A stretch of DNA of 64,000 nt from Scyliorhinus canicula (taxonomy: Eukaryota), in contig NC_052162.1 in NCBI RefSeq assembly GCF_902713615.1, positions 120,641,727 through 120,705,726 of the forward strand, in the 5' to 3' direction. A program made the position numbers and the translations under genes. The notes beneath the pieces were generated by a model, which ran no database searches, was not told where the DNA came from, and was given only the letters and a program-made list of their open reading frames with translations. This document shows, in pieces, positions 1-64,000 of this stretch (its first letter is position 1; every line of letters starts with the position of its first letter).

Positions 1-596
1 TTCTCCTGATTGTGAACAAGTTGGTGTCTTCTCAGGTTGGGTAAGTCATTGTATCCCTTTTCACACTGAGAGCAGGTGTATGGCTTCTCCTCAGCATGAA
101 CAAACTTGTGTCTCCGCAGATTAGATAAGTGAGTGAATCCCTTCTCACACTGAGAGCAGGTGAACGGCCTCTCCCCTGTGTGAACTCGCTGGTGTGCCCG
201 CAGGTTGATTAACTGACTGAATCCCTTCCCACACTGAGAGCAGGTGAACGGCCTCTCCCCAGCGTGAACTCGCTGGTGTATCTTCAGGCTGGACAACTGA
301 GTGAATCCCTTCCCACACTGAGAGCAGGTGAACAGCCTCTCCCCAGTGTGAATTCGCTGATGTAAATTCAGGCGAGATAACTGAATGAATCTCTTCCCAC
401 ACTGAGAGCAGGTGAACGGCCTCTCCCCAGTGTGAATTCGCTGATGTAAATTCAGGCTAGATAACTGCGCGAATCCCTTCTCACACTGAGAGCAAGTGAA
501 TGGCCTTTCCCCTGTGTGACTGCGTCGATGAATCTCCAGCTCTGATGGGGCTCTGTATCCCTTCCCGCAGTCCCCACATTTCCACCGTTTCTCCAT
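1..596 (-). CDS. C2H2 zinc-finger protein ZNF-A (at least 7 fingers; 3' end runs off the window)
   Basis: Manual translation from ATG at 596 gives [33 protein letters not shown]...CEKGYNDLPNLRRHQLVHNQE. Exact 84-nt periodicity (63,147,231,315,399,483,567) with no stop. Absent from the ORF track because it has no stop inside the window. Confidence 0.85.
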   Translation of the reverse strand, partial: MEKRWKCGDCGKGYRAPSELEIHRRSHTGERPFTCSQCEKGFAQLSSLNLHQRIHTGERPFTCSQCGKRFIQLSRLNLHQRIHTGERLFTCSQCGKGFTQLSSLKIHQRVHAGERPFTCSQCGKGFSQLINLRAHQRVHTGERPFTCSQCEKGFTHLSNLRRHKFVHAEEKPYTCSQCEKGYNDLPNLRRHQLVHNQE

Positions 597-1849
597 ATTT
601 TGGGTCTCCTCGAGTCTCTCCAGGGTGGACTATCAGTTGAAGTCTTGACCACACACAGAACACGTGTCTGGTTTCTCCCCGCTATGAAAGGTGCAATGTT
701 TTTTCAGGCTGTGCAACTGGTTAAAGCTCCTTCCACAGTCAGTGTGTGTGTCTCGGTGCTTTTCCAATCACAATGATGTTTAAAATCTTTTGAAGCCAAC
801 AGGTTGGGCAAACATTACTCCTTCTACATAATGGCTGATGAATCGAGTGACTGTCAGAACTAGATGTGATGTTTGAGATTTCGGTCTATAAATCCCATCC
901 TTTTTTTAACATCCTGTAAAAGGAGTTTACAAAAGACATCACTGTCAGTACAGGATAGAAAATCAGAACAGACTATTTTAATTTCTCTGGAACATTCTGT
1001 CCTCTCTCATTCCCCAAAAGCTGTAAATCTCCATCCCACACACTCTCTCTCCATTCTCACTCTGCTGTATCTAATATTCACCCTCCCAATTCTCCTGAAG
1101 GTGCTGATTCAGGCTGATTGACAGATCCATGCTCACTGCTTCCTGTCCTGGACACAGAGATCATAACAAACAGGAGCTGTAGTCGGCCATTCAGCCCATC
1201 GAGCCTGCTCAACCATTCAATGGGATCATTGGCCGATCTACATCAGCACCACTTTCCTACACTATGCCCCATATCCCTCGATATGTTCAATATCGAGAAA
1301 CATGTCAATTTCTGTCTTGAAAATACTTGATGACTGAGGCTCCACAGTCCTCTGGGGTAGAGAATTCCAAAGCTTCACTACATTGTCTTCAAATTCATTG
1401 AAGATCCCGGCCCCGTGTCACTGCCGTGTGGAGTCTGCACATTCTCTCCGTGTCTGCATGGTTCTCACCCCCACAACGTAAAACGATGTGCAGGGTCAGT
1501 GAAGTGGCGATGCTAAATTGCCTCTTAATTGGGAAAAAGAGAATTGGGTACACTGAATTTTTTTTTTTTTTAATTAATTTACAGGATTTGGGCGTCACTG
1601 GTTCGGCCAGTATTTGTTGCCCATCCCTAGTTGCCCTTCAGAAAGTGGTGGTGAGTGGCCTCCTTGCACACCCACTGTGCTGTTAGCGAGGGAGTTCCAG
1701 GATGTTGCCCCAGCGACAGTGAAGGACGGCGATATATTTCCAAGTCGGTCTGGTGAGTGACTTGGAAGGGAACCTCCAGGTGGTGGGGTTCCCAGGTATC
1801 TGCTGCTCTTGTCCTTCTAGATGGCAGTGGTCGCTTTGCTGAGCACCTT

Positions 1850-3072
1850 CGGTCTGAGCGCATTCAGGACCCTGACCTTCCCGTTGCTTGCCATTTTATT
1901 TATTTATTTATATAAATTTGGAGTACCGGGTTTTCCAAATAAGGGACAATTTTACCATGCCAATCCTCCCACTCTGCACATCTTTAGGTTGTAGGGGCAA
2001 GCACGGGGAAAATGTGCAGACTCCAAATGGACAGTGACCCAGAGCCGGGATCGAACCTGGGACCTCAGCACCGTGAGGGAGCAGTGATTAACCACTGTGC
2101 CACCGTCCTGTCCCTGCTTACCATTTTAACACAAGACCCTGCTCCCATGCCTGTCCTTGGCTTGTTGCAATGTCCCAGTGACGCTGAACGCAAACTGGAG
2201 AAACAGTAAATGTTCCGGTTAGGTACACTACAGCCTTCTGGTCTCAATATCGAATTCAAAAACTTCAGATAATTAACTCTACCCCACCTCAACCTCTTTG
2301 TTTTCATTCCATTTCATTTTAACTGTCCATTACCTGTTATTTCTTTCCTGTCTTTCTTCATAAAAATATATATTTCCCCCTCACTCTTTCCCCCTATCTT
2401 ATCCCCCCTTTCTTTACCTTTTGCTTCCCGCTTCCCCCCTTTTTCTCATTTTACCTCTCTCCCAACCATGCCCCCCTCCCCCCACATCTACATCTGTCAC
2501 AGCTTACCTTCTGATTTTAGTTTCTCTGCAGTTTGGTCTTTCTCACCTTTTATTCTCTCTGGGGACTGCCATAATAATCTTTATTTTTTTAATAATCTTT
2601 ATTGTCACAGGTAGAATTACATTAACACTGCAATTAAGTTACTGTGAAAAGCCCCTAGTCACCACATTCCGGCACGTGTTCGGGTACAAAGGGAGAATTC
2701 AGAATGTCCAAATGACCTAACAGCACATCTTTTGGGACTTTTGGGAAGGAACCGGAGAACCCGAAGAAATCCCACACAGACACGGGGAGAACGTGCAGAC
2801 TCCACACAGTGACCCAAGCCAGGAATTGAACCCGGGATCCTGCGCTGTGAAAATGCTAACCACTGTGTTACTGTGCTGCCCTTTCGTACTCTTTTCCCTT
2901 TGTTTCTGTAGTTATGACTGATCTTTCTTTCACTCGCCCTGCAGTATAAATATCTCCTACTGTCTATCCTTTTTACCTTTGATAAAGGGTCACCTGGACT
3001 TGAAAACATTAGCTCTTTTCTCTCCTCACAGGTGCTGCCAGACCAGCTGAGATTTTTCAGCATGTTCTCTTC
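1850..3072 (+). mobile_element. Penelope-like element 3' part (GIY-YIG C-terminus and tail), interrupted by two SINEs
   Basis: VACHF...VLGLLQCPSDAERKLE...FRLGTLQPSGLNIEF; tail gctgccagacc.gctgag. Related pieces at 45830-46310 (+) and 26440-26630 (-). Confidence 0.65.
2570..2882 (-). mobile_element. V-SINE variant with gtgacaataa tail (other copies near 6130-6350+, 19654-19930+, 46660-46775-, 49170-49420+, 55340-55725-, 56125-56298+)
   Basis: V-SINE head and core followed by cattctgaattctccc...gtggcgactagggg..ttttcacagtaactt...gtgacaataaag. Confidence 0.75.
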
Positions 3073-3221
3073 TGGAAATATGTAACGTAGCTACAGTACG
3101 ATATTACACAACAAAAAATAATAACAAATGTACTTTATTACACAACCAATAACATATCTAATCAGTACGATATAACAACACTACACTTATTACAATCCTC
3201 CATTAATTTACTGTCCCCTTA

Positions 3222-3750
3222 CATAAGAACATAAGAACTAGGAGCAGCAGTAGGCCATCTGTTTCCTCGAGCCTGCTCCACCATTCAATGAGATCATGCC
3301 TGATCTTTTGTGGACTCAGCTCCACTTTCCGGCCTGAACACCATAACCCTTAATCCCTTTATTCTTCAAAAAACTATCTATCTTTGTCTTAAAAACATTT
3401 AATGAAGGAGCCTCAAATGCTTCACTGGGCAAGGAATTCCACAGATTCACAACCCTTTGGGTGAAGAAGTTCCTCCTAAACTCAGTCCTAAATCTACTTC
3501 CCCTTATTTTGAGGCTATGCCCCCTAGTTCTGCTTTCACCCGCCAGTGGAAACAACCTGCCCACATCTATCCTATCTATTCCCTTCATAATTTTATATGT
3601 TTCTATAAGATCCCCCCTCATCCTTTTAAATTCCAACGAGTACAGTCCCAGTCTACTCAACCTCTCCTCGTAATCCAACCCCTTCAGCTCTGGGATTAAC
3701 CTAGTGAATCTCTTCTGCACACCCTCCAGTGCCAGTACGTCCTTTCTCAA
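3222..3750 (-). mobile_element. CR1/HER1-like LINE 3' end
   Basis: ORF 3316..3816 (LRKDVLALEGVQKRFTR...RVVNLWNSLP); (acataaga)n tail. Confidence 0.85.
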
Positions 3751-3751
3751 G

Positions 3752-4930
3752 CCATCTCCTGGGGAAACCAACCCTTTAGTTGGGAACACTAGAAAAGAGA
3801 CCATCAGGGGCAGCAAGGTAGCCCAGTTGCTAGCCCAGTTGCTTCACAGCTCCAGGGTCCCAGGTTCGATTCACGGCCTGGTTCACTGCCTGTGCGGAGT
3901 CAGCATGTTCTCCTCATGTCTGCGTGGGTTTCCTCTGGGTGCTCCAGTTTCCTCCCACAGTCCAAAGATGTGCAAGTTAGGTGGATTGGCCATACTAAAT
4001 TGCCCTCAGTGTCCAAAAGGTTTAGGTGCGATTACTGGGTTACGGGGATGAGGTGGTCTTAAGTCGAGTGCTCTTTCCAAGGGCCGGTGCAGACTCAATG
4101 GGCCAATTGGCCTCCTTCTGCACTGTAAATTCTATGAATCCTTTTAGCCAGACAAATAAATGTGTCAAGCTGAGGGAGCAAAGGATGTCAATGTCTTTAA
4201 GAGAGAGATACCTGGGCCAAGCTTTGCAGAGTCTGCACCCTCCCTGGATTCACTTCCTTTTCCTTCAGTTGCTGCAAGTGACCAATTGAAGGTGAGAATG
4301 AGAAAAGAAATGGAAAGGGGGAGAAAAGAAAGTGTTTTACTCACAGATGTTGGGCACAGCAGGATTTTTCAGTCTGCATGAAGCTGAAACGTCATTAACA
4401 CAAAGTCCGCGCTCTGATTGGCTGGAGGTCCAGTGTCCTTCCGGTCCTCCAACTCTTTCCATTGGTTGCTGGCCGACTGAAAAAAATGGGCAACGGATGT
4501 CACATGGTCATGGATGCCCTTTTGACCGCAATATGCTCATGCGCATAGTTTCCTCTCCTTTGGACATGCGCAGTCCGGGCTATCCCGCGCCCGGTGGATA
4601 GAGCGGTTCCCGCGGCGAGGGAAATTATGGGAGATTCAGCCGCCATTAACCAACTCCGAACAAGTCTCCAAACACCTGGGACTGGGATGAATGTGGGAGT
4701 GGGGGGCAGTGACCCCATTCCAGACACAAAGTACATGTGTCACTGGGTTTGATTCTGACATCCTCCGTAGAAAACAGTTTGTTAACTTCAGACACCTGGG
4801 TGACATATTGGGGAGGGCAACAGCGGAGTGTGAAGCTGAACCCGAGAGTCAGCAACTTCAGGGGAGGAGAATTGGGGGAAAAGCAGAAGAATAGTAGGAT
4901 GAATTAGTGTTACAATCAATAGGGAAGGAG
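3752..4930 (-). promoter_or_regulatory. Bidirectional promoter and 5' non-coding exon cassette for ZNF-A (interrupted by SINE 3808-4137)
   Basis: Near-identical to the cassettes at 37.5, 46.8, 54.3 and 56.6 kb; CATGCGCA (NRF1-like) twice, ATTGG (CCAAT) twice, CTTCCGG (ETS), CCGCCATT (YY1); GTGAGT donor and polypyrimidine/TTGCAG acceptor on the minus strand. Confidence 0.7.
3808..4137 (+). mobile_element. HE1-like V-SINE with CR1-type tail (other copies near 8740-9072+, 20412-20742-, 36575-36915+, 46310-46660-, 55765-56120+)
   Basis: tRNA-derived head with A/B boxes (ggttcgatt), V-domain (tgcgtgggtttcctccgggtgctccggtttcctcccaca), tail gggcc..atggcctcc...ctgtaaattctatg. Confidence 0.8.
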
Positions 4931-7900
4931 TGTGTGGAGGCAGAGACAGAACGACGCAGTATTTTCTGTCACATGATCATGAGCTTGGACAATTTTATCA
5001 AATCATTTGTGAAACCTGGATTTACAATATCCCTGTGAAACACCTTGGGATGTTTAATTACATTAAATGTGGTGTATAAATGCAAATTAATCTGTTATTG
5101 AAGGCTGTCACTTGGGCTCCTCCACTACCCAGAACACCAAGTCCCTGATCATGGACAGTCTGATTAACCAGTTTATTCACACAGATCCGACCAGCCCACC
5201 CAATCTCAGTGAATCTGCTGTTCTCAGGCTCCCTTGTAACTCCATCCCTGCTCTCACTGTGCTGAGCTCAAGTGTGAACAAAGCATTTTTGTCTTCAGAT
5301 TTTTAGTGTGAGACGTTAAACCTATCAGGAGACGGTGAATAGGCCGGGTCACTGCTCTCATCAAAATACAAGGCTGAGGGGCTAATGGAGGGCTGCAAAT
5401 TATGAAAGGTTTTGATACACATGAAGAATGTTTTCACTTGTAAGGGTAAGACAAAAACCAGAAGCAATGAATGTGAGATAATCTAATCAGGAATTCAGGA
5501 GAAACTTCTTCCCCAGAGAGTAGTGGGAATGTGGAACTCGCTACCACAGGGATTGGTGGAGGTGAATAACATCGATATATTTATGGGGAAGCTGGATGAA
5601 CACATGAGGGTAAAATGAACAGATGGATACACTGATCGAGTCAGATGGGAAAGCATGAGAGGAGGCTCAAGTGAAGTATAAACACTGGCATGAATTGGTT
5701 GGGCTGTTTCTGTGCTGTATATTCAATGTAATTTAGCCTTGTATTGCCTTTAACTCTCACATAGTAGATTCCGGGTTAAAGAGAAACAGTTTCACTCCCA
5801 GAAAAACATTTCAGTTCATTGAACAATAGCTGGAAACAATCAGTGCCTCTTGTCAGCCAGGTGTCCGTGTGAGGAGTCAAGATATTCAATTCAACTACAA
5901 AGATCATATGTAATTTGTACCAATATATCTTTGAAGAGCAGCTCTTTCCTTTCAAATGGACTGGATTATTTGAATTGATCAGGTTTTAATCAATTCTTTA
6001 AAGTGCTTAATTATCAGTCTTATTCAAATCAGAATTTGTTTTATACAAGACAAAGTAGGCACATGATCAGAACCCCATTCACCATCTCCACCATTGATAC
6101 CCAGTGGTAGCAGTGTGTCGCATCTACAAGCGACACAGTAACACAGTGGTTAGCACATTTGCTTCACATTGCCAGGGACCGAGGTTTGATTCCCGGCTTG
6201 GGTCACTGTCTGTGAGGAGTCTGCACATTCTCCCTGTGTCTGCGTGGGTTTCCTCCGGGTGCTCCAGTTTCCTCACACAAGTCCTGAGGAATTCTCCCTC
6301 AGTGTACCTGAACAGGCACCGGTATGTGGCAACAAGGGGATTTTCACAGCATCCTTTAACGGCAGCATCCATTTTCCAACGTTAGAGGTCGCTGTGGCTG
6401 TTGGATAGATTCACTGTGGCGCTCCAGTGAACGAGTCTGCCCAGGGTCCCCTTCCCTAGTCTCACCTCGCCAGCTTCCGTCCTTCATCAACCCAACCCTG
6501 TGCAAAGAGCAGCAAAGACGGGAGCATGGAGTCGAGGTGTAGATCAGCCAGGAGCTGAATGAGTGGCAGAGGAGATCCCCTTACTAAACTTCCCGTAAAT
6601 GTGTTTTAATGGGGATTGGGACCAGTTCTAATGTTTGTCTGTCTATCTCAAATATTTTAACGTGTTAACATACAGCTTCAGCATCTCAGATACACATCAA
6701 CCCTATTGGATGTCCCCATTTTATTGACCTGATCCAGGTTCGACTTGTTTATTAACTAAACACCTTATTATCTTCCAGGTCTTAATAATAAACAGCGGAT
6801 GTGCCAGATTAAACTGGATTTCCTTTAGTTCCTCCCGTCTTTCCCAGATATCAAAAGGAAATTGGATGGGGACTTGAGGGCAATAAACTCACAGGGGTAA
6901 GGGGATAGAAGGCGCGAATGGGACTGAATGGATGATTTACACAGGGTTAGCATGGACCCGATGGGTAGAATGGCCTCCTCCACTGCCCTAATGCCTCTCT
7001 GACTATTGTTACCATCTCTGTAGAGATTGATAACTTATCAAATGAAAGGAATCTCCAATGGAAAGAAAACCAATGGACAAAATTACACATTTTCAAACTT
7101 TTACTCAACAAACCAACTAAAATCGACACAAACCTGAATTAACAGGGACTGGATATTTCACAGAACAAGAGAAATTTCACTTTAATAGTCAGTACAACAA
7201 AGATACATCCCACATTGTTCTGAGCCCTCACATTACTTCCTGTGGAAATGTTGCACCATGGACAATCTCACAGTCTTCCCAATCTCCCTCTGCAATGTCG
7301 CATCCCTCACTTCCCACCCAATGGACTTGGCCTTCGAGTCACTTCCACCAACAGCCGCATTCTAGCCAAGGTCCGTGAAGATTGTGAACACCAACAAAGG
7401 GCACGTCTGTAAATGCTCTCTCTTTCGGGTTGTGACGCTCTTATGTCCCCAGAGACTCCATTTTTGGATCTCTTTAAACTGTATGGTTGGATTTCGCATA
7501 ACTGAAATAGAAGCAAGTGGTGTTTTCCGATCCACACCCCCTGCTCTCCTAGCCTTCAGCTAGCTGTCCTTTCCAACTGTGTAACACGCGACGTAACACA
7601 GTCCTTGCTGTATTCTCAGTGCACTGCTTCAACACCCAGATCTGTTGGAAGCTCCACGCTCTGTTTTGAACTGCAGGTTTCCTTATTAACTGTGTCTGTC
7701 CTTTACCCCCAGCAACCGAACCTGCTTCAGTGGGACGGAAAGTGTAACTGAATATACGATTATCTGTCTATTCAGCCTTGGCTTCTTCAGCTTTACGTTC
7801 CCAGAGCAACCTCAGGTCACATGGTCATTTCTTGGAACTGATGACCTCAGAACCAAGAAATCAATTCCTCTCCTTCAGAAGAATCTCCAGTTTCACTTTG

Positions 7901-8404
7901 GGTCTTAAAGGGTTCATTGCACAAAAAAGTATTTTCCCAAAATAATAATAAAACAGTACTAATAATTATTATTAATCTTACTATTAAATTATTAAAGGTA
8001 TTTTCCCAAAGTACCTGGGTCATCACATGCCCTCCCATCCCCAAGGAATAAAGCTTCTGAAGTAAGCATGTTTTCAGAATCCTTTCATGCTACAACACAT
8101 GTGAACATTATAAACACTGTAACAATGTCTTTATTACACACTGTTCAGATAATGGTTTCTCTTTGTCCCATTTTACAATGAAACATATCACCTTGGCAAT
8201 ACTATAAGCTTAACCCTGAACAAAACTAACCCTAATGTGACAATGAGGTTTGAAAGTTCAGCTTGCTCGAGAGTCCCAGTGCTCTTGTCAACAAGAGTCC
8301 ATTTTACTATTGGTAGATTCACTTTCTTTGAACCTTCCCAAGAGATCTCCTTGCCCACCTCACACAGTCTTCCCAGTTTTCCTTGGTGAAGAGGTTGTGC
8401 TTCC

Positions 8405-8533
8405 TCAGATTCACCTGAGGAAGGAGCAGTGCTCTGAAAGCTCGTGTTTGAATGTTAACCTGTTGGACTTTAACCTGGTGTTGTAAGACTTCTTACTGCG
8501 CTCACCTCAGTCCAACGCCGGCATCTCCACATC
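8405..8533 (+). mobile_element. Penelope-like terminal repeat fragment
   Basis: cacctgaggaaggagc...gaaagctcgtg...aacctgttggactttaacctggtgttgt...ggcatctccacat. Confidence 0.6.
8412..8446 (+). ncRNA. Minimal type I hammerhead ribozyme motif
   Basis: CAC-CTGAGGA-A-GGAGC-AGT-GCTCT-GAAA-GC-TC-GTG: intact CUGAnGA and GAAA cores, stem II, palindromic AGCT stem III, and CAC/GTG stem I. Confidence 0.55.
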
Positions 8534-9419
8534 TTAGGCAGGAATACAATTGAACTGTTTCATTCAGTTACTGTAATTCCTTATTCATACAGTTTCAAAT
8601 GTTGAGGCTAATCAGAGCTTGAAGGTCTCTCTTGCCAGTACATTTATTCTCATTGCACATTCTTTATACATACAATTAAGCTTTTACATTTTTACAACAA
8701 ATAAAACTCAGGCTTTTACTATAATTACTGATTCATTATGGGGGCCTCACGGTAGCATGGTGGTTAGCATCAATGCTTCACAGCTCCAGGGTCCCAGGTT
8801 CGATTCCCGGCTGGGTCACTGTCTGTGTGGAGTCTGCACGTCCTCCCCGTGTGTGCGTGGGTTTCCTCCGGGTGCTCCGGTTTCCTCCCACAGTCCAAAG
8901 ATGTGCGGGTTAGGTGGATTGGCCATGCTAAATTGCCCATAGTGTAAGGTTAATGGGGGGATTGTTGGGTTACGGGTATACGGGTTACGTGGGTTTAAGT
9001 AGGGTGATCATTGCTCGGCACAACATCGAGGGCCGAAGGGCCTGTTCTGTGCTGTACTGTTCTATGTTCTATTACAGTTTCATTAATTGTAACTTAATTA
9101 AGGATCACCAGGTATTTCATCATCTGTTACAGACTTATAGCTAATTAATATAATATTTAATTAATACATTTGATTAATGCAAGATATACTGGTTCTCTAC
9201 TGAGTAGTACTACACTCTGTATGCTTCACCCGGTGTCTGTCTATATATTTACATTGTGTATTTATTAAATGTCCTATTTTATCATGTATAGAGCAACCTG
9301 TCTGGACTGCACGCAGTACAATACGTTTCGCTGTACCTCAATACACGTGACAATAAATCAAATCCAATCAAAAAGACAGTTTCTCACTCGTCTTCAGATT
9401 GAACAATGAGACTTCTTAA

Positions 9420-9790
9420 AAATGATTCATTCATGAGAGGTGGGCATCACTGGCTGGGCCAGCGTTTACTGCTCATTCCAATTGCCCTTGAACTGCGTGT
9501 CTTGTGAGGCTAATTCAGAAGTCACTTACATGTCAACCACCACATTGCTGTGGATCTGGAGTCACGTGTAGGCCAGGCCACATAAGGAGAGCAGATTTCC
9601 TAAAGAACATGAGTGAACCAGACGGCTTTTTACAACAATCGCCAATGTCAACATTAGACTTAATTTGAGGCTTTTATTCAATTTCAATATCTGTCGTAGC
9701 CAGATTCGATCTCAGATCCCCAGAGCATTAACCTGGGTCTCTGGATTACTCGGCCAGTAACAATACCATTACACCACTGCCTCGCCCACA
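9420..9790 (-). mobile_element. Older tRNA-derived SINE sharing its 3' tail with the LINE at 57340-58895
   Basis: Head tggtgtaatggta...gtaatccagagaccc; tail aaacgctggcccagccagtgatgcccac. Confidence 0.55.
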
Positions 9791-12496
9791 TAGTCTTGGC
9801 AGAATATAATGTCTTGTAAATTCTCAAAATTATAAAGTAATTTATTTTTTCAAACAAATTCTGATAGCTCTACAGTTTCTGAAAACATTTTTGTTGATGG
9901 TGTTATTTTCTGAAATAAAGTCTTTACAAAATAATTAACTAATACACCAATTCACTAATGATAATCAATGTTCACTGCTGAATAATCATTAATTTATTTA
10001 TTGCTTTTTGCTATGAAATCAATACACAATTAATATAGAAAAGGTACAGAAGGTGAAATGGCTGCAGGAAGCCACGTGTTAGAGGTATAAAAGGGCTGCC
10101 TTGACCTTGTTACTAATAACAGTGAATACACTATAAAAATAACAATTTTGAAACTAAATGTGATTACACATGCGCACTTACAGCTTCTTACATTACGACA
10201 GTGAATATATTTCCAAAAGTACGCCATTGGCTTTAAAACACTTTTGGAGGTCCAGTGGTAATGAGAGGTTTTATAGAAATGTACACTTGTTCCAATTGTC
10301 TGCAATCCAGGATATATTACACTCGGTGTCCTCACCAAGATCATTGATAAAGATTGAGTCTTAATTTTGTGTAATAACATCGTTGACACCATTTTGATAC
10401 TCTGTGAAACCCCAGACACATCATATGCACAATGTGTTGTTGTGACTTGGAATGCACTGTCTATAAATAGTGCTGAAATCTCATTGCACTGTAACTTCCA
10501 AAAGGGAATTTGATGCATTCTGAAAAAAAAGTCGAATAATGGGATTAAATGGATCGCTATCACAAAGAGCTGGCATAGGGAAAATGGGCCAAATAGACTC
10601 CTCTGTGCTCAAGGAGCCTTGTGTACATGTAAAACGAGTGGTAATGACCTGGAACCTACTGCCTATAAAGGTGGGAGATGCAGAAATGAGGGAAGGATTT
10701 CAACAGAACATTGGATGGGCACTGAGAGAAATCAACCTACAGGGATTCGGGGACAGAACGAGGCAATGGACAGACTGATTTGCTCCACAGAGAACCAACA
10801 TGGTCTCAAAGGGCTGAATGGCCCCATTCCCCACCGTCCAGATGCTGTGATCTCAGGAGAGAAATTCAGCTGCTCCAGTCACTCCAACTAACTGGAGTCC
10901 CTTATCCCTGGAGCCATTCTTGTAAATTTTCACAGTAACTTCACTGCAGTGTTAATGTAAGCCTACTTGTGACAGTAATAAAGATCATTATTGTAAATGT
11001 CCTCTGCAATCCAAGAACTTCACATCTTTCCTAAAGTGTGGCCATATATAAGGTTCCATTCCAGAGGGATAGAATTGAAAAGCAGGGAGGTTATGTTCAA
11101 CTTGTTTAGAGCCAGGGTCAGGCTACACTGGGAGCACTGTCAACATTTATCATCTCCATTTAGAAAAAGGAAATAGAGGCACTGGAGAAGGTGCAACAAA
11201 GATTCATAATATACAGAACTGAGAGCACTTAACACTCGGGAAAGGCTGGGGCTGCTTTTTTCTGGAAAAGAGAAGACTGATGGGTGACCTGATGGAAATC
11301 TTTCAGTTTTTGTGAAGGGATTCAATAATCCAACAGGAATTTCAGTAGAAACCGCTTTACCCAGCGAGTGGTGAGAATGTGGAACTCACTACCACAGCAA
11401 GTGGTTCAGGGGAACAGCATGAATCCATTGAACAGGAAGCCAGATACATACATGAGGGAGAAAGGAATAGAAAGAGATGCTGATGGGGGAGATGTCGAGG
11501 GGTGGGTGGAGGATCATGTGGAGCATAAATACAGCACAGACCATGGCTAACCTCAGCCGGTATGGGAATTTAACTTGTGCTGTTGGTGTCACTCAGCAGG
11601 AAACAGCCTTCCAGCCAACTGAGCTAACCCGATCCCTGTGTAAATCTGTAATAATTGCTTAAATATTACTGATTGTCTGTCTCACACCATACTATTTAAT
11701 GTAGTTTCCCAGTGCCCCTCAGACAACTTGCCCTTCATATCTGGATAGTTTCCTTCTGTGAGAAGCACCAAGATAAATTAAACAAAAGAACCATGAAACC
11801 ACCATAGCCCATCTTCAAGGCAATGTGGCATGATTTTTGGGTTTACAAACAGAAATAGTAATGTAACATCTTCTAATCTCCAAACATCCTTTCACTCTTT
11901 GATCCTTGTGAAATGTGAAACCAGATATTCGCAAGAAGGCTCAGAGAGAATCAGCCCACTGGAGGCGAAGTCGTGAGACCGGCCAGTCCAGCAGAAGGAA
12001 ACCCTCTGACCATCCCCATTGACCAACAGAATGAAACAAATGCAGTCCTGGATATAATTGACAACAGAAATAATAACAGCAGAATCCAATCCCTGTAATC
12101 AGTTGTGAACTTGTTGGTGTCTCAGAAAGTGCACTGAAGTGGGCAGCATGGTGGCGCAGTGGTTAGCATTGCTGCCACACGGCGCCGATGTCCCAGGTTC
12201 GATCCCGACTCTGGGTCACTGTCCGTGTGGAGTTTGCACATTGTCTCCATGTGGAGACAACTTCTCCCTGTGTTTGCGTGGGTTTTGCCCCCACTACCTA
12301 AAGATGTGCAGGGTAGGTGGATTGGCCATGCTAAATTGCCCCTTAATTGGAAAAAATGAATTGCGTTCTCTAAATTTCTATATAAAAAAAAAGTGCGATG
12401 AATTACAAAACCTCGTCACACATTGAGTGCAGGTGAATGGCCTCTCCCCAGTATAAACTCCCTGTTGTGACTGCAGATGGCATAACCGAGTGAATC

Positions 12497-14761
12497 GCAC
12501 AAACAGACATAAACGGGTGTGAGATAATCGGGATTGTGGAGACATGGCCCAAGGGTGACCAGGGATTGGAACTGAATATATTCAGTATTCAGAAAGGACA
12601 GACAAAAAGGAAAAGGCAGTGGAGTGGCAGAGGAAATTAATGCAATAGTGGGGAAGGATATTAGCTCGAACAATGTGGAATCGGTATGGGTAGAGCTGAG
12701 TAACACCAAGGGGCACGGAAATTCATGGGCATCGTATATAGACGCCCAAACTGCAGTGGTGATGTTGGGAATGGCCTAAAACAGGAAATTCGGCTGACTG
12801 TAAAAGTTTCTATAGGGATGTGAAGAGAAAAAGATTGGTGAAGGCAAATGTAGGTTCCTTACAGTCAGAAACAGGAGAATGGATAATAGGGGACAAAGAA
12901 ATGGCTGAGCAAATAAATACATATTTTGGTTCTGTCTTCACAAATCAGACACCAGAAATGTTGGGGAACGCGGGATTTAGTGATAGGGAGGAACTGAAGG
13001 AGATCAATATTAGTAGAGAAATGGTGTTGGGGAAATTGATGGGATTGAAGGGTGATAAATCCCCAGGGCCTGATACTCTGCATCCCAAAGGGCTGAAACA
13101 AGTGGCTCTAGAAATAGTGGATGCATTGGTGGTCATCTTCCAGGATTCTATAGACTCTGGAACAGTTCCTGCAGATTGGGCTGGTTTAGCTCACTGAGCT
13201 AAATCGCTGGCTTTTAAAGCAGGCCAGCAGCACGGTTCGATTCCCGTACCAGCCTCCCCGGACAGGCGCTGGAATGTGGCGACTAGGGGCTTTTCACAGT
13301 AACTTCATTGAAGCCTACTCGTGACAATAAGCGATTTTCATTTCATTTCAGATTGGAGGGTGGCTTATGTAACTCCACAATTTAAAAAGCGAGACAGAGA
13401 GAAAAAAGGGAATTATAGACCAGTAAGCCTGACATCAGCAAAATTCTAGAATCCATTATCAAAGATCTTAAAGCAAAGCACTAAGAAAACAGTGGCAACA
13501 TCGGGCAGAGTCAGCATGGATTTATGAAGGAGAAATCATGCTTGACAAATCTACTGGAATTCTTCGAGGGTGTAACTGGTAGAGTTGACGAGGGCGAGCC
13601 AGTGGATGTGGTATATTTGGACTTTCAGATGGCTTTTGACAAAGTCCCGCGTAAGAGATTAGCGTGCAAAATTAAAGCACATGAGATTGGGGTGGTGTGT
13701 TGAGATAGGTAGAAAATTGGTTGGCAGACAGGAAACAAAGAGTAGGGATTAATAGGTCTTTTTCAAATTAGCAGGCAGTGACTAATGGGGTACCGCAGGG
13801 ATCGGTGCTAGGACCCCAGATATTCACAAGATGTATTAATGATTTTAAAAAAAATTTAAATTACCCAATTTTTTTTCCAATTAACTGGCAATTTATCGTG
13901 GCCAATTCACCTACCCTGCACATCTTTGGGTTATGGGGGTGAGACTCACGCAGACACGGGGAGAACTTGTCTCCACACGGACTCAAAACAAGAAGGCAGA
14001 CTATTAGCTGAATGGCCATAAATTAGGAGAGGAGAATTAGCAACGAGACCTGGGTATCCTTGTACACTAGTCACTGAAGGTATGCATTCAGATACAGCAG
14101 GCGGTAAAGAAGGTAAATGGTATGTTAGCCTTCATTGCGAGCGGATTTGAGTACAGGAGAAGGGATATCTTGCTGCAATTATACAGGGCCTTGGCGAGAC
14201 TAGACCTGGAATGTTGTGTGCAGTTTTGGTCTCCTTATCTGAGGAAGGATGTTCTTGCTCTAGAGGGAGTGCGGCGAAGGTTTACCAGACTGATTCCTGG
14301 GATGGTGGGACTGAAGTATGAGAGATTGAATCAGTTAGGATTGTATTCGCTGGAGTTCAGAAGAATAGGGGATCTCATAAAAACCTAAAATATTGTAACT
14401 AGACCTGACAGGGTAGATGTGGGAAAGATTTTCCCGATGGTGGGGGTGTAAAGAACCAGAGGTCGCAATCTGAGGATATGGGGTAGACCATTTAGGACAG
14501 AGAGTACAGTAGTAATTTCTTCAAACAGAGAGTGGTGAGTCTGTGGAATTTGTTACCACAGGAAATAGTTGAGGCTAATACATTGTATGCTTTCAAGAAA
14601 CAGTTAGATATAGCACTTAGGGTGAAGGGGATCAAAGGATATGGAGGGGAAAGCGGGATTAAGCTATGGAGTTGGATGACAAGCCATGATCATAATGAAT
14701 GGCAGAGCAGGTGCGAAGGCCGAATGGCCTCTTCCTGCTCCTATTTTCGATGGTTCTCTGT
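12497..14761 (+). mobile_element. CR1-clade LINE (HER1-like), internally deleted, inserted in the decayed 3' fingers of ZNF-B
   Basis: EN/RT fragments (KSPGPD, GKSCLTNLLEFF, LYRALARL...FWSPYLRKD), CR1 3' tail; host gagtgaatc|ccttcccacac split with aatc duplicated. Confidence 0.85.
13178..13350 (+). mobile_element. Young short tRNA-derived SINE with (tttca)n tail
   Basis: ggctggtttagctca...ggttcgattcccgtaccagcc...gtgacaataagcg(attttc)n; cagattgg duplicated at both ends; near-identical copy at 57470-57657. Confidence 0.8.
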
Positions 14762-14775
14762 AATCCCTTCCCACA

Positions 14776-15642
14776 CTAAGAGCAGGTGAATGGTCTCTCC
14801 CCAGTGTGAACTCGCTGGTGACTCTGCAGGTTGGATAACTGAGTGAATCCCTTCCCACACTGAGAGCAGGTGAATGGCCTCTCCCCTGTGTGAACTCGCT
14901 GATGTGTCCGCAGGTTGGATGAATCTTTGAATCCCTTCCCACACTGAGAGCAGCTGAACGGCCTCTCCCCAGTGTGAACTCGCTGGTGTACCCGCAGTGT
15001 AGATGAATCTTTGAATCCCTTCCCACACTGAGAGCAGGTGAATGGCCTCTCCTCTGTGTGAACTCGCAGGTGTGTCTGCAAGCTGGATAACTGACTGAAT
15101 CCCTTCCCACACTGAGAGCAGGTGAATGGCTTCTCCCCAGTGTGAACTCGCTGGTGTCTCAGCAGGGTGGATAAATCAATAAATCCCTTCCTACACTGAG
15201 AGCAGCTGAATGGCCTCTCCCCAGAGTGAACTCGCTGGTGTGTCTGCAGGTTGGATAACCAAGTGAATCCCTTCCCACACTGAGAGCAGATAAATGGCCT
15301 CTCCCCAGTGTGAACTCGCTGGTGTCTCCGCAGGGCGGATGAATTAATGAATCCTTTCCCACACTGAGAGCAGGTGAATGGCCTCTCCCCAGTGTGAACT
15401 CGCTGGTGTGTCTGCAGGTGGGATAACTGAGCAAATTCCTTCTCACACTGAGAGCAGGTGAATGGCTTCTCCCCAGTGTGAACTCGCTGGTGTGTCTGCA
15501 GGTGGGATAACTGAGCAAATTCCTTCTCACACTGAGAGCAGGTGAATGGCTTCTCCCCAGTGTGAATGCGGCGATGAATCTCCAGCTGAGATGGGACTCT
15601 GTATCTCTTTCCACAGTCCCCACATTTCCACGGTTTCTCCAT
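14776..15642 (-). CDS. C2H2 zinc-finger protein ZNF-B (10 fingers)
   Basis: ORF 14776..15678. The true ATG is MEKPWKC at 15642 (the track start is TTG directly after an in-frame TGA). TGE(K/R)PF linkers; fingers 2 and 3 are identical in protein; ends CS-TAG. Confidence 0.85.
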
Positions 15643-16424
15643 GTTTTGTGTCTCCTCTTGTCTCTCCAGATTGGACAATCAGTGGAAGCCTTGTCTACAC
15701 ACAGAACATGTGCACTGTCTCTCCTCACTGTGAATGGTGCGATGTTTTTTCAGACCGTGTAACTGGTTAAAGCTCTTTCCACAGTCCGTTCACTGGAACA
15801 CTCACTCGGGTGTGTGATGTGTGGGTCTCGGTGCTTTTCCAGTCACACTCACGTTTAAAATCTTTTGAAACCGGCAGATCGGACAAACATTTCTCCTTCT
15901 CGCCGACGATATTCAGAGCCCGGTGATATTCAGATCAGAAGGAATCAAGTGAGTTTGTCACATCGAGACGTGATGTTTGAGATTTCTGTCTATAATTCCT
16001 CCTCTTCCAATATTCTTTAAAAACAATTGACAAAAGTCACTATTGTTAGTACAGGATAGAAATTCAGAACAGACAGTTCTAGTTCCTCTGGACCATTCTT
16101 TCCTCTCTTGTTCTCTAAATGCTGTAAATCTCCATCCCACACAATCTCCCTCCATTCTCACTCTGCTGTATCTAATATTCACCCTCCCAATTCTCCTGAT
16201 GGTGCTGGTTCATGTTAATTGACAGATCCAAGCTCAGCTCACTGCTTCCTGACCAGCAGAGCCATTAGAACAGGAGTAAGAGTCGGCCATTTGGCCTACC
16301 GAGTCTGCTCAACCATTCAATGAGATCCTTGACCGATCTACCTCAGCCCCAATTTCCCACACGATCCCAATATCCCTTGATATATTCAATATCTAGAAAC
16401 CTATCAATATCTGTCTTATTTTTT

Positions 16425-17085
16425 AACAAACAATTTTATTGAGGTATTTTAGGCATATAGAAAAAGTGACATTGTATAGTACAAAAAAAGAAGTAAAGAC
16501 ACAAATTAAACATAGTGCAAACCATGGCTCTGTTCACGAAAGGACATCCCTCAATATCCCCCTACTCTACTCTCCCATTAGTTCCTTCTAGACGTCCGAG
16601 ACTCTACCCTCTCCCACCTCTCCCCTAGAAACTACCCTGTCCTGCCTCCCCTTTGGTGGGAGACGTTGGAAGGACAGCACCAGTCTGCGTACGAAACCTC
16701 GCACCTGGAAGTATCCCTCGTTCCCTCTCGCCAGGGAACATAAGTCGTTTCCTCTCGCCAGCCCAAACTTCTCCTCCAGCGTCCTCATGCCCGGAAAGCT
16801 CCCTTCCAGGAACTGATCCTCACAATCCCCATCCTCACAGATCCCCATCCTCACAGATCCCTGCCCTCCACCACAGTCGATACCCCCGTCCATGTTCCCC
16901 AGGGCAAATCGGTGGTTGTCGCAGATTGGGGTCCACACTGATGCTCTTACCTCCCCTCAATGCCTCCTCCACTGGCCCCAGATCCAAAGAGCCGCCACCA
17001 CTATCGGCTTGTGGAGTACCGTGCTGGCGGAGGCGGCAGAGGCACCGTGGCCAGGGCTGCTAAGCTAGTGCCCCTGCACGAAACA
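16425..17085 (-). mobile_element. L1 ORF2 3' fragment in ZNF-B intron
   Basis: WTPICDNHRF...YFQVRGFVR similarity to L1 C-terminal region; T-rich tail. Confidence 0.7.
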
Positions 17086-17784
17086 GCATCAATATCTGTC
17101 TTGAACATACTTGATGACTTAGGCTCCACATTCCTCTGGGGTAGAGAATTCCAAAGCTTCACCACATCCTCGAGTGACGAGATCCCTCCTCATCTCAGCT
17201 TTCACTCTATTTTCCTGCCTGTTCCCCATAACCCTTAACTCCATTGTCAATAAAATATGTTAAACTTGTGCTTCAATATATTCAATGGCTCCCAGATACA
17301 ACTGGTCCCTGTGGAAGAGAAATCCAAAGACTAACAACCCTCTGAGGGAAGAGATGACTGGAAATATATAACGTAGCTACAGTCTTAAATTACGAGAAAT
17401 AATAATACATTTACTTTATTACAGAATGGTAAATAATATATCTAACCTGTACCATGTAACAACACTGGACATATCTCTATCCATTAATAATTTAATTGCC
17501 CTGAAATGTCAGCCATCTCCTGGGGAACTCACTCCTTTAATTGTGAACATTAGGAAAGAGGCAATCCTTTTTTGAAATAAATTTCGAGTAACCAATTTTT
17601 TTTTTCAATTAAGGGGCAATTTAGCGTGACCAATCCACCTACCCTGCACATCTTTGGGGTGAGACCCACGCAGACACGGGGAGAATGTGAAAACTCCACA
17701 CAGACAGTGACCCAGGGCTGGGATTCGAACTCGGGTCCTCAGCGTCACAGGCAGCAGTGCTAACAACTGTGCCACGCACCTCCC

Positions 17785-18610
17785 CAGAGAAACCAGAATT
17801 GTCTGTTCAGAATTTCTATCGTGGATTGACAGTGATTACTTTTTTTTTAAATTACAAAAAAATTAAATTTAGACTACCCAATTCTTTAGTCCCCCCGATT
17901 AAGGAGTAATTTTAACATGGCCAATTTACCTACCCGCACATCTTATTGGATTGTGGGGGCCAGACCCACACAGACACGGGGAGAACATGCAAACTCCATA
18001 TGGCAGTGGCCCGGTATCAATCCCAGGTCCTCGGTTAACCACTGTGCCACCGTACCTGCCCCTATAGTGTTGACTTTTGTGAACTCCTTTTACTGGATAT
18101 TACAAGGGGAGTATTTACAGATAGAAACTCAAATTAAACTTCACATCAAGATTTAACAGAGTCACTCCATTCATCAGGACTTGAATATCATTGGCCTGTG
18201 AATGTGGAAGAAGAAATGTTTGTCTGTTCTGTCTGCAGGAAAAGATTTTCAAGATCAGTGTGACTGAGAAAAACCCCCGATACACACACACATGACTCGA
18301 GTGAGAGTGTTCCAGTGAACTGACTGTGGAAAGAACTTTCACCAGTTACACAGTCTGAAAAAACATCACACCATTCACAGCGGGGAGAGGCCGTACATGT
18401 GCTCTCTATGGGGACAAGACTTCAACTAATCGTCAAACGTGGAAAGCGACAAGGGCACCAGCAGCATGCTGAAACTATAGAAATATGGGGACTGTGGGAA
18501 GGGATTCAGATCCCCATGTGAGCTGGAGACTGATCACCATAATCATACCAGCGACAAACCATTCACCTGTTCTGAATGTGGAAAGGGATTCACTCAGTTA
18601 TCCCAGTGAG
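17785..18610 (+). pseudogene. ZNF pseudogene fragment (last intron, 5'UTR, about 1.5 fingers)
   Basis: Family intron motif (gaattgtctgttcagaatttctatc), uORF and UTR homology, then ATG CTG AAA CTA TAG (stop) and Cys>Tyr; truncated at about 18610 by L1-like sequence. Confidence 0.75.
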
Positions 18611-18614
18611 GATT

Positions 18615-19990
18615 TATCCTCCAGGTGGGCAATATCATTGTTCTTTTCCTTTTTGTTCTGAGAGGGGTTGCCCCGCCAGAAGTAAGCTAGTGAATGAGTG
18701 ATATGGAAGCTGCAGTTGTTGAACCAGTTTTGGCTTGTTTTGTCTGGGTCAGAGATGGGGGGGCGGGGCGGGGTTTGGTTTCAATTTGTGTATCTGGGTG
18801 GGGCGTTGGCAGGAAATGGGGGTGGGACAGAGGGGTTAACTTGCTGGTGATGACTATGTATATCTGGGTGGGGCATTGGCAGGAAATGGGGGTGGGACAG
18901 AGGGGTTAGCTTGCTGGTGATGATTATAGAATTGTTTTTGTTTTACTCTCAGGGTGCCTGTGGCAGCCATCTTGTGTGGACCCTTGGCCTGTACTTTTTG
19001 AAGATTTACTCGATCATCCCTCACGGTGGAAATGTCTGATTCCATGATGGGGAAGTGGGGGTGGGAGACCCCGGATTTGGCTGGTCATCTAGAATGTAAG
19101 GGGATTGGATCGAACAGTGAAGAGGTCGAGTGTTTTCGCTCACTGAAAGAATCTAAATGCTGGTGTGGTGCTCTTGCAGGAGACTCACTTGCAATCAAGG
19201 AGATCAGACCAGGGTGGCATGGTGGCGCAGTGGCTAGCACTGCTGCCTCACGGCACCAAGGTCCCAGGTTCGATCCTGGCCCTGCGTCATTGGCTGCTTG
19301 GAATGTGCTCATTCTCCCCATGTCTGCATGGGCTTCGCCCCACAACCCAAAGCTGTGCAGGTTAGTGGATTGGCCACGTGAATTTGCCCCTTAATTGGAA
19401 AAAAAATAATCGGGTACTCTGAACATATAGAAAAAAAAATCAAGATCAGACCAGACTGCGGAGGGGTGAGCCAAGTGTTTCACTCGGGCTTTGGCGAAGG
19501 GCTCGAGCTGCTGCAATTCTGATCAATAAACAGATTCCTCTTTCGGTCACTGGGCTCATTGCAGACACTAATGGGAGATACATGGTTATCAGTGAGTCGT
19601 TGGCAGGTACATTGGTGGTGCTGGTGAATGTCTATGCCCCTAACTGGGATGATGGGTGGCACGGTAGCCCAGTGGTTAGCACTGTTGCTTCACAGCGCCA
19701 GGGACCCAGGTTCAATTCCCGGCTTGGGTCACAGTCTGTGCGGAGTTTACACGTTCTCTCCGTGTCAGCGTGGGTTTCTTCCGGGTGTTCCGGTTTCCTC
19801 CCGCAGTTCCAAAAGGCGTGCTGTTAGATAATTTGAACATTCTGAATTCTCCCTCAGTGTACCTGAACAGGCGCTGGAATAAGTGACCTGGGGATTTTCA
19901 CAATACCTTAATTGCAGTGTTAATAATAAAGAATGTGGCAATTATGTGGCATTTGTGAAAAAATTGTTGGGATCCATTCCAGACCATCCA
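18615..19990 (+). mobile_element. L1 spacer and endonuclease fragment, interrupted by two SINEs
   Basis: LLQETHL and LVNVYAPNWDD motifs. Confidence 0.7.
18787..18928 (+). repeat. About 70-bp G-rich tandem duplication
   Basis: tatctgggtggggc.ttggcaggaaatgggggtgggacagaggggtta.cttgctggtgatga.tat twice. Confidence 0.8.
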
Positions 19991-20164
19991 ACATCGACCC
20001 AGGCACCAGAAACGACAATGGCAAACCCAGCAAAAGATTTTTTAAAACTGTTCCCATCAGCAGATTATAAAAGGATTATGGGACACAGATTTAAGGTTGT
20101 GAACAAGATCTACAGGGGAGATCGGAGGCAGTCATTTTATACAGATCTGGAACTCAATGCTTAC

Positions 20165-20410
20165 ACACAAAGGTTGATAATCTCCAAGTCCTGATAACTC
20201 GAATGGTGGTGTCAGAATTTAATGTGATGTTTGGTTGTAAGTTTCCCGTCTGCGAATCCCTTTCTAATCCCCCGTGAAAGAAGTTTACACAGGCATCACT
20301 GTCAGTCCAGAAATGTAATTCAGGAAAGATAAATATTTCTCCTGGTTTGAATTTGCTGTGTGTGTAAATCCTCCCCTACTGATCCCCTATAAAAGGAGTT
20401 TCCAAAATTA
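20165..20410 (-). pseudogene. Degenerate remnant of ZNF last-intron/acceptor region
   Basis: aagtttacacaggcatcactgtcagtccag and aaaaggagtttt resemble the family acceptor region; no coding part remains. Confidence 0.4.
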
Positions 20411-20849
20411 ATCATAGATCATAGAATTTACAGTGCAGAAGGAGGCCATTCGACCCATCAAGTCTGCACCGGCTCTTGGAAACAGCACCCTACCCAAGGT
20501 CCACACCTCCACCCTAACCCCATAACCCAGTAACCCCACCCAACACTAAGGGCAATTTTGGACACGAAGGGCAATTTAGCATGGCCAATCCACCTAACCT
20601 GCACATCATTGAACTGTGGGAGGAAACCCACACACACACGGGGAGGGTGTGCAGACTCAGACAGTGACCCAAGCTGGAATCGAACCTGGGACCCTGAAGC
20701 TGTGAAGCAATTGTGCTATCCACTTTGCTACCGTGCTGCCCACAATCACTGTCAGACCAGAAAAGAAATCCACTACATTCTCTCCTCCTGCTCCCGGGTC
20801 CACGATGACCACTCATGCTCCCCTCTGCACACTGACCCTCGTTGTCATC

Positions 20850-21125
20850 AGCAGTCCCCTGATTTGAAGGATGATGTTGACTCAGGGTTGCAAGTTTCTG
20901 CCCTGGGTCTTCATATGACTGAACAGAGCCGCAGAGCTTTCGACACATGGGGCAAGATGTCCAATGAGGCAGTGAAATCCGGAGAGCAGGATTTGTTTCC
21001 TTTTCTTTCCATCTCTGCCACCGCTTTGCATCATCAATAAGACATTGGGTCTCAGAGACTAATCCAGTTTGATGGACAAGTTGTCTCCATTCTGAACAAT
21101 GGGGAACAAGCTCCTCCCACTCATT
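20850..21125 (-). mobile_element. RTE-like LINE 3' remnant
   Basis: WEEL...SEWRQLVH...CPMCRKLCGS resembles the RTE ORF C-terminus. Confidence 0.5.
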
Positions 21126-21129
21126 GAAA

Positions 21130-21535
21130 CATCGCCCCCGAGAGGCAAACGCGCATGCGCCCTGATGCACATCCAATAAAGATGGCGGCCGTTAACTTGA
21201 GCCGAACATGAGGAGTTGCAGTTCTGCTCGGTACAAACTGGGTCCCGGAATTTTTCTCGCGGTTTGCGGCTCACAACAGCTTTACACAACGTTTCCGCCC
21301 ATCCCCGCGATCTCTCGCTCCCTCATTTTGTTAAACGCCTCTTACCAATTTCCGATCTGAAAAAACGGCCTTCTCCTTCGCTATTATCCACACTGCGCAT
21401 GCTTCAATCACAGCAGGCCCCGCCCCTCATTCACTCCGATTGGTTGGAGGACCAGCCGCCCTCACCTGGTCCTCCAGTCCCGCCTTTTCTTCCTATTGGT
21501 CAGGACCTGCCGTCAATCACCCGGACATTGTGACG
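21130..21535. promoter_or_regulatory. CpG-rich promoter-like element
   Basis: GCGCATGCGC (NRF1), AAGATGGCGGC (YY1), CCAAT/ATTGG three times, GC box CCCCGCCCC, minus-strand GTAAGA donor near 21346. Confidence 0.65.
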
Positions 21536-21699
21536 GTGACAGATGGTGAGAGAGGCCATTGGCTCAGGCTGACTCGCTGATTGTTCCTGTCTCTTCCCCT
21601 CCCGGTCCCCACACCTGCTGCCCTCTGACCTCCCACCCCTGTGCCTGAGGTGGGAGTGGGATCAGATGGAACTGCAGATCCTGCCCTTCATTGGATTCA

Positions 21700-22810
21700 A
21701 TGATGTGTTCACTTCTTCACTGCAGCCTGACTTATTATTGCAACAGACACTGTGTTTGCCACTCTCAAAGTGAGTGAATCCTTTGCTGTTTATCCTCTGG
21801 GCCCCAGCTCCACTATTATTGTCCGAGACCCTGAGGTGGTGTTGGTGGCGGCCGTTAGGGTGGGGCAATTCCGGCGAATATGCCCCAGCCCTCTGTGGGC
21901 ATGGCACCACATGCCATCCGCAGACCAAAACACTTTATAGTCCTCCCCTTGGCGGGAGACCACGAAACCTCCCTCCGTGGCCTCCTCCCGGGTCAGGCAG
22001 CCAAAAACCTGACGCCGGAAGGGGTATACATGGCGGAGGGAGAGGTCCCGCAGGCCACGTGTCAGCGGTGCCACCCCTGACCTGACCTCCCCCAGTAGGT
22101 TCAAATGGGGGAGGAGGAGCCCAGTGGGGAGGTAGGGCGGCACGTTTGAAAGAACCACACGTTCGGCAGTGGCCTCCAGTGGGTCCACCACCATGTGTGT
22201 CCTGCCCACCGTGAGCCCCATTTCCAGGACATGGTAGACATGGTACTGCCTGCCCGGCCCGCAGGAAAAATACAACCTTGCCGTACACCCTGGAGGCAGC
22301 TACGATGGCCAAGGGGCAGAAGATCCCGGCCATTGCACGTGTGCACACCTTGATGGTCATGGTGGGGATGGGCATAACATTTGACCCCAAGTTGCCATGG
22401 TAGTAGGCAGAAAGGTGAGGGGGCAGCGGAGGGTCTAGGGGCTGCCGCCCCGCATAGGTTCTTGGCAGCCCTGCCCCCGGCAGAGTGGAGGATGCCCCTG
22501 GGGTATTGGCCATGTCCACCCCTGGTACGGTACGGTCGTGTATGTAAGAACAGGGTAGCAGGGAAAGCAGGGAAAGGGTGGGGGGAGGGGGGGAAGGATG
22601 TGGCATCACAACAGCAGGTGACACAAGGGAAGGTGCTGCAGGGCAACAGAAGAGCGGGGCAGCGTTCTTCAGCCCAGGAGGGGCCCAAAACAATGTCCCA
22701 GGCTGCCCCACACCCGCCACAGGTGGTGAAAGGCAGGCGGACAGCGTTCTTCAGCCTTGTGGGGCCTAAAACAAAGCTCTGGGTCTTCACAACAGCCCTA
22801 AGGCCTTTTT
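21700..22810 (-). mobile_element. Tx1-like LINE ORF1 fragment
   Basis: IVAASR.YGKVVFFL, VVLSNVPPY, decayed zinc knuckle CHAHRGLGHIRRNCP. Confidence 0.7.
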
Positions 22811-22814
22811 TAAG

Positions 22815-23560
22815 TGGGTGAGTAGGTGGGGTGGGCCGCTTTGATAACGGCTGTTTAGCCGACAGAGGGCAGGCATGAGAAGGATGGGGTATCTGTTCAT
22901 GAAAGGAAGCTTTCCCAGTTTGAAGGCGCGAGAGGACAAATTTAATCTGCCGCCAGGAAATGCCTTTAAATATCTGAAAGTACGATCCTTCCTGAAAAAA
23001 CAGGTGGTGGCCTTTCCGACGCTGCCGTCACTGAGGATACGGGTCAGGGTGGTCTCTGGCACCTGGGTGGAGGAAGGGAGGGTGTCGGATATCTACCAGG
23101 AACTACAGGAAACCCCGGTGGAGGAGCTCAAAGGGCAAGTGGGAGGAGGAGCTAGGTGAGGAGTTGGAAGCGGGTCTGTGGACAGAGGTCCTGGACAGGG
23201 TTAATTCCTCCTCATCATGTGCCTGGTTCAGTCTAATTCAATTTGAGCTGGTCCACCGGGCACACATGACGGCAGCGAGAATGAGCACGTTTTTTGGAAT
23301 TAAAGGCAAGGGCAGCCCAGCAAACCATGTCCACATGTTTTGGGCATGCCCAGAGCTGAGAGAGTTCTGGCAGGGGTTCGCGAGGGCAATGTCCAAGGTG
23401 CTTAACACCGGGTGGTGCCGAGTGCGGAGGTAGCGATCTTTGGAGTGTCAGAAGACCCGGGAGTTCAGGGGGCGAAAGAGGCCGACGCCTTGGCCTTTGC
23501 CTCCCTAGTCGCCCGGAGATGGATTTTATTAATGTGGAGGGACTCAAAGCCCCTGAGCGG
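22815..23560 (+). mobile_element. L1 ORF2 C-terminal fragment
   Basis: LIQF..VHRAHMT...HMFWACP. Confidence 0.75.
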
Positions 23561-23594
23561 CCTTTTTACCATATAAAAAAATGCGCCGCACTGC

Positions 23595-25307
<1,713 letters not shown>

Positions 25308-26380
25308 TCACCATCTGAGCTGGAAATTCATCGACGCTGTCACACTGGAGAGAGGCCATTTACCTGCTCTCAGTGTGAGAAGGGATTCAGTGATTCATCC
25401 AACCTGCGGTCACACCAGCGAGTTCACACTGGGGAGAGGCCATTCACCTGCTTTCAGTGTGGAAAGTGATTCACTCAGTTACACCATCTGCCGGCACACC
25501 AGCGAATTCACACTGGGGAAGGACCATTTACCTGTTCCACGTGTGGGAATGGATTCAGTAATTCTTCCCAACTGCTGACACACCAGCGACTTCACACTGG
25601 AGAGAAACCATTTACCTGCACCGTGTGTGGGAAGGGATTCACTCATTTATCCAGCCAGTGGAGACACAAAGTCACTCACACCAATGAGAGACCCTTTAAA
25701 TGCTCTGACTGTGGGAGCAGCTTCAAAAGCTCTCGAGAAGTGATGTACCAACAGCACATTCACACCGAGGAGAGACCGTTCAGCTGCTCTCAGTGCACAA
25801 AAAAGTTTAAAAGGTCCTCCAACCTGCGGGAACACCAGCGAGTTCACATGGGGGCGAGGCCGTTCACCTGCACAGTGTGTGGAAAGGGATTCTCTCGGTC
25901 ATCCCATCTGCTGAGACACCAGCGAGTTCACATGGGGGCGAGGCCGTTCACCAGCTCAGTGTGTGGAAAGGGATTCTCTCGGTCATCCCATCTGCTGAGA
26001 CCCAGGGAGTTCACATGGGGGCGAGGCTGTTCACCTGCACAGTGTGTGGAAAGGGATTCTCTCAGTCATCCCATCTGCTGAGACACCAGCGAGTTCACAT
26101 GGGGGCGAGGCCGTTCACCTGCACAGTGTGAGGAAAGGGATTCTCTCAGTCATCCCATCTGCTGAGACACCAGCGAGTTCACTCGTGATGACGGAGTTTG
26201 GATTCTATTCCTTTAGCTGCTGGTAATCACATCCAGGACTGAACCATGTTCATTCTGCCACTTGGGGAAGTGGGAGGGTCGGAGGGTTTCTTTTTGCTGG
26301 ACTGGCCGGTCTCACCACTTTGCTTCCAGTGGGCTGATGCTCTTTGAGCCTGGGAGAGCACATTTCCACTGAAATGATCC
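25308..26380 (+). pseudogene. 5'-truncated ZNF gene (about 10 fingers, stop and frameshifts) plus family 3'UTR
   Basis: Starts mid-finger ([10 protein letters not shown]); GGA>TGA at 25467; frameshift near 26000; partial ORF 25623..26081; conserved 3'UTR block at 26200-26380. Confidence 0.8.
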
Positions 26381-26630
26381 ACAAAACCGATAAAGTACAT
26401 TTATTCTAACTTTCAAAATAAGTAGTGTCTTTTCCTGATTTCAGGCAGATCTAAAATACAGACAGAATTGTAAAAAGGTCTGGCAGCATCTGTGGTGAGA
26501 GAAACAGACGTTTCACGTCCAATGTAACTCTACTTCGGAACTAAACAGGGAGAAATGTGATGGGTTTGATGCTGGTGAGAAAGGGGGAGGGTCAGGTAGA
26601 ACAAAAGAGAAAGTCAGGGATTGGTTAGAG

Positions 26631-29069
26631 CAGGGGTGTCAAACTCAAATACACCGTGGGCCAAAATTTAAAAATCGGGACAAGTCGAGGGCCGGACTGG
26701 TTCAAAGTTTTTTTGCAAAACTTATTGAAATGAACTTATTGAACCTGGAACTAATAAAGCTTAGGTTATTGCCTATAAAAACAACATTAAATATTAAATA
26801 AATAAAAAAATTAGTTGCATTTATTTCTTATTGCTTTATCTGGAGCTTTTCCAGAGTAATTTCTAATGAAAACATTTTTCCACAGGCCAACACTTTGTGA
26901 TTCACACTAGTCTAAGCCAGATACTTGACATCTCATCTTGGATGCAAGTTCATCAATGTTTGGAGTCAGGCTCTGAGCTGAGGAAATCCTCAGGATTGAG
27001 TGAAGGTGTTCATCAGAAAGACGACTCCTGTGTGATGTTTTGTTTATCTTCATCAAAGAGAACAGTTGTTCACACAGGTATGTGCTGCCAAACATAGAGA
27101 GCATTTGAGCAGCTTGGTTACGCAGCTGAGGCATTGTGTTGGGGATGAAACGTAGAAACTGTGCAGCACCCACAGAGTCATACTTTGCCTTGAGTGTGTC
27201 ACTACATTGGAGTTCAATCAGCTCCATTTGTATATTGGTTGGTGCGCTTTCCACGTCAGCTGCAAATGGATTACTGAGCAGTTCAAACCTGTTTTTTTGG
27301 GCTTCAAAGTCGGCAAATCGCTGTGTGAAGTCGGCACCAAATATGCTAAGTTTTTCAGCAAACTGTGCACGTGGGAACACTGCGGTAGAGACCTGCTCTT
27401 TCATAATTTGGCAGCACGGAAAATGGCTCAAGTTTTCTGGCTGCATCTGCGTCTCCCACAGGCGCAGCTTAGTTTTAAAAGCCCTCACTGCAGCGTACAT
27501 GTCTGTGATCACATGGCCCCGCCCCTGAAGCTGTAGGTTGAGCGCGGTGAGATGGCTCGTGATGTCACACAGAAACGCCACTTCACAAAGCAACTTTTTA
27601 TCCCGGAGCTCTGTTGTGTCTTTCCCTTTGCTTTCCATGAACTGACAGATCTCATCACGCAACTCGAAACATCTTTTCAGCACTTTTCCTTGACTTAGCC
27701 ATCGCACCTGTGTGATAAGGCAAATCATTATATTCTGAACCTAACTCCTCCAGAAACGACTTGAACTTGCGGTGATTTAAACCTTTGGCTCTTATGAAGT
27801 TAACTGCTCGTGTTATGATGCTCATTATATGTTCCATTTTCAAGGCTTTGCCACACAACGACTCTTGATGTATGATGCAGTGATAAGCTGTCAGCTCACC
27901 TGCGCCGTTTTCCTCCCGCATCTTCTCCCGGATTCTGCCCACCAATCCACTCTTTTGACCGCACATCTGTCGTCAGTCCCACAAGTTTATTCCAAGGCAG
28001 CCTCATTATATTTACACATCTGGATACCTCTTCAAAGAGATCTTTTCCAGTAGTTGTGCCATGCATTGATCTTAATCCCAAAAGTTCCTCTGTTACACAC
28101 AGACTTGAGTCCACTCCACGGATGAAAATTGACAATTGGGCAGTATCAGAAGTGTCCTTGCTCTCATCCACAGCAAGGGAATATGCGATGAAATCACTTC
28201 CCTTTCCCACCAACTGTTGTTGTAGATTGGTGGCAAGCTCACGTACACGGTCGGCAACGGTGTTTCTGCTCAGGCTCACATTTGAAAAGGCTTGCCTTTT
28301 ATCTGGACACACGACGTCGCAAACTTTAATCATGCAGTTTTTAACAAATTCTCCCTCGGTAAAGGGCCAAGCTGATTTAGCGATCTCTGCTGCCACAATA
28401 AAACTAGCCTTTACAGCAGCCTCACTTTGTGATTTGGCCTTTGTGACCATAGCCTGCTGTGACGCCAGACTTCTTTTCAACTCTTCTACCTTCTGGAGCT
28501 TCTGTTTCTTGTCCAGATGCTTGTACTTGTCGTGGTGTTTCGTTTCATAGTGTCGTCTTACATTATATTCTTTGATTACAGCCACACCGTCTCCGCACAC
28601 AAGACAAACAGGTTTGCCCTTTATATCCACGAACATATACTCTGCCTCCCATCTGCCTTGAAAACCCCTGTTTTCTAAGTCCACCTTTCGTTTAGCCATT
28701 TTTGGGGTGAGGACTAGCTAAAAGTTGACCACAGATGACTAGCGCTATAAGGATGCTGATGAAAGAGTGGGGCAAGCGCGAGAAATGCACTGGCAATGTA
28801 TTGTAGGATTTGTAGTATTAGTGGTGGGGCAATATACCGGCGGACCAGCTCGAATAGAAAAAAATTTATTCATTAATGATATTCAGGAAATAAACCAGGA
28901 AACCAAATAAACACTGAAAACCCTGAAACCCTGATACCTGAATAAACTCGGCATCAGCGCTTCAATTGCTGGGGCCAGCTTTAATAGTAATTAGATATTA
29001 TCTCGCGGGCCAAAGATAATTCCACCGCGGGCTGGATTTGGCCCGCGGGCCTTGAGTTTGACATATATG
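26631..29069 (-). mobile_element. hAT DNA transposon, Buster/SPIN/GTF2IRD2-like, full length
   Basis: Imperfect TIRs CAGGGGTGTCAAACTCAA / CATATATGTCAAACTCAA; GGGCC-rich subterminal repeats; transposase inside. Confidence 0.92.
26907..28699 (-). pseudogene. hAT transposase, complete but with two frameshifts (near 27965 and 27710)
   Basis: Three overlapping ORFs join: BED-like finger (CLVC...RRHYETKH), AVDES and LTTD catalytic Asp motifs, HCIIH, VRWLS, CEQLFS and the C-terminal dimerisation region. Confidence 0.9.
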
Positions 29070-29879
29070 CCATAACCTAACCTGCACATCCCTGGTCACT
29101 GAGGGGCAATTTATCAGGGCCAATCCCCCTAACCCATACATCTTAGGACTGTGGGAGGAAACCAGAGCACTTGGTGGAAACCCACACAGGCACGGGGAGA
29201 ACGTACAAACCCCACACAGACAGTGACCAAGGCCAGAATTGAACATAGGTTCCCGGTGCTGTGAGGCAACAGTGCTAACTGCTAATCCATTGTGCCGCTC
29301 AATAAATGTAATTTATTTTCAGAACGAGTCCCCAAACTTGGATATATCACACTCGGTCCACTCACCAAGATCACTCATGAAGACTGAGACTTGATTTTAT
29401 ATAACAACCATGTCTTTCACTGCATTTCAAATACCCTATGAAAATCCAAATACAGTATCTCATGAAACTATTTGATTTAAAACAGAATGACTTGTTGTGA
29501 TTTGGGATTCACTGCCTGACAATGGTGCAGGAAGTAAATTCTACGTAACTTTCAAAAGGGAACTGGACAGGTTCTGCAGGAAAATAAACTTGCACGGTGA
29601 TGGGACCAATTAGATTGTTCATTCAAAGAGCTAGCATGGGAATGGTGGGCTTAATGGCCTCCTTCTTTGCCCTTTGATTCTCGTTTACATTTGAAGAAAA
29701 TCTTGGACTTGAACCAGAGTTTGGCAGTATTTGGGAAATACCTGAAACCCACTTCCTACCGGGGGGAAGAAGCGGAGATGATGGAACGTTTCCAAAGGGA
29801 AATTGGATGGGCTTTTGAGGGAAATAAACTGACAGGGATACGGGAATAGAACAGGGCAATCATTTGATCAACAGAAATC

Positions 29880-31700
29880 TACAAGTTGTGAATCTTTGGA
29901 ATTCTCTACTCCAGAGGGCTGTGGGAGCTCAGTCATTGAGTGTGTTTAAAGCAGAAACTGACATATTCCTAAATCCCAATAACACAAAGGGATATGGGGA
30001 TAGTGTGGGGAAAAAGGCATTGAAGTGAATGATCAGCCATGATCGTACTGAATGGTGGAGCAGGCTTGATGGGCTGAATGGCCAATTCCTGCTTCAATGT
30101 TCCAATGATACAAAGATAGGGAGGAAACTAAATTGTGAAAAGGACATAATGAGGTTACAAAGGGATATAGATCGGTTAAGTGAGTGGGAAAAGATCTGTA
30201 AAATCTAGTATTATGTGGGAAAATGTGACATTACCCATTTTGGCAAAAAGAATAAAGAAGCTTATTATCTAAATGGTGAGAGATTGCAGAGCTCTGAGAT
30301 TCAGAGGGATTTGGGTGTCCAAGAGCATGAATCACAAAAGGCGAGTATACAAGTACAGCAAGTAATTAGGAAAGCTAATAGAATGTTATTGTTTATTATG
30401 AGGGGAATTGAATACAAAAGTAGGGAGGTTATGCTTCAGTTATACAGGACATTGGTGAGACCACATCTGGAGCACTGTGTACAGTATTGCTCTCATTTAA
30501 GGAATGATGTCAATGTGTTGGAAGCAGTTCAGAGAAGGTTTACTGGACTCATACCTGGAATTGGAGGCTGGTCTTATGAGGAATGATTGGACAGGCTGGG
30601 CTTGTGTCCGATGGAGTTTAGGTGACTTGACTGAACCGTATAAGATGCTGAGGGGCCTTGACAGGGTGGATGTGGAAAGGATGTTTCCTCTTGTGAGAGA
30701 ATCTAGAAATTGGAGTCACTTTAAAAGTAATAACTTGCCCATTTAAGGCAGAGGAGAACTTTTTCTCTCCGAGGGTCGCGAGTCTTTGGAACTCTCTTCC
30801 TCAAAGGGCAGTGGCAGCAGAGTCTGTGAATATTTTTAAGGCAGCGCAGGATACATTCTTGGCAAGAAGGTGAAAGGTTATCGGGGGGTCAGCGGGAATG
30901 TGTTTTTGAGATTATAATCAGATCAGCCATGAACTTACTCAATAGTGGACCAGGCTTGAGGGGCCGAGTGGCCTACTCCTGTTCCTAATTCGGATGTTAT
31001 CGCATCTTTTCTAATAGATTGTATCATTTTCCCTCCGACTGATGTCAGGCTAATGGGTCTGTGGTTTCCCCGTTTTCTCTCTCCCTCCTTAAATAATGGG
31101 GTTACATTTACCACCTTCAATCTGCAGGAACCATTCCAGAATCTGCAGAATTTGAAAGATGATCACCAATGTATCCACTATCTCTACAGCCGCCTCTTTC
31201 AACACTCTGGGATGTGGAGCATCAGCTTTTGGGGATTTATTAACTTTAAACCACATTAATTTCTCCAGTGCTACTTTTTCACTAATACTAATCTCTTTCA
31301 GTTCCTCGTGCTCACTAGTCCCTTTGTTCTCTCGTGTTTTTGGGACAATTTCTGTATCTTCCTCGTGAAGACAGACACGCATTGTTTAGTTTATCTGCCA
31401 TTTCCTTATTCCCCATTATAAACTCTCCTGTCTCTGCCTGGAATGGACCCACATTGGTCTTTGTTAATCTTTTCCTTTTCACATTCCTACAGGAACTTTT
31501 CCAGTCGTTTTTTATGTTTCTCCCCAGTTTGCTCTCATATTCTATTTTCTCTTTATCAGTTTCTTGGTCCTCCTTTGCTGAATCTAAAACAAGTTCCCAA
31601 TCCTCAGGCTCACTACTATTTGGGCCACTTTATGAGTCCCCTCCATTGATTTAATGGAATCTTTAACTTTTCTTGTCAGCCACGATAGCTTCACTTTTGC
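29880..31700. mobile_element. Nested CR1-like LINE fragments (plus 29880-30990; minus 30995-31700)
   Basis: ORFs 30215..30586, 30504..30746, 30935..31120 and 31089..31382 are RT-region pieces. Confidence 0.8.
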
Positions 31701-32633
31701 TGTTTAATTTTTGTTTCTTAAAGGAATCTATATTTTATGTCAATAAAATGCTAGCGGTTGCCTGTCTATTGTCTATCGTTATACACAGAACAACAAAGAA
31801 CAAAGGACAGTACAGCACAGGAACAGGCCCTTCGGCCCACCAAGCCTGCTCGGATCATGATGTCTGTCTGAACTATTCCACGTGTGGCCTAACTGAGGTT
31901 CTGTACAGCTGCAGCATGACTTGCCAATTTTTATACTCAATGCCCCCACCAATGAAGACAAGCATGCCGTCTGCCTTCTTAGCTACCTTATCCACCTGCA
32001 TTGCCACTTTCAGTGATATGTTTATTGTAATTTCCCAATCTACCACAGACAACTTGCCCCTCAAACCACGACAGTTTCCTTCTGCGAGAAACACCCAGAT
32101 AAATTAGGGAAAAGAACCATGTAACCACCATAGCCCATCTAAATGGCAATGTGGCTGCTTTGGGAACTAAATATCTTCCAACATGCAAACACCTTTTCAT
32201 TCTGTGCTCCTCGTCAAACTTGGAACCAGGTAATCGCAACGAGGCTCAAAAATGTTCAGCCCACCGGAGGCAGAGGTGTTAGGCCGGCCAGTCCAGCAGA
32301 AAGAAACCCTCCAATCATCACCATTCACCAGATGTCAGAATAAACAAAATGCAGTCCTGGATGTCAGTGAGAGCAGAAACAATAACAACGGAGCCAACAT
32401 CTGGAATTTATTGTGAACTTGTTGGAGTCACAACAGGTGCGATGAATCACAAAACCCCTCCCCACATTGAGAGCAGATGAATGGTCTCTCCCCAGAATTA
32501 ACTCGCTAGTGTCTCCGTAGTTCGGACGGATCATTGAATGTCTCCCCTGCTCAGAGCAGGTGAATGGCTTCTTCCAGGTGTGAACTCGCTAGTGTTCCTG
32601 CAGGGTGTATGGATATCGGAATCCCTTCACTCA

Positions 32634-33332
32634 CTAAGAGCAGGTTAACGGCTTCTCTCCAGTGTGAACTTGCTGGTGTCTCTGCAGGTTGGATAACCGA
32701 GTGAATCCCTTCTCACACTGAGAGCAGGTGAAAGGCTTCTCCCCAGAATTAACTCGCTGGTGTGTCATCAGGCTTGATGAAGTCATGAATCCTTTCTCAC
32801 AGTGTGAGCAATTGAATGGCCTCTCTCCAGTGTGAACTCGCTGATGTATCTGCAGGCTCGATGAAGTAGTGAATCCCTTCTCACACTGAGAGCAGGTGAA
32901 CGGTCTCTCCTCAGTGTGAACTCGCTGATGTATCCGCAGGTCAGATGATTGAATAAATCCCTTCCCACAATGAGAGCAGTGGAATAGCCTCTCCCCTGTG
33001 TGAACTCGCTGATGTATCTGCAGGCTCGATGAAGTAGTGAATCCCTTCTCACACTTTGAGCAGGTGAATGGCCTCTCACCAGTGTGAACTCGCTGGTGTT
33101 TCAGCAGGTTCGATGAATGAGTGAATCCCTTCCCACACTGAGAGCAGGTGAACGGCCACTCCCCAGTGTGAACTCGCTGGTGTATCCGCAGGTCGGATGA
33201 TTGAGTGAATCCCTTCTTACACAAAGGACAGTTGAACGGCCTCTCCCTAGTGTGACTGCGCCGATGAACTTCCAACTGAAATGGGGCCCTGAATCCCTTC
33301 CCACAGTCTCCACATTTCCACCGTTTCTCCAT
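32634..33332 (-). CDS. C2H2 zinc-finger protein ZNF-E (8 fingers, 7th with His>Asn)
   Basis: ORF 32634..33368, ATG of MEKRWKC at 33332; tandem C2H2 repeats with TGERPF linkers. Confidence 0.85.
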
Positions 33333-34049
33333 GTTTTGGGTCTCCTCTTGTCTCTCCAGATCGGACAATCAGTTGAGGCCTCGTCCACATACAGAGCACG
33401 TGTACGGTACCTCCCTGCTGTGAACGGTGTGATGTTTTTTCAGGCTGTGTAACTGGTTCAAACTCTTTCCAAAGTCAGTGCTCTGGAACACTCTCACTCG
33501 GGTGTGTGTGTCTCGGTGCTTTTCCAGTCACACTGATGGTTAAAATCTTTTGAAACTGAAAGAAAAGACAAACATTTCTCCTTCTAGATTCAAAGGCCGA
33601 TGATATTCAGTTCCAGGGAATTGAGAGACTCAGTCAGATTGAGACGTGACATTTGAGATTTCTGTCTCTAATTCCTCCACTTCTAATACCCTGTAAAAAC
33701 AATTTACAAAAGACATCACTGTCAGTACAGGATAGAAATTCAGAACAGACAATTCTAGTTTCTCTGAAATATTCTTTCCTCTCTCATTCCCCAAAAGCTG
33801 TAAATCTCCATCCCACACATTCTCCCTCCATTCTCACTCTGCTGTATCTAATATTCACCCTCCCAATTCTCCTGAAGGTGCCGATTCAGGCTGATTGACA
33901 GATCCATGATCACTGTTTTCTGTCCTGGAAACAGAGATCATAAAAACTAGGACCTGCAGTTGGCCATTCAGCCCATCAAGCCTGCTTGTCTATTCTGTGG
34001 GATCATTGGCCGATCGATGTCAGTGACATTCTCTGTGTTACTGACCAGA

Positions 34050-35700
34050 GGCTGAGTGTGCTGACTCAATATCTGTGAGTTCATGAGGCCGAGCTGTAAA
34101 ACACCATGAAGAGGCTCAATGATCCGGAGGAGAGAATCCTGAACATTGAGCAAGATGCCTCCTCGGTGAGGCAAGAATTTAATCCTTGGAAAACCGGCTG
34201 AGTGGGGTGGTGGACTCCTGGGGAACTTGGAGAACCGAGGGTCAGAGAAAGAACATCCAAGTAGTCGGCCTGCTAGAAGGTGTGGAGGGTAAGGATCCCG
34301 TTAGGTTCTTTGAGGACCGGCTGCCACGTTTTCTCCAGCTGGATGTGAAGCCTGGGTGTTTTAAATTAGAAAGGGCATCGGATCCTGTCTTTGAGGCCGA
34401 GGGATAGTTTTCATCCCAGGCCTGGAATCATTCCCTTCCACAACTTGAAAGATCAGCAGAAGGTCCTGGAGACGGGTATGGTGAGGTGGGACCTGGCTCC
34501 ATGAGGGAATGAGGATTTCCTTCTTCCAGGACTTTTCGGCAGCCACACAAACGAAGCATCGAGGCTTCGATGAAGTTTGAAGGGAACTCAAGGCTGCGGG
34601 AGTGAATTACGTCGCTTTATCCTGTGACCCTGAAAATTGTATCTGACAATCCGTCAAGTCTTTCGATAATCCGACTACTGCCTTGGCCTTAACTAAATCC
34701 ATGAAGGGCAAGGATTGGAGTGATGATTTGCAGCTGATGGTTAAAATATTTTGAATCCGACAGAAAAGACAAACATTTCTCCTTCCAGATTAAAAGGCCG
34801 GTGATATTCAGTTCCAAGGAATTGAGAGACTGTCAGATCGAGATGTGAAGTTTGAGATTTCTGTCTGTAATTCCTCCTCTTCTAATATCCTGTAAAAACA
34901 ATTTAACTCAGGCTCTAATCCGGACTCTTTCCCTATCATGGTGTTGTTGTCTGAATTTGTTATCTTTTATCCTGTTGAAGAGAGTTGTTATTCTCTGAGC
35001 ACCGATTGAATGTCATCTTCTCCTCGAGTGTTACAGGGACTCGTATTATCTTATCTCAGTTATGGTAGATGTGCCGTGTGCTGATTATCCGTCGTCTTTC
35101 TTCTATTATCCGAGTGTTAATCATGGCAGAACCGAGTGGTGCCATTGCCGAGGGGTGGATGGTGGTGGATGCAGGTCTTCACGGGTGGGTCTAAAATGTG
35201 GGAGGGACATTCGATCCCCATTCCCTTGTTGGCCCTTCTTTTCTTCTCCCCATTTCGGAGAAGGTATCCTGAGGGTAACAACAGTCTGGCCGTGGGGTTA
35301 ATCCTCCGGGTCCTCAATCTTATTGAGGAATGTCCCCATGGATCTATAGTGGTGGTGATTCTTTTGTATTTTTGTTATTATGGGAGGGTTTATGTGTTGT
35401 TGACTTTATCCTACTCTGGTACAGACGGGGCTTTTATCCGTGAAAGGAGCAGTTTGGGGAAACTTTGGTGCCTCTGGTGTAAAGTGAGTTGGAGGAGGGA
35501 GTAATGGCACACGCCCGATTGTGGCGTGAAAATCTGTTCCTGTTCTCTCTGTCGCCTAACTAATAGCGGCAGTTAATCTGCAAATTTTCTCAGGGAATGT
35601 ACGGGGCATCCATCACCCTATCAGAAGGAAAAAGATCCTCTCCTTTCATAAGGAGAAAGTCGACATAACCTTAGTGCAGAAAACTCAGCCTATTCTGGGA
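34050..35700 (+). mobile_element. Old L1: ORF1 remnant, spacer and start of ORF2 (resumes near 36200-36550)
   Basis: RKNIQVVGLLEGVEGKDP...KLERA; decayed endonuclease start (aatgtacggggc...ttagtgcagaaaactca). Confidence 0.7.
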
Positions 35701-36190
35701 AGGATATTGTTAAACTAGAAAGAGTGCAGAAGAGATTTACCAGGATGCTGCCAGGACTTGATGGTCTGAGTTATAAGGAGAGGCTGGGTGGGCTGGGACT
35801 TTTCCCCCTGGAGCGTAGGAGGCTTAGCGGTGATCTTATAGAGGTCTATAAAATAATGAGGAGCATAGATAAGGTATATAGTCAACATCTTTTCCCTGAG
35901 GTAGAATCTAGAACTAGAGGGCATAGGTTTAAGGAGAGAGATACAAAAGAGATCAGAGGGTAACTTTCTTCACACAGAAGGTGGTGAGCATCTGGAATGG
36001 CTGCCAGAGGCAGTGGTAGAGGCAGGTAGAATTTTGTCCTTCAAAAAGCAGTTAGACAGTTACATGGGCAGAGTGGGTATCGAGGGATATGGGCTAAATC
36101 CTGGCAAGTGGGACTAGCTTAGTGATAGAAACTGGGCAGCATGGACAAGCTGGGCCGAAGGGCCTGGTTCAAAGCTGTAAACATCATAAC
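35700..36190 (+). mobile_element. CR1-like LINE 3' end nested in L1
   Basis: ORF 35724..35963 QKRFTRMLPGL...GDLIEVYK. Confidence 0.8.
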
Positions 36191-37499
36191 TCTACCTGGA
36201 ACAAAATGAAACCTTGCCTCAAGTTTGTTCAGCTCCAATCACCAGGCGCTAAGGGAGGGCATGGTCTCCCAAAAATCAGGCTTCATCAATTGGCCTCTCG
36301 TCTTAGGTTCATAAGAGATTGGGTTAGGATGGAGCCAACATTCATCTGGCTCAATACAGAAGCAGACCAGTCAGTTCTCCCTCTATCCAAAACTGGCAGA
36401 GGCTGATTATGGAATGAATCTCCATGCAATTTTTAATGTCTGTAATTCATTTGGAGTCTGATGCATTGGGTAAAGTATGGGACTCCTATCTCAAATACAT
36501 CGGCTCCAATGTGACTGACTTGCACCTCCTGGGCTTTCCATGAGTGAATTCAATTCAACTTAGGGCAGGGGTAGGGCACAATGGTTAATGCTGCTACCTC
36601 AGCGCCAGGGACCCAGGTTCAATTCCAGCCTTAGGTGGCTGTCTGTGTGGAGTTTGCATATTCTCCTTGTGTCTCTGTGTGTTTCCTCCGGGAGCTCCGG
36701 TTTCCTCCCATTGTCCAAAGATGTGCAGCGAAAGTGGATTGGTCACACTAAATTGCCCCTTAGTGTCCAAGATGACTAGGTTAGGTGGGTTGACCATGAT
36801 CAATGCACCGGGTTACGAGGATAGGATGGGGAGTGGGCTTCAGTGAAATGCTCTTTCTGAGGCTCAGTGCAGACTTGAGGGGCGAATGGCCTTCTGCACT
36901 ATAGGAGTTCTATGTCATCTATGTTGTGTTATTCATTTTAATTTGTATATGCTGTTAGTCTGTTTGTAATATTTTACAAACTGAACTGTTATCCTTTGTT
37001 TTTTATAGAATCTTACCCTCTTTCCCCACTCACTATTTTAACCTGTTAACTGGTTGTTCAATTGATCTGGCATTTCACCTTGAGGCTCTGGTCCCTCAAA
37101 TATCTTCTTCCAAATGAATTCTGCAATGTGTTGTGTGTATTTATGTTGGCAATATCTCTTGTTCCGCTCTGTGCCCATTTGCCACCATTCTTTCTGTTAC
37201 TCGGTTGCACTCATTGTTTAAAAAATGATTTAAAAATAACAATTTATTAAAAATCTGTCCAACTCATCCGTGAATATATTCAATGACCCCCACACCCCAC
37301 TGGTCCCTGTGGAAGAGAAATCCAGAGACTAATAACCCTCTGAGGGAAGAGATGACTGGAAATATATAACATAGTGACAGTACAATATTACAAGGCTAGA
37401 AATAATAAATATACATTAATGTATTACAGAACCATAAATAATATATCTAATCTGTACCATATAACACGAGACAGATCTCTGTCCGAGATTAATTTACTG

Positions 37500-38140
37500 A
37501 CCTTTTAAACGTCAGCCATCTCCTGGAGAAACCAGCCCTTTAATTGTGAAGAAATAAATGCATCAAGCTGAGGGAGCAAAGGATGTCAATGTCTTTAAGA
37601 GAGAGAGAGACCTGGGCCAAGCTTTCCAGAGTCTGCACCCTCCCTGGATTCACTTCCTTTCCCTTCAGTTGCTGCAAGTGACCAATTGAAGGTGAGAATG
37701 AGAAAAGAAATGGAAAGGGGGAGAAAAGAAAGTGTTTTACTCACAGATGTTGGAGACAAGAGGAGGTTTTAAGTCTGTGTGGGGCCCCAGCTTTCCTCAT
37801 TGTCCTGCTCCCGCATTCAGACAACGGGGGAGTTGATTGGATGGTGTAAGAGAGTCCTTCCGGTTCACCAACTCTTCACATTGGTCAACAACTTTCACCC
37901 TGACCTTCCTGCTGAGGTGTTGACCAATGGGAAGAGTTAGGACCGGAAGGACTCGGGTCCTCTATCCAATCAGCGCGGGTTTTGCGTGGATGAAGATTGA
38001 GCTTCACACAAAGGAACTGAATCCAGGGAAGGTGCAGACTCTGGAAAGCTTGGCCCAGGTCTCTCTCTCTCTGAAAGATATTGACATCCTTTGCTCCCTC
38101 AGCTTGACACATTTATTTGTCTGGCTAAAAGAATGGTCTC
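37500..38140. promoter_or_regulatory. Head-to-head pair of 5' exon cassettes (minus arm serves ZNF-E; plus arm truncated by L1)
   Basis: 37555-37650 and 38020-38120 are inverted copies (tccaggga(g/a)ggtgcagactctggaaagcttggcccaggtctctc) flanking CCAAT and CCGGAAG motifs. Confidence 0.7.
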
Positions 38141-38149
38141 TTTCATAAT

Positions 38150-39115
38150 ATCCACAATCCCAGTATCCGCTGACATTCTCAGTCCATCGCCAACTGTTCT
38201 ATAGCCAGGGCAAACAGCAGCAGGGAGAGTGGGCACCCCTGCCTCGTCCCCCGGTGCAGCCTGAAATAATCTGAAATCACCCGGTTCGTCCGTATAAATG
38301 CCACTGGTGCCTGGTATAACAAGCAGACCCAGTCCACAAAACCTGCCCAAATCCAAACCGCTCCAGGACCTCCCACAAATAGCCCCACTCCACTCGATCA
38401 AAGGCCTTCTCTGCATCCATTGCGACCACCACCTCTACCTCTCGTCCCTCTGGAGGTATGATGACGTTGAGTAGCCTCCTGATGTTGGCCGCCAAATGCC
38501 TCCCCTTCACAAACCCCTCTCGGCATCCCCTATCACCCCTGGGACACAATCCTCTATTCTCGAGGCCAAGATTTTAGCCAACATTGAGCAGGGAGATCGG
38601 TCTCTTTGACCCCATTGTTCCGGGTCCTTTTCCCACTTCAAAATGTGGGAGAACGAAGCCTGCGACAATATCGGGGGAGCACTCCCAGCTCTCTTGCCTC
38701 GTTAAAATCCCTTACCAACAGTGGACCCAATTACCCCCCCCCCCCCCCCCCCCGAGAATTCCACCCGGTACCCGTCCGGACCCTTGCCCAATTGCATCAC
38801 CTCCAAACCCTCCAGAGCTTCTGGCAGCCAAATTGGTTTCCCAGGGCCTCCATCAGCTCTTTATCCACCTTTGGGACCTCCAACACCTCTATAAACCGCC
38901 TCATCGCCTCCGCCCCGCTGGGGGTTCCGACTCGTACAGCTTGCTATAGAAGTCCCTAAACAACCCATTCACCCCCTCCAGGTCCAAGGCCATATTCCCT
39001 CCTGCGTCCTTCACTTTCCCGATCTCCCTCGCAGCCTCCTGTTTCCTCAACTGGTGCGTTCGCATCCTGCTCGCCTTCTCCCCCATACTCATACACCGCC
39101 CCTCTCACCCTTATC
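38150..39115 (-). mobile_element. L1 ORF2 RT fragment
   Basis: GFVKGRHLAANIRRLLN, MDAEKAFDRVEW, RGTRQGCPLS. Confidence 0.85.
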
Positions 39116-39169
39116 AACTGCCCCACCGCCGCTGTTCTGTTCCAGGGAGCGGGCCACTTTCTGATTGAA

Positions 39170-40052
39170 GGGACAGGATTTCTGTTCTGGCGAGGGTGTG
39201 ACCGGGGCCGGGGGGGGGGGGGGGGGGGGGGGGGGGAGGGTGCCACAGACCCAGCCATTTATTTTGTAGAGGCTGTTTTACGTGGCGTGGCTGCCAACCC
39301 CTCAGCGGTCGCAGCATCGGTGAGGGGGCTGCGCCGATTTTTTCCATGTAAAACTGCACAGATCCTCCGCAATTAGCCTCGGGATTGGAGAATTTGGCTC
39401 AATATCTGTCACTGATTAAGGGACAGGGGACGGGATTCTCCGCTTGCCGACGGTGATTTTGTAATCAGCGATCAGACAGAGAATTCCTTTTTCCGACTGA
39501 ATCGGGGGTGGCGGCAGTTTTTGGACGATCCGCACCCTCCAAAACGGCATCATTGAGGAGTATGGCGCTGCCATTGGGACGGCCTCAGGATGTTAGCTGA
39601 AGGCCCTCATCCGATGCTCCACCCCTGATGGGCCAAGTTCCCGACCGCGCAGTTGATGTGTGGGCCCAGCCGTGCGGGAACCCGCGTGGCGACTGCGGAC
39701 TGTGTCCAGCGGCTCCACAGTCGGTGAGGGGGGGGCGGCTTCGGCGAGGGCTGGGGGGACTGGTGGTCCAGGGGTGGCAAGGGGGGAATCCAGGGGGGGG
39801 CACTATCTGGCAGGTCAGGTCCACGCGTGGCCTACGCCATGTTGTCCAGAGCGACTGCTGCAGGACATCACCATGCGCATGTGCGGCCACGGACCCGGCC
39901 ATTCTCTGGTCGGCTATTTTGTGGAGGCCGTGCGTTTTATGTGGCGCGATGCTAGCCCCTCACCGGTCAGAGGATCAGTGCTGGGACCTCGCCCATTTTT
40001 CCCACGTAAAACACCACGGATTGTCCAGACAGGCCCAAAATCAGAGAATGTT
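39170..40052. mobile_element. Two tandem GC-rich MITE-like elements
   Basis: Ends resemble inverted gggattctc / gagaat; 39240-39400 and 39880-40050 are diverged direct copies. Confidence 0.45.
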
Positions 40053-41662
40053 TCAATTCTCTGCGAATAACTTGCACAGAAAACTCAAGGTAAGATGAAT
40101 TAAAGAGGTTGGGTTATTTTTACACACACGGGGGGGGGGGGGGGGGAAGGATTTCACAACACCCACCCACTTTTACACTGGTACAATAAACGGGGGATAA
40201 GGAAAAAGGAAAAGGGTTCCGGGAATGACCACAATAAAATACAAGTTATGGTTTTCCATGTGTCCAGAATCCAAAGTCTAATGGAATGTTCCTTCAGAGG
40301 GAGGTTTACTGTTGCGGGAGATCCGTCTTCCCAGCAGTGAGACTTCCACGATGGGGGAAGACATGGAGAGTGAGTCAGTCTGGGAGGCACAAGATCCAAT
40401 GTTTCTGCCATATGCAGGTTTTTTTATTTATATTTTTATTGATGTTTTTCCATTTTAACAAATATCCAACAAAAGCTCCGGATTGGTGCAGCACAGCAGA
40501 AATGTCTCAGCAATACAGAAACACAGGAGAGGACAGGAGGGCGACAATACAGGTGGATCAGTATAATCATTAAGCTTGGTGTGTCCGTACGTACCAATGG
40601 ATATACTGGAGAACAAGGGAGAGGAGGAAAAGGCCATGAAGAGATGGTGAAACGGTGACACCTTCCCCCCGTAGCGAGTGCTCGAACCGCCCACCAGAGT
40701 CCAGGATAAGATCACGGTGCCAGGTTCGGGCGAGCGTCAGAACACATCTCCCCCAGCTCCAGTCACACCAGAGGTATCAATAACACATCCTTATGTCCCC
40801 TTCTCAGATACAAGACCTGTCTGTACCTTTGCAGGAACCAGTCAACGGTTCTTAAACCCCAAAATAACAGAGACATAAATTTCAGAAAAGAATCAACCAG
40901 GACACTCGTCCTAAAAGGACGCAATAAAACCCCAACACCGGCACAGCACAGAACAATCATCATTCAACATAATTACACAGAGATGACCAGCAAATATTCA
41001 CACAATTGGTTCAAATTCTAACCGATGCAGCTTCCAAGAGACTAACAATGATAGAATTTTTTAAAGTACGACCAAAACCAGAGGATCTCAGGAACCAAGA
41101 TACAGCCCTGAGCATGCGGTCCCCTTGACGCACGCCCCTCACCACAAGACAAAAAAGGAAAAAGCTGCTCATTTGAAATCTCACTCAGCCTCTCAGGACA
41201 CTCCGGCCAAGAAGGAACCTCCCAAGCAAAAGGGGGCAACAGGAAAGCGTCCACAGTACAAGACCTGACCCGGCCCTGTCCACCCTTGTACACAAGAGTC
41301 AGGAAAGCAAGGATAGCCACACCGTGCCAGCACTCACTACACACCCAACCTCACTCCTCTCTCACCACATCCCAGGGCAGTGCACTGTCCCTGTCAACAC
41401 AAGAAGATTCACACCGTCCTCCACCAAGGAGATTCCACCCACAAGTAAAGGAAAACTCGTCAAGCCACCCAACAACTGGGCATCTCTGGAGGGGTACGTC
41501 CTCCATCCCCGCACACGGCAAAGGAACCCCCCCCCCCGACATACAAGATACCAAATCAGGGCCGACATCAGCACACTACCTCCCCAAGGAAAAGTAACCC
41601 CAAAAGAGAGTAACACCAGGATTGGCCAAAGGATGGCAGACAAGAACGAGCACCATATGGGA

Positions 41663-42018
41663 TGTTAAGTAAATTGTCATATATATTATCATCTTTACGT
41701 AAATAATAATACATGTATAACTGTTGTAGTTCCAGCATCCGACCTCCAGGTGGTGTGAGTATGCAGACACGTGACCCGGGCACACCATGTGTTCCGAAGG
41801 TGTTGGTGAGGAGTTTGCAGCAGTCGCATATTAGAGTGACTCTGTCATACCTTAGTGTAAATTAGTGTTAGACCATTATTTCCAACTGTATTAATCTTAG
41901 ATATTTTAGTAATTTCTTAGTGTCGTGTTACTAATAAATAACTGTGTTTATGAAACAAAGTCTGATGTTCTTTATTCACATGACAATCAAGATTCAACAT
42001 CAGCCCAATCAAAGAACA
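41663..42018 (+). mobile_element. Probable solo LTR
   Basis: TGTT...AACA termini, internal AATAAA, AT-rich relative to flanks, degenerate 5-bp flank match tggga/ttgca. Confidence 0.45.
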
Positions 42019-42291
42019 TTGCACCGTGCACCATCACAAAAAGGGTAATCTGGGCTGAGCTGCGTAGCCTCATCGGCAACAAAACACTGCCTCCCCATGG
42101 GAGCCCTGCGTCAACAAGGAGGGCATTCAGGAAGTCACTATATAATCCCACTTGGAGCAGGGGGCCTATCTCCCCCCTCAGCCTCACCCTCGCACCCAAG
42201 GGCTTCAACATCATTGATCCACAACACTCAAACTCTCACTCAAACCCTCCAACCCACAGCTTACTACCTCCCCAGAACCTATCCTGAGAGG

Positions 42292-42785
42292 ATTGATTGA
42301 TGATTTGATTGATTTGTTTTATTGTTACGTGTACCGAGGTACAGTGACAAGTATTGTTCTGCGTACAGTCCATACAAATTGTTCCATACATGAAAAACAA
42401 AACATAGGACATGGATAAATACACAATGTAAATACATAGACACAGGCATCGGGCAAAGCATATGGAGTGCAGTACTACTCAGTAGAGAAGATGTGTGAAG
42501 AGATCAGTTCAGTCTATAAGCGAGTTATTCAGGAGTCTGGTAACAGCGGGGAAGAAGCTGTTTTTTATCTGTTAGTGCGTGTTCTCAGACTTTTGTATCT
42601 CCTGCCTGTTAGAAGGGGTTGGAAGAGAGAATAATTTGGGTGGGAGAGGTCTTTGATTATTTCCCAAGGCAGTGGGAGGTGTAGACAGGTGGGAGGTGGG
42701 TTTGTGTGATGGACTGGGCTGTGTTCACGACTCTCTGTAGTTTCTAATGGTCTTGCCCCGAGCAGCTGCCATACCAGGCTGTGGA
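42292..42785 (-). mobile_element. Rex1-like LINE 3' end (plus-strand tail copy at 9190-9372)
   Basis: Tail gtacctcggtacacgt(g/a)acaataaa followed by (aatc)n. Confidence 0.65.
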
Positions 42786-43009
42786 GGAGGACCAGAGGAG
42801 GAGCAGACCAGGGGTCTCCAAAGGGGACAACTCAGGGAGAGAAACTCACTCCATCACCCAACAGACCCTCCGCCCGACCCAATAAACACAGCTACTCCTG
42901 CCCTGCCCTCGCCCATCAAGTGACCACTGCCACTCCCAGGCAGCCAAGAGAATATTGAAGATGACAAGTGGAACAAGGATTAACTGACCACACCCAGTTC
43001 CTCGTGCTC

Positions 43010-43410
43010 ACTAGTCCCCTTGGGTCTCTCGTGTTTTTGGGACGATTTCTGTATATTCCTCTGTGAAGACAGACACGCATTGTTCAGTTTCTCTGACATG
43101 TCCTTATTCCCCATTATAAACTCTCCTGTCTCTGCCTGGAATGGACCCACAATGGTCTTTGCTAATCTTTTCCTTTTCACATTCCTATCGGAGCTTTTCC
43201 TGTCGGTTTTTATGTTTCTCATCAGTTTGATCCCATATTCTATTTTCTCTTTATCAGTTCCTCCTTTGCTGAATTCTAAATCAATCACCAATCCACAGGC
43301 ATATGGCTATTTTGGCCACTTTATGAGCCTCTTCCTTTGATCTAATGGAATCCTTAAATTTTCTCGTTAGCCACAGTTGCATCACTTTTCCTGTGGCTTT
43401 TTGTTCCTTA
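43010..43410 (-). mobile_element. CR1-like fragment paralogous to 31300-31700
   Basis: ORF 42980..43291; nearly the same sequence and flank as the copy downstream of ZNF-E. Confidence 0.75.
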
Positions 43411-44016
43411 AAGCAGTCAACATTTGATGTCAACATCTAATAATACCTTAGAAATTAGTGATTGCCTGTCTATTGTCATACCTATTGTTGTAATGTCCCA
43501 AACTACCACAGACAACTTGCCTTTCAAACCTTGACAGTTTTCTTTGTGAAAAACACGTGGATAAATTAAACAAAGGAACCATGTAACCATCATAGCCCAT
43601 CTTGGCAAGGTGGCATGCTTTCAGAGGTTCCAAACAGAAATGGGAACGACATATCTTCCAACCATCAAACACCCTTTCGCTCTGTGATCCTTGTGAAAGT
43701 TGAAGCCAGGAATTCACAACCTGGCTCAATGATCATCAGCCCACTGGAGGCAAATTTGTGAGACCAACCAGTCCAGCAGGAAGAAACCCTCCGCCCATCC
43801 TTATTGATCAACTGACAGAATTAACACAATGCAGCCCTGGATGCAATTGAGAGCAGAACAGCGGAATCCAACCCCTGTAATCAATTGTGAACTTGGTGTG
43901 TGAGCATGTGCGATCAAACACAAAATCTCTCCCACACGGAGAGCAGGTGAACGGCCTCTCCCCAGTGAGAACTTGGCAGTGTGTCCGCAGTTGGGATGGA
44001 TCACTGAATATCTCAC

Positions 44017-44970
44017 CTACTCAGAGCAGGTGAACGGCCTCCCCCCAGTGTGAACTCGCTGGTGTGTTCGCAGGTTGGATAACCAAGCAAATCTCTTCCC
44101 ACACTGAGAGCAAGTGAACGGCCTCTCCCCAGTGTGAACTCGCTGGTGTGACTTCAGGCTGGATGACTGAGTGAATCCTTTCCCACACTGAGAGCAGTTG
44201 AACGGCCTCTCCCCAGTGTGAACTCGCTGGTGGCTCTGCAGGTGGGATAATCGAGTGAATCCATTCCCACATTGGGAGCAGGCGAATGGCCTTTCCCCAG
44301 TGTGAACTCGCTGGTGTGTCCGCAAACTGGATATCCGAGTGAATCCCTTCCCACACTGAGAGCAGGTGAACGGCCTCTCCCCAGTGTGAATTTGCAGATG
44401 ATTCTGCAGGGCGGATGAATGTCTGAATTTCTTCCCACACTGAGAGCAGGCGAACGGTTTCTCTGCAGTGTGAATTCGTTGATGTGTCCGCAGGTTCCAT
44501 AAGTGAGTGAATCCCTTCCCACACTGAGAGCAGGTGAACGGTCTTTCCCCAGTATGAACTCGCTGGTGTGCCCGCAGTTGGGAGAACTGAGTGAATCCCT
44601 TCCCACACTGAGAGCAGGTGAATGGCCTCTCCCCAGTGTGAACTCTCTGGTGTGTCTGCAGGGTAGATGAATGACTGAATCCCTTCCCACACTGAGAGCA
44701 GGTGAATGGCCTCTCCCCAGTGTGAACTCGCTGGTGTGTCTGCAGGGCGGATAACCGAGTGAATCTCTTCCCACACTGAGAGCAGATGAATGGCCTCTCC
44801 CCAGTGTGAACTCGCTGGTGTTTCTGCAGGTCAGAGAATTGAGTGAATCCTTTTCCACACTGAGAGCAGGTGAATGGCCTCTCCCCAGTGTGAATGCGCC
44901 GATGAATTTCCAGCACAGAAGGTGCTGTGAATCCCTTCCCACAGTCCTCACATTTCCATGGTTTCTCCAT
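44017..44970 (-). CDS. C2H2 zinc-finger protein ZNF-F (11 fingers)
   Basis: ORF 44017..45006, ATG of MEKPWKC at 44970; intact CxxC...HxxxH repeats. Confidence 0.9.
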
Positions 44971-46774
44971 GTTTTCGGTCTCCTTGTGTGCGTCCAGTTT
45001 GGACAATCAGTTGAGGCTTTGTCCACACACAGAACACGTGTACAGTCTCTCCCCGCTGTGAATGGTGTGATGTTTTTTCAGGCTGTGTAACTGGTTAAAG
45101 CTCTTTCCACAGTCAATGCTCTGGAACACTCTCACTCGGGTGTGTGTGTGTCTCGGTGCTTTTCCAGTCACACTGATATTTAAAATCTTTTGAAGCTGAC
45201 AGAACAGACAAACATTTCTCCTTCTAGATTCGAAGGCCAATGATATTCAGGTTCTAAGGAATTGAGGGACTGTCAGATCCAGACAACATGTATTAGATTT
45301 CTGCCTGTAATTCATCCTCTTCGAATCTCCTGTTAAATCAATTTACAAAAGACATCACTGTCAGCACAGGATAGAAATTCAGAACAGACAATTCTACTTA
45401 CAATGGAACATTCTTTCCTCTCTCATTCCCCAAAAGGTGTAAATCTCCATCCCACACACTCTCCCTCCATTCTCACTCTGCTGTATCTAATATTCACCCT
45501 CCCAATTCTCCTGAAGGTGCTGATTCAGGCTGATTGACAGATCCAAGCTCACTGCTTCCTGTCCAGAGATCATAACAAATCGGAGCTGCAGTCGGGAATT
45601 CTGCCCATCGGGTTTGCTTAACCATTTAATGGGATCATTGGCCAATCTACCTCAGCACCATTTTCCAACACTATCCCCCATATCCCTCGATACCTTCACT
45701 CCCTTGAAATGTTATCAATCTCTGATTTGAAAATACTAGATGACTGAAGTTCCACAGTCCTCTGGGGTAGAGAATTCCAAATGCTGACAGGGGGAGTGAG
45801 GGGAAGATGTGTTTGGTGGTGGAATCATGCTGGAGTTGGCAGACAGCACCTCATCTTCTGGTTAGGCATGTTACACCCTTCCGGACTGAACATGGAGTTC
45901 AACAACTTCAGACTCTCCACCACCTTTACCCCATTTTTATCTATCAATATATTTTTGTTTTAATTTCTTCCATTGATCGTTTTTTTCCCTCACCATTATT
46001 CTCCTCCCCTCCCCCCATTCCAACTATTTCAAGCTGCCCTTTACACACTGCTCACCTTTATTCTGCCATTCACAGATTCTAACTTTTTTATATATCACTA
46101 TCAGCACCCTTCTTAGCCTTAATTACCACCATTTGCATTCCTTTTATCTTCTGTTTTCGACATCTTTGACAATCTCCACCTATTGCTGCCCCTATCCAGC
46201 CTCACCGCTCCATTCCATCCCTCCCCCACTACACGACAAATCTGACCCCATTTCCAGTTCTCTCTAACTGTCACAGAGTCATCCAGACTCAGAACATTAG
46301 TTACCTTTTCATAGATTATCATAGAATTTACAGTGCAGGAGGCCATTCAGCCCATCAAGTCTGCACTGGCTCTTGGAAAGAGCATCCTACCCAAGGTCAA
46401 CACCTCCACCCTATCCCCATAACCCAGTAACTGCACCCAACACCAAGGGCCATTTTGGACACTAAGGGCAATTTAGCATTACCAATCCACCTAGCCTGCA
46501 CATCTTTGGACTGTGGGAGGAAACCGGAGTACCCGGAGGAAACCCATGGACACACAGGGAGAACGTGCAGACTCCGCACAGACAGTGACCCAAGCCGGGA
46601 ATCGAACCTGGGATCCCGGAGCTGTGAAGCAATTGTGCAAACCACTATGCTACCGTGCTGTTCGGGTACACAGAGGGAAAATTCAGAATGTTCAAATTAC
46701 CAGACAGTACGTCTTTTGGGACTTGTGGGAGGAAACCGGAGCACCTGGAGGAAACCCGTGCAGACACAGGGAGA

Positions 46775-47645
46775 ACTCTGGGGAAACCAACCCTTTTAAT
46801 TGTGAACATTAGGAAAGAGACCGCCCTTTTAGCCAGACAAATAAATGTGTCAAGCAGAGGGAGCAAAGGATGTCAATGTGTTTGAGAGAGAGAGACGTGG
46901 GCCAAGTTTTCCAGAGTCTGCACCCTCCCTGGATTCACTTCCTTTCCCTTCAGTTGCTGCAAGTGACCAATGGAAGGTGAGAATGAGAAAAGAAATTGAA
47001 AGGGGGAGAAAAGAAAGTGTTTTACTCACAGATGTTGGAGACAGGAAGAAGTTTCCGTCTGTGTCATGGTCAAAGTTCATTAACACAAGGTCTGCCTTCT
47101 GATTGGCTGGAGGACAATAGTCCTTCTGGTCCTCCCAGTTTCCCATTGGTCAACACCTCAGCAGGGAGGTCAGGGGGTGGGCCTTCCTCCACACATGCGC
47201 AGCTTCCCCTCACCCTTGGACATGCGTAGTACCTGATCACCCGCCCGTGCGGCGGATAGAGCGTTTTCCCCAGCGCGGGGGATTCTGGGACCTTCGGCCG
47301 ACACTCTCCAAACTCCTGGGTTTGGGATGAAAAGTGGAGGGGGGCAGTGACCTCACCCTGACACAAAGCACATGTTGGTAGTCACGGGAATTGATTGTGA
47401 CGTTCGCCCTTAGCACCTGGAGAGGGCAATGGGTGAGAGTGAAACTGAAGCCGAGAGTCAGCATCTTCACGGGAGGAGATTTGGGGAAATGCAGGAGGAC
47501 AGAAGGATAAATTAGTGTTAAAATCAATAGTGAGGAGAGCATGTGTGAGGTTCAGATATTTATAGTTTGAGAGGAAGAATTATTTTCTGTGATAACTAGG
47601 ATTGTCAGTTTTGAATTTCTATTCTGTAATCACAGTGATGACTTT
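46775..47645 (-). promoter_or_regulatory. Bidirectional promoter and 5' exon cassette for ZNF-F
   Basis: Same cassette; CATGCGCA and ATTGG motifs; the opposite arm continues into plus-strand ZNF intron homology (47590-47645) before a SINE. Confidence 0.7.
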
Positions 47646-49424
47646 AATAAAAAAATTATATATATTTAGAGTACTCAATAATTTTTTGCCAATTAAGGGG
47701 CAATTTAGCATGGCCAATCCACCTAACCTGAACATCATTTTGGGTTGTGGGGGCAAGACCCACGCAGACACGGGGAGAATGTGCAAACTCCACATTGTCA
47801 GCGACCCACGGCCGGGAGTGAACCTGGGTCCTCAGCATTGTGAGGCAGCAGTGCTAACCACTATGCCACCCTGATGATGTCAATCCTATCACATCCATTA
47901 AAGTCTCTATCAGGTCAGTCTTCAACCTTCTCTTCCCCAGGGGAAATATCCCCAACCTGTTCAATCTCTCCTGAAACTTAAACACTCTCAGTTCTGATAT
48001 CATCCTTGTTGGTCTTGCACATCGTGGAGGTCCTATCTCTGTTTTAAAGGGTATATAATTAATATTTAGATTCAGTTTAATTTGGTTGAAGTGTCTTATT
48101 TACTCAGTTCCAAAATGACCCTCTAAAATGCCTCAATTCGAAAGAGGCTTAACAATCAGGCAAGAGAGGACTCTCAAATGTCAAATGTTTATTTCTTTAA
48201 AAGCAGTATACTGATGAAGTACACGAGTGACGTTCATCACCTCAATTGGGTGACCTGCCCTGGGAGAAGTGTGAATCTTCTTCAGGTTCCTGAACCAACA
48301 GTGATTTCCCAAAATCCTGCCCAGGAGCACTCAGTGTCTCCACGACTAGAGTCCAACTTACAAAGCCCAAGATCACTCACAAATCCCACTTTGACCTCTT
48401 GAATTAATATTACCTCATCTTGAATCAGACCTGTTGTAATCAGACAATTGGTCATTATTGTCACTGGGTTAATTTTATTGGATTTAACCATTGATGTAAA
48501 TTGTTCCGTGGAGCAGAACAATGGGACTGTTCAGGATTTCCCTATTATCTGAGTTTAGACAAGATCATGAACGGTTTGCATCGAGTAAATGAAGAGAAAC
48601 TGTTTCTACTGACAAATGGTTTGTTAACCAGAGGACACAGATTTAAGGTAATTCACACAGAAGCCAGAGGGGAAATGAGGAAGATGAATCTTTACACAGT
48701 GAGGTGTGATCCGGAATGCACTGCCTGACAGGCTGGTGGAAGCAGATTCAACACAGGGAGTTGGATAAATTTTAGAAAGGGACTAGCTTTCAGGGAAAGG
48801 ACAGGATGGTGGGACTAATTGAGTAGTTATTTCAAAGAGCCAGCACAGGCATGATGGGCCGAATGTCCTCCTGTGCAGTGCGATTCTGTGATCAAAGATA
48901 AATAAATGTGTGTCTGCAATATGTACAGTGATGTCAATAATGTCTGGAATTCTCTTTTCCTTCCAATTTGATTTTAGACAAAAGAGAACAGAAGCAAATG
49001 GCTTTCAGTACATTGACCAGCCCCGATGTTACACAGAGGGGTAAAGGGGTGGATTCTCAGACCAGCGAGTCAAGGCAGCCCCTTTAAATGGCCAGTTCCC
49101 ACACTGTAACCACTGAAGGGAAGCAGCCTCGGTCCATACTGGGAGCTCCTGCCGTCCCCATCAGCTGGCTCGCGCCAGGGACCCGGGTTCGATTCCCAGC
49201 TTGAGTCACTGTCTGTGCAGAGTCTGTACATTCTCCCAGTGTCTGCATGGGTTTCCTTCGGGTGCTCCAGTTTCCTCCCACAAGTCCCGAAAGACGTGCT
49301 TGTTAGGTGAATTCGACATTCTGAATTTTCCCTCACTGTACCCGAACAGGCACCGGAGTGTGGCGATTACGGGATTTTCACAGTAACTTTATTGCAGTGA
49401 TAATGGAAGCCTACTTGAGATTTT

Positions 49425-50005
49425 TATTTTTAGGTGCGATGAATTATTGAATCTCTTTCCACAGTCAGAGCAGGCAAACGGCCTCTCGTCAGTATGAACT
49501 CGCTGGTGTGTCCACAGGCTGGATGGAACATGGAATCCTTGCCCACACAGAGGAGCAGAATGGTCACACCCTGGTGTGAATGTGCCGATGAGTTTCCACT
49601 GTCGATGGACAACTCAATCTCGCTGGTGTCTCTGCAGTGCAGATGACCTTCTAAACTTCTTTGTGCAGTGAGAGCAGCTAAATGCGCTCTCCCCGGTGTG
49701 AATGCACTTGTGCATTTCCATTGTTTCCTGCTGTCTCTTCGGGTAAGACAATCAGTTGAAGGCTCACACAGAATACGTGTACCGTCTCTGCCCGCTGTGA
49801 TGGTGCAATGCTTTTTCAGGCTCTTTCCAGAGTCAGAATCAGGAACACTCTCACTCGGGTGTGTGTCTCAGTGCTTTTCCAGTCACACTGATGTTGAAAA
49901 CATTTTGAAGCACAAGGAATAATAAAACATTGCTCCTCCTGGATTTAAAAGCCATTGTTCTTCAATGAATTGAGTAACGTTGTCAGATTTTGATGTGAAG
50001 TTGAT
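49425..50005 (-). pseudogene. Heavily deleted ZNF pseudogene
   Basis: Finger remnants (tgaactcgctggtg), FN-TGA motif near 49752, and 5'UTR homology to about 50005, where L1 sequence begins. Confidence 0.75.
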
Positions 50006-50204
50006 TTAAAAAATAGCCACGCCTAGGCCCGGGGGGGGGGGGGGGGGGGGGGGTGTCCTCGCCTTCATTAAGTGCACCCGTGCACAACTTTCAAATGAGT
50101 CAACCCCAGCCTCACACACGAGTTTGAGGCGTTAACCCTCCACAGCACCTCACACCATAGTCCGTCCTCCAACATCATCCCAAACTCTTCCACCGACTTT
50201 TAAA

Positions 50205-53200
50205 AAAAATATTTTTATTCTCCTTTTTCACAATTTTTCTCCCGAGTTTACACCCAACAACAATCAAAACCCAACAACAAATAACAACAAATATCTCAAA
50301 TCCCATAACAGTAACAACGATCCCATCCTCCCACCATGCCCAGACATCAGCCCGCATGTTAACATAAACAAATGACCAAAATAAAAAGGAATCAGGGATT
50401 ACCCATAGCCATCTTCAACATACACAGCCGCCCCCCCCCCCCCCCCGACTAATGTTCGATGTTATCCAGTTCTTCAAGGTGCATAACAAATAGTGCCCAT
50501 GACTTGTAGAATCCCTCGAGCTTCCCCCTCAGTTCAAACTTAACCTTCTCAAGGGTCAAGTATTCCAACAGGTCCCCCCGCCACGCCAGGGCACAGGGTG
50601 GAGAGGCCGCTCTCCATCCCAACAGGATCCGCCTTCAGGCGATCAACAAGGCAAAGGCTATGATATCTGCCTCTGCACCCGTTTCCAACCCTGGCTGATC
50701 CGACACCCCGAATATGGCCTCCCGGGGACCCGGGTCCAGCTTCACATGCACCACCTTGGAAATTACCCTAAACACCTCCTTCCAGTACTTCCCAAGCTTT
50801 GGACAGGACCAGAACATATGAACATGATTAGCGGGGCACCCCCGTAACGTTCACACACATCCTCTACTCCTTCAAAGAATCGGCTCATCCATGCCCTCGT
50901 GAGGTGTGCCCTGTACACCACCTTCAGCTGTATCAGCCCCAACCTCGCACACGAGGTGGAGGCATTCACTCTCCGGAGCACCTCACACCAGATCCCCTCC
51001 TCTATAACCTCTCCCAATTCTTCCTCCCACTTTGCTTTGATCCCCTCCAGTGGTGCCTTATCCTTTTCCAACATAGCTCCGTATACCGCTGACACTGCTC
51101 CGTCTCCAGTCCACTTGCCGCCAGCATCTCCTCCAACAATGTGGAAGCCGGTTCCTCCGGGAAGCTCTGAATCTCCTTCCTGGCAAAGTCCCGAACCTGC
51201 ACATACCTAAACCCTTCTCCCTGCTCCAGCCCATACCTCGCTTCCAGCTCCCTCAATCCTGCAAATCGACCCCGAGGAAACAAATCTTTTAGCGTCTTAA
51301 TCCCCTTCTCTTCCCATTTCCGAAAGGTTCCGTCCCATCTCCCTGGCTCACATCTGTGGTTCTCCCAGCTCGGCATTTCCCTCGACCCTGCCCCCAATCT
51401 AAAGTGTTGGCGAAACTGCCTCCAGATTTTCAATGAAGCTATTACTACTGGACTCCCTGAGTATTTCCCCGGAGCTATCGGGAGCGGGGCCGTTGCCAGT
51501 GCCTTAAGCCCCGACCCCCTGCACGAACTCTCCTCCATTCTGACCCACTGGGAATCAAGCCCCCTGACACAGCTCCGCACCTTCTCCACATTCGCCACCC
51601 AGTCGTAGTATATCAGGTTCGGGAGACCCAAACCCCCTGCCTGCCTTCCCCTCTGTAGCAATACCTTCCTCACTCTGGCCACCTTCCCTACCCATATAAA
51701 TGAGGTAATCCTCCCCTCAATCTCCCTGAAAAAGGACTTTGGCAGGAAAATCGGCAGGCATTGAAAAATAAACAGAATTTGCGGCAACACATTCATTTTA
51801 ACCGCCTGCACCCGACCCGCCAGTGACAGAGGGAGACCATCCCACCTCGCCAGGTCGGCTTTCACTCTCCCCTACCAAACTAGTGATGTTGTATCTGCGA
51901 AGCCTTCCCCACTCCCGGGCAACCTGCACCCCCAAATACCTAAAGTAAGTCCCTGCCCTACGGAATGGCAGCCCGGCTGAGACACCACAAAATACTCACT
52001 CTTGTCCAAGTTCAGCTTGTACCCAGAGAAAGACCCAAATACCTGCAACTCCAATATTCCTATCGACGCACTCGGCTCCGACACATACAGCAGCAAGACG
52101 TCGGCATACAAGGACACCCGATGCTCTATCCTCCCCCCCCCCCCCCCCCCCTCACTATTCCTTTCCATGCTCCCGAACTTCTTAATGTGATGGTCAACGG
52201 CTCAATCGCAAGCGCAAACAGCAGGGGGCACATAGGACATCCCTGCCTCGTCCCACGGTGGAGAGAGAAGTATCTCGAACTGATATTGTTCATGCGGACA
52301 CTTGCCTTTGGCTCCTTATATAACTTTACCCAGTTCACAAATCTTGGTCCAATCCCAAACCGTTCCAGCACTGCCATCAGGTACCCCCGTTCCACCCAAT
52401 CAAACACCTTCTCGGCGTCCAGTGCCACCACCTCTGTTTCCTTCCCTTCCGCCGGTGCCATAATGATGTTCAAGATCCTCCTAATGTTCGAAAACAGCTG
52501 CCTCCCTTTCACGAACCCTGTCTGATCCTCACCTATCATCTTCGGGAGGCATCCCTCCAGCCTACCCGCCAGTACCTTTGCCAATACCTTTGCATCCACA
52601 TTAAGAAGTGAAATGGGCCTATACGACTCACACTCAGTCGGATCATAAGAACATCCTTATCCTTTTTGAGCAACAGTGAAATCGATGCCTGCCCCAAGGT
52701 TTGCGGCAGCACTCCCTTCCCTATCGCCTCTTCAAACATCCCTATCATCAAGGGTGCCAACTTATCCTTGCATTGTCTATAATATTCCACCGGAAACCCA
52801 TCCGGCCCTGCCATCTTCCCCGACTGCATCCTCCCAATCGCGTCTTTTATCTCCTGCTCCAGTATTGCTGCTTCTAATGTAGCCTTGTCTCCCTCCCCTA
52901 GCCTCGGGTACTCCAACCCATCTAGAAATTCCCGCCTCTCACGGTCTCCCCCGGGTGGCTCCGACCTGTACAACCTCTCGTAGAATTCCTCAAAAACCCT
53001 GTTAATCCGCTCCGGAGCCACCACCAACTTCCCGGACCTATCCTTTACCTGAAGAATTTCCCTTGCTGCTGCCTCTCTCTGGAGCTGACCTTGTCTCCAT
53101 GTTCATAAACTGCACCCCTTGCTCGCCTCAGTTGGCGCACCGCCTTCCTGGTGGATAGTCGGTCGAAGCTTGCCTGTTGTTCCTTCCTCTTTCCCAGCAT

Positions 53201-53790
53201 CGCTGGGTCCCCGTCCTCCTCATAACTCCTATCTGCCTCCAACATCTCATCTATTAGCCTCTGCCGCTCCAACCTCTCCTCCTTGTCCACCCTGGCCTTA
53301 AACAAAATTACCTCACCCCTCACTACCGCCTTTAGAGCCTCCCTCACCCATACAGTTGAATCTTACATATTCCTTAATTACCTTTTCAATTTTTTTACAG
53401 AATACTTGGTTCCCCAAAAGCCCTACATCCAGTTTCCACCCCGGCCTCTGCACTACCCCCTTCTCCAGTACCATATCCACCCAATGTGGCACGTGACCTG
53501 ACACAGCAATTGCAGAGTATTCCGACCCCCTGACTCCAGCCAACAAAGCCTTTCCCACCACAAAAAGTCAATCCGCGGGAATACCCTATGGACTGCTGAA
53601 AAAAACAAGTACTCCAATTTCCCTGGGTGTAGGAACCTCCAAGGGTCCACCCCTCCCATTTCCACCATTAGCATCTTTGCCCCCCCTGATGGGACCAGCG
53701 AGCGCGGCTGTGATCTGTCCAACCTTGGCTCCTGCACCAAGTTCCAGTCCCCCTCCCCACAATCAGCTTGCGTGTGTCCAAGTCAGGAAT
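50205..53790 (-). mobile_element. L1-clade LINE, most of ORF2 plus 3'UTR, frameshifted
   Basis: Colinear ORF pieces: endonuclease (DPWRFLHP...RIDF), GPDGFP, DQTGFVKGR, LDAEK.FD, RGTRQGCP, SLYAD, C-terminal HMFWSCP; T-run at the 3' end. Confidence 0.9.
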
Positions 53791-54279
53791 GGCTCCAAGC
53801 CGCCCAGTAATAGTTAATAAAATTCGGAAGGGCCAAGCAAAAGTTTGCCATCTGAGGTCGGAAGAGGGTTTCCACAAAACGTGGGAGCCGTTCACTTGGT
53901 TGTTCCAAGACCTGTTTGTAGCCAACAGCTGAGAAGACAAAGAACAGGAGAAGGCAGTCATGACACAGTAAGGAAGGTGGGGGGTTGTGGGATAAGGGAA
54001 TGAGAGGGGGACAGGGAGACATGGAATCCAACCATGCCCAACAGCAGTTCTTAAAGAGACACTGATCACCCAGCAATCAGTAGACACAACTGAACTACAG
54101 GAAGGACAGGACACAGGGTGTACAATTCAAATGTGGTTTATATGACCTGAATCCAGAATTTTAAAATCCATCTCAGTTACAGGAGTCTCTAACATCAGCA
54201 AAAATGATCCCCAACCTTCAGCATCAATAAGGTTTGGCACAGCAACCACAGCAGAATCACTCTTTGTCTCAAACAATAA

Positions 54280-54972
54280 ATCTGTGTCCCCAATCTCTAC
54301 CTCCTCCCTACTGATTGTAACACTACTTCATCCCACTATGCTCCTCCTGCTTTTCCCTCAATTCTCCTTCCCTGAAGGTGCTGACTCTCGGGTTCAGTTT
54401 CAGTCTCACCTATTCCCTCCCCAATATGTCACCCAGATGTCTAAATCTTTACACCTGAAGTTAACAAACTGTTCTGCAAAGGGATACGTCACAGTCAAAT
54501 CCAGTGATTGTCCCGTACCCGCACTTTTCATCCCAGTCCCAGGAGTTTGGAGACTGGGCTCCAGATGAGTAATGGCGGCCTCGGCTCCCACAATTCCCCG
54601 GACTGGAGAAACGGCTCTATCCGCCGCGCGGGTGGGCGGCGCGGGACTGCGCATGTCCAAGGGAGAGGGGAGAGGGCATGTGCAGGGAGGAGTCAACAAC
54701 CTGACCTTCTTACTCAGGTGTTGACCAATGGGAAGAATTGAAGGACCGGAAGGACTGTGCTCCTCCAGCCAATCAGTGCCAGAGAGTGGCTTTGTGTGAA
54801 TGAAAATTGAGTTTCACAGAGGGAAACTACTTCCTGTCTCCAACATCTGAGTAAAACACTTTCTTTTCTCCCCCTTTCCATTTCTTTTCTCATTCTGACC
54901 TTCAACTGGTGACTTGCAGCAACTGAAGGGAAAGGAAGTGAATCCAGGGAGGGTGCAGACTCTGGAAAGTTT
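54280..54972 (+). promoter_or_regulatory. Promoter cassette copy, plus arm truncated at a SINE
   Basis: AATGGCGGCC (YY1), TGCGCATG, CCAAT twice, CCGGAAG; exon homology stops at about 54972. Confidence 0.65.
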
Positions 54973-56509
54973 GGACCCGGGTTCGGTCCCAGCCCTGGGT
55001 CACATTCCATGTGGAGTTTGCACATTCTCCCGTGTTTGCGTGGGTCTCACCCCCATAAACCCAGAAAGGTGTGCAGGATAGGTGAATTGGCCATGCTGGA
55101 TTGCCCCTTGATTGGAAAAAAAAATTAATCGGGTTCTCTGAATTTAATTTTAAAAAAACATATATTAACTGTAGCTACATGGTTGGGGGGGGGGATGAAT
55201 GCAATGGGAAATTATTCCAAGGTCCCGGTTGCCGGTTGAGGCCGTACTCATGTGTGCGGAACTTGGCTATAAGTTTCTGCTCGGCGATTCTGCATTGTCG
55301 CTCGTCCTGAAGGCTGCTTTGGAGAGGCTACTCCCTCTTAATAATAATATTTATTTTTGTCACAGGTAGGCTCACATTAACACGGCAATGGGGCAGCACG
55401 GTGGCACAGTGGTTAGCACTGCCGCCTCATGGCGCCGAGGTCCCAGGTTCGATCCCGGATCTGGGTCACTGTCCATGCGGAGTTTGCACATTCTCCCCGT
55501 TTGCGTGAGTTTCACCCCCACGACCCAAAGATGTGTAGCCCAGGTGGATTGGCCACGCTAAATTGCAACTTAATTGAAAAAACTGAATTGGGTACTTTAA
55601 ATTTTTAAAAATACACGGTAATGAAGTTACTGTGAAACTCCCCAAGTCGCCACATTCCGGCGCCTGTTCAGGTACACAGAAGGAGAATTCAGAATGTTCA
55701 ATTCCCCTAACAGCATGTCTTTCAGGCATTCTAGAACGAAAGGTAATAGTCTGAGGATAAGATGGACAGCATGGTAGCACAGTAGTTAGCACAGTTGCTT
55801 CACATCTCCAGGGTCCCAGGTTTGATTCCGGCTTGGGTCACTGGCTGTGTGGAGTCTGCACATTCTCCCCGTGTCTGTGTAGGTTTGTACAGGTGCTCCG
55901 GTTTCCTCCCACAGTCCATGTGCAGGTTAGGTAGATCATCCATGATATAAGGCGGATTGGCCATGATAAATTGCCCTTAGTGTCCAAAAAGGTTAGGTGG
56001 GTTACGGGCATGGGGTGGAGGCGTGGGTTGGGGCGTGGGCTGGGGTGGGGTGCTCTTTCCGGGGGCTGGTGCAGACTCGATGGGCTGAATGCCCTCCTTC
56101 TGCTCTGTAAATTCTATGATTCCACCAGGTGCTTCAGTTTCCTCCCACAAGCCCTGAAAGACGTGCTGTTAGATCATTTGGACATTCTGAATTCTCCCAC
56201 TGCGTGCCCGAACAGTCGACAAAATGTGGAGCTTGGGGCTTTTCCCAGTAACTTCACTGCAGTGTTAATGTAAGCCAACTTGTGACAATAAAGATTATTC
56301 AAAAAAAGAGATAACAAATTCTAAAGAGTTGAGGAGAAACTGCTTCTTCCAAAGGGCTGTGAATCTGTGGAATTCACTACCCCAGAGTGTGGTGGAGCTG
56401 GGACAGTGAGTAAATTTAGGGAGGCGTTAGACAGATTTTTAATCGGGTTGAAGGGTTCGACTCGATGGGCCAAATGGCCTAATACTGTTCCTACATCTTA
56501 GAACCTTCT

Positions 56510-57335
56510 GAAAGGGGGAGACATTGATTTGCTCCCAGATGTTGCCCAGAGGAGGAAGTTTTAGTTTGAAGCTCATTGTCCAACCTCCACATTGTGACAT
56601 CACAAAGTAGCTCGTCCTAAATCAGCCAATAGGAATAAATCTACTCCGCGGTGACGTCATTGCCCAGCGCGCGCAGATGTGGGAGCCCTGCCCCCACCCA
56701 AGTTCCCTTCCTCCACACATCCTCGAGACAAGGTTTCCAGGCAACCGGCTGACAGTTCCGGCCGTCGGTGATCTCCCCCTCCACTGACATGGGACTGCGC
56801 ATGTCTCAGGGAGAGGGGAAGTTGCGCATGTGCAGGGGAGCTCACTTCCGTTGACCTTCCCGCTGAGGTGTTGACCAACAAGAAGATAGGAGGACCGGAA
56901 GGACTCTGCTCCTCCGCCAATCAGAGCTCCCCCATTGTCTCAATGCGGAAGTTGGACATGGAGGTTTGTGCCAAGCAAAGCTGTTGTTCCTTCAACCCTG
57001 TGTGAACTTGAGCTGCACACAGACTGAACCGTCCCCCTGTCTCCAACATCTGTGAGTAAAACACTTTCTTTTCTCCCCCTTTCCATTTCTTTCTTCATTC
57101 TCATCTGCAATTGGTGACTTGCAGCAACTGAAGGGAAAGGAAGTGAATCCAGGGAGGGTGCAGACTCTGGAAAGCTTGGCCCAGGTCTCTCTCTCTCTCT
57201 CTTAAAGACATTGACATCCTTTGCTCCCTCAGCTTGACACAATTATTTGTCTGGCTAAAATAGTGATCTCTTTCCTAATGTTCACATTTAAAGGGCTGGT
57301 TTCCCCAGGAGATGGCTGATATTAAAGGGAACAGT
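56510..57335 (+). promoter_or_regulatory. Promoter and first non-coding exons of ZNF-H
   Basis: CCAAT, TGACGTCA (CRE, near 56652), TGCGCATG twice, CACTTCCG and CCGGAAG; donor GTGAGT at 57052, acceptor TTGCAG at 57124. Confidence 0.7.
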
Positions 57336-57339
57336 AAAC

Positions 57340-58895
57340 AGGACAAATCAAACCCAACCAATTACTTCCCTGTCGGAATACTCTCCGCCAGCAGCAAGGT
57401 GATGGACGGAGTCATTAACAGTGCTATCAAGCAGTACTTACTCAGCAAAACCTGCTCACGGATGTCCAGTGGCTGGTTTAGCTCACCAGGCTAAATCGCT
57501 GGCTTTTAAAGCAGACCAAGGCAGGCCAGCAGTACGGTTCGATTCCCGTACCAGCCTCCCCGGACAGGCGCCGGAATGTGGCGATTAGGGGCTTTTCACA
57601 GTAACTTCATTGAAGCCTACTCGTGACAATAAGCGGTTTTCATTTCATTTCATTTCAGTTTGGGTCCCACCAGGGCCACTCAGCTCCTGACCTCATTACA
57701 GCCTTGGTTCAAACATGGACAAAAGGGCTGAATGCCAGAGGTGAGGTGAGAGTGATGCCCTTGGTATCAAGGCAGCATTTGACCGAGTATGGCATCAAGG
57801 AGCCCCAGCTAAACTGGAGTCAATGGGAATCGGGAAAAACTCTCTGCTGGTTGGAGTCATGCCTGACACAAAGGAAGATAGTTGTGGTGGTTGGAGGTCA
57901 ATTATCTCAGCTCCAGGAGTTCCTCAGGGCACACTCCTCGGCTCAACCATTTTAGCTGCTTCATCAATGACCTCCCTTTCATCATAAGGCGAGAAGTGGG
58001 GATGTTTTTCGATGACTGCACAATGTTCAGCACCATACGTGACTCCTCAGATAATGAAGCAATCCATGTCCAAATACAGCATTCCCTGCACAGTATCCAG
58101 ATGTTGGCTGATAAGTGGCAAGTTATATTTGTGCTACACAAGTGCCAGGCAATGACCATCTCCTACAAAGGAGGATCTAACCACCGCCCCTTAACATTCA
58201 GTGGCATTAGCATCGCTGAATCCCCCACAACCAACAACCTGAGGGTTACCATTGATCAGAAACTGAACTGAACAAGCCATATTAATACTGTGCTTACCAG
58301 TGCAGGCCAAAGACTACAGTGAGTAACGCACCTTCTGACCCCCAAAGTCTGTCCACCATATACAAGGCACAGGTCGGGCGTGTAATAGAGTAATCACTGC
58401 TTGCATGATTGAGTGCAGCTCCAACAACACTCAAGATGCTGTCCTACACCAACCAGAACAAAGCAGCCTGCTTGACTGCACCCCATTCCACAAATATTCA
58501 CACCCTCCGCCAATGGCAAACTATGGCAGCCGTGTATACAATCTACAATGTGCACTGCAGTAACTAACCAAGGTTCCTCAGATAGCACCTTCCAAACTCA
58601 CAACCACTACTATCTAGAAGGACAAAAGCAGCAGATACCTGGGAATTCCACTACCTGGAGGTTCACCTCCAAGTCACTCACCAGATGGACTTGGAAATAT
58701 ATCGCCCTTCCTTCATTGTTGCTGGGGCGACATCCTGGAACTCCTTCCCTGACAGCACAGGAGATGTACCTACAACTCGAGGACTGCAGCGGTTCAAGAA
58801 GTCAACTCATCACTGCCTTCTGAAGGGTAACTGGGGATGGGCAATAAATGCTGGCTGAACCAGCGACTCTCACATCCCGTAAATGAATTAAAAAA
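57340..58895 (+). mobile_element. CR1/L2-superclade LINE (second family), RT to 3' tail
   Basis: QFG...GHSAPDLITALVQTW, FSCFINDLP...FFDDC, WQ..F...KC; tail gggcaataaatgctggc. The same tail occurs on the minus strand at 1580-1840. Confidence 0.8.
57470..57657 (+). mobile_element. Young short tRNA-derived SINE nested in LINE
   Basis: Near-identical to 13178-13350; cagt duplicated at the ends. Confidence 0.8.
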
Positions 58896-59222
58896 AATTT
58901 TATATTGGACAGAGATATATGGAATGTATTATATATATTATTGATGGTTCTGTAGTAAAATACATGCATTATCTTTTCTAGTTTTGTAATATAGTACTGT
59001 ACCTACATTATTTCGAATCACCCCATCTCTAATCTGTAAATATACTTAGATGGAGATTCTCTACTCTTCTACAGGTTGTAATGAGTTTAGATTTGTTGAT
59101 CAGCATCAATCAGTACCTTCATAAGAATTGGGAGGGGAAGGAAGTGAATCCATTCTGTATATTACACACATTTGTTGTCCAGTAACATAGACATATATCT
59201 GTCTGGCAGCCTCTGTGTCCAG

Positions 59223-59288
59223 GACAAGAAGCAGTGAGCAGGGATCTGTCAATCAGCCTGATTCAGTGCCTTCAGGAGAATTGGGAGG
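59223..59288 (+). other. 66-nt non-coding exon of ZNF-H (paralogous exons near 1082-1147, 16185-16250, 33858-33925, 45497-45562 on minus strand)
   Basis: tgtgtccAG|GAC...GGGAGG|GTgaat; the following short intron ends tttttgcAG at 59459; sequence conserved in every paralog. Confidence 0.6.
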
Positions 59289-59796
59289 GTGAATATTAGA
59301 TACAGCAGAGTGAGAATGGAGGGAGAGTGTGTGGAATGGAGATTTAGAGCATTTGAGGGAAAGAGGGAGAGCGAACAATGTTCGATAGAAACTAGAATTG
59401 TCTGTTCTGAATTTCTATCCTGTACTGACATTAATGATTTTTGTAAAATCTTTTTGCAGGAAGTTAGAACGAGAGGAGTTTGAGGTGGATATCTCAAACA
59501 AAATATCATGTCAAGAACTGACTGAGTCACTCAGATCTTGGGAGTCGAATATCATCAGCCTTTGAATCTAGAAGGAGAAATGTTTGTCTATTCTGTCTGC
59601 TTCAAGAGATTTTAAACATCAGTGTGACTGGAAAAGAACTGAGACACACACACCCATGTGAGATTGTTACAGAGCACTGACTGTGGAAAGAGCTTTAATC
59701 AGTTATACAGCCTGAAAAACACATCACACCATTCACAGCAGGGAGAGACTGTATAGGTGTTCTGTGTGTGGATGAGGCTTCAACTGATCGTCCAAC

Positions 59797-60834
59797 ATGG
59801 TGAGACACAAGATCACCCGGATCATGGAGAAACCATGGAAATGTGAGGACTGTGGGATGGGATTCACAGCCCCGTGCCAGCTGGAAAGTCATCAACGCAG
59901 TCACACTGGAGAGAGGCCTTTCACCTGCTCTCAGTGTGAACAGGGATTCGCTGCCATAGGAAACTTGCGGAGACACGAACGAGTTCACAGTGGGGAGAGG
60001 CCATTCACCTGCTCTGACTGTGGGAAGGGATTCACTGAGTTATACAGCCTGCAGGGACACCAGCGAGTTCACACCGGGGAGAGGCCATTCACCTGCTCTC
60101 AGTGTGAGAAGGGATTCACTCATTTAACCAATTTGCAGAACCACCAGCGAGTTCACACTGGGGAGAGGCCATTCATCTGCATTGTGTGTGATAAGCGATT
60201 TGCTCAGTTATCCAGCCTGCAGACACACCAGCGGCTTCACACTGGGGAGAGGCCATTCATCTGCTCTGTGTGTGATAAGGGATTCACTCAGTTATCCAAC
60301 CTGAAGACACACCAGCGGCTTCACACCAGGGAGAAGCCATTCATCTGCTCCGTGTGTGATAAAGGATTCACTCAGTTATCCAGCCTGCAGACACACCAGC
60401 GACTTCACACTGGGGAGAAGCCATTCATCTGCTCCATGTGTGATAAGGGATTCACTCGGTTATTCAACCTGAAGAAACACCAGAGCGCTCACACCAGGGC
60501 GAGGCCATTCATCTGCTCTGTGTGTGATAAAGGATTCACGCGATTATCCAGCCTGCAGACACACCAGCAAGTTCACACCGGGGAGAAGCCGTTCATCTGC
60601 TCTGTGTGTGATAAGGGATTCACTCAGTTATCCAGCCTGCTGAAACACAATGTCAATCACACCAATGAGAGACCCTTTAAATGCTCTGACTGCAGAAAGG
60701 GTTTCAAAAGTTCACAGTTACTGATGTCCCACCAGCGCGTTCACTCTGAGGAGAGACCGTTCAGCTGCTCTCACTGCACAAAGAGCTTCAGAACCTCATC
60801 CAACCTGATCAGACACGAGCGAGGTCACACCTAA
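59797..60834 (+). CDS. C2H2 zinc-finger protein ZNF-H (12 fingers)
   Basis: 345-aa ORF; family-typical MEKPWKC start at 59824 (extra in-frame ATG at 59797); stop lies at the junction with a Rex1-like LINE. Confidence 0.9.
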   Translation: MVRHKITRIMEKPWKCEDCGMGFTAPCQLESHQRSHTGERPFTCSQCEQGFAAIGNLRRHERVHSGERPFTCSDCGKGFTELYSLQGHQRVHTGERPFTCSQCEKGFTHLTNLQNHQRVHTGERPFICIVCDKRFAQLSSLQTHQRLHTGERPFICSVCDKGFTQLSNLKTHQRLHTREKPFICSVCDKGFTQLSSLQTHQRLHTGEKPFICSMCDKGFTRLFNLKKHQSAHTRARPFICSVCDKGFTRLSSLQTHQQVHTGEKPFICSVCDKGFTQLSSLLKHNVNHTNERPFKCSDCRKGFKSSQLLMSHQRVHSEERPFSCSHCTKSFRTSSNLIRHERGHT

Positions 60835-62250
60835 CAATGAAGCAGAATGCCCGGAGGCCTTGTTCATCGTGGCCGGGGACTTTAACCAGGCCAACCTCGA
60901 GTGTACTGCCAAAATTCCACCACCACATCTTATGTCCCAAATGGGGCCCCAACATCCTTGACCACTGCTACACAAACATCAAGGGAGCTTCTCAATCCAT
61001 CCCCCAACCGCACTTCGGAAAATCAGACCACAAGATGGTGCTCCTTCTCCCGGCATACAAGCAGAAACTGAACGGGAGAATCCGGTTAAGAAGGTTGTGC
61101 AAATGCTGGTCTGAGGCAAAGGAAGAGCTCCTACGCGACTGCTTGGAGTCAGTGGACTGGTCCATATTCAAGAAATCAGCAGCCAAGCTAAACGAGTTTG
61201 CCAGCACCATCACAGACTTCATCAGAAAGTGTGTAGAAAGGGCAGCACGGTGGCACAGTGGTTAGCATTGCTGCCAACGGCGCTGAGGACCCGGGTTCGC
61301 GTCCCAGCCCTGGGTCACTGTCTGTGTGGAGCTTGCACATTCTCCCCGTCTCTGCGTGGGTTTCGCCCCCACGACCCAAAAGATGTGCAGGTTAGGTGAA
61401 TTGGCCACGCTAAATTGCCCCTTAATTGGAAAAAATAATTGTGTACTCTAAATTTAAAAAAAAAAGAAAGTGTGTAGAAGATTGTGTGTCAAAGCAGGTA
61501 GTATGTACGTTTCCCAACCAGAAACCGTGGTTTAATCGGGTGATTCACTCCGTACTGGAGGCCACGTCTGAGGCATTCAAGACAGGCGACCCTGACCTAT
61601 ACAAGAAATCTATGTACGATCTCCACAAAGCCAACAGGGACGTCAAGAAACAATACCAGACTAAGCTAGAGTCACAGACTAATGACATGGACTCTCATCG
61701 GTTGTGGCAAGGTTTCAACAACATAATGAGCTGCAAAGCCGAGAAGAATCTTTGGCAACAGGGCACCCCTCCCCGACAAATTCAATGCATTCTCTGTTCA
61801 CTTCAACAGGAAACCAACAAACCTTTGTCAACTGCTCCAGCAACCTTGGAGACACAAACCTGTGACATACCAACCGGAACAGCCTCCAAAGTCAGATCGG
61901 CCTTGAAAGTGAACCCTTGGTAAGCGGCAGGTCCTGACGGGATCCCTGGTCGTGCACCCAGATACTGTGCAGACCAACTGGCGGATGTGTTTCCGGACAT
62001 CCTCAACCTCTCCCTACTCCGTTCCTAGATTCCCACCTGTTTCAAGAAGACCACCATCCCTACCGGTGCCAAAGGAGAACCAGGCAACGTGCCTCAACCA
62101 CTACCATCCGGTGGCCTTGGCATCGATCATTATGATGAGCTTCGAGAGGTTGGCCATGAGGCACTTCAACTCCAGACTCCCAGGGTGCCTTGATCCACTG
62201 CAATTCGCATACCGCCATGGCCCTACCTGTCCACCGCAGACGCCATGGCC
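60832..62250 (+). mobile_element. Rex1/Babar-like LINE fragment
   Basis: ILDHCYT, GKSDH, FPNQKPW, GPDGIPGR, ADQLADVF, LDPLQFAYR. Confidence 0.8.
61240..61465 (+). mobile_element. Short V-SINE with poly(A) tail and long TSD (other copies near 1400-1570+, 1900-2110-, 12140-12390+, 13845-13980-, 17570-17780-, 17850-18062-, 19211-19438+, 47650-47872-, 54972-55160+, 55390-55610+)
   Basis: Same head and core, ending aattgccccttaattgg(a)n...ctctaaattt(a)n; 15-bp TSD agaaagtgtgtagaa at 61224-61238 and 61465-61479. Confidence 0.8.
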
Positions 62251-62254
62251 CTAC

Positions 62255-62660
62255 CTGTCCACCAATTCAATTAATCCAGTGATCAAATTGAACAATTGTC
62301 ATGTTACAACAGGCCCAACTCTGATGTGAGGTAATGGTCACTTTGGGGATAAAAGTAGAGGTTTCGAAGGTCTTCCTTGCTGACCAAGTACTGAAGATTC
62401 CCGAGGCTGAGTTCCAAGAAAATTACTGCCAAAGAAGGATCCAGACTCCCGAGGCTGAATTCCACAAGAATTACTGTCAAAGAAGGAGCCAGAGAGGGTT
62501 ACGCTGCTACAGACTGATCACCCACATGAAGTTGTAAAAGTCAATGTCTTAAAGTTGTTCAATAAACCTTTTTCATTTAATAAACTTTTAAAATTGACTA
62601 TCCCGAGGATTCTGAATTTGCCGTAATTGGTTACAGTCTTGTCCGAACCAAAGGGAACAT
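62255..62660 (+). repeat. LTR-like fragment with a 48-bp tandem duplication
   Basis: aga(t/c)tcccgaggctga...aattactg.caaagaagga.cc twice at about 62395-62490; GATAAAAG upstream and AATAAA downstream. Confidence 0.4.
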
Positions 62661-64000
62661 GTTTATTCTCCATTTTCACATTTTGTTCAAAATTTACACC
62701 TCACCCACAGACAGTAAACGGTAACAAATACAAAGTCAGTTCCCTTATCAACAACAACGATCCCATCCTCCCACCACCCCAAACAACGACCCTCCTGGCA
62801 ATATAAGCATCAAATACAACAAACCCTCCCACAGCGGGATAATCCAAGGAGTAAAAAACCCAAAAAGAATCAGGAATCGCCTATGGACACCGTTGACCGA
62901 TAGAGTCCACCCCCCCACCCCCTAACATTCATTGCCATCCAAACCCCGAAAGAGCACTGTACATGACACCCACGCATTGTGTGCCCTCCCCCCTTCCCGA
63001 CTCCTCCCCTCCACTTCCTTTCACAAAAACCCTCCCCCCATCCTCTGTTCCCCCCCCCCCCCAACTTTCCATCCCGGCTTGACTCATCGGGACCTGCTCT
63101 GCCGGGCTCCGATGGCCGCAGCCCCTCCCCGACCTCCCTCTGTTCACTGGCCGGTCATGGCGGCCCCCGCCCAGGTCCCTTTCTCCCTTGCCAGGTCCCA
63201 GGAAAACCAAGAACTCCCATTTAGCACACAGACCCCACATACACACCCAAGCCCCAAAGAACCATCATTGCAAGCGAAAGTCCCATCTCTTCCCTTGTCC
63301 AAGTATATATAACGTTAGCTCATTTAGCACATACACCAACCTCAGTGAAAAAATACAGCTACATGAGGCTACATCGATACATGTCCACTTCTTAATTCAG
63401 CCACAGTCCTTCTGCCTTCGCAAACCCCTCCGCTGCTTCCACCGTCCAGAAATAAAAGTCCTTGCATCAATGATTACCCTCAACTTAGCTGGATATACTA
63501 TGCCGCACTGCACCCTATTGATGTACAATGCCTTCTTCACCCGGCTGAAGGCAGCCCGCCTCCTCTCCAGCTCCACCGTGTAGTCCTGATATATGCGTAT
63601 ACCAGCTCCAGCCCACTGCATCACCCGCTTCTGCTTTGCCCAGCACAGGACCTTCTCCTTCACGCTGTACCTTCAAAAACACAAAGTTACTACTCTTGGT
63701 GGCTCACTCTCCTTTGGTACGGGCCTTCACGACCGGTGAGCCCGATCCAGTTCATATCGGGAGGGATCATCTCCCTCCCCCAATAGCTTCGCCAACATTG
63801 TGGCAAAATACTCAGTCAGTCTCGGGCCTTCAACTCCTTCAGGAAGACCCACAATCCTCAGATTCTGACGCCTGGATCTGTTTTCCAAGTCGTCCATTTT
63901 GGCTCGCAGATCCTTGTTGGTCTCTATCACCTTCCGCAGCTCCTTCCCCATTGCGGTAATTTGATCACCGTTCTGCAATAATGTCTCTTCCACTTCCTTC
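62660..64000 (-). mobile_element. L1 ORF1 and inter-ORF region (continues off window)
   Basis: DLENRSRRQNLRIVGLPEGVE...ELDRAHRS; IRIYQDY...YPAKLRV. Confidence 0.85.

What the first reader, a model, noticed from the sequence alone, without database searches (positions are those of the whole stretch)
1..60834. Cassette-built family of effector-less C2H2 ZNF genes in rapid birth-and-death among transposons
Seen: at least nine paralogous units share promoter, small non-coding exons, intron, 5'UTR and 3'UTR blocks. The proteins start directly at MEK(P/R)WKC and consist only of 7-12 fingers. No KRAB, SCAN or BTB-like exon is visible. Known: tetrapod KRAB-ZNF clusters and lineage-specific fish ZNF families have this organisation and silence TEs. 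Inference: this may be an independent chondrichthyan TE-surveillance family acting without a covalently attached repressor domain, for example by steric block or by recruiting partners through fingers.
Basis: partly seen in the sequence, partly recalled or inferred. Interest (0 to 1): 0.7.

Follow-up and report, generated by a model that had tools for sequence, protein, structure and literature searches.

The report
Catshark fingers-only zinc-finger gene cluster
This stretch of small-spotted catshark DNA holds a real but old cluster of DNA-binding zinc-finger genes that encode only fingers; about half the copies are dead, and nothing here shows that they police transposons.

Summary
The window carries five paralogous units with open finger arrays (A, B, F, H, J) and five or six dead or fragmentary copies, set among LINE, SINE-like and hAT-like repeats. 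The intact units share an ~0.8-kb upstream block. B, F and H also share a 3' block.

The proteins start at MEK(P/R)WKC and contain only C2H2 fingers. That Met sits in a former TGEKP linker. The "5'UTR" is three fossil fingers with shared stop codons, one of them a TGA 39 nt before the ATG in every unit.

No KRAB or SCAN sequence was found anywhere in the window. Pfam found no effector domain in the proteins or in ten upstream ORFs.

The ORFs are under selection. Paralogue dS is 0.30-0.55 and framework omega is 0.25-0.6. Variability peaks at helix positions -1, +3 and +6. Neutral drift would leave each ORF open about 1% of the time or less.

A 52-nt upstream core is almost invariant in six copies.

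Other windows of this scan reported the same shark family. This is a new variant of a known kind.

The parts
3..596 (-). Unit A: open finger array, MEKRWKC start at 596; at least 7 fingers; the 3' end is cut by the window edge
597..1148 (-). Unit A upstream block: fossil-finger leader 597-913, candidate intron 914-1060, 52-nt core 1044-1095, block start about 1148. A LINE 3' tail lies at 1149-1381
14779..15642 (-). Unit B: 288-aa ORF with 10 fingers. Fingers 2 and 3 are 98.8% identical in DNA, a recent duplication within the array
15643..16249 (-). Unit B upstream block: leader 15643-16014 (uORF 15855-15890, TGA at 15679-15681), candidate intron 16015-16161, core 16145-16196
11649..12452 (-). 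Unit B 3' block, separated from the stop codon by a ~2.3-kb insertion (12453-14761) that holds a LINE piece
17795..18605 (+). Unit C: dead copy head-to-head with B. It has a leader, three decayed fingers and about 1.5 fingers, with stops at the same places as the other units
23595..25307 (-). Unit D: dead copy. Fingers with a stop at 23595-24347, a 576-bp insertion at 24348-24923, upstream block 24924-25307, core 25238-25289
25311..26351 (+). Unit E: dead array with an in-frame stop and a frameshift, abutting D's core head-to-head. It carries the 'KCSDC..FKSS' finger pair and part of the 3' block
31299..32446 (-). Unit F 3' block, shared with H and B
32637..33332 (-). Unit F: 232-aa ORF with 7 canonical fingers and 1 degenerate finger, MEKRWKC start
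33333..33925 (-). Unit F upstream block: leader 33333-33690 (uORF 33540-33575), candidate intron 33691-33837, core 33821-33872
34734..34905 (-). Fragment G: 90%-identical copy of part of F's leader (33533-33706), about 1.2 kb upstream of it
42995..43898 (-). Unit H 3' block. Decayed fingers continue after the stop codon at 43886-44013
44020..44970 (-). Unit H: 317-aa ORF with 11 fingers. Exactly this product is a called single-exon gene on NCBI GCA_902713615.2
44971..45564 (-). Unit H upstream block: leader 44971-45329 (uORF 45180-45215, TGA 45007-45009), candidate intron 45330-45476, core 45460-45511, decamer CTGTCAATCA at 45531-45540. A LINE tail lies at 45565-45781
47594..47795 (+). Fragment K: copy of C's upstream part, head-to-head with H
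49429..50002 (-). Fragment I: about 2 fingers (49429-49598) and a piece of leader (49733-50002)
59222..59823 (+). Unit J upstream block: core 59275-59326, candidate intron 59310-59459, leader 59460-59823 (uORF 59580-59615, TGA 59785-59787). There is an extra partial copy of the 5' core at 59071-59136
59824..60831 (+). Unit J: 336-aa ORF with 12 fingers, ending in the 'KCSDC..FKSS' finger pair

Best explanation
This is part of a large, old cluster of Krueppel-type C2H2 zinc-finger genes specific to sharks and rays. It grew by duplication of ~2.8-kb units and is slowly decaying among later transposon insertions. Five units still encode proteins made only of 7-12 fingers.

The finger-only state appears to be derived. 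The ancestor of this subfamily had at least three more N-terminal fingers. These decayed before the local duplications and now form a ~360-nt leader carrying shared stop codons and a conserved 11-codon uORF. Translation starts at a Met that arose in a former TGEKP linker, in a strong Kozak context.

An almost invariant purine-rich element of 52-115 nt lies about 480-600 nt upstream of the ATG. It most likely drives or starts transcription (inferred). A ~147-nt intron may follow it (inferred from donor, branch-point and acceptor motifs).

The proteins most likely act as sequence-specific DNA binders with differing specificities. Their targets and their way of acting without an effector domain (occupancy or competition, or partners recruited through fingers) are not shown.
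For: Units and shared blocks.

Start in a former linker, the TGA 39 nt upstream in all five units, and further shared stops in decayed fingers.

Only finger families in Pfam. No KRAB or SCAN in 2588 ORFs of the window. No domain in ten same-strand upstream ORFs. No match to the N-termini of shark or ray relatives beyond the leader and fingers.

Selection: dS 0.30-0.55, framework omega 0.25-0.6, contact-site omega 0.4-2.5. Entropy peaks at helix positions -1, +3 and +6, with Cys, His and Leu invariant. In a neutral simulation each ORF stays open in 0.4-1.3% of runs at K = 0.15 per lineage.

Core: six copies with at most one mismatch and 0 expected; 100% identity over 60 columns, against 57-69% in the adjoining leader.

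Main ATG has A at -3 and G at +4 in all units, and the uORF is conserved.

The exact H product is a called gene in the S. canicula assembly.

Probable RNA runs from several studies hold 29-45% of the words of H's 3 kb and 53-59% of its leader, against 61-72% in DNA runs.

Proteins with the same [12 protein letters not shown] start are annotated in Mustelus, Pristiophorus and Chiloscyllium, and the same dead leader shows in a Cetorhinus protein.
Against: No reads could be laid, so the TSS, the intron, the poly(A) site and the contiguity of leader and CDS in one RNA are not shown. The RNA nature of the holding runs is the tool's guess.

The leader has 3-5 upstream ATGs. No AATAAA or ATTAAA lies within 1.5 kb downstream of H, B or J.

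Only H's product is on record as a gene; those of B, F and J are not.

Finger-by-finger alignment between paralogues may not be orthologous, so dN/dS is approximate.

Gene conversion could contribute to the identity of the core. The dead copy D keeps the core too.
Confidence: 0.7

Rival explanations
1. One reading: the proteins are a TE-surveillance repertoire. Each paralogue binds a transposon family and silences it without an attached repressor domain, in an arms race.
For: Variability is concentrated at the DNA-contact positions, and the contact fingerprints differ between paralogues. ZNF numbers track TE load across metazoans, and fish FiNZ-ZNFs repress TEs (PMC10547256). Human finger-only ZNF146/OZF and ZNF507 bind LINE-1 (PMC8896011). 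The catshark genome is 68% TE with active LINEs (PMC11979771). A recent finger duplication in B shows that the arrays still change.
Against: There are no binding, chromatin or expression-timing data. The paralogues here are old (dS 0.30-0.55), older than several TE copies between them, which are 90-94% identical to each other. Contact-site omega scatters around 1 rather than clearly above it. In the OZF study, loss of ZNF146 did not broadly de-repress L1.
Confidence: 0.25
2. The genes are not effector-less. An unseen upstream coding exon, possibly short like FiNZ, is spliced in frame just before MEK, or an alternative isoform carries an N-terminal domain.
For: Annotated relatives have longer N-termini: S. 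torazame P0145 with ~200 acidic residues, Heterodontus P0151, and ray proteins P0039 and P0097. FiNZ is only 28 aa and invisible to Pfam. AG dinucleotides exist in the 39-nt window.
Against: The in-frame TGA 39 nt upstream is present in all units, and no pyrimidine tract precedes those AGs. tblastn with the relatives' N-termini hits only the leader and fingers in the window. Three relatives read the same leader DNA in three different frames, so these extensions may be annotation artefacts. The P0145 N-terminus has no recognised domain and a poorly confident model. The called H gene is a single 954-nt coding exon.
Confidence: 0.07
3. The units are relics. They are transcribed or silent pseudogenes whose ORFs are open by chance or through homogenisation by gene conversion, and no protein is made.
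For: The leaders are long with 3-5 uATGs, and no canonical poly(A) hexamer lies downstream of H, B or J. Half of the copies are visibly dead. Only one of four complete ORFs is a called gene.
Against: Neutral simulation gives about 1% or less per ORF and far less jointly. Framework omega is 0.25-0.6. Zinc ligands are invariant in 45 fingers. The main ATG has a strong Kozak context in all five units.
Confidence: 0.06

Closest known systems
Tetrapod KRAB zinc-finger (KZFP) gene clusters
   Same: Tandem clusters of poly-C2H2 genes with the array in one exon. They evolve by duplication and decay, vary at helix positions -1, +3 and +6, and are embedded in repeats.
   Different: There is no KRAB exon and no coding sequence at all before the first finger. 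Papers report KRAB-ZNFs as absent from cartilaginous fishes (PMC8455134, PMC11603059). TRIM28-type silencing is neither shown nor expected.
Cyprinid FiNZ-ZNFs (Wells et al. 2023, PMC10547256)
   Same: A lineage-specific fish ZNF expansion that arose independently of KRAB, with a two-part gene (a small upstream exon plus an array exon).
   Different: FiNZ genes encode a conserved 28-aa N-terminal domain on the upstream exon. Here the upstream sequence is non-coding, and TE repression has not been tested.
Human ZNF146/OZF ('only zinc fingers') and ZNF507 (PMC8896011)
   Same: Proteins made of about 10 C2H2 fingers with no other recognisable domain. These two bind LINE-1 sequences, which shows that a finger-only protein can target TEs.
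   Different: They are single conserved genes, not a multi-copy cluster. Orthology is neither expected nor tested. Their loss did not broadly de-repress L1.
The shark and ray finger-only ZNF family reported by other windows of this scan (s1-236521, s1-200271, s1-203735, s1-253617, s1-198233, s1-213844)
   Same: Same genome, four of the six on the same chromosome piece 2.9-6.7 Mb away. Same finger-only architecture and constant first finger ([21 protein letters not shown]). About half of the copies are dead.
   Different: Those windows stress head-to-head pairs around shared promoters. Here the intact genes are mostly single and co-oriented (A, B, F and H all on the minus strand), with only dead head-to-head partners (C, K, E).

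Membership tests
Krueppel-type C2H2 poly-zinc-finger proteins | Tandem C-x2-C-x12-H-x3-H fingers joined by TGE(K/R)P-type linkers | tested here: met
   56 regex fingers in the window, 45 of them in the five open ORFs. Cys, His and Leu are invariant and the linker is HTGE(R/K)PF. Pfam zf-C2H2 E = 1.9e-70 and zf-H2C2_2 E = 1.3e-96.
KRAB-ZNF (KZFP) | N-terminal KRAB A box encoded on an upstream exon | tested here: not met
   No PF01352 hit in H or J. A KRAB HMM built from 33 sequences has a best hit of E = 1.5 in 2588 window ORFs, while controls score 1e-24 to 1e-35. An in-frame TGA lies 39 nt before the ATG.
KRAB-ZNF (KZFP) | Recruitment of TRIM28/KAP1 and H3K9me3 | not testable with these tools
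   No chromatin or interaction data.
SCAN-ZNF | N-terminal SCAN domain | tested here: not met
   The Pfam lists lack PF02023. An HMM of the pre-finger N-terminal regions (up to 220 aa) of 11 SCAN-flagged proteins has a best hit of E = 9.4. No positive control was run for this model.
BTB/POZ-ZNF | N-terminal BTB domain | tested here: inconclusive
   No BTB hit in H, J or ten upstream same-strand ORFs. Short exons were not scanned with a BTB model.
FiNZ-ZNF | Conserved 28-aa acidic N-terminal FiNZ exon; cyprinid fishes only | tested here: not met
   The proteins have only 5 residues before the first Cys, with stops upstream. The organism is a shark. No FiNZ model was available to scan with.
Shark and ray finger-only ZNF family with a constant first finger (earlier scan notes) | First finger [27 protein letters not shown] followed by a variable array | tested here: met
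   All five units have it, with 79-87% DNA identity in finger 1. The same finger heads or precedes the arrays in Mustelus, Pristiophorus, Chiloscyllium, Heterodontus, S. torazame, Cetorhinus, Mobula, Stegostoma and Hemitrygon proteins.
Shark and ray finger-only ZNF family with a constant first finger (earlier scan notes) | Copy number over 1000 genome-wide | not tested
   No shark genome collection could be searched with these tools.

The most novel reading that the evidence does not exclude
The near-invariant upstream core, the leader of fossil fingers and the conserved 11-codon uORF together form a shared control module. It switches on, and translationally gates, a whole shark-wide repertoire of finger-only DNA binders at one stage such as the germline or early embryo. 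These proteins then restrain LINEs by occupancy alone. That would be a TE-control system that arose independently of KRAB and FiNZ and needs no repressor domain.
Probability: 0.12. Interest if true: 0.65.

Novelty: new variant of a known kind. Interest (0 to 1): 0.38.

Why it matters
Cartilaginous fishes have very TE-rich genomes and no KRAB-ZNF system, so how they recognise transposons at the DNA level is open. A large, selected family of finger-only ZNFs is an obvious candidate, and I found no description of it in the papers I could search.

This window adds three points. The finger-only state here arose by decay of N-terminal fingers. Selection still keeps the arrays open. A short upstream element is far better conserved than the coding sequence.

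It does not show what the proteins bind. As a cluster it is ordinary duplication and decay of a familiar gene type.

Tried and rejected
The Rfam scan stopped at 46500, and ORFs overlapping those places were left out of the Pfam calls. Local scripts read the whole window file only for an ORF/HMM scan.

Exact-protein look-ups: the four products are not in the clustered collection. B, F and J, including J's 345-aa form, are not on record as genes.

Whole-protein homology search: swamped by generic vertebrate ZNFs. It was useful only to show that the chondrichthyan hits carry no KRAB.

Rfam on 1-46500: no family.

RNA fold of the core block: z = +1.27, so no structured RNA.

Findings search by sequence and by several words: blank.

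ESM Atlas on the acidic N-terminus of S. torazame P0145: only generic ZNF clusters and a low-confidence model.

An inverted-repeat scan of the core failed because I gave the wrong strand, and I did not repeat it.

Considered and set aside:
- The core is part of the adjoining LINE. Rejected, because LINE copies elsewhere end at their natural 3' end without it.
- The GTAAGT in H at about 45411 is the donor. Rejected, because it is not conserved in the other units.
Full report
WHAT IS THERE. A regex scan of all six frames finds 56 C2H2 fingers grouped in seven arrays. Five arrays are open reading frames that begin at MEK(P/R)WKC:
- A, 3-596(-), cut by the window edge, at least 7 fingers
- B, 14779-15642(-), 288 aa, 10 fingers
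- F, 32637-33332(-), 232 aa, 7 canonical fingers plus one degenerate
- H, 44020-44970(-), 317 aa, 11 fingers
- J, 59824-60831(+), 336 aa, 12 fingers

Two arrays are dead. D (23595-24347, -) has a stop. E (25311-26351, +) has a stop and a frameshift. Self-comparison of the window and a search with unit H add fragments C (17795-18605, +), G (34734-34905, -), K (47594-47795, +) and I (49429-50002, -). So 'at least nine units' is right only if fragments are counted; five look intact.

Between the units lie a LINE reverse transcriptase (RVT_1 at 52129-52599 and 57882-58268), many copies of a LINE 3' tail and of SINE-like repeats, and a hAT-like pair of ORFs at 26910-28717. By the scan's notes and the one gene on record, the genome is the small-spotted catshark, assembly GCA_902713615.2.

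SHARED BLOCKS. The five intact units align over about 0.8 kb upstream of the ATG.

Identity is uneven. A stretch of about 115 nt is nearly invariant, and 60 consecutive columns are identical in all five units. The leader next to it is only 57-69% identical. A 52-nt piece of this core occurs six times in the window with at most one mismatch, against none expected. The sixth copy belongs to dead unit D.

The core is purine-rich and has no unusual RNA fold (z = +1.27). It matches no Rfam family in 1-46500.

Inside and after the core lie three splice-like motifs:
- an invariant GTGAG donor-like site
- a TACTGAC or TACTAAC branch-like site
- a T-rich tract ending in AG, present in all five units

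These would define an intron of about 147 nt. That is inference from motifs only.

Upstream of the block in A, B, F and H lies the natural 3' end of a LINE in the same orientation.

Downstream, a block of 0.46-1.1 kb is shared by B, F and H. In B it is pushed away by a 2.3-kb insertion.

THE PROTEINS HAVE NOTHING BEFORE THE FIRST FINGER. Reading upstream of the ATG shows that the start Met sits where a TGEKP linker used to be (...QN-MEKPWKC). The preceding sequence is a decayed finger with an in-frame TGA exactly 39 nt before the ATG in all five units. Two more decayed fingers lie further up, with shared TAA and TGA stops and a lost first Cys. The more diverged dead copy C carries the same stops.

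The leader (317-372 nt if the candidate acceptor is used) holds 3-5 upstream ATGs. One opens an 11-codon uORF, MFVxSxxFKRF-stop, conserved in all five units. The main ATG has A at -3 and G at +4 everywhere. I had reached the first independently and checked the second.

Tests for an effector domain were negative:
- Pfam finds only zinc-finger families in H and J.
- A KRAB model that I built from 33 KRAB-ZNF hits scores nothing better than E = 1.5 on 2588 stop-to-stop ORFs of the window. KRAB controls score 1e-24 to 1e-35.
- A model of the pre-finger N-terminal regions of 11 SCAN-flagged proteins finds nothing (best E = 9.4).
- Ten long same-strand ORFs upstream of the units have no domain except a weak RT.

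Exactly the 317-aa H product is on record as a single 954-nt coding exon in the NCBI assembly. The B, F and J products are not on record.

ARE THE ORFS ALIVE? Paralogue dS is 0.30-0.55. Omega is 0.25-0.6 at framework positions and 0.4-2.5 at positions -1, +2, +3 and +6. The caveat is that fingers aligned by position may not be orthologous.

Across 45 fingers, Cys, His and Leu never vary, and entropy peaks at -1, +3 and +6 (2.8-2.9 bits). The contact fingerprints differ between paralogues.

Under neutral substitution at K = 0.15 per lineage an ORF of this size stays stop-free in 0.4-1.3% of simulations. Four complete open ORFs, plus A, are therefore not chance.

The arrays still change. Fingers 2 and 3 of B differ at 1 of 84 nt, and F4/F6 are 94% identical.

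Gene-level duplication in this window is old, however. Several TE copies between the units are 90-94% identical to each other, so they are younger than the gene duplicates. 'Birth and death' fits. 'Rapid' does not, at least here.

EXPRESSION. After that I worked beside those places.

The run index gives indirect evidence. Eighteen catshark runs from seven studies have small contig sets, which the tool guesses to be RNA. They hold 29-45% of the sampled words of H's 3 kb. Such runs hold 53-59% of the words of the leader and core stretch 44971-45560, against 61-72% in DNA runs. If these runs are RNA, the fossil-finger leader is transcribed, which fits a leader-plus-array mRNA. The TSS, the intron and the 3' end are not shown. 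No AATAAA or ATTAAA lies within 1.5 kb downstream of H, B or J.

RELATIVES. Annotated proteins of Mustelus, Pristiophorus and Chiloscyllium start with the same [13 protein letters not shown] Cetorhinus protein reads through the same dead leader. Heterodontus, S. torazame and ray proteins have the constant first finger preceded by a degenerate finger and longer N-termini. None of the chondrichthyan hits I examined carries KRAB in its precomputed Pfam list.

tblastn with those N-termini hits only leader and finger sequence in the window. Three relatives read the same leader DNA in three different frames, so some of the extensions are probably annotation artefacts. The acidic N-terminus of S. torazame P0145 has no recognised domain.

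The finger-only state of this cluster is therefore most simply a derived, N-terminally decayed form of an old shark and ray family.

COMPARISON WITH WHAT IS KNOWN.
- Lineage-specific poly-ZNF expansions that track TE load are described across metazoans, and FiNZ-ZNFs repress TEs in zebrafish (PMC10547256).
- KRAB-ZNFs are reported absent from cartilaginous fishes (PMC8455134; PMC11603059).
- Human ZNF146/OZF and ZNF507 consist only of fingers and bind LINE-1. Loss of ZNF146 did not broadly de-repress L1 (PMC8896011).
- The catshark genome paper does not mention zinc fingers, and my searches found no paper on this shark family.
- Other windows of this scan have reported the same family, four of them on this same chromosome piece 2.9-6.7 Mb away. 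Those notes are leads, not evidence. Here I confirmed the constant first finger and the roughly one-half share of dead copies.

VERDICT. The exon and intron labels and the word 'rapid' are not established. The effector-less coding capacity is well supported for these genes. TE surveillance is plausible by analogy but untested.

It is a new variant of a known kind: a finger-only ZNF cluster produced by secondary N-terminal decay, with an unusually conserved upstream core. It is of moderate interest and was already met several times by this scan.

Noticed in passing
window 1149-1381, 16250-16413, 33926-34023, 45565-45781: In A, B, F and H the natural 3' end of a LINE, in the gene's orientation, abuts the conserved upstream block. 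The length of LINE tail kept differs between units. This could be one old insertion copied with the unit. It could also hint that units spread by LINE 3' transduction.
   Followed up: partly
window 1115-1124, 33892-33901, 45531-45540, 59246-59255 (B: 16216-16225 with one change): The decamer CTGTCAATCA lies about 20 nt upstream of the 52-nt core. From memory, its reverse complement TGATTGACAG equals the PBX-MEIS heterodimer consensus. That is a lead only.
   Followed up: no
window 15394-15540: Fingers 2 and 3 of unit B are 98.8% identical in DNA (1 of 84 nt differs). This is a very recent one-finger tandem duplication inside an otherwise old gene.
   Followed up: yes
window 26910-28717 (-): Two adjacent ORFs of 273 and 267 aa. 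One has a Spin-doc-type zinc finger (PF18658, E = 2.5e-10) and a weak DUF4371 match. This looks like a hAT-type transposase gene, or a domesticated relative, split by a stop or frameshift.
   Followed up: partly
window 21800-23100 and 38000-40100: GC-rich blocks (56-58% GC) with long overlapping ORFs in several frames and no Pfam hit. One ORF, 21793-22299(-), has a CCHC-like motif (GHIRRNCP), possibly a retroelement ORF1 or gag.
   Followed up: partly
window 59071-59136: Unit J has an extra partial copy (79% identical) of the 5' part of the conserved core, about 150 nt upstream of its own core.
   Followed up: no
window 43886-44013: Finger-like sequence continues after H's stop codon. The ORFs of B, F and H all end just inside the next finger (...[10 protein letters not shown]-stop), so the 3'UTR also begins with fossil fingers.
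   Followed up: partly
They lie in a SINE/LINE-tail-like repeat upstream of unit H. Nothing was laid, and no letters of these places were sent to search tools afterwards.
   Followed up: no
units A, B, F, H versus J, E, D: There are two array types. A, B, F and H (all on the minus strand) are homogeneous CSQC(G/E)KGF fingers. J, E and D carry C(S/T)VC fingers and a 'KCSDC..FKSS...ERPFSCS.C.K.F' finger pair that also occurs in Pristiophorus, S. torazame, Mobula and Stegostoma proteins.
   Followed up: partly
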